A DNA stretch of 64,000 nucleotides, taken from IMG/VR virus record IMGVR_UViG_3300027763_000037, positions 32,001 through 96,000 of that record; one strand, written 5' to 3'. The DNA comes from a virus. A program made the translations under genes and the position numbers. The notes under the pieces are model-generated. The model was not told the origin of the DNA, made no database searches, and saw nothing but the letters and a program-made list of their open reading frames with translations. Numbering within the stretch: the first letter of the stretch is position 1; every line of letters begins with the position of its first letter. Shown one piece after another: positions 1-64,000 of this stretch.

Positions 1-280
1 TGTGTAGTGCAGACACGATTGTTGCATTTGTTGCTACGACTGAAACGCTTGTTCCAACATCAACTGTTGCAATAAACTTTAGTGCGTCAGCAGCATCTAC
101 TGAGTTGTCTGCAGGGACTGGTAGTGATGCAGGCGTTGCGATTGCTGATGCTGTAGTGTTTGCTACAGTGTCAAGCGATACAGCGACTGTCATTACAGCA
201 GCGTTTGCAGGCGTTGCTACGATTGTGCCAATCGTCATGGCTGCAACCATGGCTAGGGCGATTTTCTTAAATGAATTCAT
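1..280 (-). CDS. Secreted/surface protein with signal peptide (partial, runs off left edge)
   Basis: Not in ORF track. Manual translation MNSFKKIALAMVAAMTIGTIVATPANA-AVMTV... has a basic N-terminus, hydrophobic core and ANA cleavage site. AAGGAG RBS upstream. Confidence 0.8.
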   Translation of the reverse strand, partial: MNSFKKIALAMVAAMTIGTIVATPANAAVMTVAVSLDTVANTTASAIATPASLPVPADNSVDAADALKFIATVDVGTSVSVVATNATIVSALH

Positions 281-297
281 TCGGTATTTCTCCTTGT

Positions 298-2082
298 TTA
301 TAGTGTTTTTAGTCTGTCCAAATAGTCTTTTATATCTTCTATTTGGCTAGGCTTATATTGTATCACGTTCTCAGGTAGAGTGTCAAACTGATTAGGTCTA
401 TCCCTAAATGTATGAATATCTATCTCTGCATTATTATCTTTTGGGGTATGTGATATTGCCCCAAATATTGCTCCACACACAGCATCAGCCAAGTCCTTTG
501 ACTTTTTGCGTGGGTGGTCAACTCTATCATTTTTCATGATTTTTAACTGTGTCAATTCATCGAACAAAAGTTCAATTGCTGGCATGACTAATCTTTCCTC
601 ATACACAAGCATTGCCATATCCTCATAATGTTTTTTAGCAACAGAAACAGTATCAGTTCTCATTCCTACTTGCTTTAACTCATTTTGAATATCAAAAGAT
701 TGCCAACGGTCAAATGAAACCATTCCAATATCAAACCCAAGCCTTCTGAGGTTTTGTATCCACTGCTTTACCTCTGAGAGATTTACTGGGCCTTCCACCT
801 TTGGCTCCCACCAAACAACGGCATCTACTATGACAATTGGAGCAACCTGTTCGTAATTATTGATAACTTGTATGTTTACCCATTTTTCTACATGAGCAAT
901 AGCAACAGCACATTTATCGTGTTTCTGTGCAAGGTCAGCATGTACATAATATTTCTTAGTTGGATCTGGCTTAAATGATTCATCAAACCTTTTGAATGTA
1001 TCTATTGGGTTTCTTGATGTCATGCAGGCTCTAACTTTTTCATGCTGTTTAAAGAATGCATCGGATGCAAATGTTGGAACACATGCAAAACGCATCATCG
1101 CATCTCCAAGGTCGGTATAAAAAGCAATCTTAAAATCATCAATTTGTCTTGTTGGGTTTACTTCCCATGTAGGTCTTTTTAGTGCAAACACTCCTGGGTA
1201 TTTGTATGAGATGATATGATCTTCATCCCAGGAAATTTCCAAAGAATTGTTTGGGTCATCATCTGGAAGATCTGGATTAAGAACAAACTTGTGAGTTCTT
1301 TCAATTAATTCTTTTTCAAGAATTACGTCATCATACTTTTCTGAAATAAAGTCACCTGGATATCTTGGAAATGAAAGCAAAACAACCTTACCAAGATCAG
1401 GGAAACGAGAGTCTACTGATCCACGGAAAGCCTTATAAATATTCTCAGCAGTCTTTCCTTGTTCATTACCTGTTCCCACTTCAGATGCAAAACCAGAAAT
1501 CTCGTCAAGCACTGCAAGTAAAAGGTTTAAACCTTCATGAGATTCTCTTTCTGAGTGACCAGAATAAACAGTAATAGATTTATTAAACTCAACTGAGTCT
1601 GCTTTAGCATAATACTTTCCAGCAAACCAAGGGGACTTCTCAATCTTACTTTTAAAACCTTTAAAGAAAACATTCTTTGCTTGCTGTGCGTTAATAGCCA
1701 CATTGATAAGGTCAATAGCATCGCCAGATGGCTTACCAAAGTACTTTGCTGGGTCTTTAAGGCATAGAAGTTTGTATACGATATATGAGCATGCTACGGT
1801 TGATGTAAAGTCTTTTCCAGATCCCTTGCCGAGTTGCAGGATGATTTCATTTTTTGTGTACTTATCAAAGTATCTTGCTCCTTCTTCTTCGCCCATAATC
1901 TCCATAAGATCTTCTTTACGATATATCTGGCTCATGGCCTCGACAATGTCGTATTGAATATCAGAAAGTCCAGGTTGTCCAAGATACGCCTCGCCCTCAA
2001 CAAATGTCTTAGCATCTACTGGCATCTCTTCAAAATGATTATCCTTTAGTACCTCAAGAAACTCATTGAACATCGTGGACAA
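298..2082 (-). CDS. terL: Terminase large subunit
   Basis: Walker A LGKGSGKD, Walker B AVLDE, RNase H-like nuclease motifs HADLAQKHD and DHP..SKDLADAV. Confidence 0.92.
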   Translation of the reverse strand: MSTMFNEFLEVLKDNHFEEMPVDAKTFVEGEAYLGQPGLSDIQYDIVEAMSQIYRKEDLMEIMGEEEGARYFDKYTKNEIILQLGKGSGKDFTSTVACSYIVYKLLCLKDPAKYFGKPSGDAIDLINVAINAQQAKNVFFKGFKSKIEKSPWFAGKYYAKADSVEFNKSITVYSGHSERESHEGLNLLLAVLDEISGFASEVGTGNEQGKTAENIYKAFRGSVDSRFPDLGKVVLLSFPRYPGDFISEKYDDVILEKELIERTHKFVLNPDLPDDDPNNSLEISWDEDHIISYKYPGVFALKRPTWEVNPTRQIDDFKIAFYTDLGDAMMRFACVPTFASDAFFKQHEKVRACMTSRNPIDTFKRFDESFKPDPTKKYYVHADLAQKHDKCAVAIAHVEKWVNIQVINNYEQVAPIVIVDAVVWWEPKVEGPVNLSEVKQWIQNLRRLGFDIGMVSFDRWQSFDIQNELKQVGMRTDTVSVAKKHYEDMAMLVYEERLVMPAIELLFDELTQLKIMKNDRVDHPRKKSKDLADAVCGAIFGAISHTPKDNNAEIDIHTFRDRPNQFDTLPENVIQYKPSQIEDIKDYLDRLKTL

Positions 2083-2599
2083 CTGTAATCACCTCATTGT
2101 CTTTTGCAAATGAAGATAGTCTACGCATAATCTCATCACGAACCTGTGGATACTCAGAAGCAATATCTTTTAATATTGAAACAAGAACTTCTTGACGGCG
2201 CTCAATCTCCATCATTTCTTCTGCTAACTCTTTATTCTCAAGAAGACCAGCCTTTTGTAGCATGTCTATACGCTTAGACTCAATGTCCATAACAAGTTTA
2301 ATTGCTGCGGTCTTTGCACTAAGATTATTAGTCATTGATGCCTCATCAATAACCTCATATGTACGAGATACTAACTTACTATAGTGAGTATCTGCTGCTG
2401 CCAAGGCTTCTTTAGCACGAGCACGGATAGCATCATTTGCAGATGCCATAACTTTCCACTCATTAATAAGTGTAACAACTTTTGTTCTTGGTATGTCCAA
2501 CTGCTTTGAAATTACTGTAGGATCATTTCCTTTTAGGTATTCTTCTACAACAAGATTGACTTGATCAAGGTGCTTAACTAGGTCATCTTCAGTTGACAT
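2063..2599 (-). CDS. Putative terminase small subunit / HTH protein
   Basis: N-terminal HTH-like segment (ISKQLDIPRTKV), helical C-terminus, overlaps terL start. Confidence 0.55.
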   Translation of the reverse strand: MSTEDDLVKHLDQVNLVVEEYLKGNDPTVISKQLDIPRTKVVTLINEWKVMASANDAIRARAKEALAAADTHYSKLVSRTYEVIDEASMTNNLSAKTAAIKLVMDIESKRIDMLQKAGLLENKELAEEMMEIERRQEVLVSILKDIASEYPQVRDEIMRRLSSFAKDNEVITVVHDVQ

Positions 2600-2861
2600 T
2601 ATTTAACTCCCGTGCAATTTTTAGCAAGATTAAATAGCCAATCAGGTCATCAATATCGTTGTCACCAATAAAGGATCCACCTCTTGAAATCCTAGAAAGT
2701 TTATCATCAATGCGAACATGTAGTTGTTCAACATTGTCAGAGGTAGCAAAAATTCTAACGGGGTTAAGCGCTGAATCTCCATAAGACTTGTTTTTTGCAA
2801 TAAGCATTGACTTTATCTCATCACAGACCTGGCCAATAGTAAACTGTGTTTCTTCACTCAT
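2589..2861 (-). CDS. Nucleotide modification-associated domain (DUF1599/Nmad1-like) protein
   Basis: KNKSYGDS...RIDDKLSRI...DLIGYLIL signature; start placed at MSEET. Confidence 0.7.
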   Translation of the reverse strand: MSEETQFTIGQVCDEIKSMLIAKNKSYGDSALNPVRIFATSDNVEQLHVRIDDKLSRISRGGSFIGDNDIDDLIGYLILLKIARELNNVN

Positions 2862-2988
2862 AGTTTTCCTCTTCATCAAGTTCCCAATCAAACGTTTCTG
2901 GAATTCCTTTTAGTAAAGCAAATGCAAAACTAAAACCAACTGCACCTGCTACAGCAAGTGCAATAAGAGTCTTTTCAATTCTTTTCAT
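2854..2988 (-). CDS. Small membrane protein (44 aa)
   Basis: Manual ORF MKRIEKTLIALAVAGAVGFSFAFALLKGIPETFDWELDEEENYE fills the gap and overlaps both neighbours. Confidence 0.6.
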   Translation of the reverse strand: MKRIEKTLIALAVAGAVGFSFAFALLKGIPETFDWELDEEENYE

Positions 2989-3140
2989 CGCTTTGACTTC
3001 CTTAATCCAAATTTAGCAAGGTATACATAAATAGTTTCCACGCTTACTCCACACTCCTTAGCGATATCTTCTGGAGTTTTCTTATCCATATGATATCTTT
3101 TCTTAAGCCATAGTTCACTTGTATATAGTTTAGCAGTCAT
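2985..3140 (-). CDS. Small HTH DNA-binding protein (51 aa)
   Basis: Manual ORF MTAKLYTSELWLKKRYHMDKKTPEDIAKECGVSVETIYVYLAKFGLRKSKR has a classic HTH; ATGA overlap with next gene. Confidence 0.75.
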   Translation of the reverse strand: MTAKLYTSELWLKKRYHMDKKTPEDIAKECGVSVETIYVYLAKFGLRKSKR

Positions 3141-3144
3141 AAGG

Positions 3145-3741
3145 TTATTTGTCAACCCCTATCGCCTTGTTCCAGTTTGATAACGCCCAGTGGCCAATTC
3201 CACAAGCATCTGCTACATCGTTATCAGTAATAGTTCTATCATATATAGTGTTGATGTATCTTATTGTTCTTTGCTTTCTTAATTCTCTTTCGTGTGTTTT
3301 AATCCATGATTCTGACTTACCTGGATTTTGTGCTTTAATTATTAATTTTTCTTCTTTACTTATTTTTTTATTACCAATAAAATTCTGCCAAGTAATGGGA
3401 GCAACCTTGCCAATAACTTTTGTACCAACCTGACCAGCCGATCCAAGGATTGCTCCCTGGACTAAAGCAAGATCAGCAGCAGTTTTTGGACTATTCATAA
3501 ACACAGTATGTTCAATTATAATTGCTTCAAAGCCACCATAGTAATCAAAAAAGGCTCGTACCTTTTGCCCAGCATCCATAACCTTCTCGTATGTATCCTT
3601 ACCCTGAAAATTAATCTTTCCAACAGCGCCCAATGTTTTTTGTTGTGTATCAAACAAAGCAAAGGCAAAATTATTTGTACTAGCATCAATAGCACATATT
3701 GTCTTTGGCATAACCTCAAACCCCCATTTATTTTTCATCAA
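3145..3741 (-). CDS. ruvC: RuvC-like Holliday junction resolvase
   Basis: CAIDASTN, IIIE, DNDVADACGI acidic RNase H-fold motifs. Confidence 0.8.
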   Translation of the reverse strand: MMKNKWGFEVMPKTICAIDASTNNFAFALFDTQQKTLGAVGKINFQGKDTYEKVMDAGQKVRAFFDYYGGFEAIIIEHTVFMNSPKTAADLALVQGAILGSAGQVGTKVIGKVAPITWQNFIGNKKISKEEKLIIKAQNPGKSESWIKTHERELRKQRTIRYINTIYDRTITDNDVADACGIGHWALSNWNKAIGVDK

Positions 3742-4012
3742 ACATTGCCTTTATTTCTTTTAGTGTAAGATTAACTTCTTTTGGACTGACAATGCAAAAA
3801 CCGCAAAGTGGGTCGTCATTATATATTGACAACTGTACTTGGCAGTTTGAGCAAAGTCTTACCTTACCAATTCTTTTTTTACGCTTTGTGTAAACGTATC
3901 TTTGTGCAATATTTTCTTTTGTTGCAGAGTTTCTACATTCTGCAGAACAATATATCTGATAAGATATTTTTGTTTCAAAGTTTACATCACACCATTTGCA
4001 ATTCTTCACCAA
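3728..4012 (-). CDS. Zinc-finger hypothetical protein
   Basis: CxxC..YCSxxC..CxxC..CxxC. Confidence 0.65.
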   Translation of the reverse strand: MVKNCKWCDVNFETKISYQIYCSAECRNSATKENIAQRYVYTKRKKRIGKVRLCSNCQVQLSIYNDDPLCGFCIVSPKEVNLTLKEIKAMFDEK

Positions 4013-4811
4013 GAACCTCCAAGGATTTGAGTTTTACAACCCCTGTCCCTGCAGACTCACATGCCTTTTTAATTGGGCATGACTTGCAAATTTTTGAATT
4101 AGATCGATAATTTTTTGTTGGCAAAGTTTGATTTTCCCAATTTTTTCTTACCTCTCTCATCCAATCAAATGCCTGGTCTACCCACCGACGGTAATGATCG
4201 TTTACTTCTACAGGCAAAATAAGAAGTTCATGATTGTTTTTATTTTCATAAATCAATACTCCCTTTGCCTTTTTAAAAATTTTCATATAAATTAACAACT
4301 GCATAAGGTGACCGCTCTTTGCCTTATTTTTTGTTTTTCTATACTCAAATCCTTCATTCATCATTGTCTTAATTTCACCAATGAGTTCTTCTCCTTGCCA
4401 GTCAAGCATCACATCGCCATATCCAAAGATAGGAGGATCATCATATCTAACCTTAAACTCTGTAGTATCTTCGCCTTCATCATCTTTATAGATTTTTGCA
4501 ATTTTAGAATTCATCATTGCTGCCTGAATTCTTGCATGAGAAAGACTTCCAGCAGTCATATTTGCTGCGCTGTAGGCATCTGCATTATCTTCAAACATTT
4601 GACCATCAAAAGCCAGATACCAATACCTTGGGCACTCTCCATGACCAAAGGCAATAGTTGATGGCGCAAAAGTTTTCTTTGTTGTATGCTTATCAACTCT
4701 TTTTATAGTATATCCTTCTTGAATTTTTTGAATTAGCCCAGCAACATCCATAGGATGGATTGGCTGCTCTTCTGGCTTTATCATAATCGTGTGCAATAAA
4801 TTTTTTGTCAT
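3987..4811 (-). CDS. Cas4-like PD-(D/E)XK exonuclease
   Basis: ECPRYWY, GYGD, GEIKT, QLLIY and C-terminal CxxC-x5-C Fe-S staple. Confidence 0.8.
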   Translation of the reverse strand: MTKNLLHTIMIKPEEQPIHPMDVAGLIQKIQEGYTIKRVDKHTTKKTFAPSTIAFGHGECPRYWYLAFDGQMFEDNADAYSAANMTAGSLSHARIQAAMMNSKIAKIYKDDEGEDTTEFKVRYDDPPIFGYGDVMLDWQGEELIGEIKTMMNEGFEYRKTKNKAKSGHLMQLLIYMKIFKKAKGVLIYENKNNHELLILPVEVNDHYRRWVDQAFDWMREVRKNWENQTLPTKNYRSNSKICKSCPIKKACESAGTGVVKLKSLEVLGEELQMV

Positions 4812-4853
4812 TGTTATTATTCTCGTTTCTGTTAATCTAAGTATAGCAGAGAA

Positions 4854-5159
4854 TTACTTTGTTGTGTACTTTAATGCAGAAACAAGATTGTTAATTGCTT
4901 CGGCTGCGGTGTAGTATAAGTTCTTCTTTCCACGATCAGACTTATCTACATTTGCCATCCAGGTAGCCTTTAAGGCCATTTTTGCTGCAATTGCCTGAAG
5001 TCTAACTATCTCAACTGTTACAACATTTAAAGGAATATCTGGCTTTAAGATAACCTTGGCAATAAATGTAAGAGCAGTAGTAAGTTCTTCATCTTCCATG
5101 TAGTCTGCAATTTCAGACAGACCATTAATCATACTAATAGTGGTTGTATTTTCTGACAC
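4854..5159 (-). CDS. Hypothetical protein
   Basis: ORF with AGGAG RBS, colinear with neighbours. Confidence 0.65.
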   Translation of the reverse strand: MSENTTTISMINGLSEIADYMEDEELTTALTFIAKVILKPDIPLNVVTVEIVRLQAIAAKMALKATWMANVDKSDRGKKNLYYTAAEAINNLVSALKYTTK

Positions 5160-5168
5160 GCTGTACTC

Positions 5169-5954
5169 CTAGTAACCAGTTGTTGGAGGGACAACATTAT
5201 CACGAATTGCGTCTTCATTATACTGTTGCCATGCTTTTTTAAAATCTTCTCGTTCATTTAATGTCTTTGAGTAGTTTGCCCTTGCTTCACCATTTTTAAC
5301 TGGATCAATTGGATTAGTTAGTCCAGTAAATCTGTAGTTGCTGGTTGGGCAATAGTCAAGACTTAAAATTTCCAGAAACTCTCCTTCTTTCCAATTTCTT
5401 TGTGGTCTCCAGTGAATCTGATTTACAGCAGAAAAAATAATTGTTTGTCCAGGAGCAAGTGAGTATGTTTTGCCATCAATGATTAGGTCCCACACAATGT
5501 TGGAACCAAAATTGGTGTTTACTGTAATGAGGTTTTCATCTGCGTCAATGTGTGGCGGTAGCATTGGGTTATTTTTGCCCTCAGAAAAATCTAAGTTGTA
5601 TTCAATATAATTATAGTGGCAAAGAGCAATGTCTCCATTATAGAGTGGCTTAACAACATTATCAACTTTTTCTTCAATATGTTTTGGCATTATAAATTCA
5701 ATAAGTTGTCTAGACATATGAGTAATATTTTTTGGTCTAAATCTTCCTGCAGGAGTTGGATCTTCTTCATGCTGCTCATTTGGTCTATAAAATACTGGCT
5801 CAAGAGATTTTCCGTGATCAAAAATTGCACGAAGTTCTTCTGCATCTTCTAAAGTATAAATATCATCTGCATAAAATGGAAGTTCTTTGTTATATTTTTC
5901 CATTGTTGTTAGATATTGGTGCATTGGAGCGTTTTCTCTTTGTTGATTTTCCAT
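5169..5954 (-). CDS. 2OG-Fe(II) oxygenase-like protein
   Basis: PHID (HxD) ... NQIHWRP distal His; paralog of the next two genes. Confidence 0.7.
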   Translation of the reverse strand: MENQQRENAPMHQYLTTMEKYNKELPFYADDIYTLEDAEELRAIFDHGKSLEPVFYRPNEQHEEDPTPAGRFRPKNITHMSRQLIEFIMPKHIEEKVDNVVKPLYNGDIALCHYNYIEYNLDFSEGKNNPMLPPHIDADENLITVNTNFGSNIVWDLIIDGKTYSLAPGQTIIFSAVNQIHWRPQRNWKEGEFLEILSLDYCPTSNYRFTGLTNPIDPVKNGEARANYSKTLNEREDFKKAWQQYNEDAIRDNVVPPTTGY

Positions 5955-5957
5955 TTT

Positions 5958-6698
5958 TTATCCTCTTGTCTCGTTTTGTTTAATGCTTTGCTCTGCTTCA
6001 ATTCTGTTTCTTTCTTGCTCAAAACTATTATTACTTTCTTTATTTTGATATCTCATGGTGTCTGTAGATCTTATATCAGAATTAGAAGTCCATGGCTCAT
6101 CATTTTTTGACCACTCAGTCCATCTTTCTAATCCTATACGTCTCATATTATTGATATGTTCTACTGTTAAAGGATCTTCCATTCCTACAACTTTAAAATG
6201 ACAGAATATCATTTCCATATATTCTCCATCAATAAACTCTCTAACTGGTCTCCAATGAACTTGATGTGTGCCAGAAAATGTTAGAGCCTGATTATCTTTT
6301 AATGTGTAGGTTGACTCGCTACCAGAATTATCTACAGTTACGCCCCAGTCCATATTTGCCTTTAATTGTATGTCTAGTGTTATTCTTGGTGAATCAAATG
6401 CTTCGTCTGTATGAGGAAACAGCAAAGGCCAGTATGTATATTTTTGACAATTTGATTTTGTCTTTTCATATCTAGAAAAGTTGTACTCTGATAAAACTAC
6501 TTGTCTTCCATACATGTTACTAACTAGGTCTTCAAGTTTCTTTTCAATTTCTTTAGGAAGTTCTATATGCCACGTATTATATCCAAGGCTTTTTACAAAG
6601 TCTGTTTCTTTTGTTGATGAAACTATATTGTATATATCAGAAATTTCTTTTTCTGTAAATACTGTTTTTACTACTACATTTGCCAATTTATTTAACAT
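5958..6698 (-). CDS. 2OG-Fe(II) oxygenase-like protein
   Basis: PHTD...ITLDIQL...FSGTHQVHWRP; start placed at MLNKL after GGGGA RBS. Confidence 0.7.
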   Translation of the reverse strand: MLNKLANVVVKTVFTEKEISDIYNIVSSTKETDFVKSLGYNTWHIELPKEIEKKLEDLVSNMYGRQVVLSEYNFSRYEKTKSNCQKYTYWPLLFPHTDEAFDSPRITLDIQLKANMDWGVTVDNSGSESTYTLKDNQALTFSGTHQVHWRPVREFIDGEYMEMIFCHFKVVGMEDPLTVEHINNMRRIGLERWTEWSKNDEPWTSNSDIRSTDTMRYQNKESNNSFEQERNRIEAEQSIKQNETRG

Positions 6699-7305
6699 GG
6701 TGTTCCCCATTTCTATTCTGTATTCCATTATAAATATTATTAATCTTTTTCCTATGACTTTCTTTTGTGTCAAGTCGTAAATCAAAATATAGCATTTTTA
6801 CATACTCTCCATCATTCCAAATCCTCTTTGGCCTATAGTGGCTATATTCTAAAGGCTTTAAAAATAATGCAGAATTATCTTTAATAAAATGTAGTTCATC
6901 GTCAACTCCTATTGCCCAGTCTACTGTAGATTCTAACTGATAGTCTAGTATTAGAGAAGCCTTTCCTCCATCATAATGTGGGGCTAAGTCTGGAGTTCCA
7001 AATTTTGGATTATACTCTCCGTAAGTAACTGTATCATTCATTAAAACATATTCATTATTAGATTCTTTATCATTAACAATTGCATATATTTTTTCAATAA
7101 TATTTATAGGTATTTGAATTCCAGAGCATGTGGATCTTCCAAGTTGCTCTTGAATTTTTACTATTGTATCTACATAGGTATATTGACCATGGACTTCATC
7201 TATCCATTCAACATGCTCTCTCTTTGAGAGTTGCTCACTTATTGCCTGCTTCAGTTGGGCAACCTCTTCTTTAGAAAATACATTTTCAATGACTAATGAG
7301 TTCAT
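6688..7305 (-). CDS. 2OG-Fe(II) oxygenase-like protein
   Basis: IENVFS N-terminus, PHYD...LILDYQL...SHYRP. Confidence 0.7.
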   Translation of the reverse strand: MNSLVIENVFSKEEVAQLKQAISEQLSKREHVEWIDEVHGQYTYVDTIVKIQEQLGRSTCSGIQIPINIIEKIYAIVNDKESNNEYVLMNDTVTYGEYNPKFGTPDLAPHYDGGKASLILDYQLESTVDWAIGVDDELHFIKDNSALFLKPLEYSHYRPKRIWNDGEYVKMLYFDLRLDTKESHRKKINNIYNGIQNRNGEHHVK

Positions 7306-7312
7306 AGTTCTA

Positions 7313-7597
7313 TTATACCTTATCCACTAATTGTTCTAAAATAGACATTTCTATGACAGCAAGCCTCACCTTTGAGTTCCCCTCGCCAAGGGCAATAACA
7401 ATGGCTGGATCATTGCCATTTCTAATAGCATCAGTAGTGGCCTTTGCCCAAACCTCTTTATTTAAAGTAAAGGACTTTCCAACTTCTTTAAAGTCAACTG
7501 TAAAGTTTCCCCAGGTGGCATCTCCTTTATGTGTGCCACGGCCAGAGTTCTTATGCTGTTTAGCACCTATTCTCTTGGACTCACTCTTCTCTGTCAT
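7313..7597 (-). CDS. Hjc-like PD-(D/E)XK resolvase/endonuclease
   Basis: E..GA...NSG...KGDA...VDFKE; start placed at MTEKSE. Confidence 0.6.
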   Translation of the reverse strand: MTEKSESKRIGAKQHKNSGRGTHKGDATWGNFTVDFKEVGKSFTLNKEVWAKATTDAIRNGNDPAIVIALGEGNSKVRLAVIEMSILEQLVDKV

Positions 7598-7757
7598 TGC
7601 CCTTCCATTTCTGCTTACCAAATTTAACGGTACTTAGATGCTTATCTTTACACATCCAAGTCATCTCTTTAGTTTCTGCATAAAGCCTTAATGTTTTTAC
7701 TTCTATCTTACATGTATGGCAAACAAATTTACCTTGATAAATTGTATAGTTAGGCAC
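7581..7757 (-). CDS. Small zinc-ribbon protein (58 aa, GTG start)
   Basis: Manual ORF MPNYTIYQGKFVCHTC...WMCKDKH...; fills the gap between recA and the resolvase. Confidence 0.6.
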   Translation of the reverse strand: MPNYTIYQGKFVCHTCKIEVKTLRLYAETKEMTWMCKDKHLSTVKFGKQKWKGNDREE

Positions 7758-8760
7758 TTAGTTTAGCCTTGATTGATTCTTGCAAATCAAGATCCTCTCT
7801 TACACGATTAACAAATGCTTCTTTGCCCTGGACTTTTGAGCCGTCAGGAAGGATATACCAAGCACCTGTGCGTTCTACAATGCCATTTAGTTCAGCAGTA
7901 GTAACAAGATCACCGATGGTGTCAAGACCAATATCGTCACCTCTAAAATAAAAATCATACTCGCCAGATTGAAACCCTGGGGAGGTTTTTGAGAACTGGA
8001 GTTCCCACTTAATAGTTCTACCAATTTTTTCTTCAATTAGTTTATCTCCTACCTTGATCTTGCCCTTAATTGCTTGATTGTCTGACTCTGAAGAAAAGAG
8101 TTTAACAATACATGAGGAATAAAACTTAGTAGCCTGACCACCAGAAGGCTGCTGGCTAGTATACATAGCATTAATATTGTTACGAGACTGAGAAATAAGA
8201 ACAAGCAGAGTTGGCTTAACCTTATTGTTTGCATAGTTAAGCATTTTCCATGCGTTACTAAAGTCACGGGATTCGGCTCCAATCTGTTTAGTGTTTTCTA
8301 ATGCCTTCATTTCATCTGTATCTTTTTCAAAATAGATTGCAGGAAGCATTGATGTAATAGAGTCTACCACAATTAGGTCTACTCCAGCATTCATTAGTCC
8401 AACGCCAACATCTACCATGTCACTAATAGTTCTTGCTTGTGAGTAGATTAGTTTTTCTGGATCTACCCCAAGAGTTCTAGCCCAGTCTTCTGAGTATGAC
8501 ATTTCTGAATCAATCCACGCACACAGTTTACCTTCGGCTTGTGCTAGAGCAATCATCTGAAGGCACATAGAAGACTTTGCAGAGGACTTAGAGCCCCAGA
8601 TAAGAACTTGTCTACCATAAGGAAGACCTCCACCTAGTGCACGGTTTAGGCCATAACTAGGTGTTGGCTGATACTCATAGTTAACACCTACCCCGCTACC
8701 TAATTTCTTTCTTAATTTAGGATCAAGTTGTGCTAACGCTTCTTCTATACTAACTGACAT
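7750..8760 (-). CDS. recA: RecA-like recombinase
   Basis: LNRALGGGLPYGR, variant P-loop GSKSSAKS, WIDSE, VVDSI, SGGQATKFYSS, GAWY. Confidence 0.93.
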   Translation of the reverse strand: MSVSIEEALAQLDPKLRKKLGSGVGVNYEYQPTPSYGLNRALGGGLPYGRQVLIWGSKSSAKSSMCLQMIALAQAEGKLCAWIDSEMSYSEDWARTLGVDPEKLIYSQARTISDMVDVGVGLMNAGVDLIVVDSITSMLPAIYFEKDTDEMKALENTKQIGAESRDFSNAWKMLNYANNKVKPTLLVLISQSRNNINAMYTSQQPSGGQATKFYSSCIVKLFSSESDNQAIKGKIKVGDKLIEEKIGRTIKWELQFSKTSPGFQSGEYDFYFRGDDIGLDTIGDLVTTAELNGIVERTGAWYILPDGSKVQGKEAFVNRVREDLDLQESIKAKLSA

Positions 8761-11700
8761 GTACATCCTCCAATGTTACTGTTCCGTCTTTAGTCTTGCC
8801 AAAATCAAACTTGTATGACTTTCCTTCTTCGATGTGCATATACGCCTTTGCAAAAGATGTAGGGAAAACTGTAATAGAGTGTAGGTCTCTGCTTGTGTCT
8901 GCAAGTGTAAGAGATGCCATCTTCTTTCCAGCCTTTGTGATCCTTGGTTTAAAAGATACAACAAACATTTCTTCATCAGTGTATGGTAGTTGCTTATAGC
9001 CTAAGAACTTAACAAGAGCGTTAGTTGATCCCTTTATCTCATCAGAAGGAACTGCAGAAACAATCCTATTGTCATTAACAAGAATGAGGTAAGTACGACC
9101 AGTCTCAATAGTGGTATTTTCATCATCAAATATGCCGACACTGCCAGTTTTGTCCAAAACTTCAACTCGTGACCATCCTGTTCCTCGTTTAATTGATTTT
9201 ACCATACCCATAAATATGTATGATCCCTTTTCTTCAAAGTCAACAATGTCCTGAATGAATGCATAGTAATGAGAAGGAATCGTAATATTAAACTCTGGAA
9301 GGTTTAAATATTCATACAGGTTTTCTTTAATTTCTGCATCATTTCTTGGATTATCATTAAATGTTGCTGCGCCTATGGCATTCAGTGCTTGTAGTGCACG
9401 GCTGTTTACTCCGTTACCTTTAGTAAAGGTGAATTCTTCAAGTTCTTTGTACGAACCAAATGGTCGTGATTCAATATATCTTTGACCAATCTTGTCAGAT
9501 ATGAACTTGATAGCACTGAGCCCGAACCGAATGCCCTTACCCTCAATCTTAAAATCAATATCCGAATCGTTAATATGAGGTAGTTTGATGCTAATCCCCA
9601 TTCTTTTTGCTTCAATAAGATATTCAGTTCTTGCATCTTTATCCTTTTCATTTTTTAATATTGAGTACATGAACTCTAGTGGGTAATGATACTTTAACCA
9701 CGCCGTCCAATACGAGAGCGTAGAGTAAGCAACCGCATGAGACTTGTTGAACGAGTATCCCGCATGCGCTTCAAAGTCATGCCATAGATCACGAGCCGTA
9801 TTGGGACTAATATAGGCAGAAGCACCATTGACAAATTTGTCTTTGAATACATCAAACTCTTTAGCATCCTTCTTCTTTCCAATGATCTTTCTAACTTTAT
9901 CTGCTTCCGACATGGACATTTGTCCAAGGTGTACGCATGCTTGCATAACTTGTTCCTGGTAAAGAATACAGCCATAAGTGTCCTCCGTAAATTCTTTTAG
10001 TATTTGATGGATATATGATATGTTTTTGCGACCATGCTTTCTGTCAACATATTCTTTTCCAATAGTATTCATTGCTCCTGGGCGAACAAGAGCATTAGAT
10101 GCTGCCAGTTCATCAAGGTTTTTTACGCCCATCTTAACAAGAAGGTTTGTGTATGGTGCTGCTTCACACTGAAACACACCCTTTGTATATCCATCAGATA
10201 ACATCTGATAAACATTTGCATCGTCCATCTTAATCTTAAGAAGATCTATTTTCTTTCCATCTCGTTCTTTAATGATATCAATAGTGTCTTTTAATACAGA
10301 TAATGTTTTTAATCCTAATGCATCAATCTTTATAAGCCCGATGCGTTCAGCCTCTTCCATGTCGACGCCAACAACAGGTATACGTTCATCAGACCCAGTA
10401 GAAGATCTCGTTTCCAACGGAGCAAACCTAAAAATCGGATCTTTGCTAGTGACCACACCAGCAGCGTGTATGCCAGTACCACGAATACGACCACGTAATT
10501 GTTCACCATAGACCTCCACCTCTGGATATTTTTCTCTAAACTCTCTTGTTGATTTTGATGTGCAATAATCATCCCAAGAATCAACTGTCTTTAAAACCTT
10601 GTTAACATCTGATAACGGAATATTTAAAACTCGTGAAACATCTCTAACAATGCCTTTACCAGTAAACTGTAAGAATGTTGCAATTGATGCAACATGTCGA
10701 TACTGTCTAACTAGATAGTCTTTTACTTCTTCACGACGAGTATCTTGAATATCAGTATCAATATCTGGAAAGTCATTACGTTCTGGGTTAATAAATCGGA
10801 AGAAAAGAAGTTTATGCTGTATAGGATCGATATCAGTAATTCTTAGAGCATAGCAAACCAAAGATCCAGCAGCAGAGCCACGGCCTGGGCCAACCATGAT
10901 CTCTTCTTTCTTAGCCCAGTTGATCATGTTACTTACAACAAGGAAGTATGGAGCAAACTTTTTATCCTTAATAATCTGCAACTCTTCTTCAAGTCTATCA
11001 AGGTACTCTTGGTTCTCTGACAAACCTCGTTCTGCCAAACCTTCCATAGCAATCTTTGCAAGTTCTTTGTCAGGACTCTTATACTGTACTGGTAGTAAGT
11101 TTAATCCTTCTTGAATATCATAGTCTTCTACTGTATCTGCTAATAGGAGTGTGTTTGAGTATATGTCTTCTCTGTCAATACCCTGCAATACCATCGCTGC
11201 TTTCATTTCTTCATAAGACAAAAGATGAATATCAAACTTGTTAAATGTAATCTGACGATCTTCACCATATAGATAGTCAAGTCGCTTCATCATATCTGGC
11301 TGTTTCTTGGACTTATCATATGTTGTATCTTTTTGAATCTTTGCATGAGTATTCATAAGAAGTTTAAACTCTTGAATCTCTATCTGAGACTTATCTGCAT
11401 GGTGACAGTCTGGAGTTACGATAGCCTTAATTCCAAACTCATCTGCTAAATCAAGAAGATGCTTGTTAATATGAGGTTCGTTATGTGGCATTACTTCAAT
11501 ATAATAGTCTTTACCAAATTTTTCTTGGAACCAGGATATATATTTCTTTGCAAGTGCAAACTCTTCTTCTTCAAGTGCTTTAACCAAAACACTGCTTGGA
11601 CAAGCAGAAGAAACAATAATACCTTCTTTATACTTATCCAATATTTCAAAATCGAATCTTGGCTTCTTAAAGAAACCATCTGTCCAAGATAGTTCGCTAA

Positions 11701-12025
11701 TCTTGTTTAAATTTTCTAAACCAATTTTATTCTTGGCTAGAAGGATAATGTGATTATAGACAAGATCTTGCTGACCTTCTCTTTCAGACTTATCTCTTGT
11801 ATCAGATATGTCTGCACACATGTATCCTTCTAGACCGAGAATCGGCTTAATGCCCTTTGCTTTTGCAACTCGGTACAGTTCCCGATGCCCAGACAATGTT
11901 CCGTGATCAGTGATAGCCAATGCTGGCATATCAAGACCAACTGCTCGGTCTACTAATTCTTCTGGAGTAGCAATCCCATCAAACAAACTAAAATGGGTAT
12001 GGACATGTAAGCCTACGTAGTTCAT
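8750..12025 (-). CDS. dnaE: DNA polymerase III alpha subunit (family C)
   Basis: PHP domain HVHTHFS/TDHG, GPGRGSAAGSLV, PDIDTD, HAAGVV, KIDALGLKTL, YSFNKSHA, OB folds. Confidence 0.97.
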   Translation of the reverse strand: MNYVGLHVHTHFSLFDGIATPEELVDRAVGLDMPALAITDHGTLSGHRELYRVAKAKGIKPILGLEGYMCADISDTRDKSEREGQQDLVYNHIILLAKNKIGLENLNKISELSWTDGFFKKPRFDFEILDKYKEGIIVSSACPSSVLVKALEEEEFALAKKYISWFQEKFGKDYYIEVMPHNEPHINKHLLDLADEFGIKAIVTPDCHHADKSQIEIQEFKLLMNTHAKIQKDTTYDKSKKQPDMMKRLDYLYGEDRQITFNKFDIHLLSYEEMKAAMVLQGIDREDIYSNTLLLADTVEDYDIQEGLNLLPVQYKSPDKELAKIAMEGLAERGLSENQEYLDRLEEELQIIKDKKFAPYFLVVSNMINWAKKEEIMVGPGRGSAAGSLVCYALRITDIDPIQHKLLFFRFINPERNDFPDIDTDIQDTRREEVKDYLVRQYRHVASIATFLQFTGKGIVRDVSRVLNIPLSDVNKVLKTVDSWDDYCTSKSTREFREKYPEVEVYGEQLRGRIRGTGIHAAGVVTSKDPIFRFAPLETRSSTGSDERIPVVGVDMEEAERIGLIKIDALGLKTLSVLKDTIDIIKERDGKKIDLLKIKMDDANVYQMLSDGYTKGVFQCEAAPYTNLLVKMGVKNLDELAASNALVRPGAMNTIGKEYVDRKHGRKNISYIHQILKEFTEDTYGCILYQEQVMQACVHLGQMSMSEADKVRKIIGKKKDAKEFDVFKDKFVNGASAYISPNTARDLWHDFEAHAGYSFNKSHAVAYSTLSYWTAWLKYHYPLEFMYSILKNEKDKDARTEYLIEAKRMGISIKLPHINDSDIDFKIEGKGIRFGLSAIKFISDKIGQRYIESRPFGSYKELEEFTFTKGNGVNSRALQALNAIGAATFNDNPRNDAEIKENLYEYLNLPEFNITIPSHYYAFIQDIVDFEEKGSYIFMGMVKSIKRGTGWSRVEVLDKTGSVGIFDDENTTIETGRTYLILVNDNRIVSAVPSDEIKGSTNALVKFLGYKQLPYTDEEMFVVSFKPRITKAGKKMASLTLADTSRDLHSITVFPTSFAKAYMHIEEGKSYKFDFGKTKDGTVTLEDVHVS

Positions 12026-12026
12026 A

Positions 12027-12683
12027 TTACCAATCAGCGTTGGTTGATGAAGTTACAGATGGACTGTCAAAGCCCAAATAAAATGCTTCCTGCTCAGCAT
12101 AAGGAATCTTCTTTAGTGCTGACTCAAGAGGATAAGGCTCAACTGTTCCCCAGTTAAATGGTTCCTTATCTGGTGCTGATGGAATCAATGTGTAATTTGT
12201 TTCAGTTCCCTGACCATTACGCTTTAACTTCCATAGTACATTTGAGATGCTTCCTGTTTCAAGAGCATACTCACGAATTGTATTAAATGATGACTGCTTG
12301 CTGATACCCATTGACCAGATTGCAACATATGGTGCTTCGATACCGTCATCTACAAGAACGTTACAATAGAAACGAAGACGACCTCTCCAGCCAGCCTTTG
12401 GATCTTTACGGTGCATTTCTTCTGCCCAGTCACGTCCTTCTGTGTCCATAGTGTCTACAGCCTTGCGCTTATAGTCCTTTGGATTAACGTGCTCCTTAAC
12501 AACTAGTGCAAGTCCACGCTTTTCATTATAGTTTGCAGAGTCCTCATCAAGTTCTTCAATGAATCGGATCTTTACTGATTGGCCATCGGCAAGTTTAAGC
12601 CACTTTACCTTTGGTCCTGACTCGTCATACTTTGGCTTGTCGAGCAGGGCATTGATTGCTTTTAGTCCCTTTACTACGCTCAT
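12027..12683 (-). CDS. Single-stranded DNA-binding protein (gp32-like)
   Basis: KWLKLADGQSVKIRF...KLKRNGQGTETNYTL, aromatic C-terminus (ADW), between primase and polymerase. Confidence 0.7.
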   Translation of the reverse strand: MSVVKGLKAINALLDKPKYDESGPKVKWLKLADGQSVKIRFIEELDEDSANYNEKRGLALVVKEHVNPKDYKRKAVDTMDTEGRDWAEEMHRKDPKAGWRGRLRFYCNVLVDDGIEAPYVAIWSMGISKQSSFNTIREYALETGSISNVLWKLKRNGQGTETNYTLIPSAPDKEPFNWGTVEPYPLESALKKIPYAEQEAFYLGFDSPSVTSSTNADW

Positions 12684-12707
12684 ATTATTCTCCTTTGTGT
12701 TGTTGTA

Positions 12708-13652
12708 TTAGTTTAGCATAAGTGATATGGAGTTGTCAAATCGAAACTCTAAGTTTTTTATTGATTCATCATCCATATCACCTATGTCTTTATATTTGCT
12801 ATTAAGTTGTATAACGGAAACACGAGATCCAAGTTTTTCAATTATCCTGTCTTTCATATTTCCTCCTGCTTCATCGTTATCAGCAACAACAATAATGTTA
12901 TTGAAATACTTCTGAAGCAATTCTATTTGTGAGTTTGATACGTTAGCGCCAAGGGTAGCAACGGCTGGTAGACCAACTTGGTCAAGCCTCATAACATCAA
13001 AAGATGATTCTACCACATAGACTCTATCTGCTGTCTTGACTCTGTGTAGATTAAATAATGTTTTTGATTTTGGAAGTCCTGGAGTATTCTTAAATTCTTT
13101 GCCTTCGATTGATCTGCCAACAAAACCTAAAGGAATTCCATCTGGGCTATGTACTGGAACAGTTACCATGTCTTGCTTTTCTGAATATCCTAATGAGAAC
13201 TTTATGCAAGAAGGCTTTTCAATTTTTCTATATGTGAAATAGTTCCTTGCTCTTTCTGAGGCAACAAGATTATTGTGCAGTCTTTTAATAATTAACTCAT
13301 CAAATGTTTTGTACTGCTCTTCTTTTATAAGAGCCTTGTCGATCTCTGTAGTAATATTTGTTAATTTTTCTTTGCTCTTAATAAATCTAGCAGACTCAAA
13401 ATAAGTTCTACCAGAGGTATGCATTACAAGTTCAATCAGGTCTGCAGATTTTTGGCAAGAAAAACAAAAAAACATTCCGCTATCTTTTTGAACCTCTCCT
13501 GCTGGTGTTCTATGGTTATTATGAAATGGACAAAATATTATAAAGTCTGCATCAAGTTCTGACTCAACGTCTATACCAGATCCTGCGAGAACTCTTCTAA
13601 CTTGTTCTTTACTGTATAAATCGCCTTTGATCCGTCTATTCCTTCTATCCAT
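12708..13652 (-). CDS. dnaG: DNA primase
   Basis: CHC2 zinc finger CPFH..CFSC, FVGR, Toprim VVES.FD and DNDEAG, KDIGD. Confidence 0.92.
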   Translation of the reverse strand: MDRRNRRIKGDLYSKEQVRRVLAGSGIDVESELDADFIIFCPFHNNHRTPAGEVQKDSGMFFCFSCQKSADLIELVMHTSGRTYFESARFIKSKEKLTNITTEIDKALIKEEQYKTFDELIIKRLHNNLVASERARNYFTYRKIEKPSCIKFSLGYSEKQDMVTVPVHSPDGIPLGFVGRSIEGKEFKNTPGLPKSKTLFNLHRVKTADRVYVVESSFDVMRLDQVGLPAVATLGANVSNSQIELLQKYFNNIIVVADNDEAGGNMKDRIIEKLGSRVSVIQLNSKYKDIGDMDDESIKNLEFRFDNSISLMLN

Positions 13653-13897
13653 TCGCTTTGTCTTCTTCCCGTATATACTCCGTGTATTGATATCTCAAAT
13701 TCAAAATACTTCTTGTTCTCATTATAGTCTATCGTAAAATCTATGTCTATGTCAAGTCTTGGCACATATCCACTAAGTCTCATTTCTGAGATGATTAGTC
13801 TTTTGTACTCAGCCCTAAGTCTTCCTATGGCTGATTCATCATGGATGATTCCACTAAGGTTAAACCTTTTAATCGCCTTGTGATGATAATTTGACAT
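13571..13897 (-). CDS. Hypothetical protein
   Basis: ORF with TATAAT 5 nt upstream of ATG. Confidence 0.65.
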   Translation of the reverse strand: MSNYHHKAIKRFNLSGIIHDESAIGRLRAEYKRLIISEMRLSGYVPRLDIDIDFTIDYNENKKYFEFEISIHGVYTGRRQSEWIEGIDGSKAIYTVKNKLEEFSQDLV

Positions 13898-13909
13898 ATC
13901 ATATTATAA

Positions 13910-15130
13910 CTACTTATCTTCAAAATCTTTATACCTATAATATCCTTTGTCAAAATCACACTGTACAAGGAAGTCTCCCATAAAGCCGTTACGATTCTTT
14001 CTAAAAGCGCATTCAATAATATCACTATTATTACCACGGCCAAGAGCAAGGACCCAGTCAGCATCATAAGCAATCTGTCTAGACCAAGCAGTCTGTCCAA
14101 GAGTAGGGACTGTTGAAAGATCATTTACGTCATCTGGGGTTGCAGAAGAGATAGCAATGATAGGTACCTCTTCACCAATAGCCATAAGTTTAAGTTCTCT
14201 TGAAAGGTTTTTCATTCGTACCGTTTCATTATCTGACTTCTGATTGGGGGCCATCAACTGAAGGTAGTCAACGATTACAAAGTCTGGTTTGTATTGATCA
14301 ATTTTTCCACGAAGAACGGAAGGGTTGATTTCTCCACCTTGGTCATTAGAGATAATGTGAAATTCTGGTTTGCCCTGGAGGTGCTTTGCATGCCATTCTT
14401 TCAGCATATCCATTTCAATCTCGCCATTACTTAATTTTCTATGAGACCAACGGCCCTCACCCATAATAGTAAAGACACGATTGCGGACTTCTGTTTCGCT
14501 CATTTCAAGGCTTATGACCAGTGGGCTACGACCCTGTTTCCAGGCCTGTACAGCGAAATAGAGAGCCAACCAAGACTTTCCGATACCTGGGTATGCCAAG
14601 AAGACTCCTAACTGCCCTGGCATGATTCCAGAGGGGAGGTAGTTATCAAATCCTGGTAGGCCAGTCTTGATACCAATGTGACCTAGTTCTTGCTGCTTCT
14701 TGACATTTTCAAAATAGGCAATCGCAGACTCTAAGTCTGTTACATCAATATCACGAATAGCAGAAGTATTTTTCTTTAACTCTGATGTCTGTGTAATTAG
14801 ATCATTAAGAGCAACTGTACCTTGACCATTTTGAACATTTCCTGCTGCTGATCTTAAAATATCTTTTAGGCTATCTGTTAAGTACTCTCCTTGCAACTCT
14901 TCAAGATGGTGCTTAGTTGCTCCAATGTTTGCTACAGGTGAAAAGTCTCTAAACTTTTCTGTAACAAGTTCTGCTGGTGGCAGGGTTGAGTTATTTTCAA
15001 AATAAAGTCGTATGAAATTCCAAATGTCTCCGTGAGTTCTTAGAAGGTTATCCACGTTTGCTTGTAGAAGTACATGGATTTGTTTATCCTGAAGAACTGC
15101 TGTTATAAGTTTAGCCTCTGTATTATTCAC
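13910..15130 (-). CDS. dnaB: Replicative DnaB-like helicase
   Basis: TGLPGFD, AYPGIGKS, ISLEMS, VDYLQLM, YDAD, KNRNG. Confidence 0.95.
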   Translation of the reverse strand: MNNTEAKLITAVLQDKQIHVLLQANVDNLLRTHGDIWNFIRLYFENNSTLPPAELVTEKFRDFSPVANIGATKHHLEELQGEYLTDSLKDILRSAAGNVQNGQGTVALNDLITQTSELKKNTSAIRDIDVTDLESAIAYFENVKKQQELGHIGIKTGLPGFDNYLPSGIMPGQLGVFLAYPGIGKSWLALYFAVQAWKQGRSPLVISLEMSETEVRNRVFTIMGEGRWSHRKLSNGEIEMDMLKEWHAKHLQGKPEFHIISNDQGGEINPSVLRGKIDQYKPDFVIVDYLQLMAPNQKSDNETVRMKNLSRELKLMAIGEEVPIIAISSATPDDVNDLSTVPTLGQTAWSRQIAYDADWVLALGRGNNSDIIECAFRKNRNGFMGDFLVQCDFDKGYYRYKDFEDK

Positions 15131-15431
15131 TTAGCCACTCCTTTGCCATTCTTCTACGCTCTGCTCTCTCGTTGTCGTCTCTACTTTTATCTTTTTGTGC
15201 TTGTAAAATCTTTTCTGCGTTATATGCAAAGTAATTCCAAGAAGGATTCTCTGCAACTTTAAAGTAATACTCAAGTATATCGTAACATCCTGAAATTCCA
15301 TAGGATTCAACTAAGGCATCTGAAGCCCATTGTTCTACGTTTAGATTAAGAGATGGCTTTGATTCGTACCTTGCGGTATGATACTTGCTGTATCTTGAAA
15401 GCAAAGCCATGCGGTCTTTGCGTTCTGCCAT
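15123..15431 (-). CDS. Hypothetical protein (possible helicase partner)
   Basis: Overlaps dnaB start; function inferred from position only. Confidence 0.55.
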   Translation of the reverse strand: MAERKDRMALLSRYSKYHTARYESKPSLNLNVEQWASDALVESYGISGCYDILEYYFKVAENPSWNYFAYNAEKILQAQKDKSRDDNERAERRRMAKEWLSE

Positions 15432-15637
15432 TACTTTTCGTCAGCCTCCGCTTGGGCTTCAACAATCTTTGCAGTTAGTTTGTCTTCAACAAACTTGTAA
15501 ACTCTTTCAAAAGCCTGATCTGTATTTTCTCCATCACGCTTGCTATCGATGATTCCAAGATCCAGCCTTAAAGACTGAAAATTTCCAAGATTTAATGTAT
15601 ACCCCAGCGTTACTGATACTTTCGTTTCTTCTGCCAT
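15431..15637 (-). CDS. Hypothetical protein
   Basis: Start MAEETK after GGAGGGG RBS; TLNLGNFQSLRLD motif. Confidence 0.7.
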   Translation of the reverse strand: MAEETKVSVTLGYTLNLGNFQSLRLDLGIIDSKRDGENTDQAFERVYKFVEDKLTAKIVEAQAEADEK

Positions 15638-15653
15638 TACCCCTCCAAGGGAC

Positions 15654-16199
15654 TTAGTTAATAGATTCATTCCAAATTGGAATGTATCGTCCATCTTCTG
15701 TTCTCGTATATGTAAGTATACCATCGCCCATTCTACGTGTCAACTCTGCTTTTGTAGGCGTAATATCATTTGTTATTAAATTATCTTTTCTTGGTCTTCC
15801 AATATGATGTGTAGCAAGTATATCACGTATCTCTCTTACTTGCGATTCTGAATAGTATGATCTTACTTGCCACCCTCTATCCCCGCCCTTTTGAGATCCC
15901 GTTGGAAATGGAATGACTCCTCGTTTCATTAATGATGGCATATATTTTTTATGACGATTAACTAAATCAGCAGTCTGCCCTACTGTATATGCTCTTTCTC
16001 TTTTATTTTTAAAATCACTAATTAAACAACTTTCAATTTGATCTTTAGTAATATTATAAACAGACATAATGCCATTAGATTGATTATAATGATGTACCCG
16101 AACAAGGCATTTGTTTAAAAACCATACCTTTTTACTTCCAGGTATTACAGGGAGGAGATTGTACCCTTCGCTCTGAGTTGTTCCTTTTTTAGTAGCCAT
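15654..16199 (-). CDS. MerR-like HTH DNA-binding protein
   Basis: YTVGQTADLVNRH...GVIPFP...RSYYSESQV. Confidence 0.6.
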   Translation of the reverse strand: MATKKGTTQSEGYNLLPVIPGSKKVWFLNKCLVRVHHYNQSNGIMSVYNITKDQIESCLISDFKNKRERAYTVGQTADLVNRHKKYMPSLMKRGVIPFPTGSQKGGDRGWQVRSYYSESQVREIRDILATHHIGRPRKDNLITNDITPTKAELTRRMGDGILTYTRTEDGRYIPIWNESIN

Positions 16200-16336
16200 T
16201 GCCCCTCTTTAGAATTTTGTGGAGGATTAAAAAACTTTCTATTACCACATAGAACGCAATATACCTCAAGATGATTAATTGCACTATATATCCTATCAAT
16301 AAACATTCTTCCAGAACATTTGTTACATTTGATCAT
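16145..16336 (-). CDS. Small zinc-ribbon protein
   Basis: CxxCxGRM...CxxCG. Confidence 0.65.
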   Translation of the reverse strand: MIKCNKCSGRMFIDRIYSAINHLEVYCVLCGNRKFFNPPQNSKEGQWLLKKEQLRAKGTISSL

Positions 16337-16773
16337 TATGACGGAATGCCAACTGCTATTATATTAATTCCAACCGATACTTCTCCTGCTGAGTTAAACT
16401 TTACAACACCCTCTACGCCTGTAGTAGTTATTGCTTTAATTACAACCGTAACATTTTTGCCAGCGGTTGTATCTTTAATTGTTACTGGTGTTGCAGTTAC
16501 AATTGGTGCATAAGCAAAACCAACTCCAAATGGATATGTCCATGACTTTTCTTCGCCTGCAATGATTGAAGTAGAACTAACGATTTCTTTATACCCTCCA
16601 ACAATACGGGCTTCTGAGGTTTTTCTACTTTGAGGCCCCGCTGTTGTTGTATCTACAGTGACATATTTGTTTGCTGATGTTGAGGCACTTTTTTGCAACT
16701 GAATAATTGCCTGAGCCATATCATAAATATATGCAACGTCTAATGGCTGTCCTTTATCTGGAACTGATATCAT
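16336..16773 (-). CDS. Putative tail tip/fibre protein
   Basis: F..GF...PIVTAT...IAVG lectin-like C-terminus; end of tail module. Confidence 0.5.
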   Translation of the reverse strand: MISVPDKGQPLDVAYIYDMAQAIIQLQKSASTSANKYVTVDTTTAGPQSRKTSEARIVGGYKEIVSSTSIIAGEEKSWTYPFGVGFAYAPIVTATPVTIKDTTAGKNVTVVIKAITTTGVEGVVKFNSAGEVSVGINIIAVGIPS

Positions 16774-16779
16774 AATATA

Positions 16780-16788
16780 ATTATACCA
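16780..16788 (-). promoter_or_regulatory. Extended -10, leaderless
   Basis: TGGTATAAT 6 nt before ATG 16773. Confidence 0.7.
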
Positions 16789-17257
16789 GACTCAAAGGAG
16801 TTGTGGACTCAAAGAGAGTTGCTGAAGGATATCTTGTTTTTGGAAAACTTGATGCCTGGATTGCAAGCATTACGCTTGTTTTTCCAGTATCTGGTATTGC
16901 TCTAAATTCATTCCCAAAAACAGATCTTACAAATTTCCATCCAGTCTCTCCATTATATTTTAAATATATGTCAAATGTTTCAATTCCATTAATATCTTTT
17001 GACCAAACTGCAGATATTGTTTTTTGTTGAACAGGGTCTGATGGAATTTGCGCTGTAAAAGAAACATTAAGACCAATCACTGTATTAGTAATAGGATCTT
17101 TTTTTAGATTTACTGGAATATTGTATACTGGAGACCAGTGAGAAACTCTATTATTATCATCAGTAATTATTCTATATTTTACTTTGTAGGATCCTGATGC
17201 TCCTGCAAAATTTGTTAATTGGGCTTTTGGAATTATAACTTTTTTAATTTCTGCCAT
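16781..17257 (-). CDS. Minor tail protein
   Basis: Beta-rich, SHWSP motif, coupled to tail operon. Confidence 0.55.
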   Translation of the reverse strand: MAEIKKVIIPKAQLTNFAGASGSYKVKYRIITDDNNRVSHWSPVYNIPVNLKKDPITNTVIGLNVSFTAQIPSDPVQQKTISAVWSKDINGIETFDIYLKYNGETGWKFVRSVFGNEFRAIPDTGKTSVMLAIQASSFPKTRYPSATLFESTTPLSLV

Positions 17258-18369
17258 TATTGTATTCCAAGTCCAAATCTAAACTCAATATAATTAGTTG
17301 TATTTGGTGATTTTATTATCGGAAGAGATCCTGCATTTTTAATTACAGAGTACCCTGTCATTCCGTATATAGGATTTGCTGTACTTGTATTTTCAATTCT
17401 AACACCATCAAGACAGACATAATGGTTTGCGCTCACACTGGTATTTTTAAGAACAGATGCATACACTCTGACAGTATCAGCCATAGACCAAGACCACCCA
17501 GCGCTTCTTATTGCTGAGGAAAGCGAACCAGTAAATACTCTATATCTACTTCCAGAAAAAGAGGCATTGTCTAGAATCTGAACTTGAGCAGATTTACCAG
17601 AGTTAACGCCAGTTGTACATAAAAACTCTACAATTATTTTTACTGATGTAGGATTATCCTCAGTATCATCTCCAACTTTATTTATGACAGAATACGCAAC
17701 TTTAATAAGATCGGATTGAGAATAATTGTCAAGGTTTAGAGATGTATTAGATAGTTTAACATAGTCTGATGTATTAGATGTACCCCATTTTGTTTGAGCA
17801 GTAGATATCTCAGAAGAGTCTCCACGAAGTGCAATAAAAGAATTTAAATATCTACATGTTTCTTTTCTTGCAACACGTTTCTCAGTAACAAACACTTTGT
17901 TATCTGCATTTGTTCTAAAAACTTTGGAAGTTGTTGATATTATATTGTCTCCATCGTCTCCATCTAAAGGTTCTGGAATGTAAGGAATTGCAGAAGTGTT
18001 TCCAGAGTATTCCCAGTTTTCAGAGAATGTATAGAGAATCTTACTATCGTATGCTCCTGCAGTTGTATTTGCTCCAGCAGAGAATACTCCAACCTCTGTT
18101 ATTTCATATCTTTCTTCTGTTGGGAGTTCTGCTGTAAACACAATTTTTGAAACTCCGTTTTCAGAGACATACCCTCTTGACGTTATGGGAACACGAAGCA
18201 TTTCAAAATCTAGTCTTTCTTTTGCAGCAAAGGCTGTTGCATAGTCAGACAAATTAGCAGAAGCGCCTAATGGTGTTGGGCCACATCCAATAGCAATGTG
18301 TGATGCATAGGCAGAAGCCTGGCCAATCAAATACTTGGCTATAATGTTTTTACCGTTTGTAGTTATCAT
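17257..18369 (-). CDS. Minor tail/baseplate protein
   Basis: MITTNGK..IA.....HIAIG...ITEVGVFS baseplate-type motifs. Confidence 0.65.
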   Translation of the reverse strand: MITTNGKNIIAKYLIGQASAYASHIAIGCGPTPLGASANLSDYATAFAAKERLDFEMLRVPITSRGYVSENGVSKIVFTAELPTEERYEITEVGVFSAGANTTAGAYDSKILYTFSENWEYSGNTSAIPYIPEPLDGDDGDNIISTTSKVFRTNADNKVFVTEKRVARKETCRYLNSFIALRGDSSEISTAQTKWGTSNTSDYVKLSNTSLNLDNYSQSDLIKVAYSVINKVGDDTEDNPTSVKIIVEFLCTTGVNSGKSAQVQILDNASFSGSRYRVFTGSLSSAIRSAGWSWSMADTVRVYASVLKNTSVSANHYVCLDGVRIENTSTANPIYGMTGYSVIKNAGSLPIIKSPNTTNYIEFRFGLGIQ

Positions 18370-18863
18370 ATTTCATCCACCTTATATATTGTACCATTAT
18401 ACTGACTTCCTTTTGTCTGAATATTAACCTGTACTAACTCGTTTGGTTCCATGTTTATTACGTTGATTACCAAGTCTCCTGTTTCTGGATCAAGGTAAAC
18501 TATTTCTTTATTAGGCCCTGTTCCCTCAGAAGGAACATGAGCATCTAATTTAATAGGAAAGTTATCAAAAAACTCTTTTGAAGTATCTTGTAGTCCTAAG
18601 ATTCTTTGTGGACTGTACTGATAAGCAAGCATTGTAATATTTTTTATTGGTCTATACAAAACGTCTTGACCATTAATAATGTCAGATCTTGTAATAGTTA
18701 TTATTTCTTGTCCACCAATGTCTTCAAAGATTAGGTCTGTCATTATCTCAATTGGAACAAGTTCAGAACTTTGAATAATTAAATTAGGAGTCGCAACCTT
18801 GATGTTTTCTTTGGCAGCAACAGTAGACACTGATGCTGGTATGGATGCTACTGGATCTACCAT
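18366..18863 (-). CDS. Minor tail protein
   Basis: Position in tail operon, overlapping stop/start codons. Confidence 0.55.
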   Translation of the reverse strand: MVDPVASIPASVSTVAAKENIKVATPNLIIQSSELVPIEIMTDLIFEDIGGQEIITITRSDIINGQDVLYRPIKNITMLAYQYSPQRILGLQDTSKEFFDNFPIKLDAHVPSEGTGPNKEIVYLDPETGDLVINVINMEPNELVQVNIQTKGSQYNGTIYKVDEI

Positions 18864-21800
18864 TACACTACCTCACTTAGATAAATTTCCATACTCGGTC
18901 CTTCTGCAGACTTTGAATATGAAATACTATATACAACAAATTTTTTACCATTAGTTCCAGAATAATCCAAATCTCCCTCATAATAATCAACCTCAGCAAT
19001 GTCTCCTAATTGAATTGTAGGATTAGCAAAAATCTTTAGACCGATAGACTTTCTTGGTTTAATAATCTTTTGTGTTAACCAAGACATAAGATAGTTTGCT
19101 TCATCTTTTGATTGAATATATGGAGTGTCAAGGCTAAAATCTTTTTTACCATGAGTCATTCTACTAATCTTAATTTCTTCATACTCTCTTAAAACTTTAT
19201 TTGGATATGAAACTAGGGTATCTCCAGAATATTGTGGCTTAGAAAAATCACTATTCTTTGAATAATATTCATCAACACTTATAGACTCATCTGTTTCTTG
19301 GGTAAATGTAACGCCCTGAATTCTTAAATAGTTTCCAGATGCCGCATCAAGAGTGATTGCCTTATCTGTTGCATTAAAGATTATAAACTCTGCACCATAT
19401 GCACCTGCTCTAAACCCAGATACTGCGTATCCCTTTATAGAGTTAAATGTTGGAGATAACTGTGCATAGATTGCTGGATATGCTTTTTCGTATTTAATCT
19501 TAAATACTGATGCCTCTCTCATTATTGTGCCAAACTCTTCAAAATATAAATTGCTTTGAGGCGGTTCATAAGAACTTATACCAGTTAGATATGTAGACTG
19601 TATGATTCCACTCATTGCATACTTTCTCATAGACTCGCTGGCATTGACTTCGCTATCTTCATCAAATACCGTCGCTGTTGGAGTGTTTAAGATATACTTA
19701 CTATTTTGCCCATAGTTAGCACCAATAGCATAAATATTTTCAAACATAACACGAGAAGATCCTCTGGTAAAAAGAGCCATATTATTAAACACTGGCAAAG
19801 GATCTTTGTCTATTACACTTGCAACAAATTGATTGTTTAGATAAATATAAAATTTTCTTTCATTTCCAATATTTTCGTATTCTATAGATATGTCATATAC
19901 TGTTGGAGTTTTTTCTGCTGCCATGCGGTATTGACCAGTAAACTTGCCATCATCAACAACAATGTTTGCAAGTCCAGCATATAGTTTTTCTGGAATTGCT
20001 GCTGAAGATGCTGAGTCTTTCTTAACCTTATAAAAAATAACATTGTTAACATCTTGAGACTTTGTTTTATCAATTGTAGTTTTTCCAAGTGCTATAAGTT
20101 CCAGAAAATATCCATTGTTTGTTTCTGGATTAACCATTATGCCAAGTCCACCTGATCCACCCACAATATTAACATCTTTGTCTGGAGTTGTTCCAGGAAT
20201 TAAATAATAAGATGTTGCTCCAACTGCTGTTTGTCCACGATCAGCATTGTTCTCTATCTTTCCAACTATTCTCATTCTAGTTCCAAAATGCGTAAACTTA
20301 TTTGTCATTGGCTTATAAACATAAGATATGAAATCAAGAGGTGCTTCTGATGTTTTAAATGATGGTCCAGCCATGATCAATGCTGAAGACTGAATTGTTC
20401 CAGTGCTTGTTGATTGCATGTTTGCAACATCTGCTTCTTTGTAATACTGTGTTGAAAGAAAGTTTTTTATTACACCATTTCTTGTTGTATTTTTTGCTAA
20501 ATCAGGTGTGACACCTGCTGCGCCTACTTCTGTTTCTGGTGCTGTTAGACCTGATTGAAACAGATACTTGGATTGCATAGTGCATCCTCTTACATTGTTA
20601 TTATCTGACCAATAAGGAGATAGGCCTGCAAAGTGTGAAGTAATTGTTGTATTGAACTGTCCTCTTCCATGCTTTGCTACAGGACCATTTTGTAAATATT
20701 CTTTTCCATTTAACTCAATATAGTTTGGCTCTGCATATATTCTAACTAATCCTGTTGGGAATATTGATCCACCAAACTTAAGTTTAGAAAAATAATTTTG
20801 ATATTCCTGAACATTAGTTATCCAAACATTTCCATATCCAGATACGGAAAATTCAACAGCATCAAACTTGATGACTTCTCCATTTGAATAAAAATATCCA
20901 TTATATCTTGCAAGCCAATATATTCCTTCGCCAAAGTTCATTGTGTTATTAACAACTTTATTTCCAGCAACATATGGAATAGCATCTGTTAAATTTGAGT
21001 TTAACGGAATTGCGCTTAGAACATAATCAGACATTTCTGAAACTTGATTGTTTACAGACTTTGTTGTCTCTGTTCCAGAAACCTCCCAGAGAAGTACTGG
21101 TTTATAAACCCAGGTCTTTTCATTATCAACAAGGCTTGCTTGTTTAATACTTCCAAATGTTTTTTGAATATATCTAGATGTAAAGTTAATCTTTCCATCA
21201 TTATAGACCTGATTATCTTCTGATGTTATCTCAATAATATTTGATAGTGCAGTAGAAGTAGACATATTCTTAATTCCATTATTTTCAATAAGATCATTTG
21301 TTCCTAAGAACTTTACATCTGTTGCTCTTTCATTATTAGAAGGCATAAAATAATTTTTGCTCATCATTACAAAGTTGTTATATTCATCAAAGAACATTGC
21401 TGTTTGTGTTGATATTGCTATGTCTTGCAAAACTTCTGCAATTGTCTTGTTCGAGTTAGAAAAGAAAAATGGAATAACTGACTCAGTCTCGCCAGGTAGC
21501 CTTTTAAATACGTAGTTTGAAAAACCAGCATAGTCTAATAGCATGCACACGGCAGTGCTGACTGATACATTTGGAAGAAGAAGTTCTGGTGCTGTAACTG
21601 ATTCAAAATAAAAAAACATATCTCTTAACGATAAAGAAACAGTTCTTTCGGAAATATTGTTTGTTGGGAATCCCTCAGAGTACATTGTCTTTAATGGAAC
21701 AAAATAATCGTATCCATCAACATCAACAGTAATGTCATAAAATTTAATCTGTATATTCCTTGTTATATATTTACTAATAATACTCTTAAGATTGTTTGGG

Positions 21801-23176
21801 TTAAATGCAGAATCATGGTCAAACATATTTAGAGTTCCAGTTGAAGCAAGCAGTTGGCCCACTGGTAAACCACTTATGCCTAAATCTGATGCTGACTTTG
21901 CAATAGAAAAATCTAATGTTTTGTCTGAAAGATTTACACAAAGTCTTGGAGATATTTCAATTAAGTCAAAAGATGCTTGCGGAGTATTCATAGACTCGAT
22001 GACTATTCTTATTCCTTTAATATAGTCAAACTCACGATACCTATTTCTAAGATTTACTTGATCATAAAATTTTACTGGGTCTGTAAGGTCTGTCACAAAG
22101 TTAGTCACACGGTCAATAGTTTCTTCTTCTAACTGCCAAGCGTACTCTGGTTTGAAGGTTGCATATTGCCCACCATTAAGCCCTCCCTGTTGCCATATAT
22201 AAAATGTTCCTACTTCTGTACTTGATGGCTGGATCAAGTAAGCATATCCATGTATATTTTTTTCTGGTAAAAATGATGCGTCTGAATAAGTCTCTGCAAA
22301 GATAAAGGATGATCTGTATGAGTCTGGAATCTTAAGGCCGTAGGACAGTTCTACATATCCATCATGTTTTATTACTGCTGTTCCATCTCTTCTTGTTGTT
22401 CCTTCATTAAATGAATACAAGTCTGTCCAGGTTCCATTTTGAAGCCCCTGAATTTTCCATCTTTTTGGAGTCTTGCTTTTTGAATCTCCGTAAAATGGAT
22501 CTGAAAATGTTGAGTCATTTGAAGAAAAAGTTCCAAGATCAACATTTCCAACATGTGTTTGCATTTTTACTACAACTCTATTTGCTGGCACATCTTCTTT
22601 ATATACAATAAATGGGCAAGCATCTTCAATAGGATAGGCTGAGTCTATTGTAGAAGATGATATTCCATATTCTACACCATCTTCTGTTCTGTATGAAGAC
22701 CAGTATTTAAATAGGTCATCTTTGTGGCCCATATAGTATCTTGGTCTTCTTGCCATATCTATATTAGAATGATGTAAATATTTGCCACGAAGAAATAAAG
22801 ATTTGTTAATTCCAGACCTAGGTCTAAATTTTGAGAAACAATCTTCTAATGAATAAAGCATTCCAATTTTTTCTTTTTTTGTAGAAAGGGTAAAAGGATT
22901 TTCTGAATCATCAAACCCTCCGTCAATTACAACATCTGCATCAGTTGCATTTGTATAATATTTTACTGCAGAAGAAGAGGTTCCAGAATCGTATGGATCA
23001 TAAGATCCTGGTAAATTTTTATATGGAGAATTTTCTTGCTTTGGTCTATATCGATAATTTCCAATTCTTGAAATATTTTCTGGAATATTCATATTCCATT
23101 CAGCAATGATTGCAGACTGTGTTCTTATTACAGAAGACTCTTGAAGATGTTTCTGCAGTTCTGGATTTTCAAACAT
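18863..23176 (-). CDS. Large tail hub (Tal-like) minor tail protein
   Basis: Second gene after TMP; QDIA.....AMFFDEYNNFV and NPTIQLGD hub motifs. Confidence 0.7.
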   Translation of the reverse strand: MFENPELQKHLQESSVIRTQSAIIAEWNMNIPENISRIGNYRYRPKQENSPYKNLPGSYDPYDSGTSSSAVKYYTNATDADVVIDGGFDDSENPFTLSTKKEKIGMLYSLEDCFSKFRPRSGINKSLFLRGKYLHHSNIDMARRPRYYMGHKDDLFKYWSSYRTEDGVEYGISSSTIDSAYPIEDACPFIVYKEDVPANRVVVKMQTHVGNVDLGTFSSNDSTFSDPFYGDSKSKTPKRWKIQGLQNGTWTDLYSFNEGTTRRDGTAVIKHDGYVELSYGLKIPDSYRSSFIFAETYSDASFLPEKNIHGYAYLIQPSSTEVGTFYIWQQGGLNGGQYATFKPEYAWQLEEETIDRVTNFVTDLTDPVKFYDQVNLRNRYREFDYIKGIRIVIESMNTPQASFDLIEISPRLCVNLSDKTLDFSIAKSASDLGISGLPVGQLLASTGTLNMFDHDSAFNPNNLKSIISKYITRNIQIKFYDITVDVDGYDYFVPLKTMYSEGFPTNNISERTVSLSLRDMFFYFESVTAPELLLPNVSVSTAVCMLLDYAGFSNYVFKRLPGETESVIPFFFSNSNKTIAEVLQDIAISTQTAMFFDEYNNFVMMSKNYFMPSNNERATDVKFLGTNDLIENNGIKNMSTSTALSNIIEITSEDNQVYNDGKINFTSRYIQKTFGSIKQASLVDNEKTWVYKPVLLWEVSGTETTKSVNNQVSEMSDYVLSAIPLNSNLTDAIPYVAGNKVVNNTMNFGEGIYWLARYNGYFYSNGEVIKFDAVEFSVSGYGNVWITNVQEYQNYFSKLKFGGSIFPTGLVRIYAEPNYIELNGKEYLQNGPVAKHGRGQFNTTITSHFAGLSPYWSDNNNVRGCTMQSKYLFQSGLTAPETEVGAAGVTPDLAKNTTRNGVIKNFLSTQYYKEADVANMQSTSTGTIQSSALIMAGPSFKTSEAPLDFISYVYKPMTNKFTHFGTRMRIVGKIENNADRGQTAVGATSYYLIPGTTPDKDVNIVGGSGGLGIMVNPETNNGYFLELIALGKTTIDKTKSQDVNNVIFYKVKKDSASSAAIPEKLYAGLANIVVDDGKFTGQYRMAAEKTPTVYDISIEYENIGNERKFYIYLNNQFVASVIDKDPLPVFNNMALFTRGSSRVMFENIYAIGANYGQNSKYILNTPTATVFDEDSEVNASESMRKYAMSGIIQSTYLTGISSYEPPQSNLYFEEFGTIMREASVFKIKYEKAYPAIYAQLSPTFNSIKGYAVSGFRAGAYGAEFIIFNATDKAITLDAASGNYLRIQGVTFTQETDESISVDEYYSKNSDFSKPQYSGDTLVSYPNKVLREYEEIKISRMTHGKKDFSLDTPYIQSKDEANYLMSWLTQKIIKPRKSIGLKIFANPTIQLGDIAEVDYYEGDLDYSGTNGKKFVVYSISYSKSAEGPSMEIYLSEVV

Positions 23177-23838
23177 TATACTTCTTCCAATGTAACAGAT
23201 ACATTCCAGTAGTCAAAGTTTTTTCCACGCTTTTCTACTGTGTAAGAAAAATCTGAAAAAAACATTTCAACTAGTTGGCTATATTGTGGTAAGTGTGCAT
23301 ATTTATTTATGCTTGGCTGACCAACATTGTTAAAGTTAGAGTACTTGTCATATGCTAAGAATACCCAGAAAGATCCTTTATGGTTATCATACCAATCAAG
23401 CATTTCAACTCCACCTGCACCAGCATCAGTTGTAAACTGTAGTGGCTGATCTTTATTTCCAACTAGATCAGTAGTAGCCAAACCAGTAGTTATATTAAAG
23501 TCTGGAGAATCTAAGAATGATCTTGAAGGTATCATGTTCCAAGATGTAGATATAGTTAATTTGTCTGCAATATGATAAGACCTTGTTCTTCCATTTATCA
23601 TTCTTTCTTTCTTTTCAATTCTTGTTGTTTTAAAATCTATTGGGCCTCTATTATCATCTGTCAATATTAAAAAGTTATCATACTGGCGTGAGTCTGTTAC
23701 ATCTCCATGCAAGGAGTCTACCTCTAGGCCATTTGGAATATAAACTCCATTGCTTAGGGTTCCAGAATTCTCTGACCATAGCATAGCCTGTGGTCTGTTG
23801 TAGTACTTTCTGCCTAGCATATAGGATGATGATGCCAT
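23176..23838 (-). CDS. Distal tail (Dit-like) protein
   Basis: First gene after TMP; C-terminal WNVSVTLEEV. Confidence 0.6.
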   Translation of the reverse strand: MASSSYMLGRKYYNRPQAMLWSENSGTLSNGVYIPNGLEVDSLHGDVTDSRQYDNFLILTDDNRGPIDFKTTRIEKKERMINGRTRSYHIADKLTISTSWNMIPSRSFLDSPDFNITTGLATTDLVGNKDQPLQFTTDAGAGGVEMLDWYDNHKGSFWVFLAYDKYSNFNNVGQPSINKYAHLPQYSQLVEMFFSDFSYTVEKRGKNFDYWNVSVTLEEV

Positions 23839-26800
23839 TATAATCTATTCCCCCGAATTTTCTGTGCATCAATGCCCTTTATCTGAGCAATGACTGTCTT
23901 TGCAATTTCATCTGGATTTGAGTCAGATTTAACATTTACATTGATGCTATAATTATACACTGAATCCCCAATAGAATCTCCATTATTTATTGCCTTCATT
24001 CTATCAACTCCATAAGAATCAACGGCATATTTACTCATTACAAACTCTCCTGGGGTTAGCATTGCTGGGACAGTGTCTGTTCCTACTGAGAATCCACCAT
24101 TTAGGAATCTTGCAACATCAATAAATCCACCACTTGAGAGTTTTACTGGTCTACCTTTTGGATACTTTGCAGTAATTCTATTCATTGCTGCATTTGCTAG
24201 GCCATTATCTCCATCGGCACGGAGTCTTGCTACTCCTGCCATAAGAGCATCGTAATCCGCTTGGGCTGCTGCAAGAGCATTTGCTGCTGCTTCTGCATTT
24301 GCTGCTGAAGTTGCTGCAACTGCATTTGCTCTCATGTTTGCTTCTGCTGCAGAATCTGTGCTGCCATTTGTGTCTTCCCCAGCATATCCCTTAACCCAAC
24401 CATTGGTATCGCTCCAGCCATAATCTCCTACAGGCTTGGTTGGCTTCTTCCATCCACCTTTACCGTCAGAAATCCATGCTTTGCCAGGCTGTGGTGTTGG
24501 CGTGTCAGTTGGTGTTGGTGTAGGGGCTGTAACAGTTGTTGTAGTAGCCACTGTGTTAACATAAACAGTCTTATATTCTTTTGTAAATATTTCAATAGTT
24601 TTCGAAGATGGTAAAAGATTAATGTCTCTAAGAATATCTGCCATAGACTTTGCGCCCTTTGCAGTAGACTCTGCAATTGCTGCGATAGCGTCCTTCATTC
24701 TCTTTTCCATAGCCTCAGCAGTTGCTTCTGCTGCTAATTGAATTCTTTCCCAATCATCTGCTGTAAGTCCAGCAAAAGTTTCTACATCATCAAGTTCTGC
24801 ATTGATGGCAATAAGCGCTGCTTCTTGTATAGCAAGAGATGCATCTTGTTCTGCCAATGCTGTTACAATTGCTTGCTGTGCATCCATTTCTGCCTGGACT
24901 GCTTTAAGTTCCGCTTCTTTTGCTAACTTTGCTGCTGCGATTGCTGCCTGACGGGCAGGTTCAAGGTCATCTTGCTCTTTTCTTAGTTTGGCAAGTCCAT
25001 TTTCAAGATCTAATTTTTCTTTTGCTATTGCCTGTTCTAGTATAAGTCTTTGTGGATTATTTTCTAATGCATAAATTTGTTCTGAAATAACGTATTGCTC
25101 TTCAAGAATTTGGCTTCTTGTTTTTCCATCTTTGTTTGTTAGAGCATTAACATCATTTTCTCTTGACTGATTAAGTCCGTCCATCTGTGCATTACCAAAG
25201 TCTGCAGCATTAGCAGAACGAATATCTTGAACGGCTGCTGCTGCAGCAGAAATATCTCCAGATGATAAAGCGTCTGCCAAACCTAGTTGTTGTTGCTGCT
25301 CTCTTGATATTCTTTCGTTAATAGATAATACATTTTGTAATGCTTCTGCTTGAAGGTCGTACTTTTTATTTATGTCTTCTGCTGCTTTATCGATTAAAGA
25401 TAGGTCATGGCTAAGAACATTTGACTGATCTTGATATTTTTTAATTGGGTCATCAAAGTCTTTCTTTATTTGATCTTCTTTATCAGAGATAGACTTGTCA
25501 GCGTCTTTCTGAAGTTTGTTAATTCTGTCTTGCACATCTTTTTCTTTATCATCATATTCTTTATTAACTGCATCAACAGCATCATTCATAGACTTACTAA
25601 TGTTATCAAACTTTGTTTGGATCTGTGCCATATTTGCATTAGCAACATTCATTTGTGAGGCAACTAAAGATCTTTCTTTTCCAACACTTGCCTGTGTTTT
25701 ATTTCCAAGCAATTTAGTTAACGATTCTGATGTATAAGCCTTTTTTGTTGCAGGGTCAATCATCTTTGCTGCTACATTTGCTATAGCCTTTGCTCCAACG
25801 TTTTCTCCACCGTATGTAGTTCCATCTGGCCTTGTACCCTTTTCACTTACGTAGGCTCCAAGTTCTGATCCAGTCATTCGTGATCTTAGTCTTGATTTTA
25901 TTCCAAGGGCTTCTTGAGCAGCAGATGCACCACCCATAATAATTTCTGATACTGTTTTTGTAATGTTTACCTTAATATCTGAATTCTTTTTAATTTCATT
26001 TAAAGAATCAACTACATCTTGTAGTGATGCATTTGCACCAGCAGTCTTATTTTTAACTGCATCCATTGCTGCAAGTAGGGTGCTGAGTTGTTCTGGATCT
26101 CCAAGGGCATCTGTCATTGCTCCTTCTGATATTCCACGAGACAAACCAGATGATGCAAGAAATGCCTGAAGTTCTTGTCTTCTTGCCATATCTGCATTTT
26201 CTTGTCTTGCTCTTGCTCCTTGAGAAACTATGTTGTTAATCTTGTCTCTTGTGTCTGCTTGAACAGCAAGAGCATTGTTAATCTTGAGTTCTTCGTCTGT
26301 AATTTGACCTGTTGCAATTGCAGTTGTGTATGCCTCATCACTTAATACTCTTTGGATTTGAGTATTAGTCATTCCCAGTGCCGCTAATTTCTTCATAACA
26401 ATTGACTGCTGATCAAAGTTTCTGATTGTCTGAATTTGTGCTACATTGAAGTCACCAATAATTGCTTTGTTAAATCCAGCCGCAACTTCTTTTCCAGCCT
26501 TATTTAGGACAAGATCTCCAACCTTAGCGCCATCCTTTAATAATTTTTTACCTTTAGGATCGTTTGGATCAATTACTCTGCCTTTATTCTTGCCACTCTT
26601 AACCTTTTTAGTTGCAACCTTGCCATATTTAGCCTGCTCTGTTTTGTCAAGACCAGTAAACCAGTCAATGAACTGTCCATTATAACCTTTAGTAGGATCT
26701 GTTGCCTGAGTAGGCTTGCCAGATTTCATACCCATTAGTTGTTGTTGTATACCGTTAAATTTATTACCAATTTGTCCACCAGACACAGCCTTAAACAAAG

Positions 26801-29800
26801 CCTTAATTCCACCTTCAGCATCAATTGCTGCAAGTCGAACATTCTTAAGTCTTGTCATCAAGTCATCAATTGGGGTTGCTGCTCGTTCTGCTTTTTCTTT
26901 TAGTGGATCAACACCAGGAATTTTTGGACCAGCATTTGCTCCCTTAGCATTTCCTACGTTCCAGGCTTGTGCTGCTACGCCATAAGTTTTATTAATAAAT
27001 TCTCTTGGCATTCCTGCAGTGTTTATGCCTTTTGCAGCAAGATATGCATCAATAACATTTGAATCTCCAGAAGCAACAAAGTCCATCATCATAGTTGTTG
27101 TTATTTGTGTTCCATCTGCTCCAACAAGCATATTCCATTGAGCAAGAATATCTTTCATTGTTTGATCGCCTGCATCTGCTTTTTGCTGAACCTCAAGTTT
27201 TGTTAAAATTGTTTTTGGCTTTCCATTTGGACCAGTTATTTTATCAAGTGTCTTTTTAAATGCTGCAACTTTTTTAATTTTGTTGATACCATCAACGTTC
27301 ATATCAACAGTAGTTCCGTACTTAGCCTTCATGTTAGAAAGAATATTTATTGCTTCTGTATTTTCTTTAATATTTGCTTTATTTTCTGGAGCAGAAATGT
27401 ACGCAACAGTTGTTTCTATTGTCGTATCTGTTGCTCCACCCTTCATAAGCATTTGCATAACAACATTTGCTTCTGCTGAACTTCCAGTAACTCCAACCAA
27501 TAGTTCAAAATTTGTAACAAATGTTTCACTATTTTCAGCAAGATCAGCCAACCTTATAGCAACAAATGGATCTATAGATCCTGCTCCAAGTTCTAGTTGA
27601 AGAACACTCTTAAAGGTACTATCTTTCATTCCTTCAAGTCTTGTTACAGAGTTATCAGCAAAAGTTTTCATAGCACTTGAAGAGTCTTTATATCTTTCTC
27701 CAACAGAAACCTTTACTGCATCATTAAAAGCAGTTGCACCTATAACATCTTTTTGTGCAACAAGTGTTTCTAGATTTGTTTTATTTTGAGCAGTTAAAAG
27801 TGCAAGATCTCTTGCTCTATCTTTTTCAATGATTGCTCTTTCTTTATCTGTTTTTGCCATTGATAACTTAATATCGTATTGCTTATTAAGAGCATCAATA
27901 GAATTATTTCCACTTTCAAGATTTGCGATAGCCATTTGAACTGCTGCTGAATCTAGTTTTGCTTTTTCTTGGCTTGCTTTGTTTGCATCCCACATGCCTT
28001 TAGCAAAAAGTCCAATAGATGCTACTGCTAATCCCCAGCCGACTGGGTTCCAGATATTTGCTGCAGCAAGTGCTGCTATTGATGTTGCTGCGACAACTGG
28101 TGCTGCTTTTAGTGCATTATTTGATGATAACTTTTCAGCAGAAAATCCACCTTTTGTTGCAACTGCGTTATCAAATGCAACCTTTTGCTGATCCATTGCA
28201 TTTTGTTGCAACTTTGCAATTACTATAAGAGGATCTTTAAGCAAATCTTGACCATTAGGACCAAGTAGTTCTGAAAGTTCTCCAGTAATTACTGCTGGAA
28301 TTGTATAACTTCCCAACTGCTCTCCAAGTGCTGAAGCAATACTTCTTGCCTGATCCATAGTAATAACGCCTTGAGTTATTGCAACTCCAAGTTGTGTTGC
28401 TATATTTTTTCCTATATCTTGTTGAGATGATCCATTTTTTGCTTGAACATTAATGTCTTCTAGAAGTGCTTTTCCTGGTGCAGAGGTTAAGTAAGTTTGT
28501 CCAGACTTTCTTGTTTCTGCATCAACACCAGACGCCATGTCTGCTCTTCGTTTATTTGCAGACTCAGTAGCACTTACTGTTTTTGTTATTTTAGAAATTT
28601 CTATAAGTTTATCTGTTGTCATGGACATAGAGTTACCTAAAGCAACACCTTCTTTTCTTGCATTGTCCATAGATTTTTTATAAAGCCATACTGCTCCAAC
28701 AACTGCCGTTAGGGCTACTGCTGCAGCCTGCCAAGGATTCATAAGCATTGGAAGCATTCCTGCTACTGCAGAGGCTGCAAACAATCCTGTTGTAACTTTT
28801 GCGTCTGCTCCTCCCATCATCGCACCCATTGCTACAGCACCAAGAGCACCAGCAGCAGGTCCTGCAACTTTGCCAACTCTTTCTTGTCTTGCTGCTAGAT
28901 TTAATTTACGGGTTTGCTTATTCTCTGCCTTTTGCTTTCTTGCTGCTGCTTCTTCTTCACGCTGTTTAGTTAGTTCAGCACGACGCTCACGATCTGCCCT
29001 ATTTTTTTCTTCATTGGCTCGCATCTCTGCAGTTCTTGCTGCTTTTGCTTCTGCTGCTGCTTTGTCTTGTGCTGCTTTAAGACTTGCTGCTCTTGCTTTT
29101 TCTTGTAATTTTTCATGGTCACGAAGAGCCTGTGCTAACTGTGCTTCTGTTGCACCAGCCTTTTGTAGTGCAACTCTTTTTTCAATCCAAGTATCGCCCT
29201 TAGCCTTACCACGAACACGCATTGTTTGTCTTGGCATATCTTTTTTAGGAACAACTGTTGTCCCTGCTGGCTGCTTAATAACTCTTGTATCATCTGCTGT
29301 TCCTCCAACTCTTTTTACCGTACCAGTTTTTGCTTTTCCAGAAGTTGGTTTTATTTCTTTTATTTTACCAGTTTTATTATCTCGAAGTCCTTCTCCAGGA
29401 GTAGCAAGAATAAATTCACCAGTTCTTTTGTTTAAACGTAAATCAATAAGTTGCTTATATTTTTTTATGTCATCGTAAAAAGTCTTGCCTTTTCCAGTTC
29501 TTTCATCTAGAATAAACTTTGCTGCTTCGGCTGCATACTTTGTTTCTGGGTTGATCATTCCAGACAATCCTGGTGGTGCTTTTTTAGTTTCTAGAAGTGC
29601 ATGGGCTTTTAATTCTAACTCTGCTGCTTTAGAAACCAGCATTGCTTCTTGTGCTGTAACTGGATGTCTTCCAGTAGCAAGGAATCTTGCAGCAGCGTTA
29701 TACTCTCCACTATTTGTACCTAAAAGATTTCCATATTTCTTGTCCCAGGCTATTAAATTTGATGTTCTTTTTTCGGTTAAATAGTTGTTTACTGCACCTA

Positions 29801-32800
29801 AATCACCAAAAGCGTAACCCTTATTCCATTTCTCTGCAGCCCTTGCAATTGAACTTTGTCCCTTTTCTGCTTTTCCTGGTTCTACGTGTGCTGCTTCCAT
29901 TTGAACAAGTCTTGCTATTTTTCCAGAATCTAGGTTTGGATACTTCTCTTGCATATAAGCCTTTAACTTAGAAACTTCTCCTTGTGCTCCAAGGGCTTTG
30001 TTCTTTGCTTCTGTCTCTGCTAATACTGCCTTATACTCTTTGTACCCTTCAATATTATTAGATTTAAATCCACCAGCAGCCTTTGTTGGTCCACCAATTG
30101 TTAATCGCTCTTTTAATTTACTCCAGTTAGCAAACGATCCATCTGATACTCTCTTACCCTTTTGAGAATCAATATCAAAAAGATACCTCATACTTTGTTT
30201 TAGATGATCAACAGTTGCGCCTTTTTCTCCTTTACGACCAGTAAAGATTAGTCCATCTGGGCCTTGAACTGTTTGGGCTGCCAAGTTCTTAAGGAATAGT
30301 GGTTTCTTTTTTCTCCAGGCTTCTCTTGTTTTTTCTGTAATTTCTGGGCTACGAACAAGGTCGTCCATATATCTTTCAATGTCAACAACGTGTGGAGGCA
30401 TAGCCTTTGCTTGTGTTGGGCCATCTGGAATAACTCCAGCCATGCGACCACTTACCCAAAAATCTTGATTAGCGTGTCCTGACTGTCTCTTTTTTAATTG
30501 TTGCTCTTCAAACTTTTTAATAATCTGTGCTGCTGTTGCTTGCTTTGGTGTTGAAGGTTTGACTGCAGAATGAACTGCGTGATATTGTGACCAATCAACC
30601 TTTAGACCCTCTTCAAGTCTTTTGATCATTCCATTGTAGACAACTTTTTCATCTTTATTTAATGAGAACCCCTTTACGGTTTGTCTTAGTTTTGGAAGAA
30701 CTGTTTCAATCTCTTTTCGCATTGCAGTGTTATATTCTGCTGCGGTCATACCCTTTGGAATTGGTAATGTTGATTCAGCAAAGAACCTTCTTGCCCCACC
30801 CTTTTCTCCCAACAGATTAATATTGGCCATCTTTTCCATTGAAAGCATATCTTTTGGTTTTGCATAATCTCTTAAACCAGAAGCCATCTTAAATACTCCA
30901 GCAGTTCCTACATCTGCAAGTTTGTTACCAGATAGGTTTCCTCCGTGTAAATCTTTGTCTCCTCTTAGATTTGCTGCTACTAACTGTTTAAAATATTCAT
31001 CCTTGCTAAACTTACCACCCATATTCTTTTCAGCAAATTTAGGATCAAATGGGGATTCAAGAACAATAATTTTTCTTTTTCCAGAAGGATCTAAGGGATC
31101 ACGCATTGTTCTGACAGTTTGTACTGGTGTATCAAGACCGTGTGCTTGTCTTGCTATTATGGTTGCTCTTTGTTCTGCAAGGGCAGCCTTTTCGTCCATC
31201 ATTGGTTTTACAAATACTTTATCTCCATTTGGCTTTTGATACATACCGCCAATACCAGGAACTGGGAAACTTCTTCCAGATGAGTCTGCAATTTTTCTAC
31301 CAAAGTCAGTTGGGGCCATTGATCCAAATCTACTATTTTTTGCTGCTTCTGCAACTTGCTTTAGTGTTAACTCTTGCTGCATTCTCTTTGTTACTGCATC
31401 AAAAGACTTTGGCATTCCTAAAAATAGTGGTTGAGAAGAAGATTGAGATTTTCTATATGCATCAATTTGTGGTTTAATCCAAGGGTACCTTGCTAAATTT
31501 CTTTCATGTTGTGCTTGGCGTCTTGCATCTTGTGCTTTTCTCAGTGACTCTAGTTGAGGAGATAGCGGTTTTACTTGAGGCCCTAGTTTTGCTGCTGGCA
31601 ACTTTCCAGCCATATGTCCTGGAACACTATCGGTAAATATTGCCTTAAGAAGTCCATGATGCTTTTCAGTTAACTTTGCTGGAATAACTGCTTCACCTGG
31701 AGCAAGCATTGCTGGTTGAATATCTCCAGCACCCTTTGGTCCTGGAACTGTTAGAACTCCGTCTTTATACTTTCTTATTTTTAGTCCAGCCTTGGCTGCA
31801 TTTGCTCCTGCTTTGCCACCTGTAAAAAGTCCAGGGCTTGATGCTGCAAGAGTTCTTGCTTGGGATGCTGCTGTCTGATAAGCCCTTCCAAGTGATTCTA
31901 CAGATGCTCTTTCTACTCCAAATACCTGAATAAGTTTTTGGTGAGCACCGTGAAGTGCGTTAGACTGTACTGTATTTTCAAGTTGATCTTGAGTTAAATA
32001 GTCAAACCCTGAACCAAGTAACTTAGTCTGACCATTTAGTTTAGCAATTCCGCCACGAAGCATTGCAAAGAATTTAATAACGTTTGCAACGCCGTTAGCA
32101 AGTAAACCAAATGTCATAAGAACTACTGGTCCTATTCCACCAAGCACTGCAAGCATGATGGTTACAAACTTCTTTGTTCCATCACTAAGATTATTAAACT
32201 TCTCCATTAACCCGCCAAAGAATTTAACTACTGGAGTAAGGGCTTCTAGGAATGCCTTTCCTAAAGGCATTATTTCTACTTTAAACTTTTCAATTGCTGC
32301 CTGGAATTTTACTCCAACAGCATCTTCAACCTTTCCTAATTCTCGCTCAGACAGGATTGCAAGATCTTGAACAGATGCTCCAGCAAGTGCCAATGTTCTG
32401 CTTGCTTGTGATCCATCTGCTGTAATATTCTGGAACAAAGTTGATAGACGGGCAAACTGGAACTTGCCAAACATCTGCTCAATTGCTCTTGCACGGTTAA
32501 GAGGATCAAGAGTATCAAGTGCTTGTGCAAAACCAATAACCGTATTCTTTAAGTTTCCAGCATTTTGCTCAACAATTCCATCTATATTAATGCCCATACC
32601 AGCAAGCATTGCTGAGGCTTTTGCTGTTGGATTAATTAATGCTGCAAGACCAGACTTAAGTGCGTTAGCACCTTCTGATGCATTAATTCCACCTTCCTTC
32701 ATTGCAGTAAGGAAGAAAGCAAGATCTTCTACAGAACCACCAAGTTGCTTAACAACTGGTGCTGCTTTAGGGATGGCAATTGTTAAATCTTCAATAGAAA

Positions 32801-33821
32801 GTACTGTCTGGTTTTCTACTGCGTTAAGGAAGTCAATTTTCTTTGCAAGATCTTCTGCTGCAATGCCAAATGAGTTAGTTAATGAAATTGTTGTTTCAAG
32901 TGCTTGCTGTTGATCAACTTGACCAAGAACTGCTAACTTAGTTGCTGTCTTTACTTGCTCTTCAAGTGCTTTGCCAGAAAAACCTGCAGCAGCAGCCTTG
33001 GCTGCCATTGCCATTGTGTCTTTTACTGATAGACCAAACTTTGTGTACTCAACACCAATTCGTTTAATATTTTCAACTGCTGTATTTGCCTCTGCGTCAG
33101 AGGTCATCATGTTTCCATAAACACGCCTAAAGTTAACTGTTTCTTTTTCTAGTTCTCTAAAAGCCTTCGATGCTGCACCCATAAACATCATTAATGGTAT
33201 TGTCAAACCAACCATTAACTGACGACCAGCCCACTGCATATTCTTACCGTAGTTTAAAAGGCTAGTAGAGCCTTGCTTTAGTAATTGATTAAGAAGTTGT
33301 TGTCTTTGTGCTGCGTACTGTATGCGTGTACCAAGTTCTGTAAACTTACCATTAGTCATTGCAAGGGTTCTTGGCATTACCCTGATCGCATCGACAAGCC
33401 CTCCGTTAGCCTTTGCCAACTGAATATACTGAGACTGAATTGCCTTTACTCTGTCACGTCTTGCACGGTTAAAGATTTCACGCTCTGCTGCAAAAGCACG
33501 ACTAAGAACCTTAGTATTGGCAGTTGCAGCAGCAGCGGAATATCTGAAGTATTGCTTAAGGCTTAACTGGTTTTTTTCTAGTGCAGAGGTGAAAGCATGT
33601 GTACTAGTTTGCGCCCTAATCTGACTTGCAGAAAACTGCCCAGTCGAATTTATAGACTGGAGCATCGCAGCATTTAAACCCTTTTGGGCATTTGCTGCTG
33701 CAACGTTACCTTGTGCTAGGGATTGATGAAATTTACTAAGTGCTCCTTGGAGTCTACGCAACTCTGCCAGCGCACCTGCGGTGTCAAAATGTATACCTAT
33801 GTTAGCATTTACATCAGACAC
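23838..33821 (-). CDS. Tape measure protein (TP901-type core) with inserted kinase-like domain
   Basis: 3327 aa, helical Ala/Lys-rich; TP901-like core (AVENQT...GINASEGANALKSGL); TM-like segments; coiled coil; DxxPAMLxPGExV motifs; follows tail chaperones. Confidence 0.93.
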   Translation of the reverse strand: MSDVNANIGIHFDTAGALAELRRLQGALSKFHQSLAQGNVAAANAQKGLNAAMLQSINSTGQFSASQIRAQTSTHAFTSALEKNQLSLKQYFRYSAAAATANTKVLSRAFAAEREIFNRARRDRVKAIQSQYIQLAKANGGLVDAIRVMPRTLAMTNGKFTELGTRIQYAAQRQQLLNQLLKQGSTSLLNYGKNMQWAGRQLMVGLTIPLMMFMGAASKAFRELEKETVNFRRVYGNMMTSDAEANTAVENIKRIGVEYTKFGLSVKDTMAMAAKAAAAGFSGKALEEQVKTATKLAVLGQVDQQQALETTISLTNSFGIAAEDLAKKIDFLNAVENQTVLSIEDLTIAIPKAAPVVKQLGGSVEDLAFFLTAMKEGGINASEGANALKSGLAALINPTAKASAMLAGMGINIDGIVEQNAGNLKNTVIGFAQALDTLDPLNRARAIEQMFGKFQFARLSTLFQNITADGSQASRTLALAGASVQDLAILSERELGKVEDAVGVKFQAAIEKFKVEIMPLGKAFLEALTPVVKFFGGLMEKFNNLSDGTKKFVTIMLAVLGGIGPVVLMTFGLLANGVANVIKFFAMLRGGIAKLNGQTKLLGSGFDYLTQDQLENTVQSNALHGAHQKLIQVFGVERASVESLGRAYQTAASQARTLAASSPGLFTGGKAGANAAKAGLKIRKYKDGVLTVPGPKGAGDIQPAMLAPGEAVIPAKLTEKHHGLLKAIFTDSVPGHMAGKLPAAKLGPQVKPLSPQLESLRKAQDARRQAQHERNLARYPWIKPQIDAYRKSQSSSQPLFLGMPKSFDAVTKRMQQELTLKQVAEAAKNSRFGSMAPTDFGRKIADSSGRSFPVPGIGGMYQKPNGDKVFVKPMMDEKAALAEQRATIIARQAHGLDTPVQTVRTMRDPLDPSGKRKIIVLESPFDPKFAEKNMGGKFSKDEYFKQLVAANLRGDKDLHGGNLSGNKLADVGTAGVFKMASGLRDYAKPKDMLSMEKMANINLLGEKGGARRFFAESTLPIPKGMTAAEYNTAMRKEIETVLPKLRQTVKGFSLNKDEKVVYNGMIKRLEEGLKVDWSQYHAVHSAVKPSTPKQATAAQIIKKFEEQQLKKRQSGHANQDFWVSGRMAGVIPDGPTQAKAMPPHVVDIERYMDDLVRSPEITEKTREAWRKKKPLFLKNLAAQTVQGPDGLIFTGRKGEKGATVDHLKQSMRYLFDIDSQKGKRVSDGSFANWSKLKERLTIGGPTKAAGGFKSNNIEGYKEYKAVLAETEAKNKALGAQGEVSKLKAYMQEKYPNLDSGKIARLVQMEAAHVEPGKAEKGQSSIARAAEKWNKGYAFGDLGAVNNYLTEKRTSNLIAWDKKYGNLLGTNSGEYNAAARFLATGRHPVTAQEAMLVSKAAELELKAHALLETKKAPPGLSGMINPETKYAAEAAKFILDERTGKGKTFYDDIKKYKQLIDLRLNKRTGEFILATPGEGLRDNKTGKIKEIKPTSGKAKTGTVKRVGGTADDTRVIKQPAGTTVVPKKDMPRQTMRVRGKAKGDTWIEKRVALQKAGATEAQLAQALRDHEKLQEKARAASLKAAQDKAAAEAKAARTAEMRANEEKNRADRERRAELTKQREEEAAARKQKAENKQTRKLNLAARQERVGKVAGPAAGALGAVAMGAMMGGADAKVTTGLFAASAVAGMLPMLMNPWQAAAVALTAVVGAVWLYKKSMDNARKEGVALGNSMSMTTDKLIEISKITKTVSATESANKRRADMASGVDAETRKSGQTYLTSAPGKALLEDINVQAKNGSSQQDIGKNIATQLGVAITQGVITMDQARSIASALGEQLGSYTIPAVITGELSELLGPNGQDLLKDPLIVIAKLQQNAMDQQKVAFDNAVATKGGFSAEKLSSNNALKAAPVVAATSIAALAAANIWNPVGWGLAVASIGLFAKGMWDANKASQEKAKLDSAAVQMAIANLESGNNSIDALNKQYDIKLSMAKTDKERAIIEKDRARDLALLTAQNKTNLETLVAQKDVIGATAFNDAVKVSVGERYKDSSSAMKTFADNSVTRLEGMKDSTFKSVLQLELGAGSIDPFVAIRLADLAENSETFVTNFELLVGVTGSSAEANVVMQMLMKGGATDTTIETTVAYISAPENKANIKENTEAINILSNMKAKYGTTVDMNVDGINKIKKVAAFKKTLDKITGPNGKPKTILTKLEVQQKADAGDQTMKDILAQWNMLVGADGTQITTTMMMDFVASGDSNVIDAYLAAKGINTAGMPREFINKTYGVAAQAWNVGNAKGANAGPKIPGVDPLKEKAERAATPIDDLMTRLKNVRLAAIDAEGGIKALFKAVSGGQIGNKFNGIQQQLMGMKSGKPTQATDPTKGYNGQFIDWFTGLDKTEQAKYGKVATKKVKSGKNKGRVIDPNDPKGKKLLKDGAKVGDLVLNKAGKEVAAGFNKAIIGDFNVAQIQTIRNFDQQSIVMKKLAALGMTNTQIQRVLSDEAYTTAIATGQITDEELKINNALAVQADTRDKINNIVSQGARARQENADMARRQELQAFLASSGLSRGISEGAMTDALGDPEQLSTLLAAMDAVKNKTAGANASLQDVVDSLNEIKKNSDIKVNITKTVSEIIMGGASAAQEALGIKSRLRSRMTGSELGAYVSEKGTRPDGTTYGGENVGAKAIANVAAKMIDPATKKAYTSESLTKLLGNKTQASVGKERSLVASQMNVANANMAQIQTKFDNISKSMNDAVDAVNKEYDDKEKDVQDRINKLQKDADKSISDKEDQIKKDFDDPIKKYQDQSNVLSHDLSLIDKAAEDINKKYDLQAEALQNVLSINERISREQQQQLGLADALSSGDISAAAAAVQDIRSANAADFGNAQMDGLNQSRENDVNALTNKDGKTRSQILEEQYVISEQIYALENNPQRLILEQAIAKEKLDLENGLAKLRKEQDDLEPARQAAIAAAKLAKEAELKAVQAEMDAQQAIVTALAEQDASLAIQEAALIAINAELDDVETFAGLTADDWERIQLAAEATAEAMEKRMKDAIAAIAESTAKGAKSMADILRDINLLPSSKTIEIFTKEYKTVYVNTVATTTTVTAPTPTPTDTPTPQPGKAWISDGKGGWKKPTKPVGDYGWSDTNGWVKGYAGEDTNGSTDSAAEANMRANAVAATSAANAEAAANALAAAQADYDALMAGVARLRADGDNGLANAAMNRITAKYPKGRPVKLSSGGFIDVARFLNGGFSVGTDTVPAMLTPGEFVMSKYAVDSYGVDRMKAINNGDSIGDSVYNYSINVNVKSDSNPDEIAKTVIAQIKGIDAQKIRGNRL

Positions 33822-33850
33822 TGTTCATAACACCCCTTTTCATTTTTTGT

Positions 33851-34174
33851 CTATCGAATTGAATTTACAATATTTGCTGTATCACCAAGATTGATTCCTG
33901 CTGCTACTTCAATAATTTTGTATACCGTTGGAAGATCTAAGATTTCTTCTAGGTTTTCTCTATCTTCTGCGATATCTGCCTTGTACTGCTTTAGGGCAAT
34001 CTGTACGCAATCAACTAATACATCCATTGACTTTTCGTTATCATCTGCCACTGTCGCCAATTCTCCAAAGCGCTTCATGAAAGGCTTAAGAAGAGACAGT
34101 TTAAGTGGTCTTACTTCAATCGTTGTTCCATCAAGAAATGATATTTCATTTTTCTCTTGAGTCTTTGCTGCCAT
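33851..34174 (-). CDS. Tail assembly chaperone (short, G-like)
   Basis: Immediately before TMP; homologous to the N-terminal half of the adjacent gene. Confidence 0.7.
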   Translation of the reverse strand: MAAKTQEKNEISFLDGTTIEVRPLKLSLLKPFMKRFGELATVADDNEKSMDVLVDCVQIALKQYKADIAEDRENLEEILDLPTVYKIIEVAAGINLGDTANIVNSIR

Positions 34175-34201
34175 TGTATTTCCCCCTTGTGGTAGTAATT
34201 A

Positions 34202-34210
34202 ATTATACCA
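34202..34210 (-). promoter_or_regulatory. Extended -10 for short chaperone/TMP operon
   Basis: TGGTATAAT in the intergenic gap. Confidence 0.7.
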
Positions 34211-34231
34211 CGCTGAGAGCCTATTTTTTGA

Positions 34232-34912
34232 CTAAATTGTTTCGTACTCTAGACCCATATTTATACCAAAACCAGCCTGCTTTGCCTTTATTCCTTGATA
34301 AGAAAGGATATCATTTGCATCTTTTGCTTCACCTTTACTAAATACTCTTGACTTCATTTCTTCCCATTCATCTTTTTTGCCAAGACTCTTGTCTAAATCT
34401 ACACCTTGCATTGCTGCTAAAAACTTGTTGTGTCGATATTCCTGGTCTCTTTTTGCTGCCAAGGTAGCAGACAGTTCTGGCATTGACAAAGATAGTTCTA
34501 GTTCTTCGTAGTCTTTCCATATACCAAGAAGAAACACTTCTGATTCTAATGCTGCAAGATCTAAGCCTTCCCAAGATGTACCGCTTTCTTTTGCCTGCTC
34601 TACAACTGGCTCTTCTTCTTTTTCGTTTATTTTAATTCCAGCAGCAATGGCTAGTACTTCATACACAGTTGGCATATCTAAATTATCCTGTACATCTTCT
34701 ATACTATTAGATATTTTAGGATAGTACTGTTTCATAGATATTCTTACGCACTCTGATAATGCTTCCATACCTTCTTCATCATTTTTAGATTCCTTGACAA
34801 CTTCAAAAGCAATCATAAACTCTCTTAAGTATTTTATTTTTAATGGAGAAACCTCAACAGGAGTATCATCAATTAAATGAATAGTCAAAGAGTCGTATAT
34901 TTTTGTTGTCAT
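34232..34912 (-). CDS. Tail assembly chaperone (long, GT-like)
   Basis: Between major tail and TMP; start MTTKIY 6 nt after TGGTATACT. Confidence 0.7.
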   Translation of the reverse strand: MTTKIYDSLTIHLIDDTPVEVSPLKIKYLREFMIAFEVVKESKNDEEGMEALSECVRISMKQYYPKISNSIEDVQDNLDMPTVYEVLAIAAGIKINEKEEEPVVEQAKESGTSWEGLDLAALESEVFLLGIWKDYEELELSLSMPELSATLAAKRDQEYRHNKFLAAMQGVDLDKSLGKKDEWEEMKSRVFSKGEAKDANDILSYQGIKAKQAGFGINMGLEYETI

Positions 34913-34918
34913 AAAACA

Positions 34919-34927
34919 AGTATACCA
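34919..34927 (-). promoter_or_regulatory. Extended -10, leaderless
   Basis: TGGTATACT 6 nt before ATG 34912. Confidence 0.7.
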
Positions 34928-34959
34928 AACAGAAAAGCCCAATCTCGAAAGACTGGGCT
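34927..34959 (-). terminator. Intrinsic terminator after major tail gene
   Basis: AGCCCAGUCU-UUCG-AGAUUGGGCU hairpin followed by UUUCUGUUU. Confidence 0.85.
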
Positions 34960-34979
34960 ATCTGCTTTATTAAGTTGTA

Positions 34980-35597
34980 TTATCGTGTGCGGTCTACGAT
35001 CTTACCGTATGAACCGTCGTTGTTTGGTAGCAAACGGAATGAAACTTCAAACATTGAAGCCTCGTCACGCTTTGATGATACAGAAACATTCTCAATTGAG
35101 ATTGCACGGTATGCTGAGTAAATACGCTCAACTTCCTTGTCTGCTCCACCATAACCTGAACCTACTGCAATAAGACCACGCTCAACTGGGACATCGCCCA
35201 AGTCTCCTGCAGAAATATCAAGTTCGACAGCATCTTCATCAGTTGAATCTAGATCTGTTTCTGGACGAGCAATTGCAATGAGCAAGTTTTCTAGAGTTGC
35301 CTCTGCGAAAGATGTTGCCATTGTTACCTGCATGCCCTGCTTAAATAGTTTTGCTACGTCAAGAACCTGATCCACGTTAACTTCACCGAAGTCTGGTTGG
35401 AACTGTAGTTCTAGTCCGTTGCTTGTATAACCAACATTTGTAAAACCTGTTGGACCTGAAGTTGCTGATAGTGTATCAACATACTTTGTCCCAGGTACGA
35501 ATGCTGGTGTTGTTGCCATAGTTCCAGTTGCGTTCTTTACGAACAGTGCTGCTGCACCAACAATAATGTTGCTGGAATTACCTTTTGTATATGCCAT
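34980..35597 (-). CDS. Major tail (tube) protein
   Basis: NIIVGAA.LF, VGYTSNGLE, VDQ, FAEATLENL; strong RBS and own terminator. Confidence 0.85.
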   Translation of the reverse strand: MAYTKGNSSNIIVGAAALFVKNATGTMATTPAFVPGTKYVDTLSATSGPTGFTNVGYTSNGLELQFQPDFGEVNVDQVLDVAKLFKQGMQVTMATSFAEATLENLLIAIARPETDLDSTDEDAVELDISAGDLGDVPVERGLIAVGSGYGGADKEVERIYSAYRAISIENVSVSSKRDEASMFEVSFRLLPNNDGSYGKIVDRTR

Positions 35598-35668
35598 GCT
35601 TCCACCTCTTTTTCCTTGTTAGAATTTGAAGCGCTTGTTTCCTCGCTCCTATTATATCACTATTTTTA

Positions 35669-36190
35669 CTAGTCTGATTTGTGCCAGTCGTAGTCGATGA
35701 TCATCTTATTCCCCGCATATGTTCTGGCTGTTCCAAAATCAATGATATCTCTTACTTCTTCTAGTTGATAGATCTTAAAATGATGAAAGAATACAGGCTT
35801 AGATTCTGCTGACCATAGTCCTACATTTTCTCTTGCCCAGTTGTTAATTTCTTCTGCAGACTCATCTCCAGAGTCTAGTAGGTCGCTAACATACTGCTGG
35901 ATGTGAACCATTTGCTCCTGTGGAAGCATTGTTGCATTACCTGTAGCATAAAAGTAGTATAAGACCTGCTCACACTTTATATGTGGAAATGGGCCTCTAC
36001 GCATTCTAAACATTCTGTCATATACCGCAAAAAGTCCATTGCTGTTTGGAAAAGTCTGTGTCAAAGAGTCAATGTCTGTTGGAAGAGTTGGAAAGAAATA
36101 TGTTGCCTCTCCAGTTCCAAATCTTTCATCTATCTTTGCTGCAAGATACTTATTGATTATACTTGGTGGATGATGTATTAGTGCTGACAT
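35669..36190 (-). CDS. Putative tail terminator
   Basis: Position before major tail gene, size. Confidence 0.5.
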   Translation of the reverse strand: MSALIHHPPSIINKYLAAKIDERFGTGEATYFFPTLPTDIDSLTQTFPNSNGLFAVYDRMFRMRRGPFPHIKCEQVLYYFYATGNATMLPQEQMVHIQQYVSDLLDSGDESAEEINNWARENVGLWSAESKPVFFHHFKIYQLEEVRDIIDFGTARTYAGNKMIIDYDWHKSD

Positions 36191-36867
36191 TATTTAACTC
36201 CTATCAAACTTGCATTAGCAATCCAGCGATACCCTGTTTTTATCCCTTGAGATCTTCCAGACTTGCTTCCTGCTGGCAGATCTTTTTTGTATGCTTTTGG
36301 ATATTTAAACTGTTTAGATAAACCACTTGTTTTTAAAAATGATTGACGGAAATATACTCCAAAGAATTCATTGATTACTTTTTCAAACTGACCCTTTGTT
36401 TCTCCTCCAGGATTGGTAACTACAACTGGGTTTGATGTAAATATTTGCTCTCCGTCAATATCAAAAGACAGAACGTTTGCTTTCTTTGGCTTAATTGTTA
36501 CGGGAAGACCTGCTTCCATAATCTTTGCTTTGTCAGAAAATGGAACGTTAGAACCTTCTTTTATAGATGTTGATTGGCGTAGATTTGATTTAAAAGAAAT
36601 TCCAAGAGGACTAATTGTATAGTCTATGTCAAACAATCTTGCTTTTGGACTACCAGTCAGTGTCCATTCATAAACGTGGTGTAAAAGTTCTGGGGTAACT
36701 CTAGCATTTGAATCAATATACTGTGAAGCAAGTTCAACAATCTGTGGGGCTAAGTCATTAAATAATTGCGTCTTTCCTTTTTGAACTCCATCTAGAAATC
36801 CAAAAGAATAAGACATAATGTTGTCCATTTCTTTTTTAAATCTTTTACTTTCTGTAGTAACTCTCAT
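36190..36867 (-). CDS. Putative neck/tail completion protein
   Basis: Position; LHHVYEW and TIKPKKANVLSF motifs. Confidence 0.5.
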   Translation of the reverse strand: MRVTTESKRFKKEMDNIMSYSFGFLDGVQKGKTQLFNDLAPQIVELASQYIDSNARVTPELLHHVYEWTLTGSPKARLFDIDYTISPLGISFKSNLRQSTSIKEGSNVPFSDKAKIMEAGLPVTIKPKKANVLSFDIDGEQIFTSNPVVVTNPGGETKGQFEKVINEFFGVYFRQSFLKTSGLSKQFKYPKAYKKDLPAGSKSGRSQGIKTGYRWIANASLIGVK

Positions 36868-37313
36868 AGGTCACCTGTTTGATTTTCTGATCTACGAATA
36901 ATTATTCTATAGTATTCAATACTGCCAAAGGCTCCAGTTACAGGTTCAAATGTTGCAATTTCAAATAGTGTTGGCTTTCCAACTCTCGGTCCAGATGTTT
37001 CAAGAAATATTCTGTTTCCAGTTTGATCCGAAATATCTGTAAGCAATATGTTTGTCATTGCCTGAGCATCTTCTCTGCTTGAAAAACGAATATCGCTTTT
37101 TGTTCTTCCAACCAGAATTGAGTTTGTTGTTATGTTTACATTAGGCTTAACTTCTTCTTTAAATGCTGATCCGCCAGATGTGAAGTTGCAGGCTACTGTT
37201 CTGTCTAATATCCATTGCTTTTTAATTGCTCCATAATTTCCTTGCTCAACTATTGGGTAGTATAAAGACGCTTGCATTGGAAACATGAAGTCTGGATCTT
37301 CGCACACGGCCAT
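36864..37313 (-). CDS. Putative head-to-tail stopper
   Basis: Beta-rich, size and position. Confidence 0.55.
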   Translation of the reverse strand: MAVCEDPDFMFPMQASLYYPIVEQGNYGAIKKQWILDRTVACNFTSGGSAFKEEVKPNVNITTNSILVGRTKSDIRFSSREDAQAMTNILLTDISDQTGNRIFLETSGPRVGKPTLFEIATFEPVTGAFGSIEYYRIIIRRSENQTGDL

Positions 37314-38206
37314 TATAAAACCCCAATTTTTTTAATAGACTTAGCATACTTTGAAAGTATCTTGTCTACAATTATATTTCCTGTTCCCTCAAAAAGACCT
37401 TTATCAAATTGTATTTTAAATTGGTCTGTATTATATGATGAAATATATCTTTTATAGTAGTCTAATTTTCCACAATCAATATCATGAATTAACATCTCTG
37501 TAGCACGTCTTATGTCTGATGGAACAGTCTCGTATCCGTGCTCAATAACAAATCTATAATCCCAACCTCTTGCAAACCCACGATAAATAAATGTTGTATC
37601 AATTGTATCTGATTGTCCAGCAGGAATAATAATTGGAGCGCCTTCCATTCTGTCAATTAAGTCTGAAGAAGACTCGACAATTGCAGACTTGTCTGGAGTT
37701 ACAGAATAAGATCTGTCTTCAACAAGAACATTATTTTCATATACTGATAAAATTTTCTTTACATTATCCCAGACTGGGACATAGTCAGAACCATTTCCAG
37801 ATACCTCTAAAACCTTTTTTTCATAGTAAAATCCATCTTGGATCACTGAATCAATTACTGCTCTTGCAATTTCTTCTTTTAGGGCATACTCAGCAATTTC
37901 GGATGCAGTTGTTCCGTTGTCTTCTGGGTTTGAGTATGGTCTAATTATTTCATAAAACTCTTCGTAAACTAAATTTGTAGCATCAGAACTATCATTGGCA
38001 AAAACTTCTACTTTATAGTCATTATCATATCTTCCTGAAACTGATGAGGATAGTCTTACTCCTGTTTGAGGATTTGAATATGTTGTTTCTGTTACTGAAA
38101 GATCCGCCATATCTATTACTTTTACAACAAAGTCGTCAGACCCAATTGGCACCAAATAGTGCTCTATAAAAATAACATCATATGGCGGAACTCTCAATAT
38201 TTCCAT
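37313..38206 (-). CDS. Head-to-tail adaptor
   Basis: GYETVPSDIRRAT...TGNIIVDKILSKY adaptor motifs. Confidence 0.7.
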   Translation of the reverse strand: MEILRVPPYDVIFIEHYLVPIGSDDFVVKVIDMADLSVTETTYSNPQTGVRLSSSVSGRYDNDYKVEVFANDSSDATNLVYEEFYEIIRPYSNPEDNGTTASEIAEYALKEEIARAVIDSVIQDGFYYEKKVLEVSGNGSDYVPVWDNVKKILSVYENNVLVEDRSYSVTPDKSAIVESSSDLIDRMEGAPIIIPAGQSDTIDTTFIYRGFARGWDYRFVIEHGYETVPSDIRRATEMLIHDIDCGKLDYYKRYISSYNTDQFKIQFDKGLFEGTGNIIVDKILSKYAKSIKKIGVL

Positions 38207-38207
38207 A

Positions 38208-38645
38208 TTAGTTTTCCAATGCTGCTTTTAGTTCATCTGGTGTTGCAAGTCTAATATGATCACGAGACAACCACTTATCAGCAGCAGCCTTAGTAACAAT
38301 ATTAAATCCACGATAAACCTTGCCAGCCTCTGGCCATGAAACATTTCTTGTAGAATGAATTGCGACCTTGTCAGAATTATCAGCCTTTGGAGCGTCTGAT
38401 GGCTTTGGACCATCTGCTGCCATTGAACCAATAGCACCACTCTTTAGAAAGCCTAGGGCCTGATCAGGAGCCTTTGGGGCCTCTGCTACAACTGGTGTTG
38501 GATCTTCAACAGGAAGAGTTCTTGGCTCTACCGCAATTTCTACAACTGGTGTTTCTACAACCTCTGGTGCTGGAGTTTCTACAACTTCTTCTACTGGAAG
38601 AACTGTTGAATCTTCTGTTACGTTTTCATTAAAATTATTTTCCAT
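38208..38645 (-). CDS. Hypothetical protein with acidic Pro/Val/Glu-rich N-terminus
   Basis: ORF with AAGGAGG RBS and own extended -10. Confidence 0.7.
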   Translation of the reverse strand: MENNFNENVTEDSTVLPVEEVVETPAPEVVETPVVEIAVEPRTLPVEDPTPVVAEAPKAPDQALGFLKSGAIGSMAADGPKPSDAPKADNSDKVAIHSTRNVSWPEAGKVYRGFNIVTKAAADKWLSRDHIRLATPDELKAALEN

Positions 38646-38675
38646 TATATCCTCCTTGTTTGTATTATATCATTA

Positions 38676-38714
38676 AAGTATTAAGGGGGACAGGAGAGTG
38701 AACTCCCGCCCCCC
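38676..38714 (-). terminator. Terminator hairpin after capsid gene
   Basis: GGGGGGCGGGAG-UUCACU-CUCCUGUCCCCC followed by U/A-rich tail. Confidence 0.75.
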
Positions 38715-38735
38715 ATTAAAGGTACTGTTTACAGA

Positions 38736-39866
38736 TTACTCTGCTGCAGCGTCAGCGAATGCGATTGCATCCTCTTCTTCCCACTGAATACCAAAGCGGA
38801 CGAATACTGTGTACTCAATTGTGTCCTTCTTTGCTACGTATTCACGGTTTACAGTGATGTCACGCTGGAATCCCCATACACGGTTTGCAGGGAATGTCAA
38901 GTCGATATAGCCTGCTGGGTAGTAAGGAACTTCCTGAACTTCAATTCCGAGAACACGTGTTGTACGTGCTCCACCGAATGTCTGTCCGATACCATCAAGG
39001 TATGACTGGCGGTTTGCCTGGGTTGATCCTGGCATCTGGCCTGCAAATGCTTCTGCAACTGCATCAGCAAGGGTACCGTTATTCTTAACGATTCCTCCGA
39101 ATGCATCTGTACCTGCGTAGAACTTAAGATTGTTCTTAAGTGCACGGTACTTACGTGGCATTGCATTGATGATGCCCTGCATTACATCAGGTGTCCAAGC
39201 ATTATCTGCTACGGTTACTACTGACTCATGTGCATCTCCGTTTGTCTTTACCTTCTTGATAAAGCCTGGCATGATTGACAAGAATGCTCCTGTTGCACCA
39301 TCACCATTGATAGCGAGATCTTCGATATCATTTGCGAATGCGTTGGTCATCAAGCGTACTAAGTGATCTTCTAGAGCGTCACCTTCTACACCATCTTCCA
39401 ATGATTCTGCTGTTACTTCCCAATCAAGACGAATCTTCTTGGTAGTAAGTTCGACCTTAGAGAATGTTGCACCTGTGTTTGTGTAGTTACCAACTGCTTG
39501 CGCTGCTGCTCTGATTACACGCTCACCGACGTTTACCTTCTCAAGTTCCATAGAATTAGCCTTCATTGTTACACGACGGCCATCCTTTGCTAATACTGTT
39601 GCATCCCAAACATAGTCGATAAAACGACGTGCCTGCTCGGGGCGCAAAATTCCAGAAGCCGCTGAACCACTAGGGTTAACAGCATTTGCTCCGCTTGTTG
39701 ATCCAAGAGTTGCTGTTGGAATATTACCAAGTGTCGATGCACCTGGATCTGTTACTCCACCAACACCACCTGATGCGAAAGCACCTTGACCCTGGTAAAG
39801 TCCTGGTGCTGTTGCACCTAGATCTCCTGCAGCGCCTGGCTGGTTTTTGATTATTTCTTCTGACAT
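38736..39866 (-). CDS. Major capsid protein (HK97 fold)
   Basis: GILRPEQARRFID, ELTTKK...E.LEDGVEG, DIEDLAINGD; GGAGGTGA RBS; follows protease. Confidence 0.9.
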   Translation of the reverse strand: MSEEIIKNQPGAAGDLGATAPGLYQGQGAFASGGVGGVTDPGASTLGNIPTATLGSTSGANAVNPSGSAASGILRPEQARRFIDYVWDATVLAKDGRRVTMKANSMELEKVNVGERVIRAAAQAVGNYTNTGATFSKVELTTKKIRLDWEVTAESLEDGVEGDALEDHLVRLMTNAFANDIEDLAINGDGATGAFLSIMPGFIKKVKTNGDAHESVVTVADNAWTPDVMQGIINAMPRKYRALKNNLKFYAGTDAFGGIVKNNGTLADAVAEAFAGQMPGSTQANRQSYLDGIGQTFGGARTTRVLGIEVQEVPYYPAGYIDLTFPANRVWGFQRDITVNREYVAKKDTIEYTVFVRFGIQWEEEDAIAFADAAAE

Positions 39867-39889
39867 ATTGTCACCTCCTAGTGATTTGT

Positions 39890-41230
39890 TCATTTGAATA
39901 GATCGGCTGTTTTGAGGAAACTACCGCCCCATAGGGATTTTTCAACCATTTCAGGTTGAGACTGAAAGATATCGCCGATATCTCCAGACTTTCGGAATGC
40001 GGTTTCTGCTTCCACAGCGTCTACTCGTTTTCCAAATTCATTAAATTCACCTGAAACTGCTGCAATATCTTTTGCAACTGCTTCAAACGAACTCTTTACT
40101 GTATCAACATCTACCTTTGAAGACTTAAGAAGTTCTACTTCTGCTTGCAAAGACTTAACTGTTGACAATAGATCGCTAAAGGCTGATGTTAGATTATTCT
40201 TGATTTCGGTAATTGCTTCAGCAACTACGTCATCTGACTTAGATACATCTGCGTCTGCGTCTGCTACTTCTTCAACTGTTTCTGCAACTGGTGCTTCTTC
40301 AGTCTCTGCTGCTGGTGCTTCATCTGATTTAACAACATCTGTTGTTTCAATCTCTTCTGCTTTTGCAACCTCTTCTGTAACTTCTTCAACCACGGCATCT
40401 GCCTCTGGAGCGACCACAACATCTTCAACTACATCAGTCTTTTCAACTTTTGCTTTTGCTTTTGTCATAGGACTTACCTCCTTGTTAATCTTAGAAGTAT
40501 TAATGCCTTTAGCACTATCAACTAAGAATTTTATCATTTCTATTTTTTCATTATCCGTTTTTTCAACGAACCCTATATTTTCCATTGCTTCTCCAGAAGT
40601 TGGGCTGACTTCGGATTCATTTTCTGAAACCATAACGATACCAGATTCTTTATCATAAAAAACATTTTCTAATACTGTTTCATCTGCTTTAATAACATCT
40701 ACGCCATCAACTTTTTCAACAGAAACAATATTTGCAAATTGATTTGCTGGTGAATCTACAAGACTTAACTCTACCAAATCATATTGCTTAATAATTCTAA
40801 TTTGTGTGTCTGACTTTTCATCATATCCGTCATCCCACTTATTCATTCTTCCGCCAATAGAAAAACCAGCAAGAGTTCCATCTAGAACTTTTTCCCAAGT
40901 ATCTTGTGCACCCTTTGAAACATATGCAGATACAAATACTCCATTATAGAATTTCTTTGTTTCTGGATCAAAGTATTTTTCTGCTTTGAAGTCTACCATC
41001 TTGCCTACTGCTAATGGCTGATGCATTTCTCTAATGTTCCCACGGAATTTTGCAAATGCTTCCATAGATGCTTCTGCTGTTACAATATCATTTTGCTTAT
41101 CAATGTTATCAAGGGACGCAAAACCAGATACGGTACGTCGCTCTTTGTCTACCTTGCTAAAAGGCATTGAAAGACGCAGATTGTCCCCATCTGAATTCCA
41201 ATGGGCCTTGGATATATTGCTCACCATCAT
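39890..41230 (-). CDS. Prohead protease fused to acidic scaffold domain
   Basis: REMH, GFSIGG, ELSLVDSPAN protease motifs, then Glu/Ala-rich and coiled-coil tail; exact start uncertain. Confidence 0.88.
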   Translation of the reverse strand: MMVSNISKAHWNSDGDNLRLSMPFSKVDKERRTVSGFASLDNIDKQNDIVTAEASMEAFAKFRGNIREMHQPLAVGKMVDFKAEKYFDPETKKFYNGVFVSAYVSKGAQDTWEKVLDGTLAGFSIGGRMNKWDDGYDEKSDTQIRIIKQYDLVELSLVDSPANQFANIVSVEKVDGVDVIKADETVLENVFYDKESGIVMVSENESEVSPTSGEAMENIGFVEKTDNEKIEMIKFLVDSAKGINTSKINKEVSPMTKAKAKVEKTDVVEDVVVAPEADAVVEEVTEEVAKAEEIETTDVVKSDEAPAAETEEAPVAETVEEVADADADVSKSDDVVAEAITEIKNNLTSAFSDLLSTVKSLQAEVELLKSSKVDVDTVKSSFEAVAKDIAAVSGEFNEFGKRVDAVEAETAFRKSGDIGDIFQSQPEMVEKSLWGGSFLKTADLFK

Positions 41231-41279
41231 ATTATAAACCCCTTTTAACAATTATATCACAATGTGGACAAATCGGGCA

Positions 41280-42875
41280 TTAGGGAGTTTTTCTTCCCTC
41301 TCCCTTTGGGCCTCTTCCAGCAACTGTTGATGTGCTGTCTGAATTATTATTTGTTCGTTCCGAATCTCTTGCTCTTGTTGTATTTGCCTCTGCTGCTGCA
41401 GCAGGCTTGAGTTCAAGAACTTCATCTCCACCCTCACGCTGTGGCATATCAAGAACAACACGTGCCTCATTTGGAGTAATGATTTGATTTTTGACATAGC
41501 GTTCAAGAATTTGAGACTGAGCAATTTCATCTGTAAGGGTGAGTTCATTAAATGCAAACTCAAGAATATCTGTCTTTTCTCTAATGACTTTATTGATCAT
41601 TTTCTCAAGTTGTCGCTGGGCTGGTCTTGCTACCTGCTCCTTAAAGGTGCGATCCTGTGCAAGTGCTGCTGCAATAGATCCAGAATCGCCACCTCCAAGT
41701 TTAGATAGTGGCACTTGATGTGCTACCAGGATATCATCACGGTTTTGTTTACGATACTCTTTAAATGAGCCGTCTTGTATACCGTCTTCGATGGGATCCA
41801 TCTTGAATTCAACTTTATTTGTATCGCTATCTCCTGGTAGTGGAATATATAGCGTTCTGTGTGATTGACCTTTTAGACTTGTCTGTAAGAATCTAAACAT
41901 CTTATCTTCTGCGTCACTTGATAGTTTAGCACCCTTTAAAGTAATAACATATCTTGGCACTGCCTTGTTAGCAAAATAATCAATATTGTACTGAGACGCA
42001 AGAGAATCTCCATGTAGAGAATTTATTGCAGACATAATATCTGGCACACCATAAAATGTATTTAGTGGTGAGTATTGTTTAAAATGAATAATCTCATTTG
42101 GTCTTGCATCTGTAGTTAATGGATTCTGATTCTTTGCACCAAAGTTACGGAAGTAAACAATCTTATTTCCAATAATCTGAACATATCCATCTTTAATTCT
42201 TCTAACTCTCATAGTTGTGGAAGGAATATGTCCTACATATCCAATCTCTCCACGAATAGTTCTGCCAATTTCTAGATATCCGTTACCTGTAGACTGTAGA
42301 TCTGTGTAAACCTTTTCCATTGTTGCAGTAAAAGAATCGTCATCATTTAATGACTCTAGCCAGTCTCTTACTTCAATCTTTGCTCTTTCAATTCTCTTAC
42401 GTGCTTTTTGTGTAGCACTGTTATCTTCTGAAGATTCAAGCCTTAACATTGTTCTTGGAGAAACCTTGAACTCATATCCAAGTCCAACAATGTTTTCTAC
42501 CTTGGCATCGATTGCTGCGTGGTTTGCAAATGATGTGTCATAGTAGTTTGCCAATTCATAAAGGTTCCATGGTGGTGTGATAACATCAAACATTCCGTAG
42601 CCGTTTACATATACTAGGCCTGGGTTTATTTCTTTTGACTGTGCTCCGTCAATACCGCTTTTTCCAGCAAGTGCTGCAGTTGTATATTGCGTTGTTGGCT
42701 CAACCATCTTTGTTGAAGATCTGCTTATGCGTCTTTTAAAATTTGCCTCTAGTCCGTCAAGGCCTTTTAGAGTATCCCAGTTTCCGTTAAAAGGATCTGA
42801 TTTTGAAAACAAGTCTTCTGTTCTATTTGATTCATCAATACTTGCTCCGATGATGTATTCGTTATCTTCTGACAT
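41280..42875 (-). CDS. Portal protein
   Basis: GNGYLEI, EIIHFKQY....YGVP, YF.N.AVP, ITPNEAR. Confidence 0.9.
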   Translation of the reverse strand: MSEDNEYIIGASIDESNRTEDLFSKSDPFNGNWDTLKGLDGLEANFKRRISRSSTKMVEPTTQYTTAALAGKSGIDGAQSKEINPGLVYVNGYGMFDVITPPWNLYELANYYDTSFANHAAIDAKVENIVGLGYEFKVSPRTMLRLESSEDNSATQKARKRIERAKIEVRDWLESLNDDDSFTATMEKVYTDLQSTGNGYLEIGRTIRGEIGYVGHIPSTTMRVRRIKDGYVQIIGNKIVYFRNFGAKNQNPLTTDARPNEIIHFKQYSPLNTFYGVPDIMSAINSLHGDSLASQYNIDYFANKAVPRYVITLKGAKLSSDAEDKMFRFLQTSLKGQSHRTLYIPLPGDSDTNKVEFKMDPIEDGIQDGSFKEYRKQNRDDILVAHQVPLSKLGGGDSGSIAAALAQDRTFKEQVARPAQRQLEKMINKVIREKTDILEFAFNELTLTDEIAQSQILERYVKNQIITPNEARVVLDMPQREGGDEVLELKPAAAAEANTTRARDSERTNNNSDSTSTVAGRGPKGEGRKTP

Positions 42876-43261
42876 TAGTCTTCCTCTCCATAAAGAGCGA
42901 TTGTGTCTTTGGCTGCTTGAACAGCACCAAGATCGTTTAGGTTTGGAAGAAGTCCAGACTTCATACGATCTACTTGTTCAGAATATTCTTCTTCTGAAAC
43001 CCTTGTTAACCCTGGAACAAATACGCAAGTTCCGTCTCCTGGATCTCCGTAATGCATTGCAGTCTTTTTTAGTTCTGCCATTCTAGATATATCATTCTTA
43101 TCTGAAGGAATGTTAAGCACAGAGCCATTCCCGTCTGTAAACCATTTTCCATTTGCCTTTTTGTATACATATAAACCCCAGTCATAGTTCTTTTCAATGA
43201 CTTGGCGTCTTACATTCTTTACAATTGGTTGACCAGTTTTTGGGTCTATTAGTGAATCCAT
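42875..43261 (-). CDS. Hypothetical protein
   Basis: Leaderless-type start after TGGTATACT; coupled to portal. Confidence 0.65.
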   Translation of the reverse strand: MDSLIDPKTGQPIVKNVRRQVIEKNYDWGLYVYKKANGKWFTDGNGSVLNIPSDKNDISRMAELKKTAMHYGDPGDGTCVFVPGLTRVSEEEYSEQVDRMKSGLLPNLNDLGAVQAAKDTIALYGEED

Positions 43262-43268
43262 AACCACA

Positions 43269-43277
43269 AGTATACCA
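43269..43277 (-). promoter_or_regulatory. Extended -10, leaderless (portal operon)
   Basis: TGGTATACT 7 nt before ATG 43261. Confidence 0.7.
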
Positions 43278-43279
43278 TA

Positions 43280-46200
43280 CTAGATTGCACTTAGGGTTTG
43301 CGCTGACCAGCCTACATCCGTAGAAATGAAATAATCATAATCTTTTAACGTAAACATGGAATCTGAATCAATAATAACCTTATTTGTTCCAACATAACTC
43401 TTATAAATATCAGAAGGGTCTACTCCGTAGTAAGATTTTGAAGAAAGGACAAGAACTCCGTTCCATAATGCTGGGTACCAGAAAGTCCATGGGTACTCTC
43501 CTTGGGGAGAATATCTAACTCTAAACCAAAGTCTTTTATTAGTCTTTTGAACTTCCTGTAAGTTTGTTGACTGATAATAAGAAATTGTATTCATCATTAG
43601 TGGACCGTTAATATGAAGATATCCAGTTGTACCATAAAAGTATAGTAACTCTGGAAACGATATGCCAAGGAAAGACCATTCATCTATTGATATGACTGGA
43701 TTTGATACAAGTGCTCCATTAAGGTAAAAACCAACTCCATTTTCAAGCGCTCCAGTTTTTGCATTTATAGCGTAGATCTTTGCACGTGTACCATCAGGGT
43801 TGTTTGCAACAAGGTAAAACTTAATATGCTTATTTGAAGATTTTATCTCAAATATCTCAACTTCAGAAAATGGGAATGTGTCGTCTGAATATTTGATGCA
43901 TGCCTGTAAAACCATTAAGTTATAATCTAAAGATTTTGTCTGATTAAGTGGTATAGATATGCCACGGTTGATACTTGGGTTGTTTTGCCCTCTTAGTTCT
44001 ATTCCGCTTCTTTTTGTCAAATAAAGATATGGCGAACTTCCTTTGTAAATAGAAAATGGATTATTAGACTTATAATCATAATAACTTCCAGTCTTTGTAT
44101 AAGGATACATGGGTATTCCAAATCTTGTTCCTACAGCGTTAGGAGATGTATCATTTAATGCTTGAGAAGAATACTGCAAAAACTTAATCATTGGCTTTTT
44201 TATTTTTGCATCTTTAATAAAAAAATCAATATGAGTAACAATGGACACATCATTGACATTAGATGATTTTGGAGGATAAATAATTGAATTATTTACAACT
44301 TCATATTTTGTATTTATCCAATTTGTTTCTGGATAAACTATTCCATCTTTAGGGACTGACTGTGTATTTTCAAAAAATAAGTCAGGCTGATTATAAGAAG
44401 ATGCTGAAAACTTAAAAGAAATATAAGACTTGACTATAGATTTGCTAGTATCATAAGTATATGTTTTTACTGAGTTATTCTTTAAATCATCGTAGTCATC
44501 ATAGCCAGTATAAAGATGATTATCTAAAGAAGAATATTTTTGTGATGTTGGAATTGAGTATTTTTCATATAAAGATTTTATTGTTTTTGTTGTTCCTTCT
44601 ATAAAAACTGTATCACCATATTTCCACGATCCTCCTGAAGTATCGCTTTCTTTTAATTTTTGAGGTGAGTCATAGTCTAAATTAAACTGAATAAAGTCAA
44701 GATTATAATACTCATCTCCTTTTGCGTCTTTTACATATGTTGCTAAATTAGACAAAGGAACTGAATCTTCCCAGTATGAATTTATATCTAGTCCAAGCCT
44801 TAAAATGCCAAAATCTTCTTTTGGAAGCAAGGTGCAACTTGCCATGTGAGTTAAAAGACTATCGTTAATAAATGATGAAGCATTTCCTCCATCGTTAATA
44901 TAGTCAAAATATCCAGACTGGCTACCAAAGTATTTGTCTCCTCCATCTAGTTCTACACTAGAAGGAAATGTTGCAAAAACATCTTCATAGTCTATTGGAA
45001 GTCCAGTTTCATTAAACAAATGCTTAATTTTTAAAGCATTTCTTGCATTGCAAAATCCAACAGTATATATGTTTCCAGAGAATGTTTGATCAAATGACTT
45101 TGTTCCACCTATATAAATTGAAAGAGATCCAATATTGCCAAAAAATGAAGAAACATTTTGTGCATAGTAGTCAGATAAAACTCTGAGATCTATCCCTGCT
45201 GAAAAGATATCATTTACTAATATGTTTTTTGGTGATAGATAAATTATATCTTCCTGCCCACCATAAAACAAAGTATATTTTAATTTAAGATCAACTATGT
45301 CTATTGAAAAATAATTTCCAGAAATTTCATCAACAATTCTAATTAATGACTGAGTTCCTTCTAAAGACTTTGCCTTAAATACTCCATAGATTATGCTGAC
45401 TTCCTCATTTAAAAAACTTAAGTTGTTGTATCTTAAATATCCATTTTCTGAAGACCAACTTGTTATAGGCCTAAATGTGATAAAATTTTCAAATTCATTT
45501 TGAATTGCCAAGCAAGCAGAAAAAAGATCAGACTCTGTTTTACTTGACAAAATAATTTCTGGTAAAGGATATTCTGGAACAGTCAACTTATTTTTATCAA
45601 TAGAAACATTATTGCCAATTCCTTGCGACCAAGTACCAAGAGAGGGGTACGAATAGTTATTAGCATAATTAGCAAAAGCATAATCTATGTAAACAGAAGA
45701 ACCGCTATAGGCTGTATTGATATTTTCTGGAAACTCTACGCCTTGACCATAGATAAATCGTATCTTGCCTAGTTGATCAGAGATTTCATATGGATAGAGT
45801 CCAACGCAGTCAATTGATATATTTGGGATATCTTGGTGTGCATAAAAGCCAATCCAATCTTGATCTTTTGAGTTTGAGTCAAGTTTATTTTGTGGTACGT
45901 AGTTATTTTCTGTTAATTGAAAATCTATAACTTTTTCTCCATTTAGAGATAATGTCGTTCTGCTCTTACTAACATATAAATGAAATAGCATAGGTCTTCC
46001 CCACTCAGCAACATAGTGTGTTTGATAGTTATCCCCAACCTTAAGACCTACAAAGTTTCCATCAACATATATTCCGTCTTCTGAGTTTAACGGGCCTACT
46101 ATTCTTTTCCTATCATAAGTTTTTGAGTTTACATTAGCCCAAAATTCTAAAGTATATTGTTTATTTTTACCAGACTGATTTAAAAATCCATTTCCTGGCA

Positions 46201-47011
46201 ATATCAAAGATGGATTTTCATTATTATAATAAATTTGAGTTGAGTTCTGGGATCCATATACAATAGGAACTCCAAAGTTTTTTGCCTTAAGATTCATTAA
46301 TCCATTAAGAAGATAGTATCCCTTTTGGTCAGATCTTGAGTATGCAAAAGCCTCAATTCCTTTTGTTGCTGTTGTAGAAATTGTTTCTGGTATATTAACA
46401 ATAGAACTTCCCAAAGACCCTGAATGAAATTCTTCACACCATTGCCCAAAAGAAAAACCATTAAGAAGTACAACTATCTCGCTATTTTCTGCATCACCAA
46501 AATAATCAATTTCAAAAACTAGACGCATTGTTACATCGTCTTCTGGTATCCTAAACGTATCACCAATAAATATCCAGGAATCAGTTATTGAAGTATCAAA
46601 AGACTTTAACTTTGTAATAACAGTTCCTGAAGATTCATCAAAGTATTCATATCCTACTGAAAATCTAGAAGCGTTTTGACTAAAAGATTTAAAGTATGCT
46701 CCTATTGCCATAGTCTTTAGAGACTGGTCAAGATCTTTGAAATTTTTAATATCGTCACTCAAATATCTTGTGACGCTTTTAATATTAACTGGAGAAGGAT
46801 TGGCTGTTATTTTTGTTACGATGCTGTTTTCAAATGGAGCATCATCTGTTATGAATAACTCTTTTTGCCCATTATTTACTTTCCAAAAACTTAAGCCTCT
46901 TTGCTCTTCTGATATTTGAGAAACATAGTCTGCTTTATCATCTAAAGACCATAGGACAGTAGGGTGCTGTGCAAACACTTTTTCTGCATATAAATTTGAA
47001 GCAATAGACAT
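43280..47011 (-). CDS. Large virion structural protein with concanavalin/LamG-like domains
   Basis: P...WSLDD N-terminus, YTLEFW beta-sandwich motif, GGAGG RBS. Confidence 0.55.
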   Translation of the reverse strand: MSIASNLYAEKVFAQHPTVLWSLDDKADYVSQISEEQRGLSFWKVNNGQKELFITDDAPFENSIVTKITANPSPVNIKSVTRYLSDDIKNFKDLDQSLKTMAIGAYFKSFSQNASRFSVGYEYFDESSGTVITKLKSFDTSITDSWIFIGDTFRIPEDDVTMRLVFEIDYFGDAENSEIVVLLNGFSFGQWCEEFHSGSLGSSIVNIPETISTTATKGIEAFAYSRSDQKGYYLLNGLMNLKAKNFGVPIVYGSQNSTQIYYNNENPSLILPGNGFLNQSGKNKQYTLEFWANVNSKTYDRKRIVGPLNSEDGIYVDGNFVGLKVGDNYQTHYVAEWGRPMLFHLYVSKSRTTLSLNGEKVIDFQLTENNYVPQNKLDSNSKDQDWIGFYAHQDIPNISIDCVGLYPYEISDQLGKIRFIYGQGVEFPENINTAYSGSSVYIDYAFANYANNYSYPSLGTWSQGIGNNVSIDKNKLTVPEYPLPEIILSSKTESDLFSACLAIQNEFENFITFRPITSWSSENGYLRYNNLSFLNEEVSIIYGVFKAKSLEGTQSLIRIVDEISGNYFSIDIVDLKLKYTLFYGGQEDIIYLSPKNILVNDIFSAGIDLRVLSDYYAQNVSSFFGNIGSLSIYIGGTKSFDQTFSGNIYTVGFCNARNALKIKHLFNETGLPIDYEDVFATFPSSVELDGGDKYFGSQSGYFDYINDGGNASSFINDSLLTHMASCTLLPKEDFGILRLGLDINSYWEDSVPLSNLATYVKDAKGDEYYNLDFIQFNLDYDSPQKLKESDTSGGSWKYGDTVFIEGTTKTIKSLYEKYSIPTSQKYSSLDNHLYTGYDDYDDLKNNSVKTYTYDTSKSIVKSYISFKFSASSYNQPDLFFENTQSVPKDGIVYPETNWINTKYEVVNNSIIYPPKSSNVNDVSIVTHIDFFIKDAKIKKPMIKFLQYSSQALNDTSPNAVGTRFGIPMYPYTKTGSYYDYKSNNPFSIYKGSSPYLYLTKRSGIELRGQNNPSINRGISIPLNQTKSLDYNLMVLQACIKYSDDTFPFSEVEIFEIKSSNKHIKFYLVANNPDGTRAKIYAINAKTGALENGVGFYLNGALVSNPVISIDEWSFLGISFPELLYFYGTTGYLHINGPLMMNTISYYQSTNLQEVQKTNKRLWFRVRYSPQGEYPWTFWYPALWNGVLVLSSKSYYGVDPSDIYKSYVGTNKVIIDSDSMFTLKDYDYFISTDVGWSAQTLSAI

Positions 47012-47032
47012 AGGTCCTCCTAGTCTATTTTA

Positions 47033-47563
47033 TCACACAATCCGTGTAAACCAACGTGGTGTTGTATAGCGGATTCCATCTTCAATCCCTCTAACTCCGT
47101 GAACGTAGTCTGGATTATCTGGGAAACAAAGAAGATCTCCTGGTTCTGGCTTATGGGATATTCCTAATGCTGGGAAATAAATATCTCCACCAACATAATC
47201 ATTATTTAGATACAGGATAGTTGCAATGTCGTTAGGTCTATTCATATCATAGTGTTCGTGCATACCCTCGCCTGGAGTAAACTTTGCAATATGAGTTTTT
47301 TCATCTAAGAATGATTGAAAAGGACCTTCGTAACTACCAACAACAAAATCATAAACTTTTTTAGCATATTCCTGCATAATGTCTAAAATAGACTGATCAT
47401 TTCTTTGTATTTCGTGATAAGTATGAACTGTAAATTCTTTTTCTCCATTACCATATTCTGTAAAAAGAAGTGTGTGAGATTTAGAATATTCTGCAATAGA
47501 TAAAGCCAATTCTTTTGGCATAAACTCTTTTACATATATTACTTTTGATTTTAAGTCTTCCAT
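47033..47563 (-). CDS. Prolyl 4-hydroxylase-like 2OG-Fe(II) oxygenase
   Basis: HYD, ILYLNNDYVGGDIYFP, KPEPG.L..FP, HGV...G.RY. Confidence 0.88.
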   Translation of the reverse strand: MEDLKSKVIYVKEFMPKELALSIAEYSKSHTLLFTEYGNGEKEFTVHTYHEIQRNDQSILDIMQEYAKKVYDFVVGSYEGPFQSFLDEKTHIAKFTPGEGMHEHYDMNRPNDIATILYLNNDYVGGDIYFPALGISHKPEPGDLLCFPDNPDYVHGVRGIEDGIRYTTPRWFTRIV

Positions 47564-49593
47564 TATTTCACCTTAATTTCGCAATAGTCTGTTGTGCAAT
47601 ATGCTTCACCTTGAGCCTCAAGATTATCTACACCGTCGTAAATTGCTCCAAAGTCAATGTGCTTCAATTTGCCAATATAACCATTATACTCCTCTTCGGT
47701 AATCTGAGTATAGGGTTGTTGTGGATATGTATGGTTTCCCATTGGAAGGAACGAGACTGCCTTTAGTTGTCCCTCATACATATTAAGCGCTGGGGCAACA
47801 TGCTTAGATTCTGTTTCTTTATCAAATGAAAGTGTTACAGAAACTCCATTATCTGACCAGTATTTTTGAGCAGTTGCAGCAAGTGCAATCTTTTCAAATA
47901 ATGTTACATCTTTTTCAGAACGTTTTTGTCCTGATTTGATTGGGAAATAAACTACTGATGTATTTGCTGATACTACGTCATCTTCAATTGTGTACCCTGC
48001 TGCTTTGAACAAATGAATCATTGGATCTGTGTTTCCAAAACGAACGGCACGAAGGAAGAACTCTCCTCCAGGACCCCAGTGAACTCCAGGAGTTGCACCA
48101 GAAAGAATTGAAACTGATCCTGATGGCTTAACTGTTGTTACACGAATTGATTCACGAACACACAGCCATTCTGAATATTGGTGATCATAATGACGAATCT
48201 TGTTGTATCCTTCGTCCATCCATTCACGAACTGTTGGCAAACCTTTTTGATCTGCAAATGATGCAATACCAGTAAGAGATGTCCCAATACGACGATTACG
48301 TTGCATGATACCGTTTGTTTGTGGCCAGTGTGTTGGAAGAAGAGTAACAGTTTTACCATACAGGTAAGCAAACTTTAATGTCTTGAGGAAGTCCTCCTTA
48401 GATTCATGACGATTTAAGTGCACTTCTACAAGCGTACATAATTCGTATGACTCCAATGGCTGCTCCGCACAAGGATTAAAGCCCATAACTCGATAGTCTT
48501 TTCCATCTGCTGGATCTGCAAGACGACCATAGTTACGAGCAACATCAAGCCAAATAAAACCTGGCTCTCCGTTATTAACAATTAGATCAGTATACTTTTC
48601 GTATTCCATTCCAACTGTTGCAGAAATTGAATTGTTTGACATCCATGCCCATCCTGGATTTTCTGGGTCAAAAGAGTTCCGCTCTGGAAATACTTCTGAG
48701 TTCTTAAGATTAATAAAATCTTCGTCTCCTGCTGCGCCTAAAGCAAGTGTTGCTGAACGACGAACATTTCCTGATACTACGCAGGTACCAATAAGATTAA
48801 TGATATCTGTAATAGCACGAGAATCTAAGGTTTCTCCTACTCTACCGCCAATTACACGGTCTATCTGTGTATGTAGTTGAATAAGTGGTGCTGGACCGCT
48901 GGCGACCCCTCCAAAGCCTTTAATTGGTGCTCCTAGAGGTCTGATAAGGTCGTAGTTAAACTTCTGAATAGACTGATTTGGTCTTAGGTAAGAGTTAAGA
49001 AGAATTCTTACTGACTCAACCCATCCTTCACGAGTGTCTGGAATTTCGAACACCTGTTCTGGCTCTGTTGGAGCAGAGATTAAGAAATTCTTTTCCTGTC
49101 CCACAGTGTCAAACCCTACACCGATTCCAAGCATAAGAGCATCCATAACCCAAGCAAATAGGGCTCCTGGATCATTTTTATCAAGGTCTTTTGTAGATAC
49201 CATTGCACAATTTTGAAGTGCTGCTGAGTTCTTCTTCTCCATTGTCATATGAGTTCCAAAAGTCCACATACCTCTTCCTGGTGGCGTCCACTTTAATTCA
49301 AACATTCTCTGGAAGGCTTCTTGAGCAGACTTCTGAGCCTTGTAATCATTCCATGGAAGACGGTTTTCTTTAGCATGATTCTTTTGTACTGAATACATGC
49401 CCTCGATTACACGACGACAAACATCATGCCATCTTTCCTTAGTTCCATCTTCCTTCATGCGAGAATATGTACGAATAAAAGTAATCTCTCCAAGTGAATT
49501 TTCTGCTGCATCCTTAAACCCAAATGGGCTTTCTTGGCTCTTGTACTTTTCTACGAAGTCTTCTGGAAGTTTAAAACTAAAAAAATCTGACAT
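47563..49593 (-). CDS. nrdJ: Class II (B12-dependent) ribonucleotide reductase
   Basis: RTYSR, PPGRG, LQNC, VVSGNVRRSA, FNPCAEQ, CTL, TTVKPSG, C-terminal CxxxxC. Confidence 0.95.
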   Translation of the reverse strand: MSDFFSFKLPEDFVEKYKSQESPFGFKDAAENSLGEITFIRTYSRMKEDGTKERWHDVCRRVIEGMYSVQKNHAKENRLPWNDYKAQKSAQEAFQRMFELKWTPPGRGMWTFGTHMTMEKKNSAALQNCAMVSTKDLDKNDPGALFAWVMDALMLGIGVGFDTVGQEKNFLISAPTEPEQVFEIPDTREGWVESVRILLNSYLRPNQSIQKFNYDLIRPLGAPIKGFGGVASGPAPLIQLHTQIDRVIGGRVGETLDSRAITDIINLIGTCVVSGNVRRSATLALGAAGDEDFINLKNSEVFPERNSFDPENPGWAWMSNNSISATVGMEYEKYTDLIVNNGEPGFIWLDVARNYGRLADPADGKDYRVMGFNPCAEQPLESYELCTLVEVHLNRHESKEDFLKTLKFAYLYGKTVTLLPTHWPQTNGIMQRNRRIGTSLTGIASFADQKGLPTVREWMDEGYNKIRHYDHQYSEWLCVRESIRVTTVKPSGSVSILSGATPGVHWGPGGEFFLRAVRFGNTDPMIHLFKAAGYTIEDDVVSANTSVVYFPIKSGQKRSEKDVTLFEKIALAATAQKYWSDNGVSVTLSFDKETESKHVAPALNMYEGQLKAVSFLPMGNHTYPQQPYTQITEEEYNGYIGKLKHIDFGAIYDGVDNLEAQGEAYCTTDYCEIKVK

Positions 49594-49628
49594 AATATGT
49601 ATCGTCCTTTCAAAAACGGAATAGCCTA

Positions 49629-49637
49629 AGTATAGCA
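49629..49637 (-). promoter_or_regulatory. Extended -10 for nrdJ
   Basis: TGCTATACT about 35 nt upstream of start. Confidence 0.65.
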
Positions 49638-49682
49638 GAGTTTTTAAAAAAGTAAAACTCTACCTTAATCTATAGTTTAGAG

Positions 49683-49832
49683 TTAAGAGAAACTCATACC
49701 TCTATCATGAGAAATAGGAAAACATCTTTCACAATAAGATCTTGATGCACTTGTAACTGGACAAGACTTAGTAACAACCTTGTGACCAAAAACAAAACAC
49801 AAAATCTTTTTAGATATTAAAGTTCTACCCAT
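49683..49832 (-). CDS. Small Cys/His protein (DUF1660-like, 49 aa)
   Basis: Manual ORF MGRTLISKKILCFVFGHK...CP...YCERC. Confidence 0.5.
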   Translation of the reverse strand: MGRTLISKKILCFVFGHKVVTKSCPVTSASRSYCERCFPISHDRGMSFS

Positions 49833-50479
49833 AGTGAATCTACGCCAAGACCTCTTGGACAAATATCATATGCAATAGTAATTCTGCTCTTTTCACTCCA
49901 CCATAAATCTCTTGTATGAGGGTGACCAGTTTCTGAAACAATTGCTCTATTGTTAATATTAACATTGTCAAAATCTTTAACTCTATCAATTTGATAAAAA
50001 GTTACAGAAGGCTCTGCATTTACACAATAATAACCATGAAATACTGGAGCGCCTTGACCTCCCATATGGTCGTGCAAGTTCATTTTTACAGAAGATTCAT
50101 CTGGATTAGCAGCAAGCCATTGCTCTCTTGTTCCAGGTAGCATCTTCTTGTCTAAGTTATACCAGCCTTTAATTGCATATTCTTGCTCATTAAAATCAAT
50201 ACCATAATAAGCAGATGCTTCAAAAACTAAGTCTCTCAGGGTGTCTTTTAGTTTATCTAATCCTGGGTGACTATATGTGTTTTTGTCAAATATGTTATAG
50301 TGATGAGCCAGTTGTGTCGAAGGCCCATGATCTTCATTTACTCCAATTAGTTCTTCTTTTGGAATAAAATCTCTTTGTCCTGCAACCATCTTTTTTTGAT
50401 CATCAACAAGGTAATCAAATAAAGAGTCTAAATCATTATCAATAATCTTATCAAAAAACTTATGTGGTGGTTTAGACAT
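49817..50479 (-). CDS. 2OG-Fe(II) oxygenase-like (HxH type)
   Basis: GWYN, LHDH, FHGYYCV, GHPH, RITIAYD; start uncertain. Confidence 0.75.
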   Translation of the reverse strand: MSKPPHKFFDKIIDNDLDSLFDYLVDDQKKMVAGQRDFIPKEELIGVNEDHGPSTQLAHHYNIFDKNTYSHPGLDKLKDTLRDLVFEASAYYGIDFNEQEYAIKGWYNLDKKMLPGTREQWLAANPDESSVKMNLHDHMGGQGAPVFHGYYCVNAEPSVTFYQIDRVKDFDNVNINNRAIVSETGHPHTRDLWWSEKSRITIAYDICPRGLGVDSLWVEL

Positions 50480-50484
50480 CGCTA

Positions 50485-51147
50485 TCATGATAATGGGATC
50501 CAATGCTGTTCTTGACCCATGCCGTGAGTAATTAGGTCTCTTAATGGAATAACATCGTATGCAACAGTAATTCTTGGACCTTCCCAGTCCCAGTCAGCCA
50601 TGGCGTGTGGATGTCCCATTTCAGAAAGAATTGCTCTATTATCAATATTAACATTCTCAACATTTTTATTGAATACACGATAATGTGTTGTTGATGGAGC
50701 AGCCTTTACACAATAGTATCCATGGAAGTTTGGGGCGCCTTCTGGACCATGATCATGCCAATCTAGTTTGCCTTTGCCTTTATTGGTAATGTTAAACCAT
50801 CCCTGAAGCATATATTGGTTTGCATTAAAATCAACACCATAATAGTCACATGCTTCTTTTGTCATATCTCCAATTGCCTTGTATAGGCTATAAAGTTCTT
50901 TACTGTGAAATTGGAAAACATTATATTGTCTCCACTTCATTGTTGAAACACTGTTTGACTGCTTCCATATTTCATTTTCTCCAACTGGAGTTACGCCAAT
51001 AATTTCTGCGTTTTGAATTTTAGTATATCGATCTTGAAGATCTGCTGACAACTTGTTTAAATCATTACCAAGAAATCTCTCAAAAAACCTATGAGGTTGT
51101 GGAGACCTGCTTGTACTTTCCACCATCGGTGGGTAGTTTGAATTCAT
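50485..51147 (-). CDS. 2OG-Fe(II) oxygenase-like (HxH type)
   Basis: YNVFQF, GWFN, WHDH, FHGYYCV, GHPH, RITVAYD; paralog of adjacent gene. Confidence 0.78.
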   Translation of the reverse strand: MNSNYPPMVESTSRSPQPHRFFERFLGNDLNKLSADLQDRYTKIQNAEIIGVTPVGENEIWKQSNSVSTMKWRQYNVFQFHSKELYSLYKAIGDMTKEACDYYGVDFNANQYMLQGWFNITNKGKGKLDWHDHGPEGAPNFHGYYCVKAAPSTTHYRVFNKNVENVNIDNRAILSEMGHPHAMADWDWEGPRITVAYDVIPLRDLITHGMGQEQHWIPLS

Positions 51148-51175
51148 ATTTTTCCCCTATTCAACTAGTAAATAA

Positions 51176-51184
51176 AGTATATCA
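51176..51184 (-). promoter_or_regulatory. Extended -10 for oxygenase pair
   Basis: TGATATACT in the intergenic gap. Confidence 0.65.
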
Positions 51185-51188
51185 CATG

Positions 51189-52751
51189 CTACGCTTGTGG
51201 TGTTTGAGTCTGATCGTAGAAGTCTTTACCATCATGAGTAAGTGAATGCTCAGTGAAGAATATGTCATAAGGCTCACAGTTAATTGTGATAACATTTGTT
51301 GTTCCCTCAAGAACTTCAAGTTCAGTAATAGGTGACCACGCTGATAAAGAGTAATCCCATACCAAGTCTGTTTGAACTATATCTTTAGCCCATTCAAATG
51401 TTGATACTCCTGCTCTTTGTACAAGAATTAGGTGGTTTGGAGAGAATGCGTCTCCATTTAGTCTAACTGTTGAGTCTACAGGGTGTGTGCTTATTCTATT
51501 AATTGTTGTTACAACATTTTCTGCTGTAGTTAAGTCTGCTGATGCTGACCAATCATAGATTGTTGCTGACTCTGTATTTTCAAGTCCTGGAAGAGACAAT
51601 GACTTTAATTCATCGCCAACATTAAGATCTTGAGCCTCTTTAAGGCTTCCATCAGACATTCTAACCTTAGTCTTAGGTCCAAGAGAGTAGTATCCTGACC
51701 ATGGTGAGAATCCGAATACACCGAATGGTGAGAATCCGAATACACCGAATGGTGAGAATCCGAATACACCGAATGGTGAGAATCCAAACACTGAGAATGG
51801 TGAGAATGGTGAGAATCCGAATACACTGAATGGTGAGAATCCAAACACGTAGAAAGGAGTAAATGAAAACACTGAAAATGGTGTTACAGGTGCAAACGAA
51901 AATACGCTAAATGGAATAAATGAGAACACTCCGAATGGGGCAAACGAGAACACTCCAAATGGAGTAAACGAGAATATAGGTGTGAATGAAAACACTCCGA
52001 ATGGTGTAAACGAGAATACGCCAAATGGTGCAAATGAGAACACTCCAAACGGTGCAAATGAGAACACTGGTGTAAACGAGAATACTCCAAATGGAGCAAA
52101 CGAGAATACACCAAACGGTGTAAATGAGAATGTTGTTACGGATGCAGAGGCACTAGATAGTTCTGACCATCCCTTTGAGTTATAGGCACGAACACGATAT
52201 GTCTGTGATGTTCCTGCTTCTTGGTTTACATTTATAGATGTTCCAGAAGTATAAACTGTCTTTCCATCTGATGATGTAATTTCATAGTTTGTTATTGCTG
52301 CTCCGCCATTATCTGCAGGTGCTTGCCAAGATACGCTATCGTAGCCTGCTCCAGTTGGTGAAGAGGCTGTAACTGATGTTGGTGCATCAGGAACTGTAAT
52401 AGATGCTACTGATCCAGCATTATATTCGCTTGAATCTCCATATGATGTGTTAACTGCTTTAATTGTCCATGTGTAGTTTGCTCCGCCACGAAGACCTGTG
52501 GCTACGTAAGGTGAAGAAGTTACACCAGGGAAAGTCTTATTTCCATAATTTGGGTTATATGCTGTAAGGGTATAGGATGTTGGTGCTGCTCCGTATGTTG
52601 GGGCTGTAAATGTAATTGTAAACTGTCCACTTAAGTATGTAAAACCAGAGTTAACTACAGAAACAATCGTTGGTTCTGTTGGGCTAATCGCCTGATATCT
52701 TGGAACAGTCTTTGACTGCTTTCCTGCTTTACCACCTTTACGAATTGGCAT
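51189..52751 (-). CDS. Protein with 2 FN3 domains, FxVFxFxP repeats and C-terminal Hint domain
   Basis: FN3 motifs (WQAPADNGGAAITNY, YRVRAYNSKGWS), 143-aa repeat tract, Hint blocks SLGPKTKVRMSDG / SPNH / IFFTEHSLTHD. Confidence 0.85.
   Translation of the reverse strand: MPIRKGGKAGKQSKTVPRYQAISPTEPTIVSVVNSGFTYLSGQFTITFTAPTYGAAPTSYTLTAYNPNYGNKTFPGVTSSPYVATGLRGGANYTWTIKAVNTSYGDSSEYNAGSVASITVPDAPTSVTASSPTGAGYDSVSWQAPADNGGAAITNYEITSSDGKTVYTSGTSINVNQEAGTSQTYRVRAYNSKGWSELSSASASVTTFSFTPFGVFSFAPFGVFSFTPVFSFAPFGVFSFAPFGVFSFTPFGVFSFTPIFSFTPFGVFSFAPFGVFSFIPFSVFSFAPVTPFSVFSFTPFYVFGFSPFSVFGFSPFSPFSVFGFSPFGVFGFSPFGVFGFSPFGVFGFSPWSGYYSLGPKTKVRMSDGSLKEAQDLNVGDELKSLSLPGLENTESATIYDWSASADLTTAENVVTTINRISTHPVDSTVRLNGDAFSPNHLILVQRAGVSTFEWAKDIVQTDLVWDYSLSAWSPITELEVLEGTTNVITINCEPYDIFFTEHSLTHDGKDFYDQTQTPQA
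51702..52130 (-). repeat. Coding tandem repeat, 24-bp unit (FxVFxFxP)
   Basis: 20 Pro-terminated units, 15 of them octamers; the last three are identical at DNA level. Confidence 0.95.
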
Positions 52752-52781
52752 TTTATTCCCCTTTTCTTATTTGTATTTTAA

Positions 52782-54731
52782 TTATGCTGTTAGATCGCCT
52801 GAAAGGATCCAGATATTGGTATCACGCTTTGTTAGCGTTCCACCTGAGTACTGAGCACGAAGTTTTAGTCCTGGAGTATAATAAATTGTTACTCCTGATG
52901 CTGCAGCAATTGTTGTTTGTCCAGTTCCCTTTTGGAAAACGTCAACAGATGTTCCTATTGGAAATGCTACTGTAGCATTAGTTGGAACAGTTATAGTTGT
53001 TGCGCTTGAAGAGTTTGTTTCAACCATATTTGTTGCATCAGATAGAGCAAGTGTATAACTTGTTGTCTGTGTATTAAATGATGACAGTGTTGCTGAATCA
53101 AGTTCAGTTTTACTTGCCTTAAGAGCAAGAGCATTTGTCATTGTAGTTGAGAAGTTTGCATCGCTACCCAGTGCTGTTGCCAACTCATTTAATGTATTAA
53201 GAGTTCCAGGTGCTGAAGCAACTAACGCTGCAATTGCTGAGTCAGCATATGCTGTTGTTGCTATCTGAGTATTATTTGTTCCTGCTGTTGCTGTAGGAGC
53301 AGTTGGTGTACCAGTAAATGCTGGTGATGCAACTGATGCCTTCAAAGCATCTGCAGTATCTACATATGTCTTAGTAGCCAAGGCTGCTGTATCAGCAATT
53401 CCGTGGATATCTGTAGTGTCTGTAGCATGTGATGACAATGCTGAATCAGAGTATGTCTTAGTAGCAAGTGCTGCTGTATCAGCAATACCATGAACGTTTG
53501 TTGTTGCTGAATTATGTGTTGTAAGTGCTGTTCCTGCTGCTGTTGCAGCATCTGCAATTGCTTCTGTTTTAGCAGTTGCTACGTTTGCTGTAGTTGCTAG
53601 AAGGGCTGTATTAGCAATTCCATGAACGTCAGTTGTGTCTGCTTGGTGAGATCCTACTGCTGAATCAGCGTATGTCTTTGTGGCAAGTGCTGAAGTATCA
53701 GCAATACCATGAACATCAGTTGTATCTGATCCGTGAGCAAGAACTGCTGCATCTGCCTTAGCCTGTGCTCCAGAAGATGTTTCAAGAACTGAAGTATCTG
53801 CAATTCCGTGAACAGAAGTTGTATCTGATGAGTGTGTTCCAAGAGCAGTAGTTGCAGCGGTATCTGCTGCTGCAATAGCCTCTGACTTTGCAGTTGCTAC
53901 ATTTGCTGTAGTTGCAAGAAGTGCTGTGTCAGCAATTCCATGAACGTTTGTTGTATCTGTTCCATGTGTTCCAATTGCTGTATCTGTATAAGATGCTGCT
54001 GTCTGTGTTGCTGCTGTCTCTGCTGCATCTGCTGCTGCATCTGCATATGCCTTTGTAGAAAGAAGGGCTGTGTCAGCAATTCCATGAACATTTGTGGTAT
54101 CTGCAGTATGGGTATTAATTGCTGTCTCTATTTCAGTTGCAACATATGTATTTCTTGCAGTTGTCATACTTGTTTCTGATGCATCAATTTCAGACTCAAC
54201 AAATGCTTTTGTTGCAAGCAATGTTGTATCTGCAATACCATGAATGTTTGTTGAGTCGTTGCTAAACTCTGTGATAGCAGTTGAAATTGCTGTAGCAACT
54301 GTTGCATTTGTAGCAAGAACAGTTGTATCTGTAATTCCATGGACATTTGTTGTATCCGCATTGTGTGTATTAACTGCACCATTAACTACGGATCCAATCA
54401 TGTCTACTGCACTGGCTAATTCTCCAAGAGTGTCGAGTGCTGCTGGGGCATTTGTTATAAGAGACCCTAGTTGTGAGATAGGAACTTGGCCTTGGCTATT
54501 AAGTGTGGCAACACCACCAGGTACAGCCATTTGTGAATCTAAAATAAAACCTGAAGTATCAAGGTCTCCAAAATCTTTAAAATACGACAGGGCAGACCAT
54601 TGGTTGGTACCGTCACCCATCTTAAACATACCTGAATCAGTTTCAAAACCAATTTCACCTGCTGCTAATACTGGGTTTGCTGCAGTCCATTGTGACGCAG
54701 TACCTCTACGCTGTTGCATTCTAGTTGCCAT
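52782..54731 (-). CDS. Tail fibre protein with Mtd-like N-terminal domain, His repeats and GDLTA C-terminal domain
   Basis: QQRRGTASQW...GEIGFETD...GDG; nine TTxVHGIADT-type repeats; SPAFTGTPTAPT and LNTLNELA fibre motifs. Confidence 0.82.
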   Translation of the reverse strand: MATRMQQRRGTASQWTAANPVLAAGEIGFETDSGMFKMGDGTNQWSALSYFKDFGDLDTSGFILDSQMAVPGGVATLNSQGQVPISQLGSLITNAPAALDTLGELASAVDMIGSVVNGAVNTHNADTTNVHGITDTTVLATNATVATAISTAITEFSNDSTNIHGIADTTLLATKAFVESEIDASETSMTTARNTYVATEIETAINTHTADTTNVHGIADTALLSTKAYADAAADAAETAATQTAASYTDTAIGTHGTDTTNVHGIADTALLATTANVATAKSEAIAAADTAATTALGTHSSDTTSVHGIADTSVLETSSGAQAKADAAVLAHGSDTTDVHGIADTSALATKTYADSAVGSHQADTTDVHGIANTALLATTANVATAKTEAIADAATAAGTALTTHNSATTNVHGIADTAALATKTYSDSALSSHATDTTDIHGIADTAALATKTYVDTADALKASVASPAFTGTPTAPTATAGTNNTQIATTAYADSAIAALVASAPGTLNTLNELATALGSDANFSTTMTNALALKASKTELDSATLSSFNTQTTSYTLALSDATNMVETNSSSATTITVPTNATVAFPIGTSVDVFQKGTGQTTIAAASGVTIYYTPGLKLRAQYSGGTLTKRDTNIWILSGDLTA

Positions 54732-54784
54732 TTATCTCTCCTTATGGGGGCTGCCCATTATTCTCTTATTATAACATCAATTTA

Positions 54785-55234
54785 TTAATTGAAATTATCT
54801 ACTGCACTACCGCCATCGAATACTACTGTCCAAGTTGTATCACTTGGTCCACCAGCATCCAAACCTACACCCAATGGGCTATTAAAAGTTCCAGCATTAT
54901 AGAACTGCGAAACAATGAAACCTGTTCCATCAATTGCAGTATCGTGAATGTGCTCTGGAAGTGTGTTTGTATCATCAATAGTTGCTTGGGTATACCAAGA
55001 ACCGTTGTAATAAAAATTAATTCTACTTGTTAAAGTGTCTAACCATTGTGTTCCATTAGTTGGTGAAGAAGGAGCAGTTGTGCCTACAGCCATTGAACGA
55101 CTATCGACATACTCCTTAGTTGCTGCATGTGAAGCAAGAGTTGGATCTCCCACTGTTACTGCATCTCCGAATGTACCGCCGTTTGATACGACTAATCCAT
55201 TCTTGACTCTGAAGTCTTTATCGACTGTTGTCAT
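54785..55234 (-). CDS. Virion structural/fibre protein
   Basis: KDFRVKNGL, HAATKEYVD, APSSP.NG.QW, DGG motifs. Confidence 0.65.
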   Translation of the reverse strand: MTTVDKDFRVKNGLVVSNGGTFGDAVTVGDPTLASHAATKEYVDSRSMAVGTTAPSSPTNGTQWLDTLTSRINFYYNGSWYTQATIDDTNTLPEHIHDTAIDGTGFIVSQFYNAGTFNSPLGVGLDAGGPSDTTWTVVFDGGSAVDNFN

Positions 55235-55269
55235 TTACTACTCCCTCTTCCAACTATTTTTATTTTTTA

Positions 55270-57063
55270 TTACGCTACTAGTGTTCCGACAACAGTCACT
55301 GTTGAGGTGTTGTTGGCAGTTGTTACTAGAAGTTGTACATCTGTTCCTGAAATACCTGCTGAAATTGTTGATGCTGAACCATTAGTTCCAACAATTCCGT
55401 ACTCAGTAATTGCAATATTGTCTGAAGTATCAAGTGTTAAAAGTACCTTTGAGATTTCAGTGTGTGTTCCGTAGGCAACCTTTACAAGGTATTCTGCTGA
55501 ACGGTAGTCAGCCTTTGCAAAAGCATGTGCTACCTGAATTCCTGCTGTTGGTGCTGACAGTGTTGCTGCAACTTGCTTAGCAACCGAGTTTAACGCAACC
55601 GCTGTAAATGAACGAGTTGTTCCATCTACTGCAGCACGAGCACGAGCATCTGTAAAGTACTTGTTTGTACCTTCTGCAAGATCAGTTGTTGTAGAATCTG
55701 CTACACCATTTTCTGCTGATATTACAAGACCGTTTTCATCACCTGTTATTGTAATGTTTGTCTTTGTAGCACCAACGATAAGTGCTGCTGCTGCAGTCTT
55801 AGCACGAGTTGTTGTAAAGTATTGAGAAGTTCCTTCTGCAACATCAGATGTTGTAAGTGCATCAGCATAAGCCTTTGCATCTACTTCAGCCTGATCTGCA
55901 TATGTCTGATAAGCAGTTGTAATTGCTGTCTCACGAGTGTCTGTGTATGCCTTTGCATCTACTTCAGCCTGATCTGCATAGTTCTGGTAAGCAGTTGTGA
56001 TTAAGCCTTCACGAGTGTCTGTGTATGCTTTAGCATCTGTCTCTGCGCCATCTGCATAACCTTGTGCTGCTGTATCAAGAGTTGAAATTTCTCCATCTAC
56101 ATAACCCTTTGTTGCTGCATGTAGATTTAATGTTGGTGCTCCTGACAATGTCAAGGCTCCAGTCATTGTATCTCCAGCCTTTGCTACTCTTCCAGCAACT
56201 GCGTTAGCAGCGTCAGTAGCATAAGATGGGTTGTTAGCAATTGCTGCAGACAACTCATTCAATGTGTCAAGTAGTGCTGGTGCTGCTCCAACAAGATCAG
56301 AAACTTCCTGATCTGTGTAAGCCTTAGAATCTACAAGTGCCTGTGCTGCTGCACCCTTTGCATCATATGTTGTTGCAAGGTTAAGACCTGTTATTGCTGT
56401 ATCTGTGTAAGTTTCTGATGTTGAAATTGCATCTGCTTCTGCTTGATCTGCGTAAGCCTGAGTTGCAAGAACATCTGCACCCCACTTAACAGAAGAACCT
56501 GCTGCTGGAGTAAGAACGATATGAGAATCAGAATTGATTGTCATTGATCCTGCGCCAGTGAAGTTAAGTGTATCTCCAATAGTCTTATTTGTTAATGTTT
56601 GTGTGTCTGATGTTCCTACTACGTTACCAGTTACACCGTGTGCAGAAGTATCAGATTCGTGATCTGCAAGATCTCCTGCTACAAGTCCTGCTTCTGTTGC
56701 TGCAGTTCCTGCTGCATCGTATGCTGCTGCTGTAGCATCAAGTGCTCTTTGGTTTGTAAAGTACTTATTTGTTGCATTTTCTGCAAGGTCTGCAGTATCG
56801 TGGTTTGAAAGGCTTGATACTGTTCCTGTTACGTTACCAGTTAAATCTGCTGTAATTGTTCCTGCAGCAAAGTTACCATTAGCATCACGCTTTACAACCT
56901 TGTTTGCTTCGTTAGCAGATGTGGCTGTTCCGCCAATAAGACTAACAATGTAGTCTTGATCTGCTTGCTTCTTTGTAAGAACGTCAAAATTGTTAACTGT
57001 CGCTGTTGTACCTTCAACAATGAGACCACTCTTAATTTTAAAATCTTTATTTACTGTTGCCAT
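55270..57063 (-). CDS. Fibre-like structural protein
   Basis: KDFKIKSGL, RDANGNFAAG, EG.NKYFTDARA, AKAYTD repeats, YRSAEY C-terminal domain. Confidence 0.72.
   Translation of the reverse strand: MATVNKDFKIKSGLIVEGTTATVNNFDVLTKKQADQDYIVSLIGGTATSANEANKVVKRDANGNFAAGTITADLTGNVTGTVSSLSNHDTADLAENATNKYFTNQRALDATAAAYDAAGTAATEAGLVAGDLADHESDTSAHGVTGNVVGTSDTQTLTNKTIGDTLNFTGAGSMTINSDSHIVLTPAAGSSVKWGADVLATQAYADQAEADAISTSETYTDTAITGLNLATTYDAKGAAAQALVDSKAYTDQEVSDLVGAAPALLDTLNELSAAIANNPSYATDAANAVAGRVAKAGDTMTGALTLSGAPTLNLHAATKGYVDGEISTLDTAAQGYADGAETDAKAYTDTREGLITTAYQNYADQAEVDAKAYTDTRETAITTAYQTYADQAEVDAKAYADALTTSDVAEGTSQYFTTTRAKTAAAALIVGATKTNITITGDENGLVISAENGVADSTTTDLAEGTNKYFTDARARAAVDGTTRSFTAVALNSVAKQVAATLSAPTAGIQVAHAFAKADYRSAEYLVKVAYGTHTEISKVLLTLDTSDNIAITEYGIVGTNGSASTISAGISGTDVQLLVTTANNTSTVTVVGTLVA
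55871..56030. repeat. 78-bp period direct repeat in fibre gene
   Basis: GCCTTTGCATCTACTTCAGCCTGATCTGCATA at 55871 and 55949; encodes YTDTRE..ITTAYQ.YADQAEVDAKA twice. Confidence 0.85.
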
Positions 57064-57081
57064 TTTTTATATCTCCTTTTA

Positions 57082-57528
57082 TTATGCCTTAAGTCCCATA
57101 CGAGCATATCGTACAGTGACTGGCTTGATCGCAGGATCTGGAGTGACTGTTAAGGCCACGGTATTTCCAGTGCGAGAGACATTAATGGTGCCAATATTCC
57201 CATCATTGTCGATTGTTCCATACTCGCTGACTGATACATTTGCACCGTCAACAAGAATACTTAGTTCAGTTGCGTAGAACTTATTGTCCCCTGCGGAGGT
57301 CTTTGATATTGAAACAATATACTTAACCAAACGCCAAACTGTTGCATCAAAGTTATCAATAACAGTTACGTTCTCAATTCCATTGACTGTGTTTTCATTG
57401 TTACCCGCTGATCCCAAATCTGTTGACTGAGAAACAAGGGTATCGATTAAATCTACGTAATTTTCTTGAGTAGGTCTATCACCTGTTTGAAATAGACTCT
57501 TTACTCCTGGGACTGATATCTTTGCCAT
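57082..57528 (-). CDS. Virion structural protein
   Basis: FQTGDRPTQENYVDLID N-terminus; C-terminal domain resembles that of 55270-57063 (KYIV...EYG). Confidence 0.65.
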   Translation of the reverse strand: MAKISVPGVKSLFQTGDRPTQENYVDLIDTLVSQSTDLGSAGNNENTVNGIENVTVIDNFDATVWRLVKYIVSISKTSAGDNKFYATELSILVDGANVSVSEYGTIDNDGNIGTINVSRTGNTVALTVTPDPAIKPVTVRYARMGLKA

Positions 57529-57534
57529 AGTGAG

Positions 57535-57543
57535 ATTATAGCA
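57535..57543 (-). promoter_or_regulatory. Extended -10, leaderless
   Basis: TGCTATAAT 6 nt before ATG 57528. Confidence 0.7.
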
Positions 57544-57549
57544 TGTATT

Positions 57550-57774
57550 TTAAAGTATATAGTTATTCAAACCAATTACAGCAATGCCAATTGGTGCTGG
57601 AGATGATGCGGAATAGCCTGGAATCTGAATGTTTGTTATACGTATTCTAAATGGTAATACTTCGTTAATCTTAACTATAGGGGAAGGCTTTGAAATCTTT
57701 ATAGCCCCGTAAGTTACAGCATTAATTGCTGAAACTTTTCTCTTAGTATTATTATTGATTATTGAAGTAGCCAT
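57550..57774 (-). CDS. Small structural/hypothetical protein
   Basis: ORF coupled to upstream gene; PIGIAVIG..NYIL terminus. Confidence 0.55.
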   Translation of the reverse strand: MATSIINNNTKRKVSAINAVTYGAIKISKPSPIVKINEVLPFRIRITNIQIPGYSASSPAPIGIAVIGLNNYIL

Positions 57775-58181
57775 TAATCAGTTACATCTTCAATAACAAT
57801 TACGCTACCCTGGCAAACTGTCCAAACAGTCTCATTCCCTGGGGCAGACAACTGAATATCAAATATGTCTCCAGTCTGCAATGTTAAAGATTGTGTTGCT
57901 GATAAAAATACTGTAAATTCTCCTGGAAGGTCGTCTGGATCTGCAGCGGGACTTAGAGTCATAACAACCGAAGCATCGTCACTAATAAGTGCTGGAGTGG
58001 TATTGGGTCTTTTAATTTTCATAGCAATTGCCCAGTCTGGAACATTTAAAGGTGCTTCCAAATCATCCGTTACATAAACTTTAAATGAGGCAGTGTCCCC
58101 ACGGACAAATGTCCAAGTAACCTGTGGTGGCTTTGAGCCAACATCGTACTGAGATTTTTGAGAATTTCTGCTTGTTGCCAT
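57774..58181 (-). CDS. BppU N-terminal-like adaptor protein
   Basis: RGDT...FDIQL....TVCQG.V.V.EDVT pattern. Confidence 0.6.
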   Translation of the reverse strand: MATSRNSQKSQYDVGSKPPQVTWTFVRGDTASFKVYVTDDLEAPLNVPDWAIAMKIKRPNTTPALISDDASVVMTLSPAADPDDLPGEFTVFLSATQSLTLQTGDIFDIQLSAPGNETVWTVCQGSVIVIEDVTD

Positions 58182-58187
58182 TTTTAA

Positions 58188-58196
58188 ATTATACCA
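58188..58196 (-). promoter_or_regulatory. Extended -10, leaderless
   Basis: TGGTATAAT 6 nt before ATG 58181. Confidence 0.7.
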
Positions 58197-58208
58197 CGAA
58201 TCTTTAGT

Positions 58209-59159
58209 TTATACCCAGTCTTTTGGAAACTCTGTGAAGTCATCATAGCCTATAAATCTAAAAGCATCTGACTTTTTAGAACAAAACATCTCTCTTTGAA
58301 TATAGGCAGTAAAAGTGCTTCTAGGGGTTCCAATAAAATCCTTTGACTGACACATTACTAATAATCCAATCAGACCAAAAACAATTTCTGACTGACTAGG
58401 TAAAGCCAAAAACTCATTTGAAAAATTATCTACAATGTAGTCATCTAAAAATACAATATCTTTATTTTTAAATATTTCATTGTTTACATCATCTGTTAAT
58501 ACTACAGTTTTTAAATCATTATTTTTAAGCGCTTTATCAAAATCTTTCTCTGAAAAACTAAATGTTCTTTCTGCATGATCTGTAAGCCTTACGTGCATGC
58601 CACGAAATTCTCCAAGACTCTTAGCAACCTTGTTTGCTAAATCAACATACTCCTCTTTAAAAGTCACCTTTATCTTATTTAAAAATTCATCATCTTGATT
58701 GGCAAAAAAAGTTTCACGGTTGGCCAGGTTTGGACCAGACATATTATACGACTTGCCTTCTTCAAAAATTAATTCTTTTTTATTAAAATGCTCAGCCCCT
58801 ACTTGAATTTCTTTATTAACATTTGCATAATCTAAAAATAAGTTATCAGATATTTTAATTTCATCTTTAGAAAACTGATCTATTTTTCCAAAAGCAATAT
58901 ACTCCCAAACCAAAGATTTATCAAAATCTATTAACTCAAAAAAGTTTACCATTTCTCTTTTAACAATTGAATCTCTTTTTCCAAAAACAACATTATCACT
59001 AATTGGAAAACTATCAAGCCAATTTTGTTGCTTATCAAGTAAATTATAGATAACAAGTTTTTTCTTTGTTATACAAGAAAGACCAAGTCCTACTTCTAAA
59101 CTAAACAGTCTGTTTGTTAGTCCTGCATGGTGCAATCTGTAAAATAAAAAGTTATCCAT
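58209..59159 (-). CDS. GDP-sugar-dependent O-fucosyltransferase-like glycosyltransferase (GT-B)
   Basis: AGLTNR, GMHVRLTD, VLTDD, C..SKDFIGTPRSTFT motifs of the POFUT/FucT superfamily. Confidence 0.8.
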   Translation of the reverse strand: MDNFLFYRLHHAGLTNRLFSLEVGLGLSCITKKKLVIYNLLDKQQNWLDSFPISDNVVFGKRDSIVKREMVNFFELIDFDKSLVWEYIAFGKIDQFSKDEIKISDNLFLDYANVNKEIQVGAEHFNKKELIFEEGKSYNMSGPNLANRETFFANQDDEFLNKIKVTFKEEYVDLANKVAKSLGEFRGMHVRLTDHAERTFSFSEKDFDKALKNNDLKTVVLTDDVNNEIFKNKDIVFLDDYIVDNFSNEFLALPSQSEIVFGLIGLLVMCQSKDFIGTPRSTFTAYIQREMFCSKKSDAFRFIGYDDFTEFPKDWV

Positions 59160-60177
59160 TTTGTTTTTTTATCCATTCATATGTTTGTTTGATTCCATCT
59201 TTAAGAGACATTGAGTAATCCCAATCTAACTTTTCTCTAACTAAATCATTGTTAGAGTTTCTTCCTCTAACTCCAAGTGGGCCAGGAATATGCATTTTAC
59301 TAAGAGTTTTACCTTCAATGCTACAAGCAATATCTACCAGTTGATTTATAGTAACCATTTCTTCAGAACCTATATTGACAGGACCAGTAAAATCTGACTC
59401 CATAAGTCTTCTTGTTGCTTCTATACATTCATCTATGTATAGGAATGATCGAGTTTGTTCTCCATCCCCCCAAATTTCTATAAATCCATCTGCTTGTATA
59501 ACTTTTCGACACATTGCTGCAGGAGCCTTTTCTTTTCCACCATCCCAAGTTCCTTCTGGTCCATAAATATTATGATATCTTGCAATGGCTACTGGGATTT
59601 TATTATTTCTATTAAAGGCTAAAAACATTCTTTCGCTAAACAATTTTTCCCAGCCATACTCACTGTCAGGATCTGCAGGGTATGCATCAGACTCCTTAAG
59701 TCCAGGATTATTAACATCTAACTGCTTATAGTCAGGATACATACATGCAGAACTTGAATAAAATATTTTAGTTTTATTTATATTATATTTTTCATTAAGC
59801 CTGGACTGTGCTCTTAACAAATTAAGGTTTATCAGAGCAGAGTTTTCCATAATCTGAGAATCATTTAAACCAGTAAATATATATCCAGCCCCACCCATAT
59901 CGGCAGCAAATTGATATACCTCATCAAAAGAAGTTATAGAGCGATAAGGAACTTCGTGATAAAAGTTTCCTTGATATCCTTTAAACTGAATAACTTTTTC
60001 AACATTTTCATATACGGATAAATCTCTTTCAATAAACTCGTCTGCTTCTGTTTCTGAAAAGTCTGGATGTTTTAAATCAACACCACGAACCCAGTATCCT
60101 TCTGATTTTAATCTTTTAACCATGTGGCTTCCAATGAAGCCTCCTGCACCAAAAACAAGTGCTGTTTTTTGTGTCAT
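59152..60177 (-). CDS. GDP-mannose 3,5-epimerase-like NAD-dependent epimerase
   Basis: GAGGFIG, AADMGG, SSACMYP, YGWEK, GGKEKAPAAMCRK, WGDGEQTRSF, GVRGRNSNN; start MTQKT via TAATG overlap. Confidence 0.9.
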   Translation of the reverse strand: MTQKTALVFGAGGFIGSHMVKRLKSEGYWVRGVDLKHPDFSETEADEFIERDLSVYENVEKVIQFKGYQGNFYHEVPYRSITSFDEVYQFAADMGGAGYIFTGLNDSQIMENSALINLNLLRAQSRLNEKYNINKTKIFYSSSACMYPDYKQLDVNNPGLKESDAYPADPDSEYGWEKLFSERMFLAFNRNNKIPVAIARYHNIYGPEGTWDGGKEKAPAAMCRKVIQADGFIEIWGDGEQTRSFLYIDECIEATRRLMESDFTGPVNIGSEEMVTINQLVDIACSIEGKTLSKMHIPGPLGVRGRNSNNDLVREKLDWDYSMSLKDGIKQTYEWIKKQNG

Positions 60178-60719
60178 TATGCTAAACCGTTTTTCAGTGC
60201 TCCCCAAGTGCCATTTCCTTTTGCTTGAACAATAACTATTCCAGGATTTCCTTGGTGTGCAACAATACCTACTGCAACTCCAGAGTTTGCTGGTTTTGCT
60301 CCTGATGAGTCATTGGCCCCAGCAACTAATCCACCAGTTTGTCCAACGTAGAGAATAGACCCACTTGCAAATGTTGAAGTATTTAAACCTTCAAGAACTC
60401 CACCAACTACAACAACCCCGTTTGAATTATTTGCTATTGTTGTTTTTGATAAACCTAATAATGTTTGTGATGATGTTCCAGTTAGTCTTGTTATTAATGT
60501 TCTTTCTGATCCAGAACTATAGCCAGAAGCATATACTGGATCCCCCGCTAAAATAGAAGATCCAGTTTCATTTCTTACACTAATTTGAAAATATGAAAGT
60601 CCTAATGGAGGAAGAATCTCTTCTAATTTAGTTACTAAATCTTCAATATCTCCGTGTACATTAACGTTATCGCTTGCTAAAGGATAAGGTAAGCCGAGAC
60701 CGTTTAATTTTGTTGCCAT
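60177..60719 (-). CDS. Putative virion decoration/fibre protein
   Basis: LPYPLASD.VNVHGD N-terminus, Gly-rich beta domain; TGGTATAAT just upstream. Confidence 0.5.
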   Translation of the reverse strand: MATKLNGLGLPYPLASDNVNVHGDIEDLVTKLEEILPPLGLSYFQISVRNETGSSILAGDPVYASGYSSGSERTLITRLTGTSSQTLLGLSKTTIANNSNGVVVVGGVLEGLNTSTFASGSILYVGQTGGLVAGANDSSGAKPANSGVAVGIVAHQGNPGIVIVQAKGNGTWGALKNGLA

Positions 60720-60747
60720 AGTACTTTTATTATACCATTGTTCAGAG

Positions 60748-60777
60748 TTGACTTTTAGAGAAATATCATGATATACT
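60748..60777 (+). promoter_or_regulatory. Sigma70/SigA-type promoter of the only plus-strand gene
   Basis: TTGACT-N18-TATACT with extended TG; back-to-back with a minus-strand -10 at 60729. Confidence 0.8.
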
Positions 60778-60824
60778 AGGTAGTAACACCTACCAAGGTG
60801 TTATTGTTTTCTAAGGAGGAAACT

Positions 60825-61388
60825 ATGATTAAATTTATCGAAAGAAACAAAGAGATCATTAGCACACTCAGTATCGTAGTACTAGTAACGGTTTTGTCAA
60901 ACTCTGCTAATGCTATTTCAGATCTTGATACAAAGAACAATCTTAGCCTGGAACAGGCTCAGACATCGGAAACCGCCTCGAAAGAGGTTTTTTTGGTTTC
61001 TAAGGCAAAAAAACTAGAGAGTTTTGAGAATAAGACATCTCTGACCGATATTGAACTAAAGGAACTTCTTTCTCTAGTAGGATTTAAGGGTAAAGACCTT
61101 GTGGTTGCTTGGGCGGTTGCTAAAAAAGAATCTAATGGACGACCATTGGCTTTTAATGGCAATCATAAGACTGGAGACTCATCTTATGGCATGTTTCAAA
61201 TTAATATGATCGATTCCCTTGGTCCTGACCGTAGAGACAAGTTTGATCTTGATTCAAATGCAGAACTATTTAATCCCGTCAAGAATGCAGAGATTGCATA
61301 CTACATGACAAATGGTGGAGACGACTGGTCTTCTTGGAAAGGCATTACGCCAAAGACCAGAATGTGGATGAAGAAATTTCCTAAGTAG
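60825..61388 (+). CDS. Secreted lytic transglycosylase (lysozyme-like/SLT)
   Basis: Signal peptide ending SANA; AVAKKES catalytic Glu, GMFQIN, LFNPVKNA, W..W; AAGGAGG RBS. Confidence 0.85.
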   Translation: MIKFIERNKEIISTLSIVVLVTVLSNSANAISDLDTKNNLSLEQAQTSETASKEVFLVSKAKKLESFENKTSLTDIELKELLSLVGFKGKDLVVAWAVAKKESNGRPLAFNGNHKTGDSSYGMFQINMIDSLGPDRRDKFDLDSNAELFNPVKNAEIAYYMTNGGDDWSSWKGITPKTRMWMKKFPK

Positions 61389-61623
61389 GCCATTTGTTTG
61401 CTGGGCAGGTTGCATGCAAAAGTTTTGATTTAGCAGCCATAAAACATCCACACAACTTGCATTGCTTGGTTGGCAAAAGGTTTGGACAAGACTTGCATAT
61501 CTCATATCTTTGGTCTGCAACATTTTTATGAGCATATTCCGTATTTGGTTTAATAAAATCCCACGGTCTTGTTTCTCCTAAGTTTTGTTTATATTTTTCC
61601 CAGGCTGAAAGTTCTTCACTCAT
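61381..61623 (-). CDS. DUF6171-like Cys-rich protein
   Basis: R..ICxxC...QCxxCGCF...K......CP..KW. Confidence 0.75.
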   Translation of the reverse strand: MSEELSAWEKYKQNLGETRPWDFIKPNTEYAHKNVADQRYEICKSCPNLLPTKQCKLCGCFMAAKSKLLHATCPANKWPT

Positions 61624-61855
61624 TTACCCATTCCGTTCTATATTCATTTAGTATAGACTCTGCAATAATATCATTAATAATAACAGAATATGAATTTCCT
61701 TCAAAAAAATATTTTAGTATATGTGTTGCTTCTTTTTTTATATTTGGTTCAATTGTATATGTTGTATTTTCTCTATTTTTAAAAAAAGAAACTAAAACAT
61801 TTTCTCCAGGTAGAGAAAGAATTAAATTTTCTTTTTTATAAATATTTATTGTCAT
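61616..61855 (-). CDS. Hypothetical protein
   Basis: AT-rich ORF overlapping the next gene's start. Confidence 0.5.
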   Translation of the reverse strand: MTINIYKKENLILSLPGENVLVSFFKNRENTTYTIEPNIKKEATHILKYFFEGNSYSVIINDIIAESILNEYRTEWVNE

Positions 61856-61885
61856 AGTACCAATTCTATCATATTACCGCAATCT

Positions 61886-63616
61886 TCAAGCCATACCTGG
61901 ACAACACTCATTATTGTCAGGATTAAATGCACCTGGGCATTGCTCTTCATTTGAAGCATAGTAACATCCTGGGCCATAACCTGATGGGGCAGGAGTAAAC
62001 GAGAATGCTGGTGTAAATGTAAATGTAGCAGTAGGAGTAAATGTAAACACACCAAATGGTGAGAATCCAAATACATAGAAAGGTGTAAATGTAAATACTG
62101 AAAATGCTGGGACGGGTGTAAATGTAAATACTGTAAATGCATCAATTAAATCTCCACAGCATTGCATTCCAACTCCTATTTGATAGTCATTAGGCCCTCC
62201 AAGATATTCTCTTCCTAATTCTGCACAAGTATAATTACTTGCCCTAGTGGTCATTCCAGGACATTGAGGTTTGGCTACTGGAGTAAATGTAAACACACTA
62301 AATGGTACAAATGAAAAAACTCCAAATGGTGTAAAAGTAAATGCTGGAGTACAGGCTTCATTTTCTTCCCAAGGTCCAGACCTTCCTGCTATATAAAATG
62401 CTTGACTATAACTTGAAGTAGTGCAGTCTGCATTAGTAGTGGTTACTGTTCTTGTTGTAGCATATCTTCTTCTTGAGTCTACGTTACAGTTTCCCCAATC
62501 GCCCCAATCATAGGTATAGGTAGTAGAAGAATTGCAGGTCACTAAACAATCTCTTTGCTCTCTCCAAGGACCTGAATTTCCTACTGTATAAAAATATTGA
62601 GTTCCAGTGCTGACAGAACAGTCTGCATTAACTGTAGAATAATCTCTATATGTTGCCCATCTAGACTGTGTTCCATTAGAGCATGTCTCCCATTCTCCCC
62701 AACCGTAAGTATATGTTGTTGCTACTGTACATCCTGCAGCAACGTAATTCCACATAGTTAAATTTACACTTGTTCCTGAAGCAACTGCAGTTCCTGATGA
62801 TGGTGATTGGCTTTGTACTTTGCCACTATTAGCAGCAGTGCTTGTAGTTGTTCCTGTTGCAAAACTTCCAGTAACTAATCCTGCTGCTGTGATTGCACTT
62901 TGTGCTGCTGCAGATGTCATTCCTACAACATTTGGAACTGTTTTATCCAATATTGGTGGTGTGTCTGCATTTGTTTTTACCGTTCCTTGACCCAAAACAG
63001 ATTGACCAGTTCTTCCTGGTCCAGGGTATACAAAAAGAGTTATATCATGGACATTATCTGGCGTAAGGCCAGTTGCAGTAACAGTTGTTGCGGTGGTGCC
63101 TTCTACAGAAAAGCCTGGTTCATCATCTGAGAATCTTGGAACTACCATCAAGAAAAAAGAACCTTGTCCTGTTGACGTCCAACTAATTGTTGCTGTAGTT
63201 GTTCCAGTTGCAGTTCCTGATACGGTGCCAACTGTTGTACCTACTGGGGCAGGAGTAAATGTAAAAACAGTAAATGGAGTAAAAGAAAACACTGAAAATG
63301 GTACAAATGAAAACGTAACTGGTGTAAATGTAAATGGTGTAACTGGTGTAAATGTAAATACACTAAACGGAGTAAAAGAAAATATTCTATATGTAAAATC
63401 TATTGGGCTTTCATAATCAATTAAAACTCCTGGAGTTTTTGCTTGAGTTGCTACAGTATTTGTTTTTGTATTATCTTCTTGTGTTATTGTAGATGCAACA
63501 CCTACAGTCAAACCGTTGGTTTGAATTAGTGCTTCTGCTGCTTCTTTTGATATCTCAAGAATGTTTGGTACTGATACCATTCCTTTTGAAGCAGACCATT
63601 TGCTAATCCAACCCAT
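61886..63616 (-). CDS. Mosaic adhesin-like protein: PASTA, FN3, PASTA, 2 thrombospondin-like repeats, Cys modules, FxFTP repeats
   Basis: VPNVVGM..AA...I.AAGL...V.SQSP..G PASTA; WGEWETC/WGDWGNC repeats; three FxFTP blocks. Confidence 0.8.
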   Translation of the reverse strand: MGWISKWSASKGMVSVPNILEISKEAAEALIQTNGLTVGVASTITQEDNTKTNTVATQAKTPGVLIDYESPIDFTYRIFSFTPFSVFTFTPVTPFTFTPVTFSFVPFSVFSFTPFTVFTFTPAPVGTTVGTVSGTATGTTTATISWTSTGQGSFFLMVVPRFSDDEPGFSVEGTTATTVTATGLTPDNVHDITLFVYPGPGRTGQSVLGQGTVKTNADTPPILDKTVPNVVGMTSAAAQSAITAAGLVTGSFATGTTTSTAANSGKVQSQSPSSGTAVASGTSVNLTMWNYVAAGCTVATTYTYGWGEWETCSNGTQSRWATYRDYSTVNADCSVSTGTQYFYTVGNSGPWREQRDCLVTCNSSTTYTYDWGDWGNCNVDSRRRYATTRTVTTTNADCTTSSYSQAFYIAGRSGPWEENEACTPAFTFTPFGVFSFVPFSVFTFTPVAKPQCPGMTTRASNYTCAELGREYLGGPNDYQIGVGMQCCGDLIDAFTVFTFTPVPAFSVFTFTPFYVFGFSPFGVFTFTPTATFTFTPAFSFTPAPSGYGPGCYYASNEEQCPGAFNPDNNECCPGMA

Positions 63617-63624
63617 AATTAGCC

Positions 63625-64000
63625 CTACGCTGTCAAATCGCCAATAAGAATCCAGGTATCGTTTTCAGTCTTTACTAGCGAACCACCAGAATATCTTGCA
63701 GCAATTTTCTTATTCATATTTTTACTTAAAATAGTAACACCGCTTGCTTCGCTAATTAAGACCCCACCGCTTCCATATCTAACTAAATCTACACGCTGAC
63801 CAACTACAATAGGAACCGATGCATTGGTTGGTACTGTTATAACAACATCGTTATTTGATGTAATTTTTAAGGTTTTTCCAACATCTGCCAAACTTAATGT
63901 TTTGCTTGCAGTTACTGCAGTTAAATAAACAGAGTCAGAATATTCTCTCCAAGATCCATTATAATAATATTGAATCTGATTTATAATGTCTCCATTATCA
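63625..64000 (-). CDS. Fibre/adaptor protein with GDLTA C-terminal domain (partial, open to right edge)
   Basis: Frame has no stop up to the window end; ITVPTNA...ASGVTI...YSGG.L.K...WILIGDLTA as in 52782-54731. Confidence 0.75.
   Translation of the reverse strand, partial: DNGDIINQIQYYYNGSWREYSDSVYLTAVTASKTLSLADVGKTLKITSNNDVVITVPTNASVPIVVGQRVDLVRYGSGGVLISEASGVTILSKNMNKKIAARYSGGSLVKTENDTWILIGDLTA

Follow-up and report, generated by a model that had tools for sequence, protein, structure and literature searches.

Two paralogous candidate fibre-tip modules with putatively self-processing, hypervariable adhesins in an uncultured freshwater phage

Phage host range is decided by receptor-binding proteins, and the locus described here raises the question of what a recurring pair of genes contributes to such proteins in an uncultured freshwater phage of ~112 kb. 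The pair, a protein with a conserved C-terminal tip domain and a protein carrying a Phe-rich repeat, occurs twice within the 64-kb window, by which we mean the whole stretch of DNA that was analysed. An earlier note on this DNA placed and called the genes correctly, all those it named lying on the minus strand, and proposed a candidate virion-protein modification system that would hydroxylate and glycosylate the repeats. We lean towards a different reading, in which the stretch encodes two paralogous distal host-recognition (fibre-tip) modules with self-processing, hypervariable adhesins. In this reading domain identities, pairing, fusions and gene distribution are observed directly, and we infer that the proteins are cleaved, how they dock and what the repeats do.

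The related set comprises 80 phage contigs or loci, seven complete relatives were used to compare gene content, and the loci share a common gene order that runs; 1) a 148-aa gene, the tip protein, repeat protein 2 (and an SLT lysozyme on the opposite strand); 2) three small genes, a fibre, a small gene, a fibre with tip domain and repeat protein 1; and, 3) parB, parA, a ribonucleotide reductase (RNR), a PF13640 oxygenase and a baseplate gene. Searches of a cultured-phage collection at nucleotide and protein level matched neither the region nor the repeat protein, parB or the baseplate gene, and the family is known from metagenomes only. The RNR is of class II and 60-62% identical to those of actinophages which, together with PASTA domains and the presence of the tip domain in Gordonia phages, hints that the host is probably an actinobacterium. 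A scan for promoters and terminators gave signal no higher than background. The two modules consist of the following features:

52782-54731, minus strand: tail fibre of module 1, 649 aa, with an Mtd_N-type N-terminus, HGIADT-type repeats and a tip domain
52785-53099, minus strand: tip domain of the 649-aa fibre, ending …WILSGDLTA
51189-52751, minus strand: repeat protein of module 1, 520 aa, with two fn3 domains, an 18-unit Phe-rich tract and a C-terminal Hint (hedgehog/intein/BIL-type) domain
52122-52685, minus strand: two fibronectin type III (fn3) domains, residues ~23-210 of the 520-aa protein, from domain match and model
51702-52139, minus strand: uncharged Phe-rich tract of 18 units, residues 205-350, from repeat analysis (AlphaFold pLDDT 24-31)
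63625-64000, minus strand: tip protein of module 2, C-terminal 124 residues of 216 aa, ending …WILIGDLTA
61886-63616, minus strand: repeat protein of module 2, 576 aa, with PASTA, an fn3-like stretch, Cys-rich modules and repeats

The two-gene layout, a GDLTA-ending protein followed by a Phe-rich repeat protein, does occur twice, as first noticed. What had been described as two fibres with a homologous end of ~90 aa is correct for the shared domain, since the 649-aa fibre and the 216-aa tip protein are 45% identical over their last 95 residues (E 1e-19), but the second of these is no long fibre; its gene extends for another 276 bases outside the window and has the 148-aa gene upstream. The tip domain spans ~100 aa and, near its end, has an invariant W-x3-GD followed by one to three residues, usually L-x-A. 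Pfam, NCBIfam and PDB sequence searches with it gave no match. A domain of ~50% identity forms the end of minor tail proteins in Gordonia phages and phage PhiJL001, where another tail gene comes directly after, and small genes of varied kinds come after the tip domain in cultured phages.

Evidence that the repeat proteins belong with the tip domain, as had been claimed, comes from two directions. Across the 80 loci a GDLxA-ending protein is encoded immediately upstream of the repeat gene in 94 of 94 cases, a count that takes in all repeat genes for which the upstream sequence is available. Moreover, a tip-domain HMM identified natural fusions in three protein clusters (P0025, P0072 and P0088), where a complete tip domain (residues 129-232, E 1e-8 to 1e-9) is followed in the same chain by 21-27 repeat units. 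P0025, the fusion that was inspected, has a Hint-type C-terminus, and no longer fused forms (911-2600 aa) were found. Each module is made up of a protein ending in the conserved tip domain and a hypervariable modular protein encoded immediately downstream.

The repeat proteins share a layout across the family, in which a short conserved N-terminal peptide is followed by fn3, PASTA or small Cys-rich modules, then by octapeptide repeats and, in most members, by a Hint domain; the repeats also occur as spacers between globular modules. Domain content is strongly diversified, and with their fn3 and PASTA domains these proteins look like adhesins. The 576-aa protein has two PASTA matches, the best at residues 226-287, and three Phe-rich tracts (DNA 63251-63391, 62282-62350 and 61982-62143). 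It lacks a Hint domain, which its copy in the closest relatives has in the form of a Ser-type C-terminus.

An alternative is that the repeat-plus-Hint proteins are assembly factors, acting as a removable cap or chaperone of the fibre tip and absent from the finished virion. A gene that directly follows a fibre gene often encodes a fibre chaperone, as established for T4, P2 and Mu-type fibres, and tailspikes are known to carry C-terminal chaperone domains of the Peptidase_S74 type that cleave themselves off; the varied small genes after the tip domain in cultured phages would fit. However, fn3, PASTA and Cys-rich modules typify exposed binding proteins and not chaperones, the fusions put repeats and modules in one chain with the tip domain, and the strong diversification of domains suits receptor binding, so that we consider such an assembly role unlikely.

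That both downstream proteins carry one and the same Phe/Pro repeat holds for the 520-aa and the 576-aa protein alike. The family consensus unit is the octapeptide F-x-V-F-G-F-S-P, which is uncharged and 37% Phe, and to this extent unprecedented; F, V, F, F and P are near-invariant and Ser or Thr precedes Pro in 91% of units. A codon comparison between units of the 520-aa protein gave 253 synonymous versus 185 non-synonymous differences, and the DNA of the last three units is identical; judged from these sequences, the repeats are under selection at the peptide level. That the tract might be non-coding, or be read in the wrong frame, was rejected, since the fn3 and Hint domains on either side of it share its frame and are modelled with confidence. 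Mimicry of a host protein was likewise rejected, as the repeat was matched in two MAG contigs only when 185,579 prokaryote genomes were scanned. The phage collection held no match to the tract. Like nucleoporin FG/FxFG repeats, the units are short, uncharged, Phe-rich and predicted to be disordered, but they lack hydrophilic spacers and have a far higher Phe density, and no homology is implied.

Could the neighbouring enzymes act on these repeats? Prolyl hydroxylation followed by O-glycosylation is the route by which plant extensins and protist Skp1 are modified, and hydroxylation of Pro or Phe in the repeats by 2OG oxygenases, followed by the addition of sugars by glycosyltransferases, would give a glycan-coated adhesin. 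The enzymes in question are:

50485-51147, minus strand: parB, 220 aa, with a double-stranded beta-helix (DSBH; 2OG-Fe(II) oxygenase) fold; core gene
49817-50503, minus strand: parA, 228 aa, paralogue of parB (36% identity), with a 19-base overlap with parB
47033-47563, minus strand: 2OG-FeII_Oxy_3 (PF13640) protein, 176 aa, between the class II RNR gene and a baseplate gene
59152-60207, minus strand: GDP-mannose 3,5-epimerase (GME), matching PDB 2C59 over residues 18-349 (E 8e-91)
58209-59159, minus strand: fucosyltransferase-like protein, 316 aa, a weak language-model lead with 10 bits to PF10250

Most of these assignments are sound. The two genes after the first repeat gene are paralogues with a 2OG-oxygenase fold, in line with the proposal, on the strength of their identity and of a model of the par protein (pLDDT 88) with the DSBH fold, although Pfam, NCBIfam and PDB sequence searches gave no match for either. 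In Foldseek the model matched 3BVC (E 6.5e-6, TM 0.61/0.65) and 2RG4, and prolyl hydroxylases (E 2e-5 to 1e-4) rank after these two uncharacterised proteins. H131, H133, H181, R192 and T194 are invariant in the parA/parB alignment, which suggests that the putative iron site is an H-x-H…H variant. The gene ~2 kb further on, called P4H-like, is confirmed as a PF13640 match (30.9 bits, with the Pfam gathering cut-off at 27, and 32 bits when the whole genome was scanned); it is a neighbour of module 1, and its membership of the module is putative. The GME call is secure. The O-FucT-like call stands only as a lead from the language model and from Atlas neighbours that carry O-FucT, NodZ and FUT8 families, as the match to PF10250 (E 0.03) covers a C-terminal motif only, the NodZ model gave no match and sequence searches of Pfam, NCBIfam and the PDB returned no hit.

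Several observations are compatible with the glycan model. The par proteins have the DSBH fold, and prolyl hydroxylases rank high among their structural matches; in 74 of 78 loci the par genes come after repeat gene 1, which would fit a functional link between the two; the unit has a near-invariant Pro preceded by Ser or Thr; and the genome encodes both a PF13640 oxygenase and, elsewhere, a GT60-like protein, the enzyme pair that acts on protist Skp1. P4H systems acting on Pro-rich repeats are known, namely the P4H of chlorella virus PBCV-1 and PhyA/Gnt1 of Skp1, and the phage resembles them in combining P4H-family oxygenases, a GT60-like transferase and a Pro-containing repeat protein. Unlike in these systems, however, the repeat is Phe-rich and not Pro-rich and the transferases are not co-inherited with it. 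When co-occurrence was checked among the seven complete relatives, the paralogous oxygenases proved to be core (7/7), but GME and the FucT-like gene, a two-gene accessory cassette between two conserved structural genes in which the FucT-like gene comes second, were present in none (0/7) and the GT60-like gene in one (1/7), and the repeat genes were kept in all. The joint inheritance of hydroxylase, transferase and substrate of the extensin or Skp1 type was thus not found across these genomes. The adjacency of oxygenase and repeat gene carries little information, because the whole gene order is conserved in the family. Furthermore, between 0 and 3 par copies lie beside the repeat gene, and in one complete genome one copy adjoins it and the other is ~56 kb away; module 2 has repeats with no oxygenase adjoining; and no fewer than three other PF13640 oxygenases are encoded at scattered places in the genome.

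Attractive as it is, the idea of a dedicated glycan-decoration system is unsupported and is corrected by the gene distribution across the family, and we consider it improbable. In the fibre-tip reading that we prefer, parA, parB and the PF13640 oxygenase are syntenic core genes and GME with its FucT-like partner is an accessory insertion, and these enzymes show no specific link to the repeats. It is conceivable, but improbable, that the core paralogous oxygenases hydroxylate the repeats.

The earlier note called the 520-aa repeat gene correctly but overlooked the domain formed by its last ~165 residues:

51231-51686, minus strand: Hint (hedgehog/intein/BIL-type) domain, residues 356-507, from profile and AlphaFold model

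Pfam models alone leave this region below cut-off, but a profile built from 29 of the C-terminal domains matches 2LWY, an intein-like domain of bacterial origin (E 2e-8), as well as several inteins. The AlphaFold model has a pLDDT of ~90 over the region, and a VIA-align comparison of residues ~350-510 gave BIL2 6TMM (Z 17.9, rmsd 2.3 over 141 residues), hedgehog 1AT0 (Z 16.7) and 2LWY (Z 16.6). By profile and predicted structure, residues 356-507 belong to the Hint superfamily. Ser356 superposes on intein residue 1 and hedgehog Cys258, the position of the nucleophile, which is Cys in 21 and Ser in 7 of the other 28 aligned domains. The domains fall into two conserved residue classes, Cys1…HN, which is that of most homologues, and Ser1 with S-x-x-H and a terminal [HF]D. 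In the 520-aa protein block B (T-x-x-H) reads S437-P-N-H440 and the domain ends in H506-D507, with Asp in place of the terminal Asn. The features of a true intein were not found, as the domain is C-terminal, is followed by 1-13 residues with no +1 Cys/Ser/Thr and ends in H-D; lacking a C-extein, it is no true intein. Of the 105 repeat proteins, 24 are without the C-terminal domain, and these stop where the Hint would begin, most ending …FNFAPWG. Given this and the C-terminal position of the Hint, the mature 520-aa protein probably ends in the repeat tract.

It is also conceivable, though unlikely, that the Hint is a degenerate, non-catalytic end-piece with a binding or structural role and that the repeats are plain flexible linkers. 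The Asp that replaces the terminal Asn in the 520-aa copy would agree with this, as would the use of repeats between globular modules. The block-B His, present in all Ser-type copies, is replaced by Q or E in many Cys-type copies, and some copies could therefore be inactive or structural. Against such degeneration, Cys or Ser is kept at position 1 in 29 of 29 aligned domains at only 20-50% identity, the two residue classes are each internally consistent and the Hint-less variants end at the predicted cleavage point.

We propose, in keeping with self-processing, that an N-S or N-O acyl shift at the first residue of the Hint (Cys in most homologues, Ser356 here) would lead to its self-removal, leaving a mature adhesin that would end in the Phe-rich tract. 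The tract may hold the adhesin to the fibre tip or may be a sticky, extended tether; since it is predicted to be disordered, either role is a guess. An abundant freshwater phage family would thus build its receptor-binding proteins from three parts, a tip domain, an octapeptide repeat and a Hint. If the cleavage is true, it would represent a second, chemically distinct route to self-maturing fibre proteins beside the S74-type chaperones, and would supply naturally occurring Hint domains, both Cys- and Ser-type, whose cargo is very hydrophobic. With the Peptidase_S74 type it would share the principle that a fibre protein, once folded or assembled, is expected to lose its C-terminal domain by the action of that domain itself, but the folds are unrelated and a Ser-Lys dyad peptidase takes the place of an acyl-shift Hint.

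Our search of the literature on Hint or intein-like domains in tail fibres turned up nothing beyond toxin systems and the inteins of terminases and RNRs. Among annotated phage proteins, the 'Putative tail fiber / virion structural protein' of Erwinia jumbo phages (e.g. Yoloswag gp103) and the 'tail protein, contains intein domain' of phage NCTB also lie in tail-gene clusters and have a C-terminal Hint, which is ~32% identical to our Cys-type domains (E 8e-21 to 1e-11); the papers searched contained no study of them. These phage groups and their hosts are unrelated to ours, and the Phe-rich tract was compared by collection search only. The closest structural parallels are the BIL and hedgehog domains (2LWY, 6TMM and 1AT0), which share the fold (Z 16-18), a position-1 nucleophile directly after the cargo, the HN end of most homologues and a C-terminal place on a variable, extracellular-type protein. 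They differ in that the phage cargo is fibre-associated with a Phe-rich end, that the 520-aa copy combines Ser1 with HD, and that the phage Hint has neither a C-extein nor a sterol-recognition region. By analogy with hedgehog, the (thio)ester at the end of the tract could be passed to a nucleophile on the tip protein or the host cell wall, resulting in covalent attachment, although we give this little credence. In such a scheme the PASTA and fn3 domains would hold the cell wall, and the step would fall in adsorption or in fibre assembly.

The window, bases 32001-96000 of a 111,921-base virus record that is rated complete, contains two fibre-tip modules, and from the features described below we infer that each would combine a docking tip domain with a self-processing, fast-evolving adhesin. 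The real genes at 43-64 kb of the window lie on the minus strand throughout, bar one lysozyme gene, and in order of transcription the region reads:

148-aa gene
63625-64000 (partly outside the window), minus, 216-aa protein ending in the tip domain
61886-63616, minus, 576-aa repeat protein
60798-61388, plus (opposite strand), SLT-type lysozyme
180-aa structural gene, minus
59152-60207, minus, GDP-mannose 3,5-epimerase (GME)
58209-59159, minus, 316-aa fucosyltransferase-like protein
small structural genes, minus
597-aa fibre, minus
149-aa gene, minus
52782-54731, minus, 649-aa fibre ending in the tip domain
51189-52751, minus, 520-aa repeat protein
50485-51147, minus, parB, 220-aa paralogue
49817-50503, minus, parA, 228-aa paralogue
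class II ribonucleotide reductase, minus
PF13640 oxygenase, minus
1243-aa baseplate-like protein, minus

The lysozyme, which has a hydrophobic N-terminal segment, is the sole plus-strand gene of the structural block and keeps its position in relatives.

The earlier note had described this module as duplicated, and its coordinates were correct; comparison of the 520-aa and 576-aa proteins also confirmed that they share the Phe/Pro repeat. Over their last 95 residues, the 649-aa fibre and the 216-aa protein share 45% identity (E 1e-19), so the shared ending stands, although the second "fibre" is in fact a short protein. A protein ending in GDLxA lies directly upstream of the repeat gene in 94 of 94 cases where the upstream region is present (80 viral contigs). 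Moreover, a tip-domain HMM found three proteins in which the tip domain, at residues 129-232, is followed by 21-27 repeat units, and such fusions speak for the separate genes encoding parts of a single appendage; P0025, the only fusion of the three that was read, has an N-terminus like the 148-aa protein and a Hint-type C-terminus. The tip domain has no relative in Pfam or PDB and is widespread, forming at about 50% identity the C-terminal end of minor tail proteins in Gordonia phages and phage PhiJL001, where, here too, the gene that follows directly encodes a different kind of tail protein. Hints point to an actinobacterial host.

A feature that had been missed is the Hint domain of the 520-aa protein. 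Beyond the last repeat unit, 105 homologous repeat proteins take three forms: in the majority, a domain of about 165 aa opening with C-[IV]-D-x-D-T and closing with V-V-H-N and 1-4 further residues; a form with a Ser start (...YS-LGPKTKV) and a T-H-D end, which includes the 520-aa protein; and, in 24 of the 105, no C-terminal domain, most of these ending ...FNFAPWG. A profile built from 29 of the C-terminal domains matches 2LWY, a bacterial intein-like domain (E 2e-8), as well as inteins. The AlphaFold model of the domain in the 520-aa protein (pLDDT about 90) aligns with BIL2 6TMM (Z 17.9), with hedgehog 1AT0 (Z 16.7) and with 2LWY (Z 16.6); Ser356 falls on the nucleophile position, block B given by S437-x-x-H440 and the end by H506-D507. 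Because the domain is C-terminal and lacks a C-extein, it is Hint/BIL-like rather than an intein. It may well cleave itself off the protein that carries it. Alignment of the Hint domains separates a Cys class (Cys1, HN end, block-B His position often Q/E) from a Ser class (Ser1, block-B His retained, [HF]D end), and the two may differ in mechanism. In the closest relatives (86% identity; loci L008 and L010, 2-1111) the module-2 repeat protein has a Ser-type Hint end, whereas the copy in the window has a Cys-rich tail instead, showing that the C-terminal portion is exchanged rapidly. The Cys-type copies share about 32% identity with the C-termini of proteins labelled "putative tail fiber" or "virion structural" in Erwinia jumbo phages and Phage NCTB, so C-terminal Hint domains on tail proteins have annotated examples in other phages; a literature search found no study of such domains on tail proteins.

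The oxygenases and sugar enzymes had been proposed as a candidate system that modifies the repeats. The PF13640 assignment of the P4H-like gene holds and the GME is clear; the evidence that the 316-aa protein is fucosyltransferase-like is weak. Three close relatives carry GME and the fucosyltransferase-like gene as a pair, and both genes are absent from all 7 complete relatives. The two form a cassette of about 2 kb (58209-60207) between conserved structural genes (180-aa and 135-aa) that abut directly in most relatives, and the cassette is thus an insertion. A GT60-like gene (PF11397, polypeptide GlcNAc transferase family; locus L093, 370 aa, 56 bits) lies outside the window, 77 kb away (whole-genome coordinates 5416-6528), and just one of the 7 complete relatives has it. 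The sugar enzymes thus clearly assort independently of the repeats, leaving their part in such a system unsupported. That of the oxygenases is unproven. ParB has a double-stranded beta-helix fold (model pLDDT 88), its best structural matches being two uncharacterised roseobacter proteins and then prolyl hydroxylases; the two paralogues are 36% identical, and H131, H133, H181 and R192 are invariant in the par alignment. The par genes are core (7/7 complete genomes, 12/12 searched genomes), with 0, 1, 2 or 3 copies adjoining the module-1 repeat gene; one complete genome has one of its two copies about 56 kb away from that gene, and no oxygenase adjoins module 2. A single gene order is common to the 80 fetched viral contigs across the whole region, and since synteny extends across the entire family, co-occurrence gives no means of telling function from ancestry. 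The genome's three PF13640 genes are at scattered sites, two of them outside the window (whole-genome coordinates 11183-11437 and 22225-22476), and there are at least five oxygenase-fold genes in all.

The repeat tract of the 520-aa protein comprises 18 units (residues 205-350) and is disordered in AlphaFold (pLDDT 24-31). Across the family the unit has the consensus F-x-V-F-G-F-S-P; Phe makes up 37% of it, and charged residues are almost absent. Codon changes between units number 253 synonymous against 185 non-synonymous, and the final three units are identical in DNA; the repeat peptide is thus under selection, and its array continues to grow. As a query the tract matched more than 450 metagenomic proteins, which chiefly combine the repeats either with fn3 or with PASTA domains; the tracts precede the Hint domain and are found between globular modules as well, where they would act as spacers. 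Among 185,579 prokaryote genomes scanned, just two MAG contigs carried the repeats, which are otherwise limited to phage contigs. Residues ~290-420 of the 576-aa protein (62350-62750) hold two Cys/Trp modules of about 60 residues (...GWGEWETCS...) that resemble thrombospondin-type repeats, and comparable small Cys modules, spaced by repeats, are seen in the fusion proteins.
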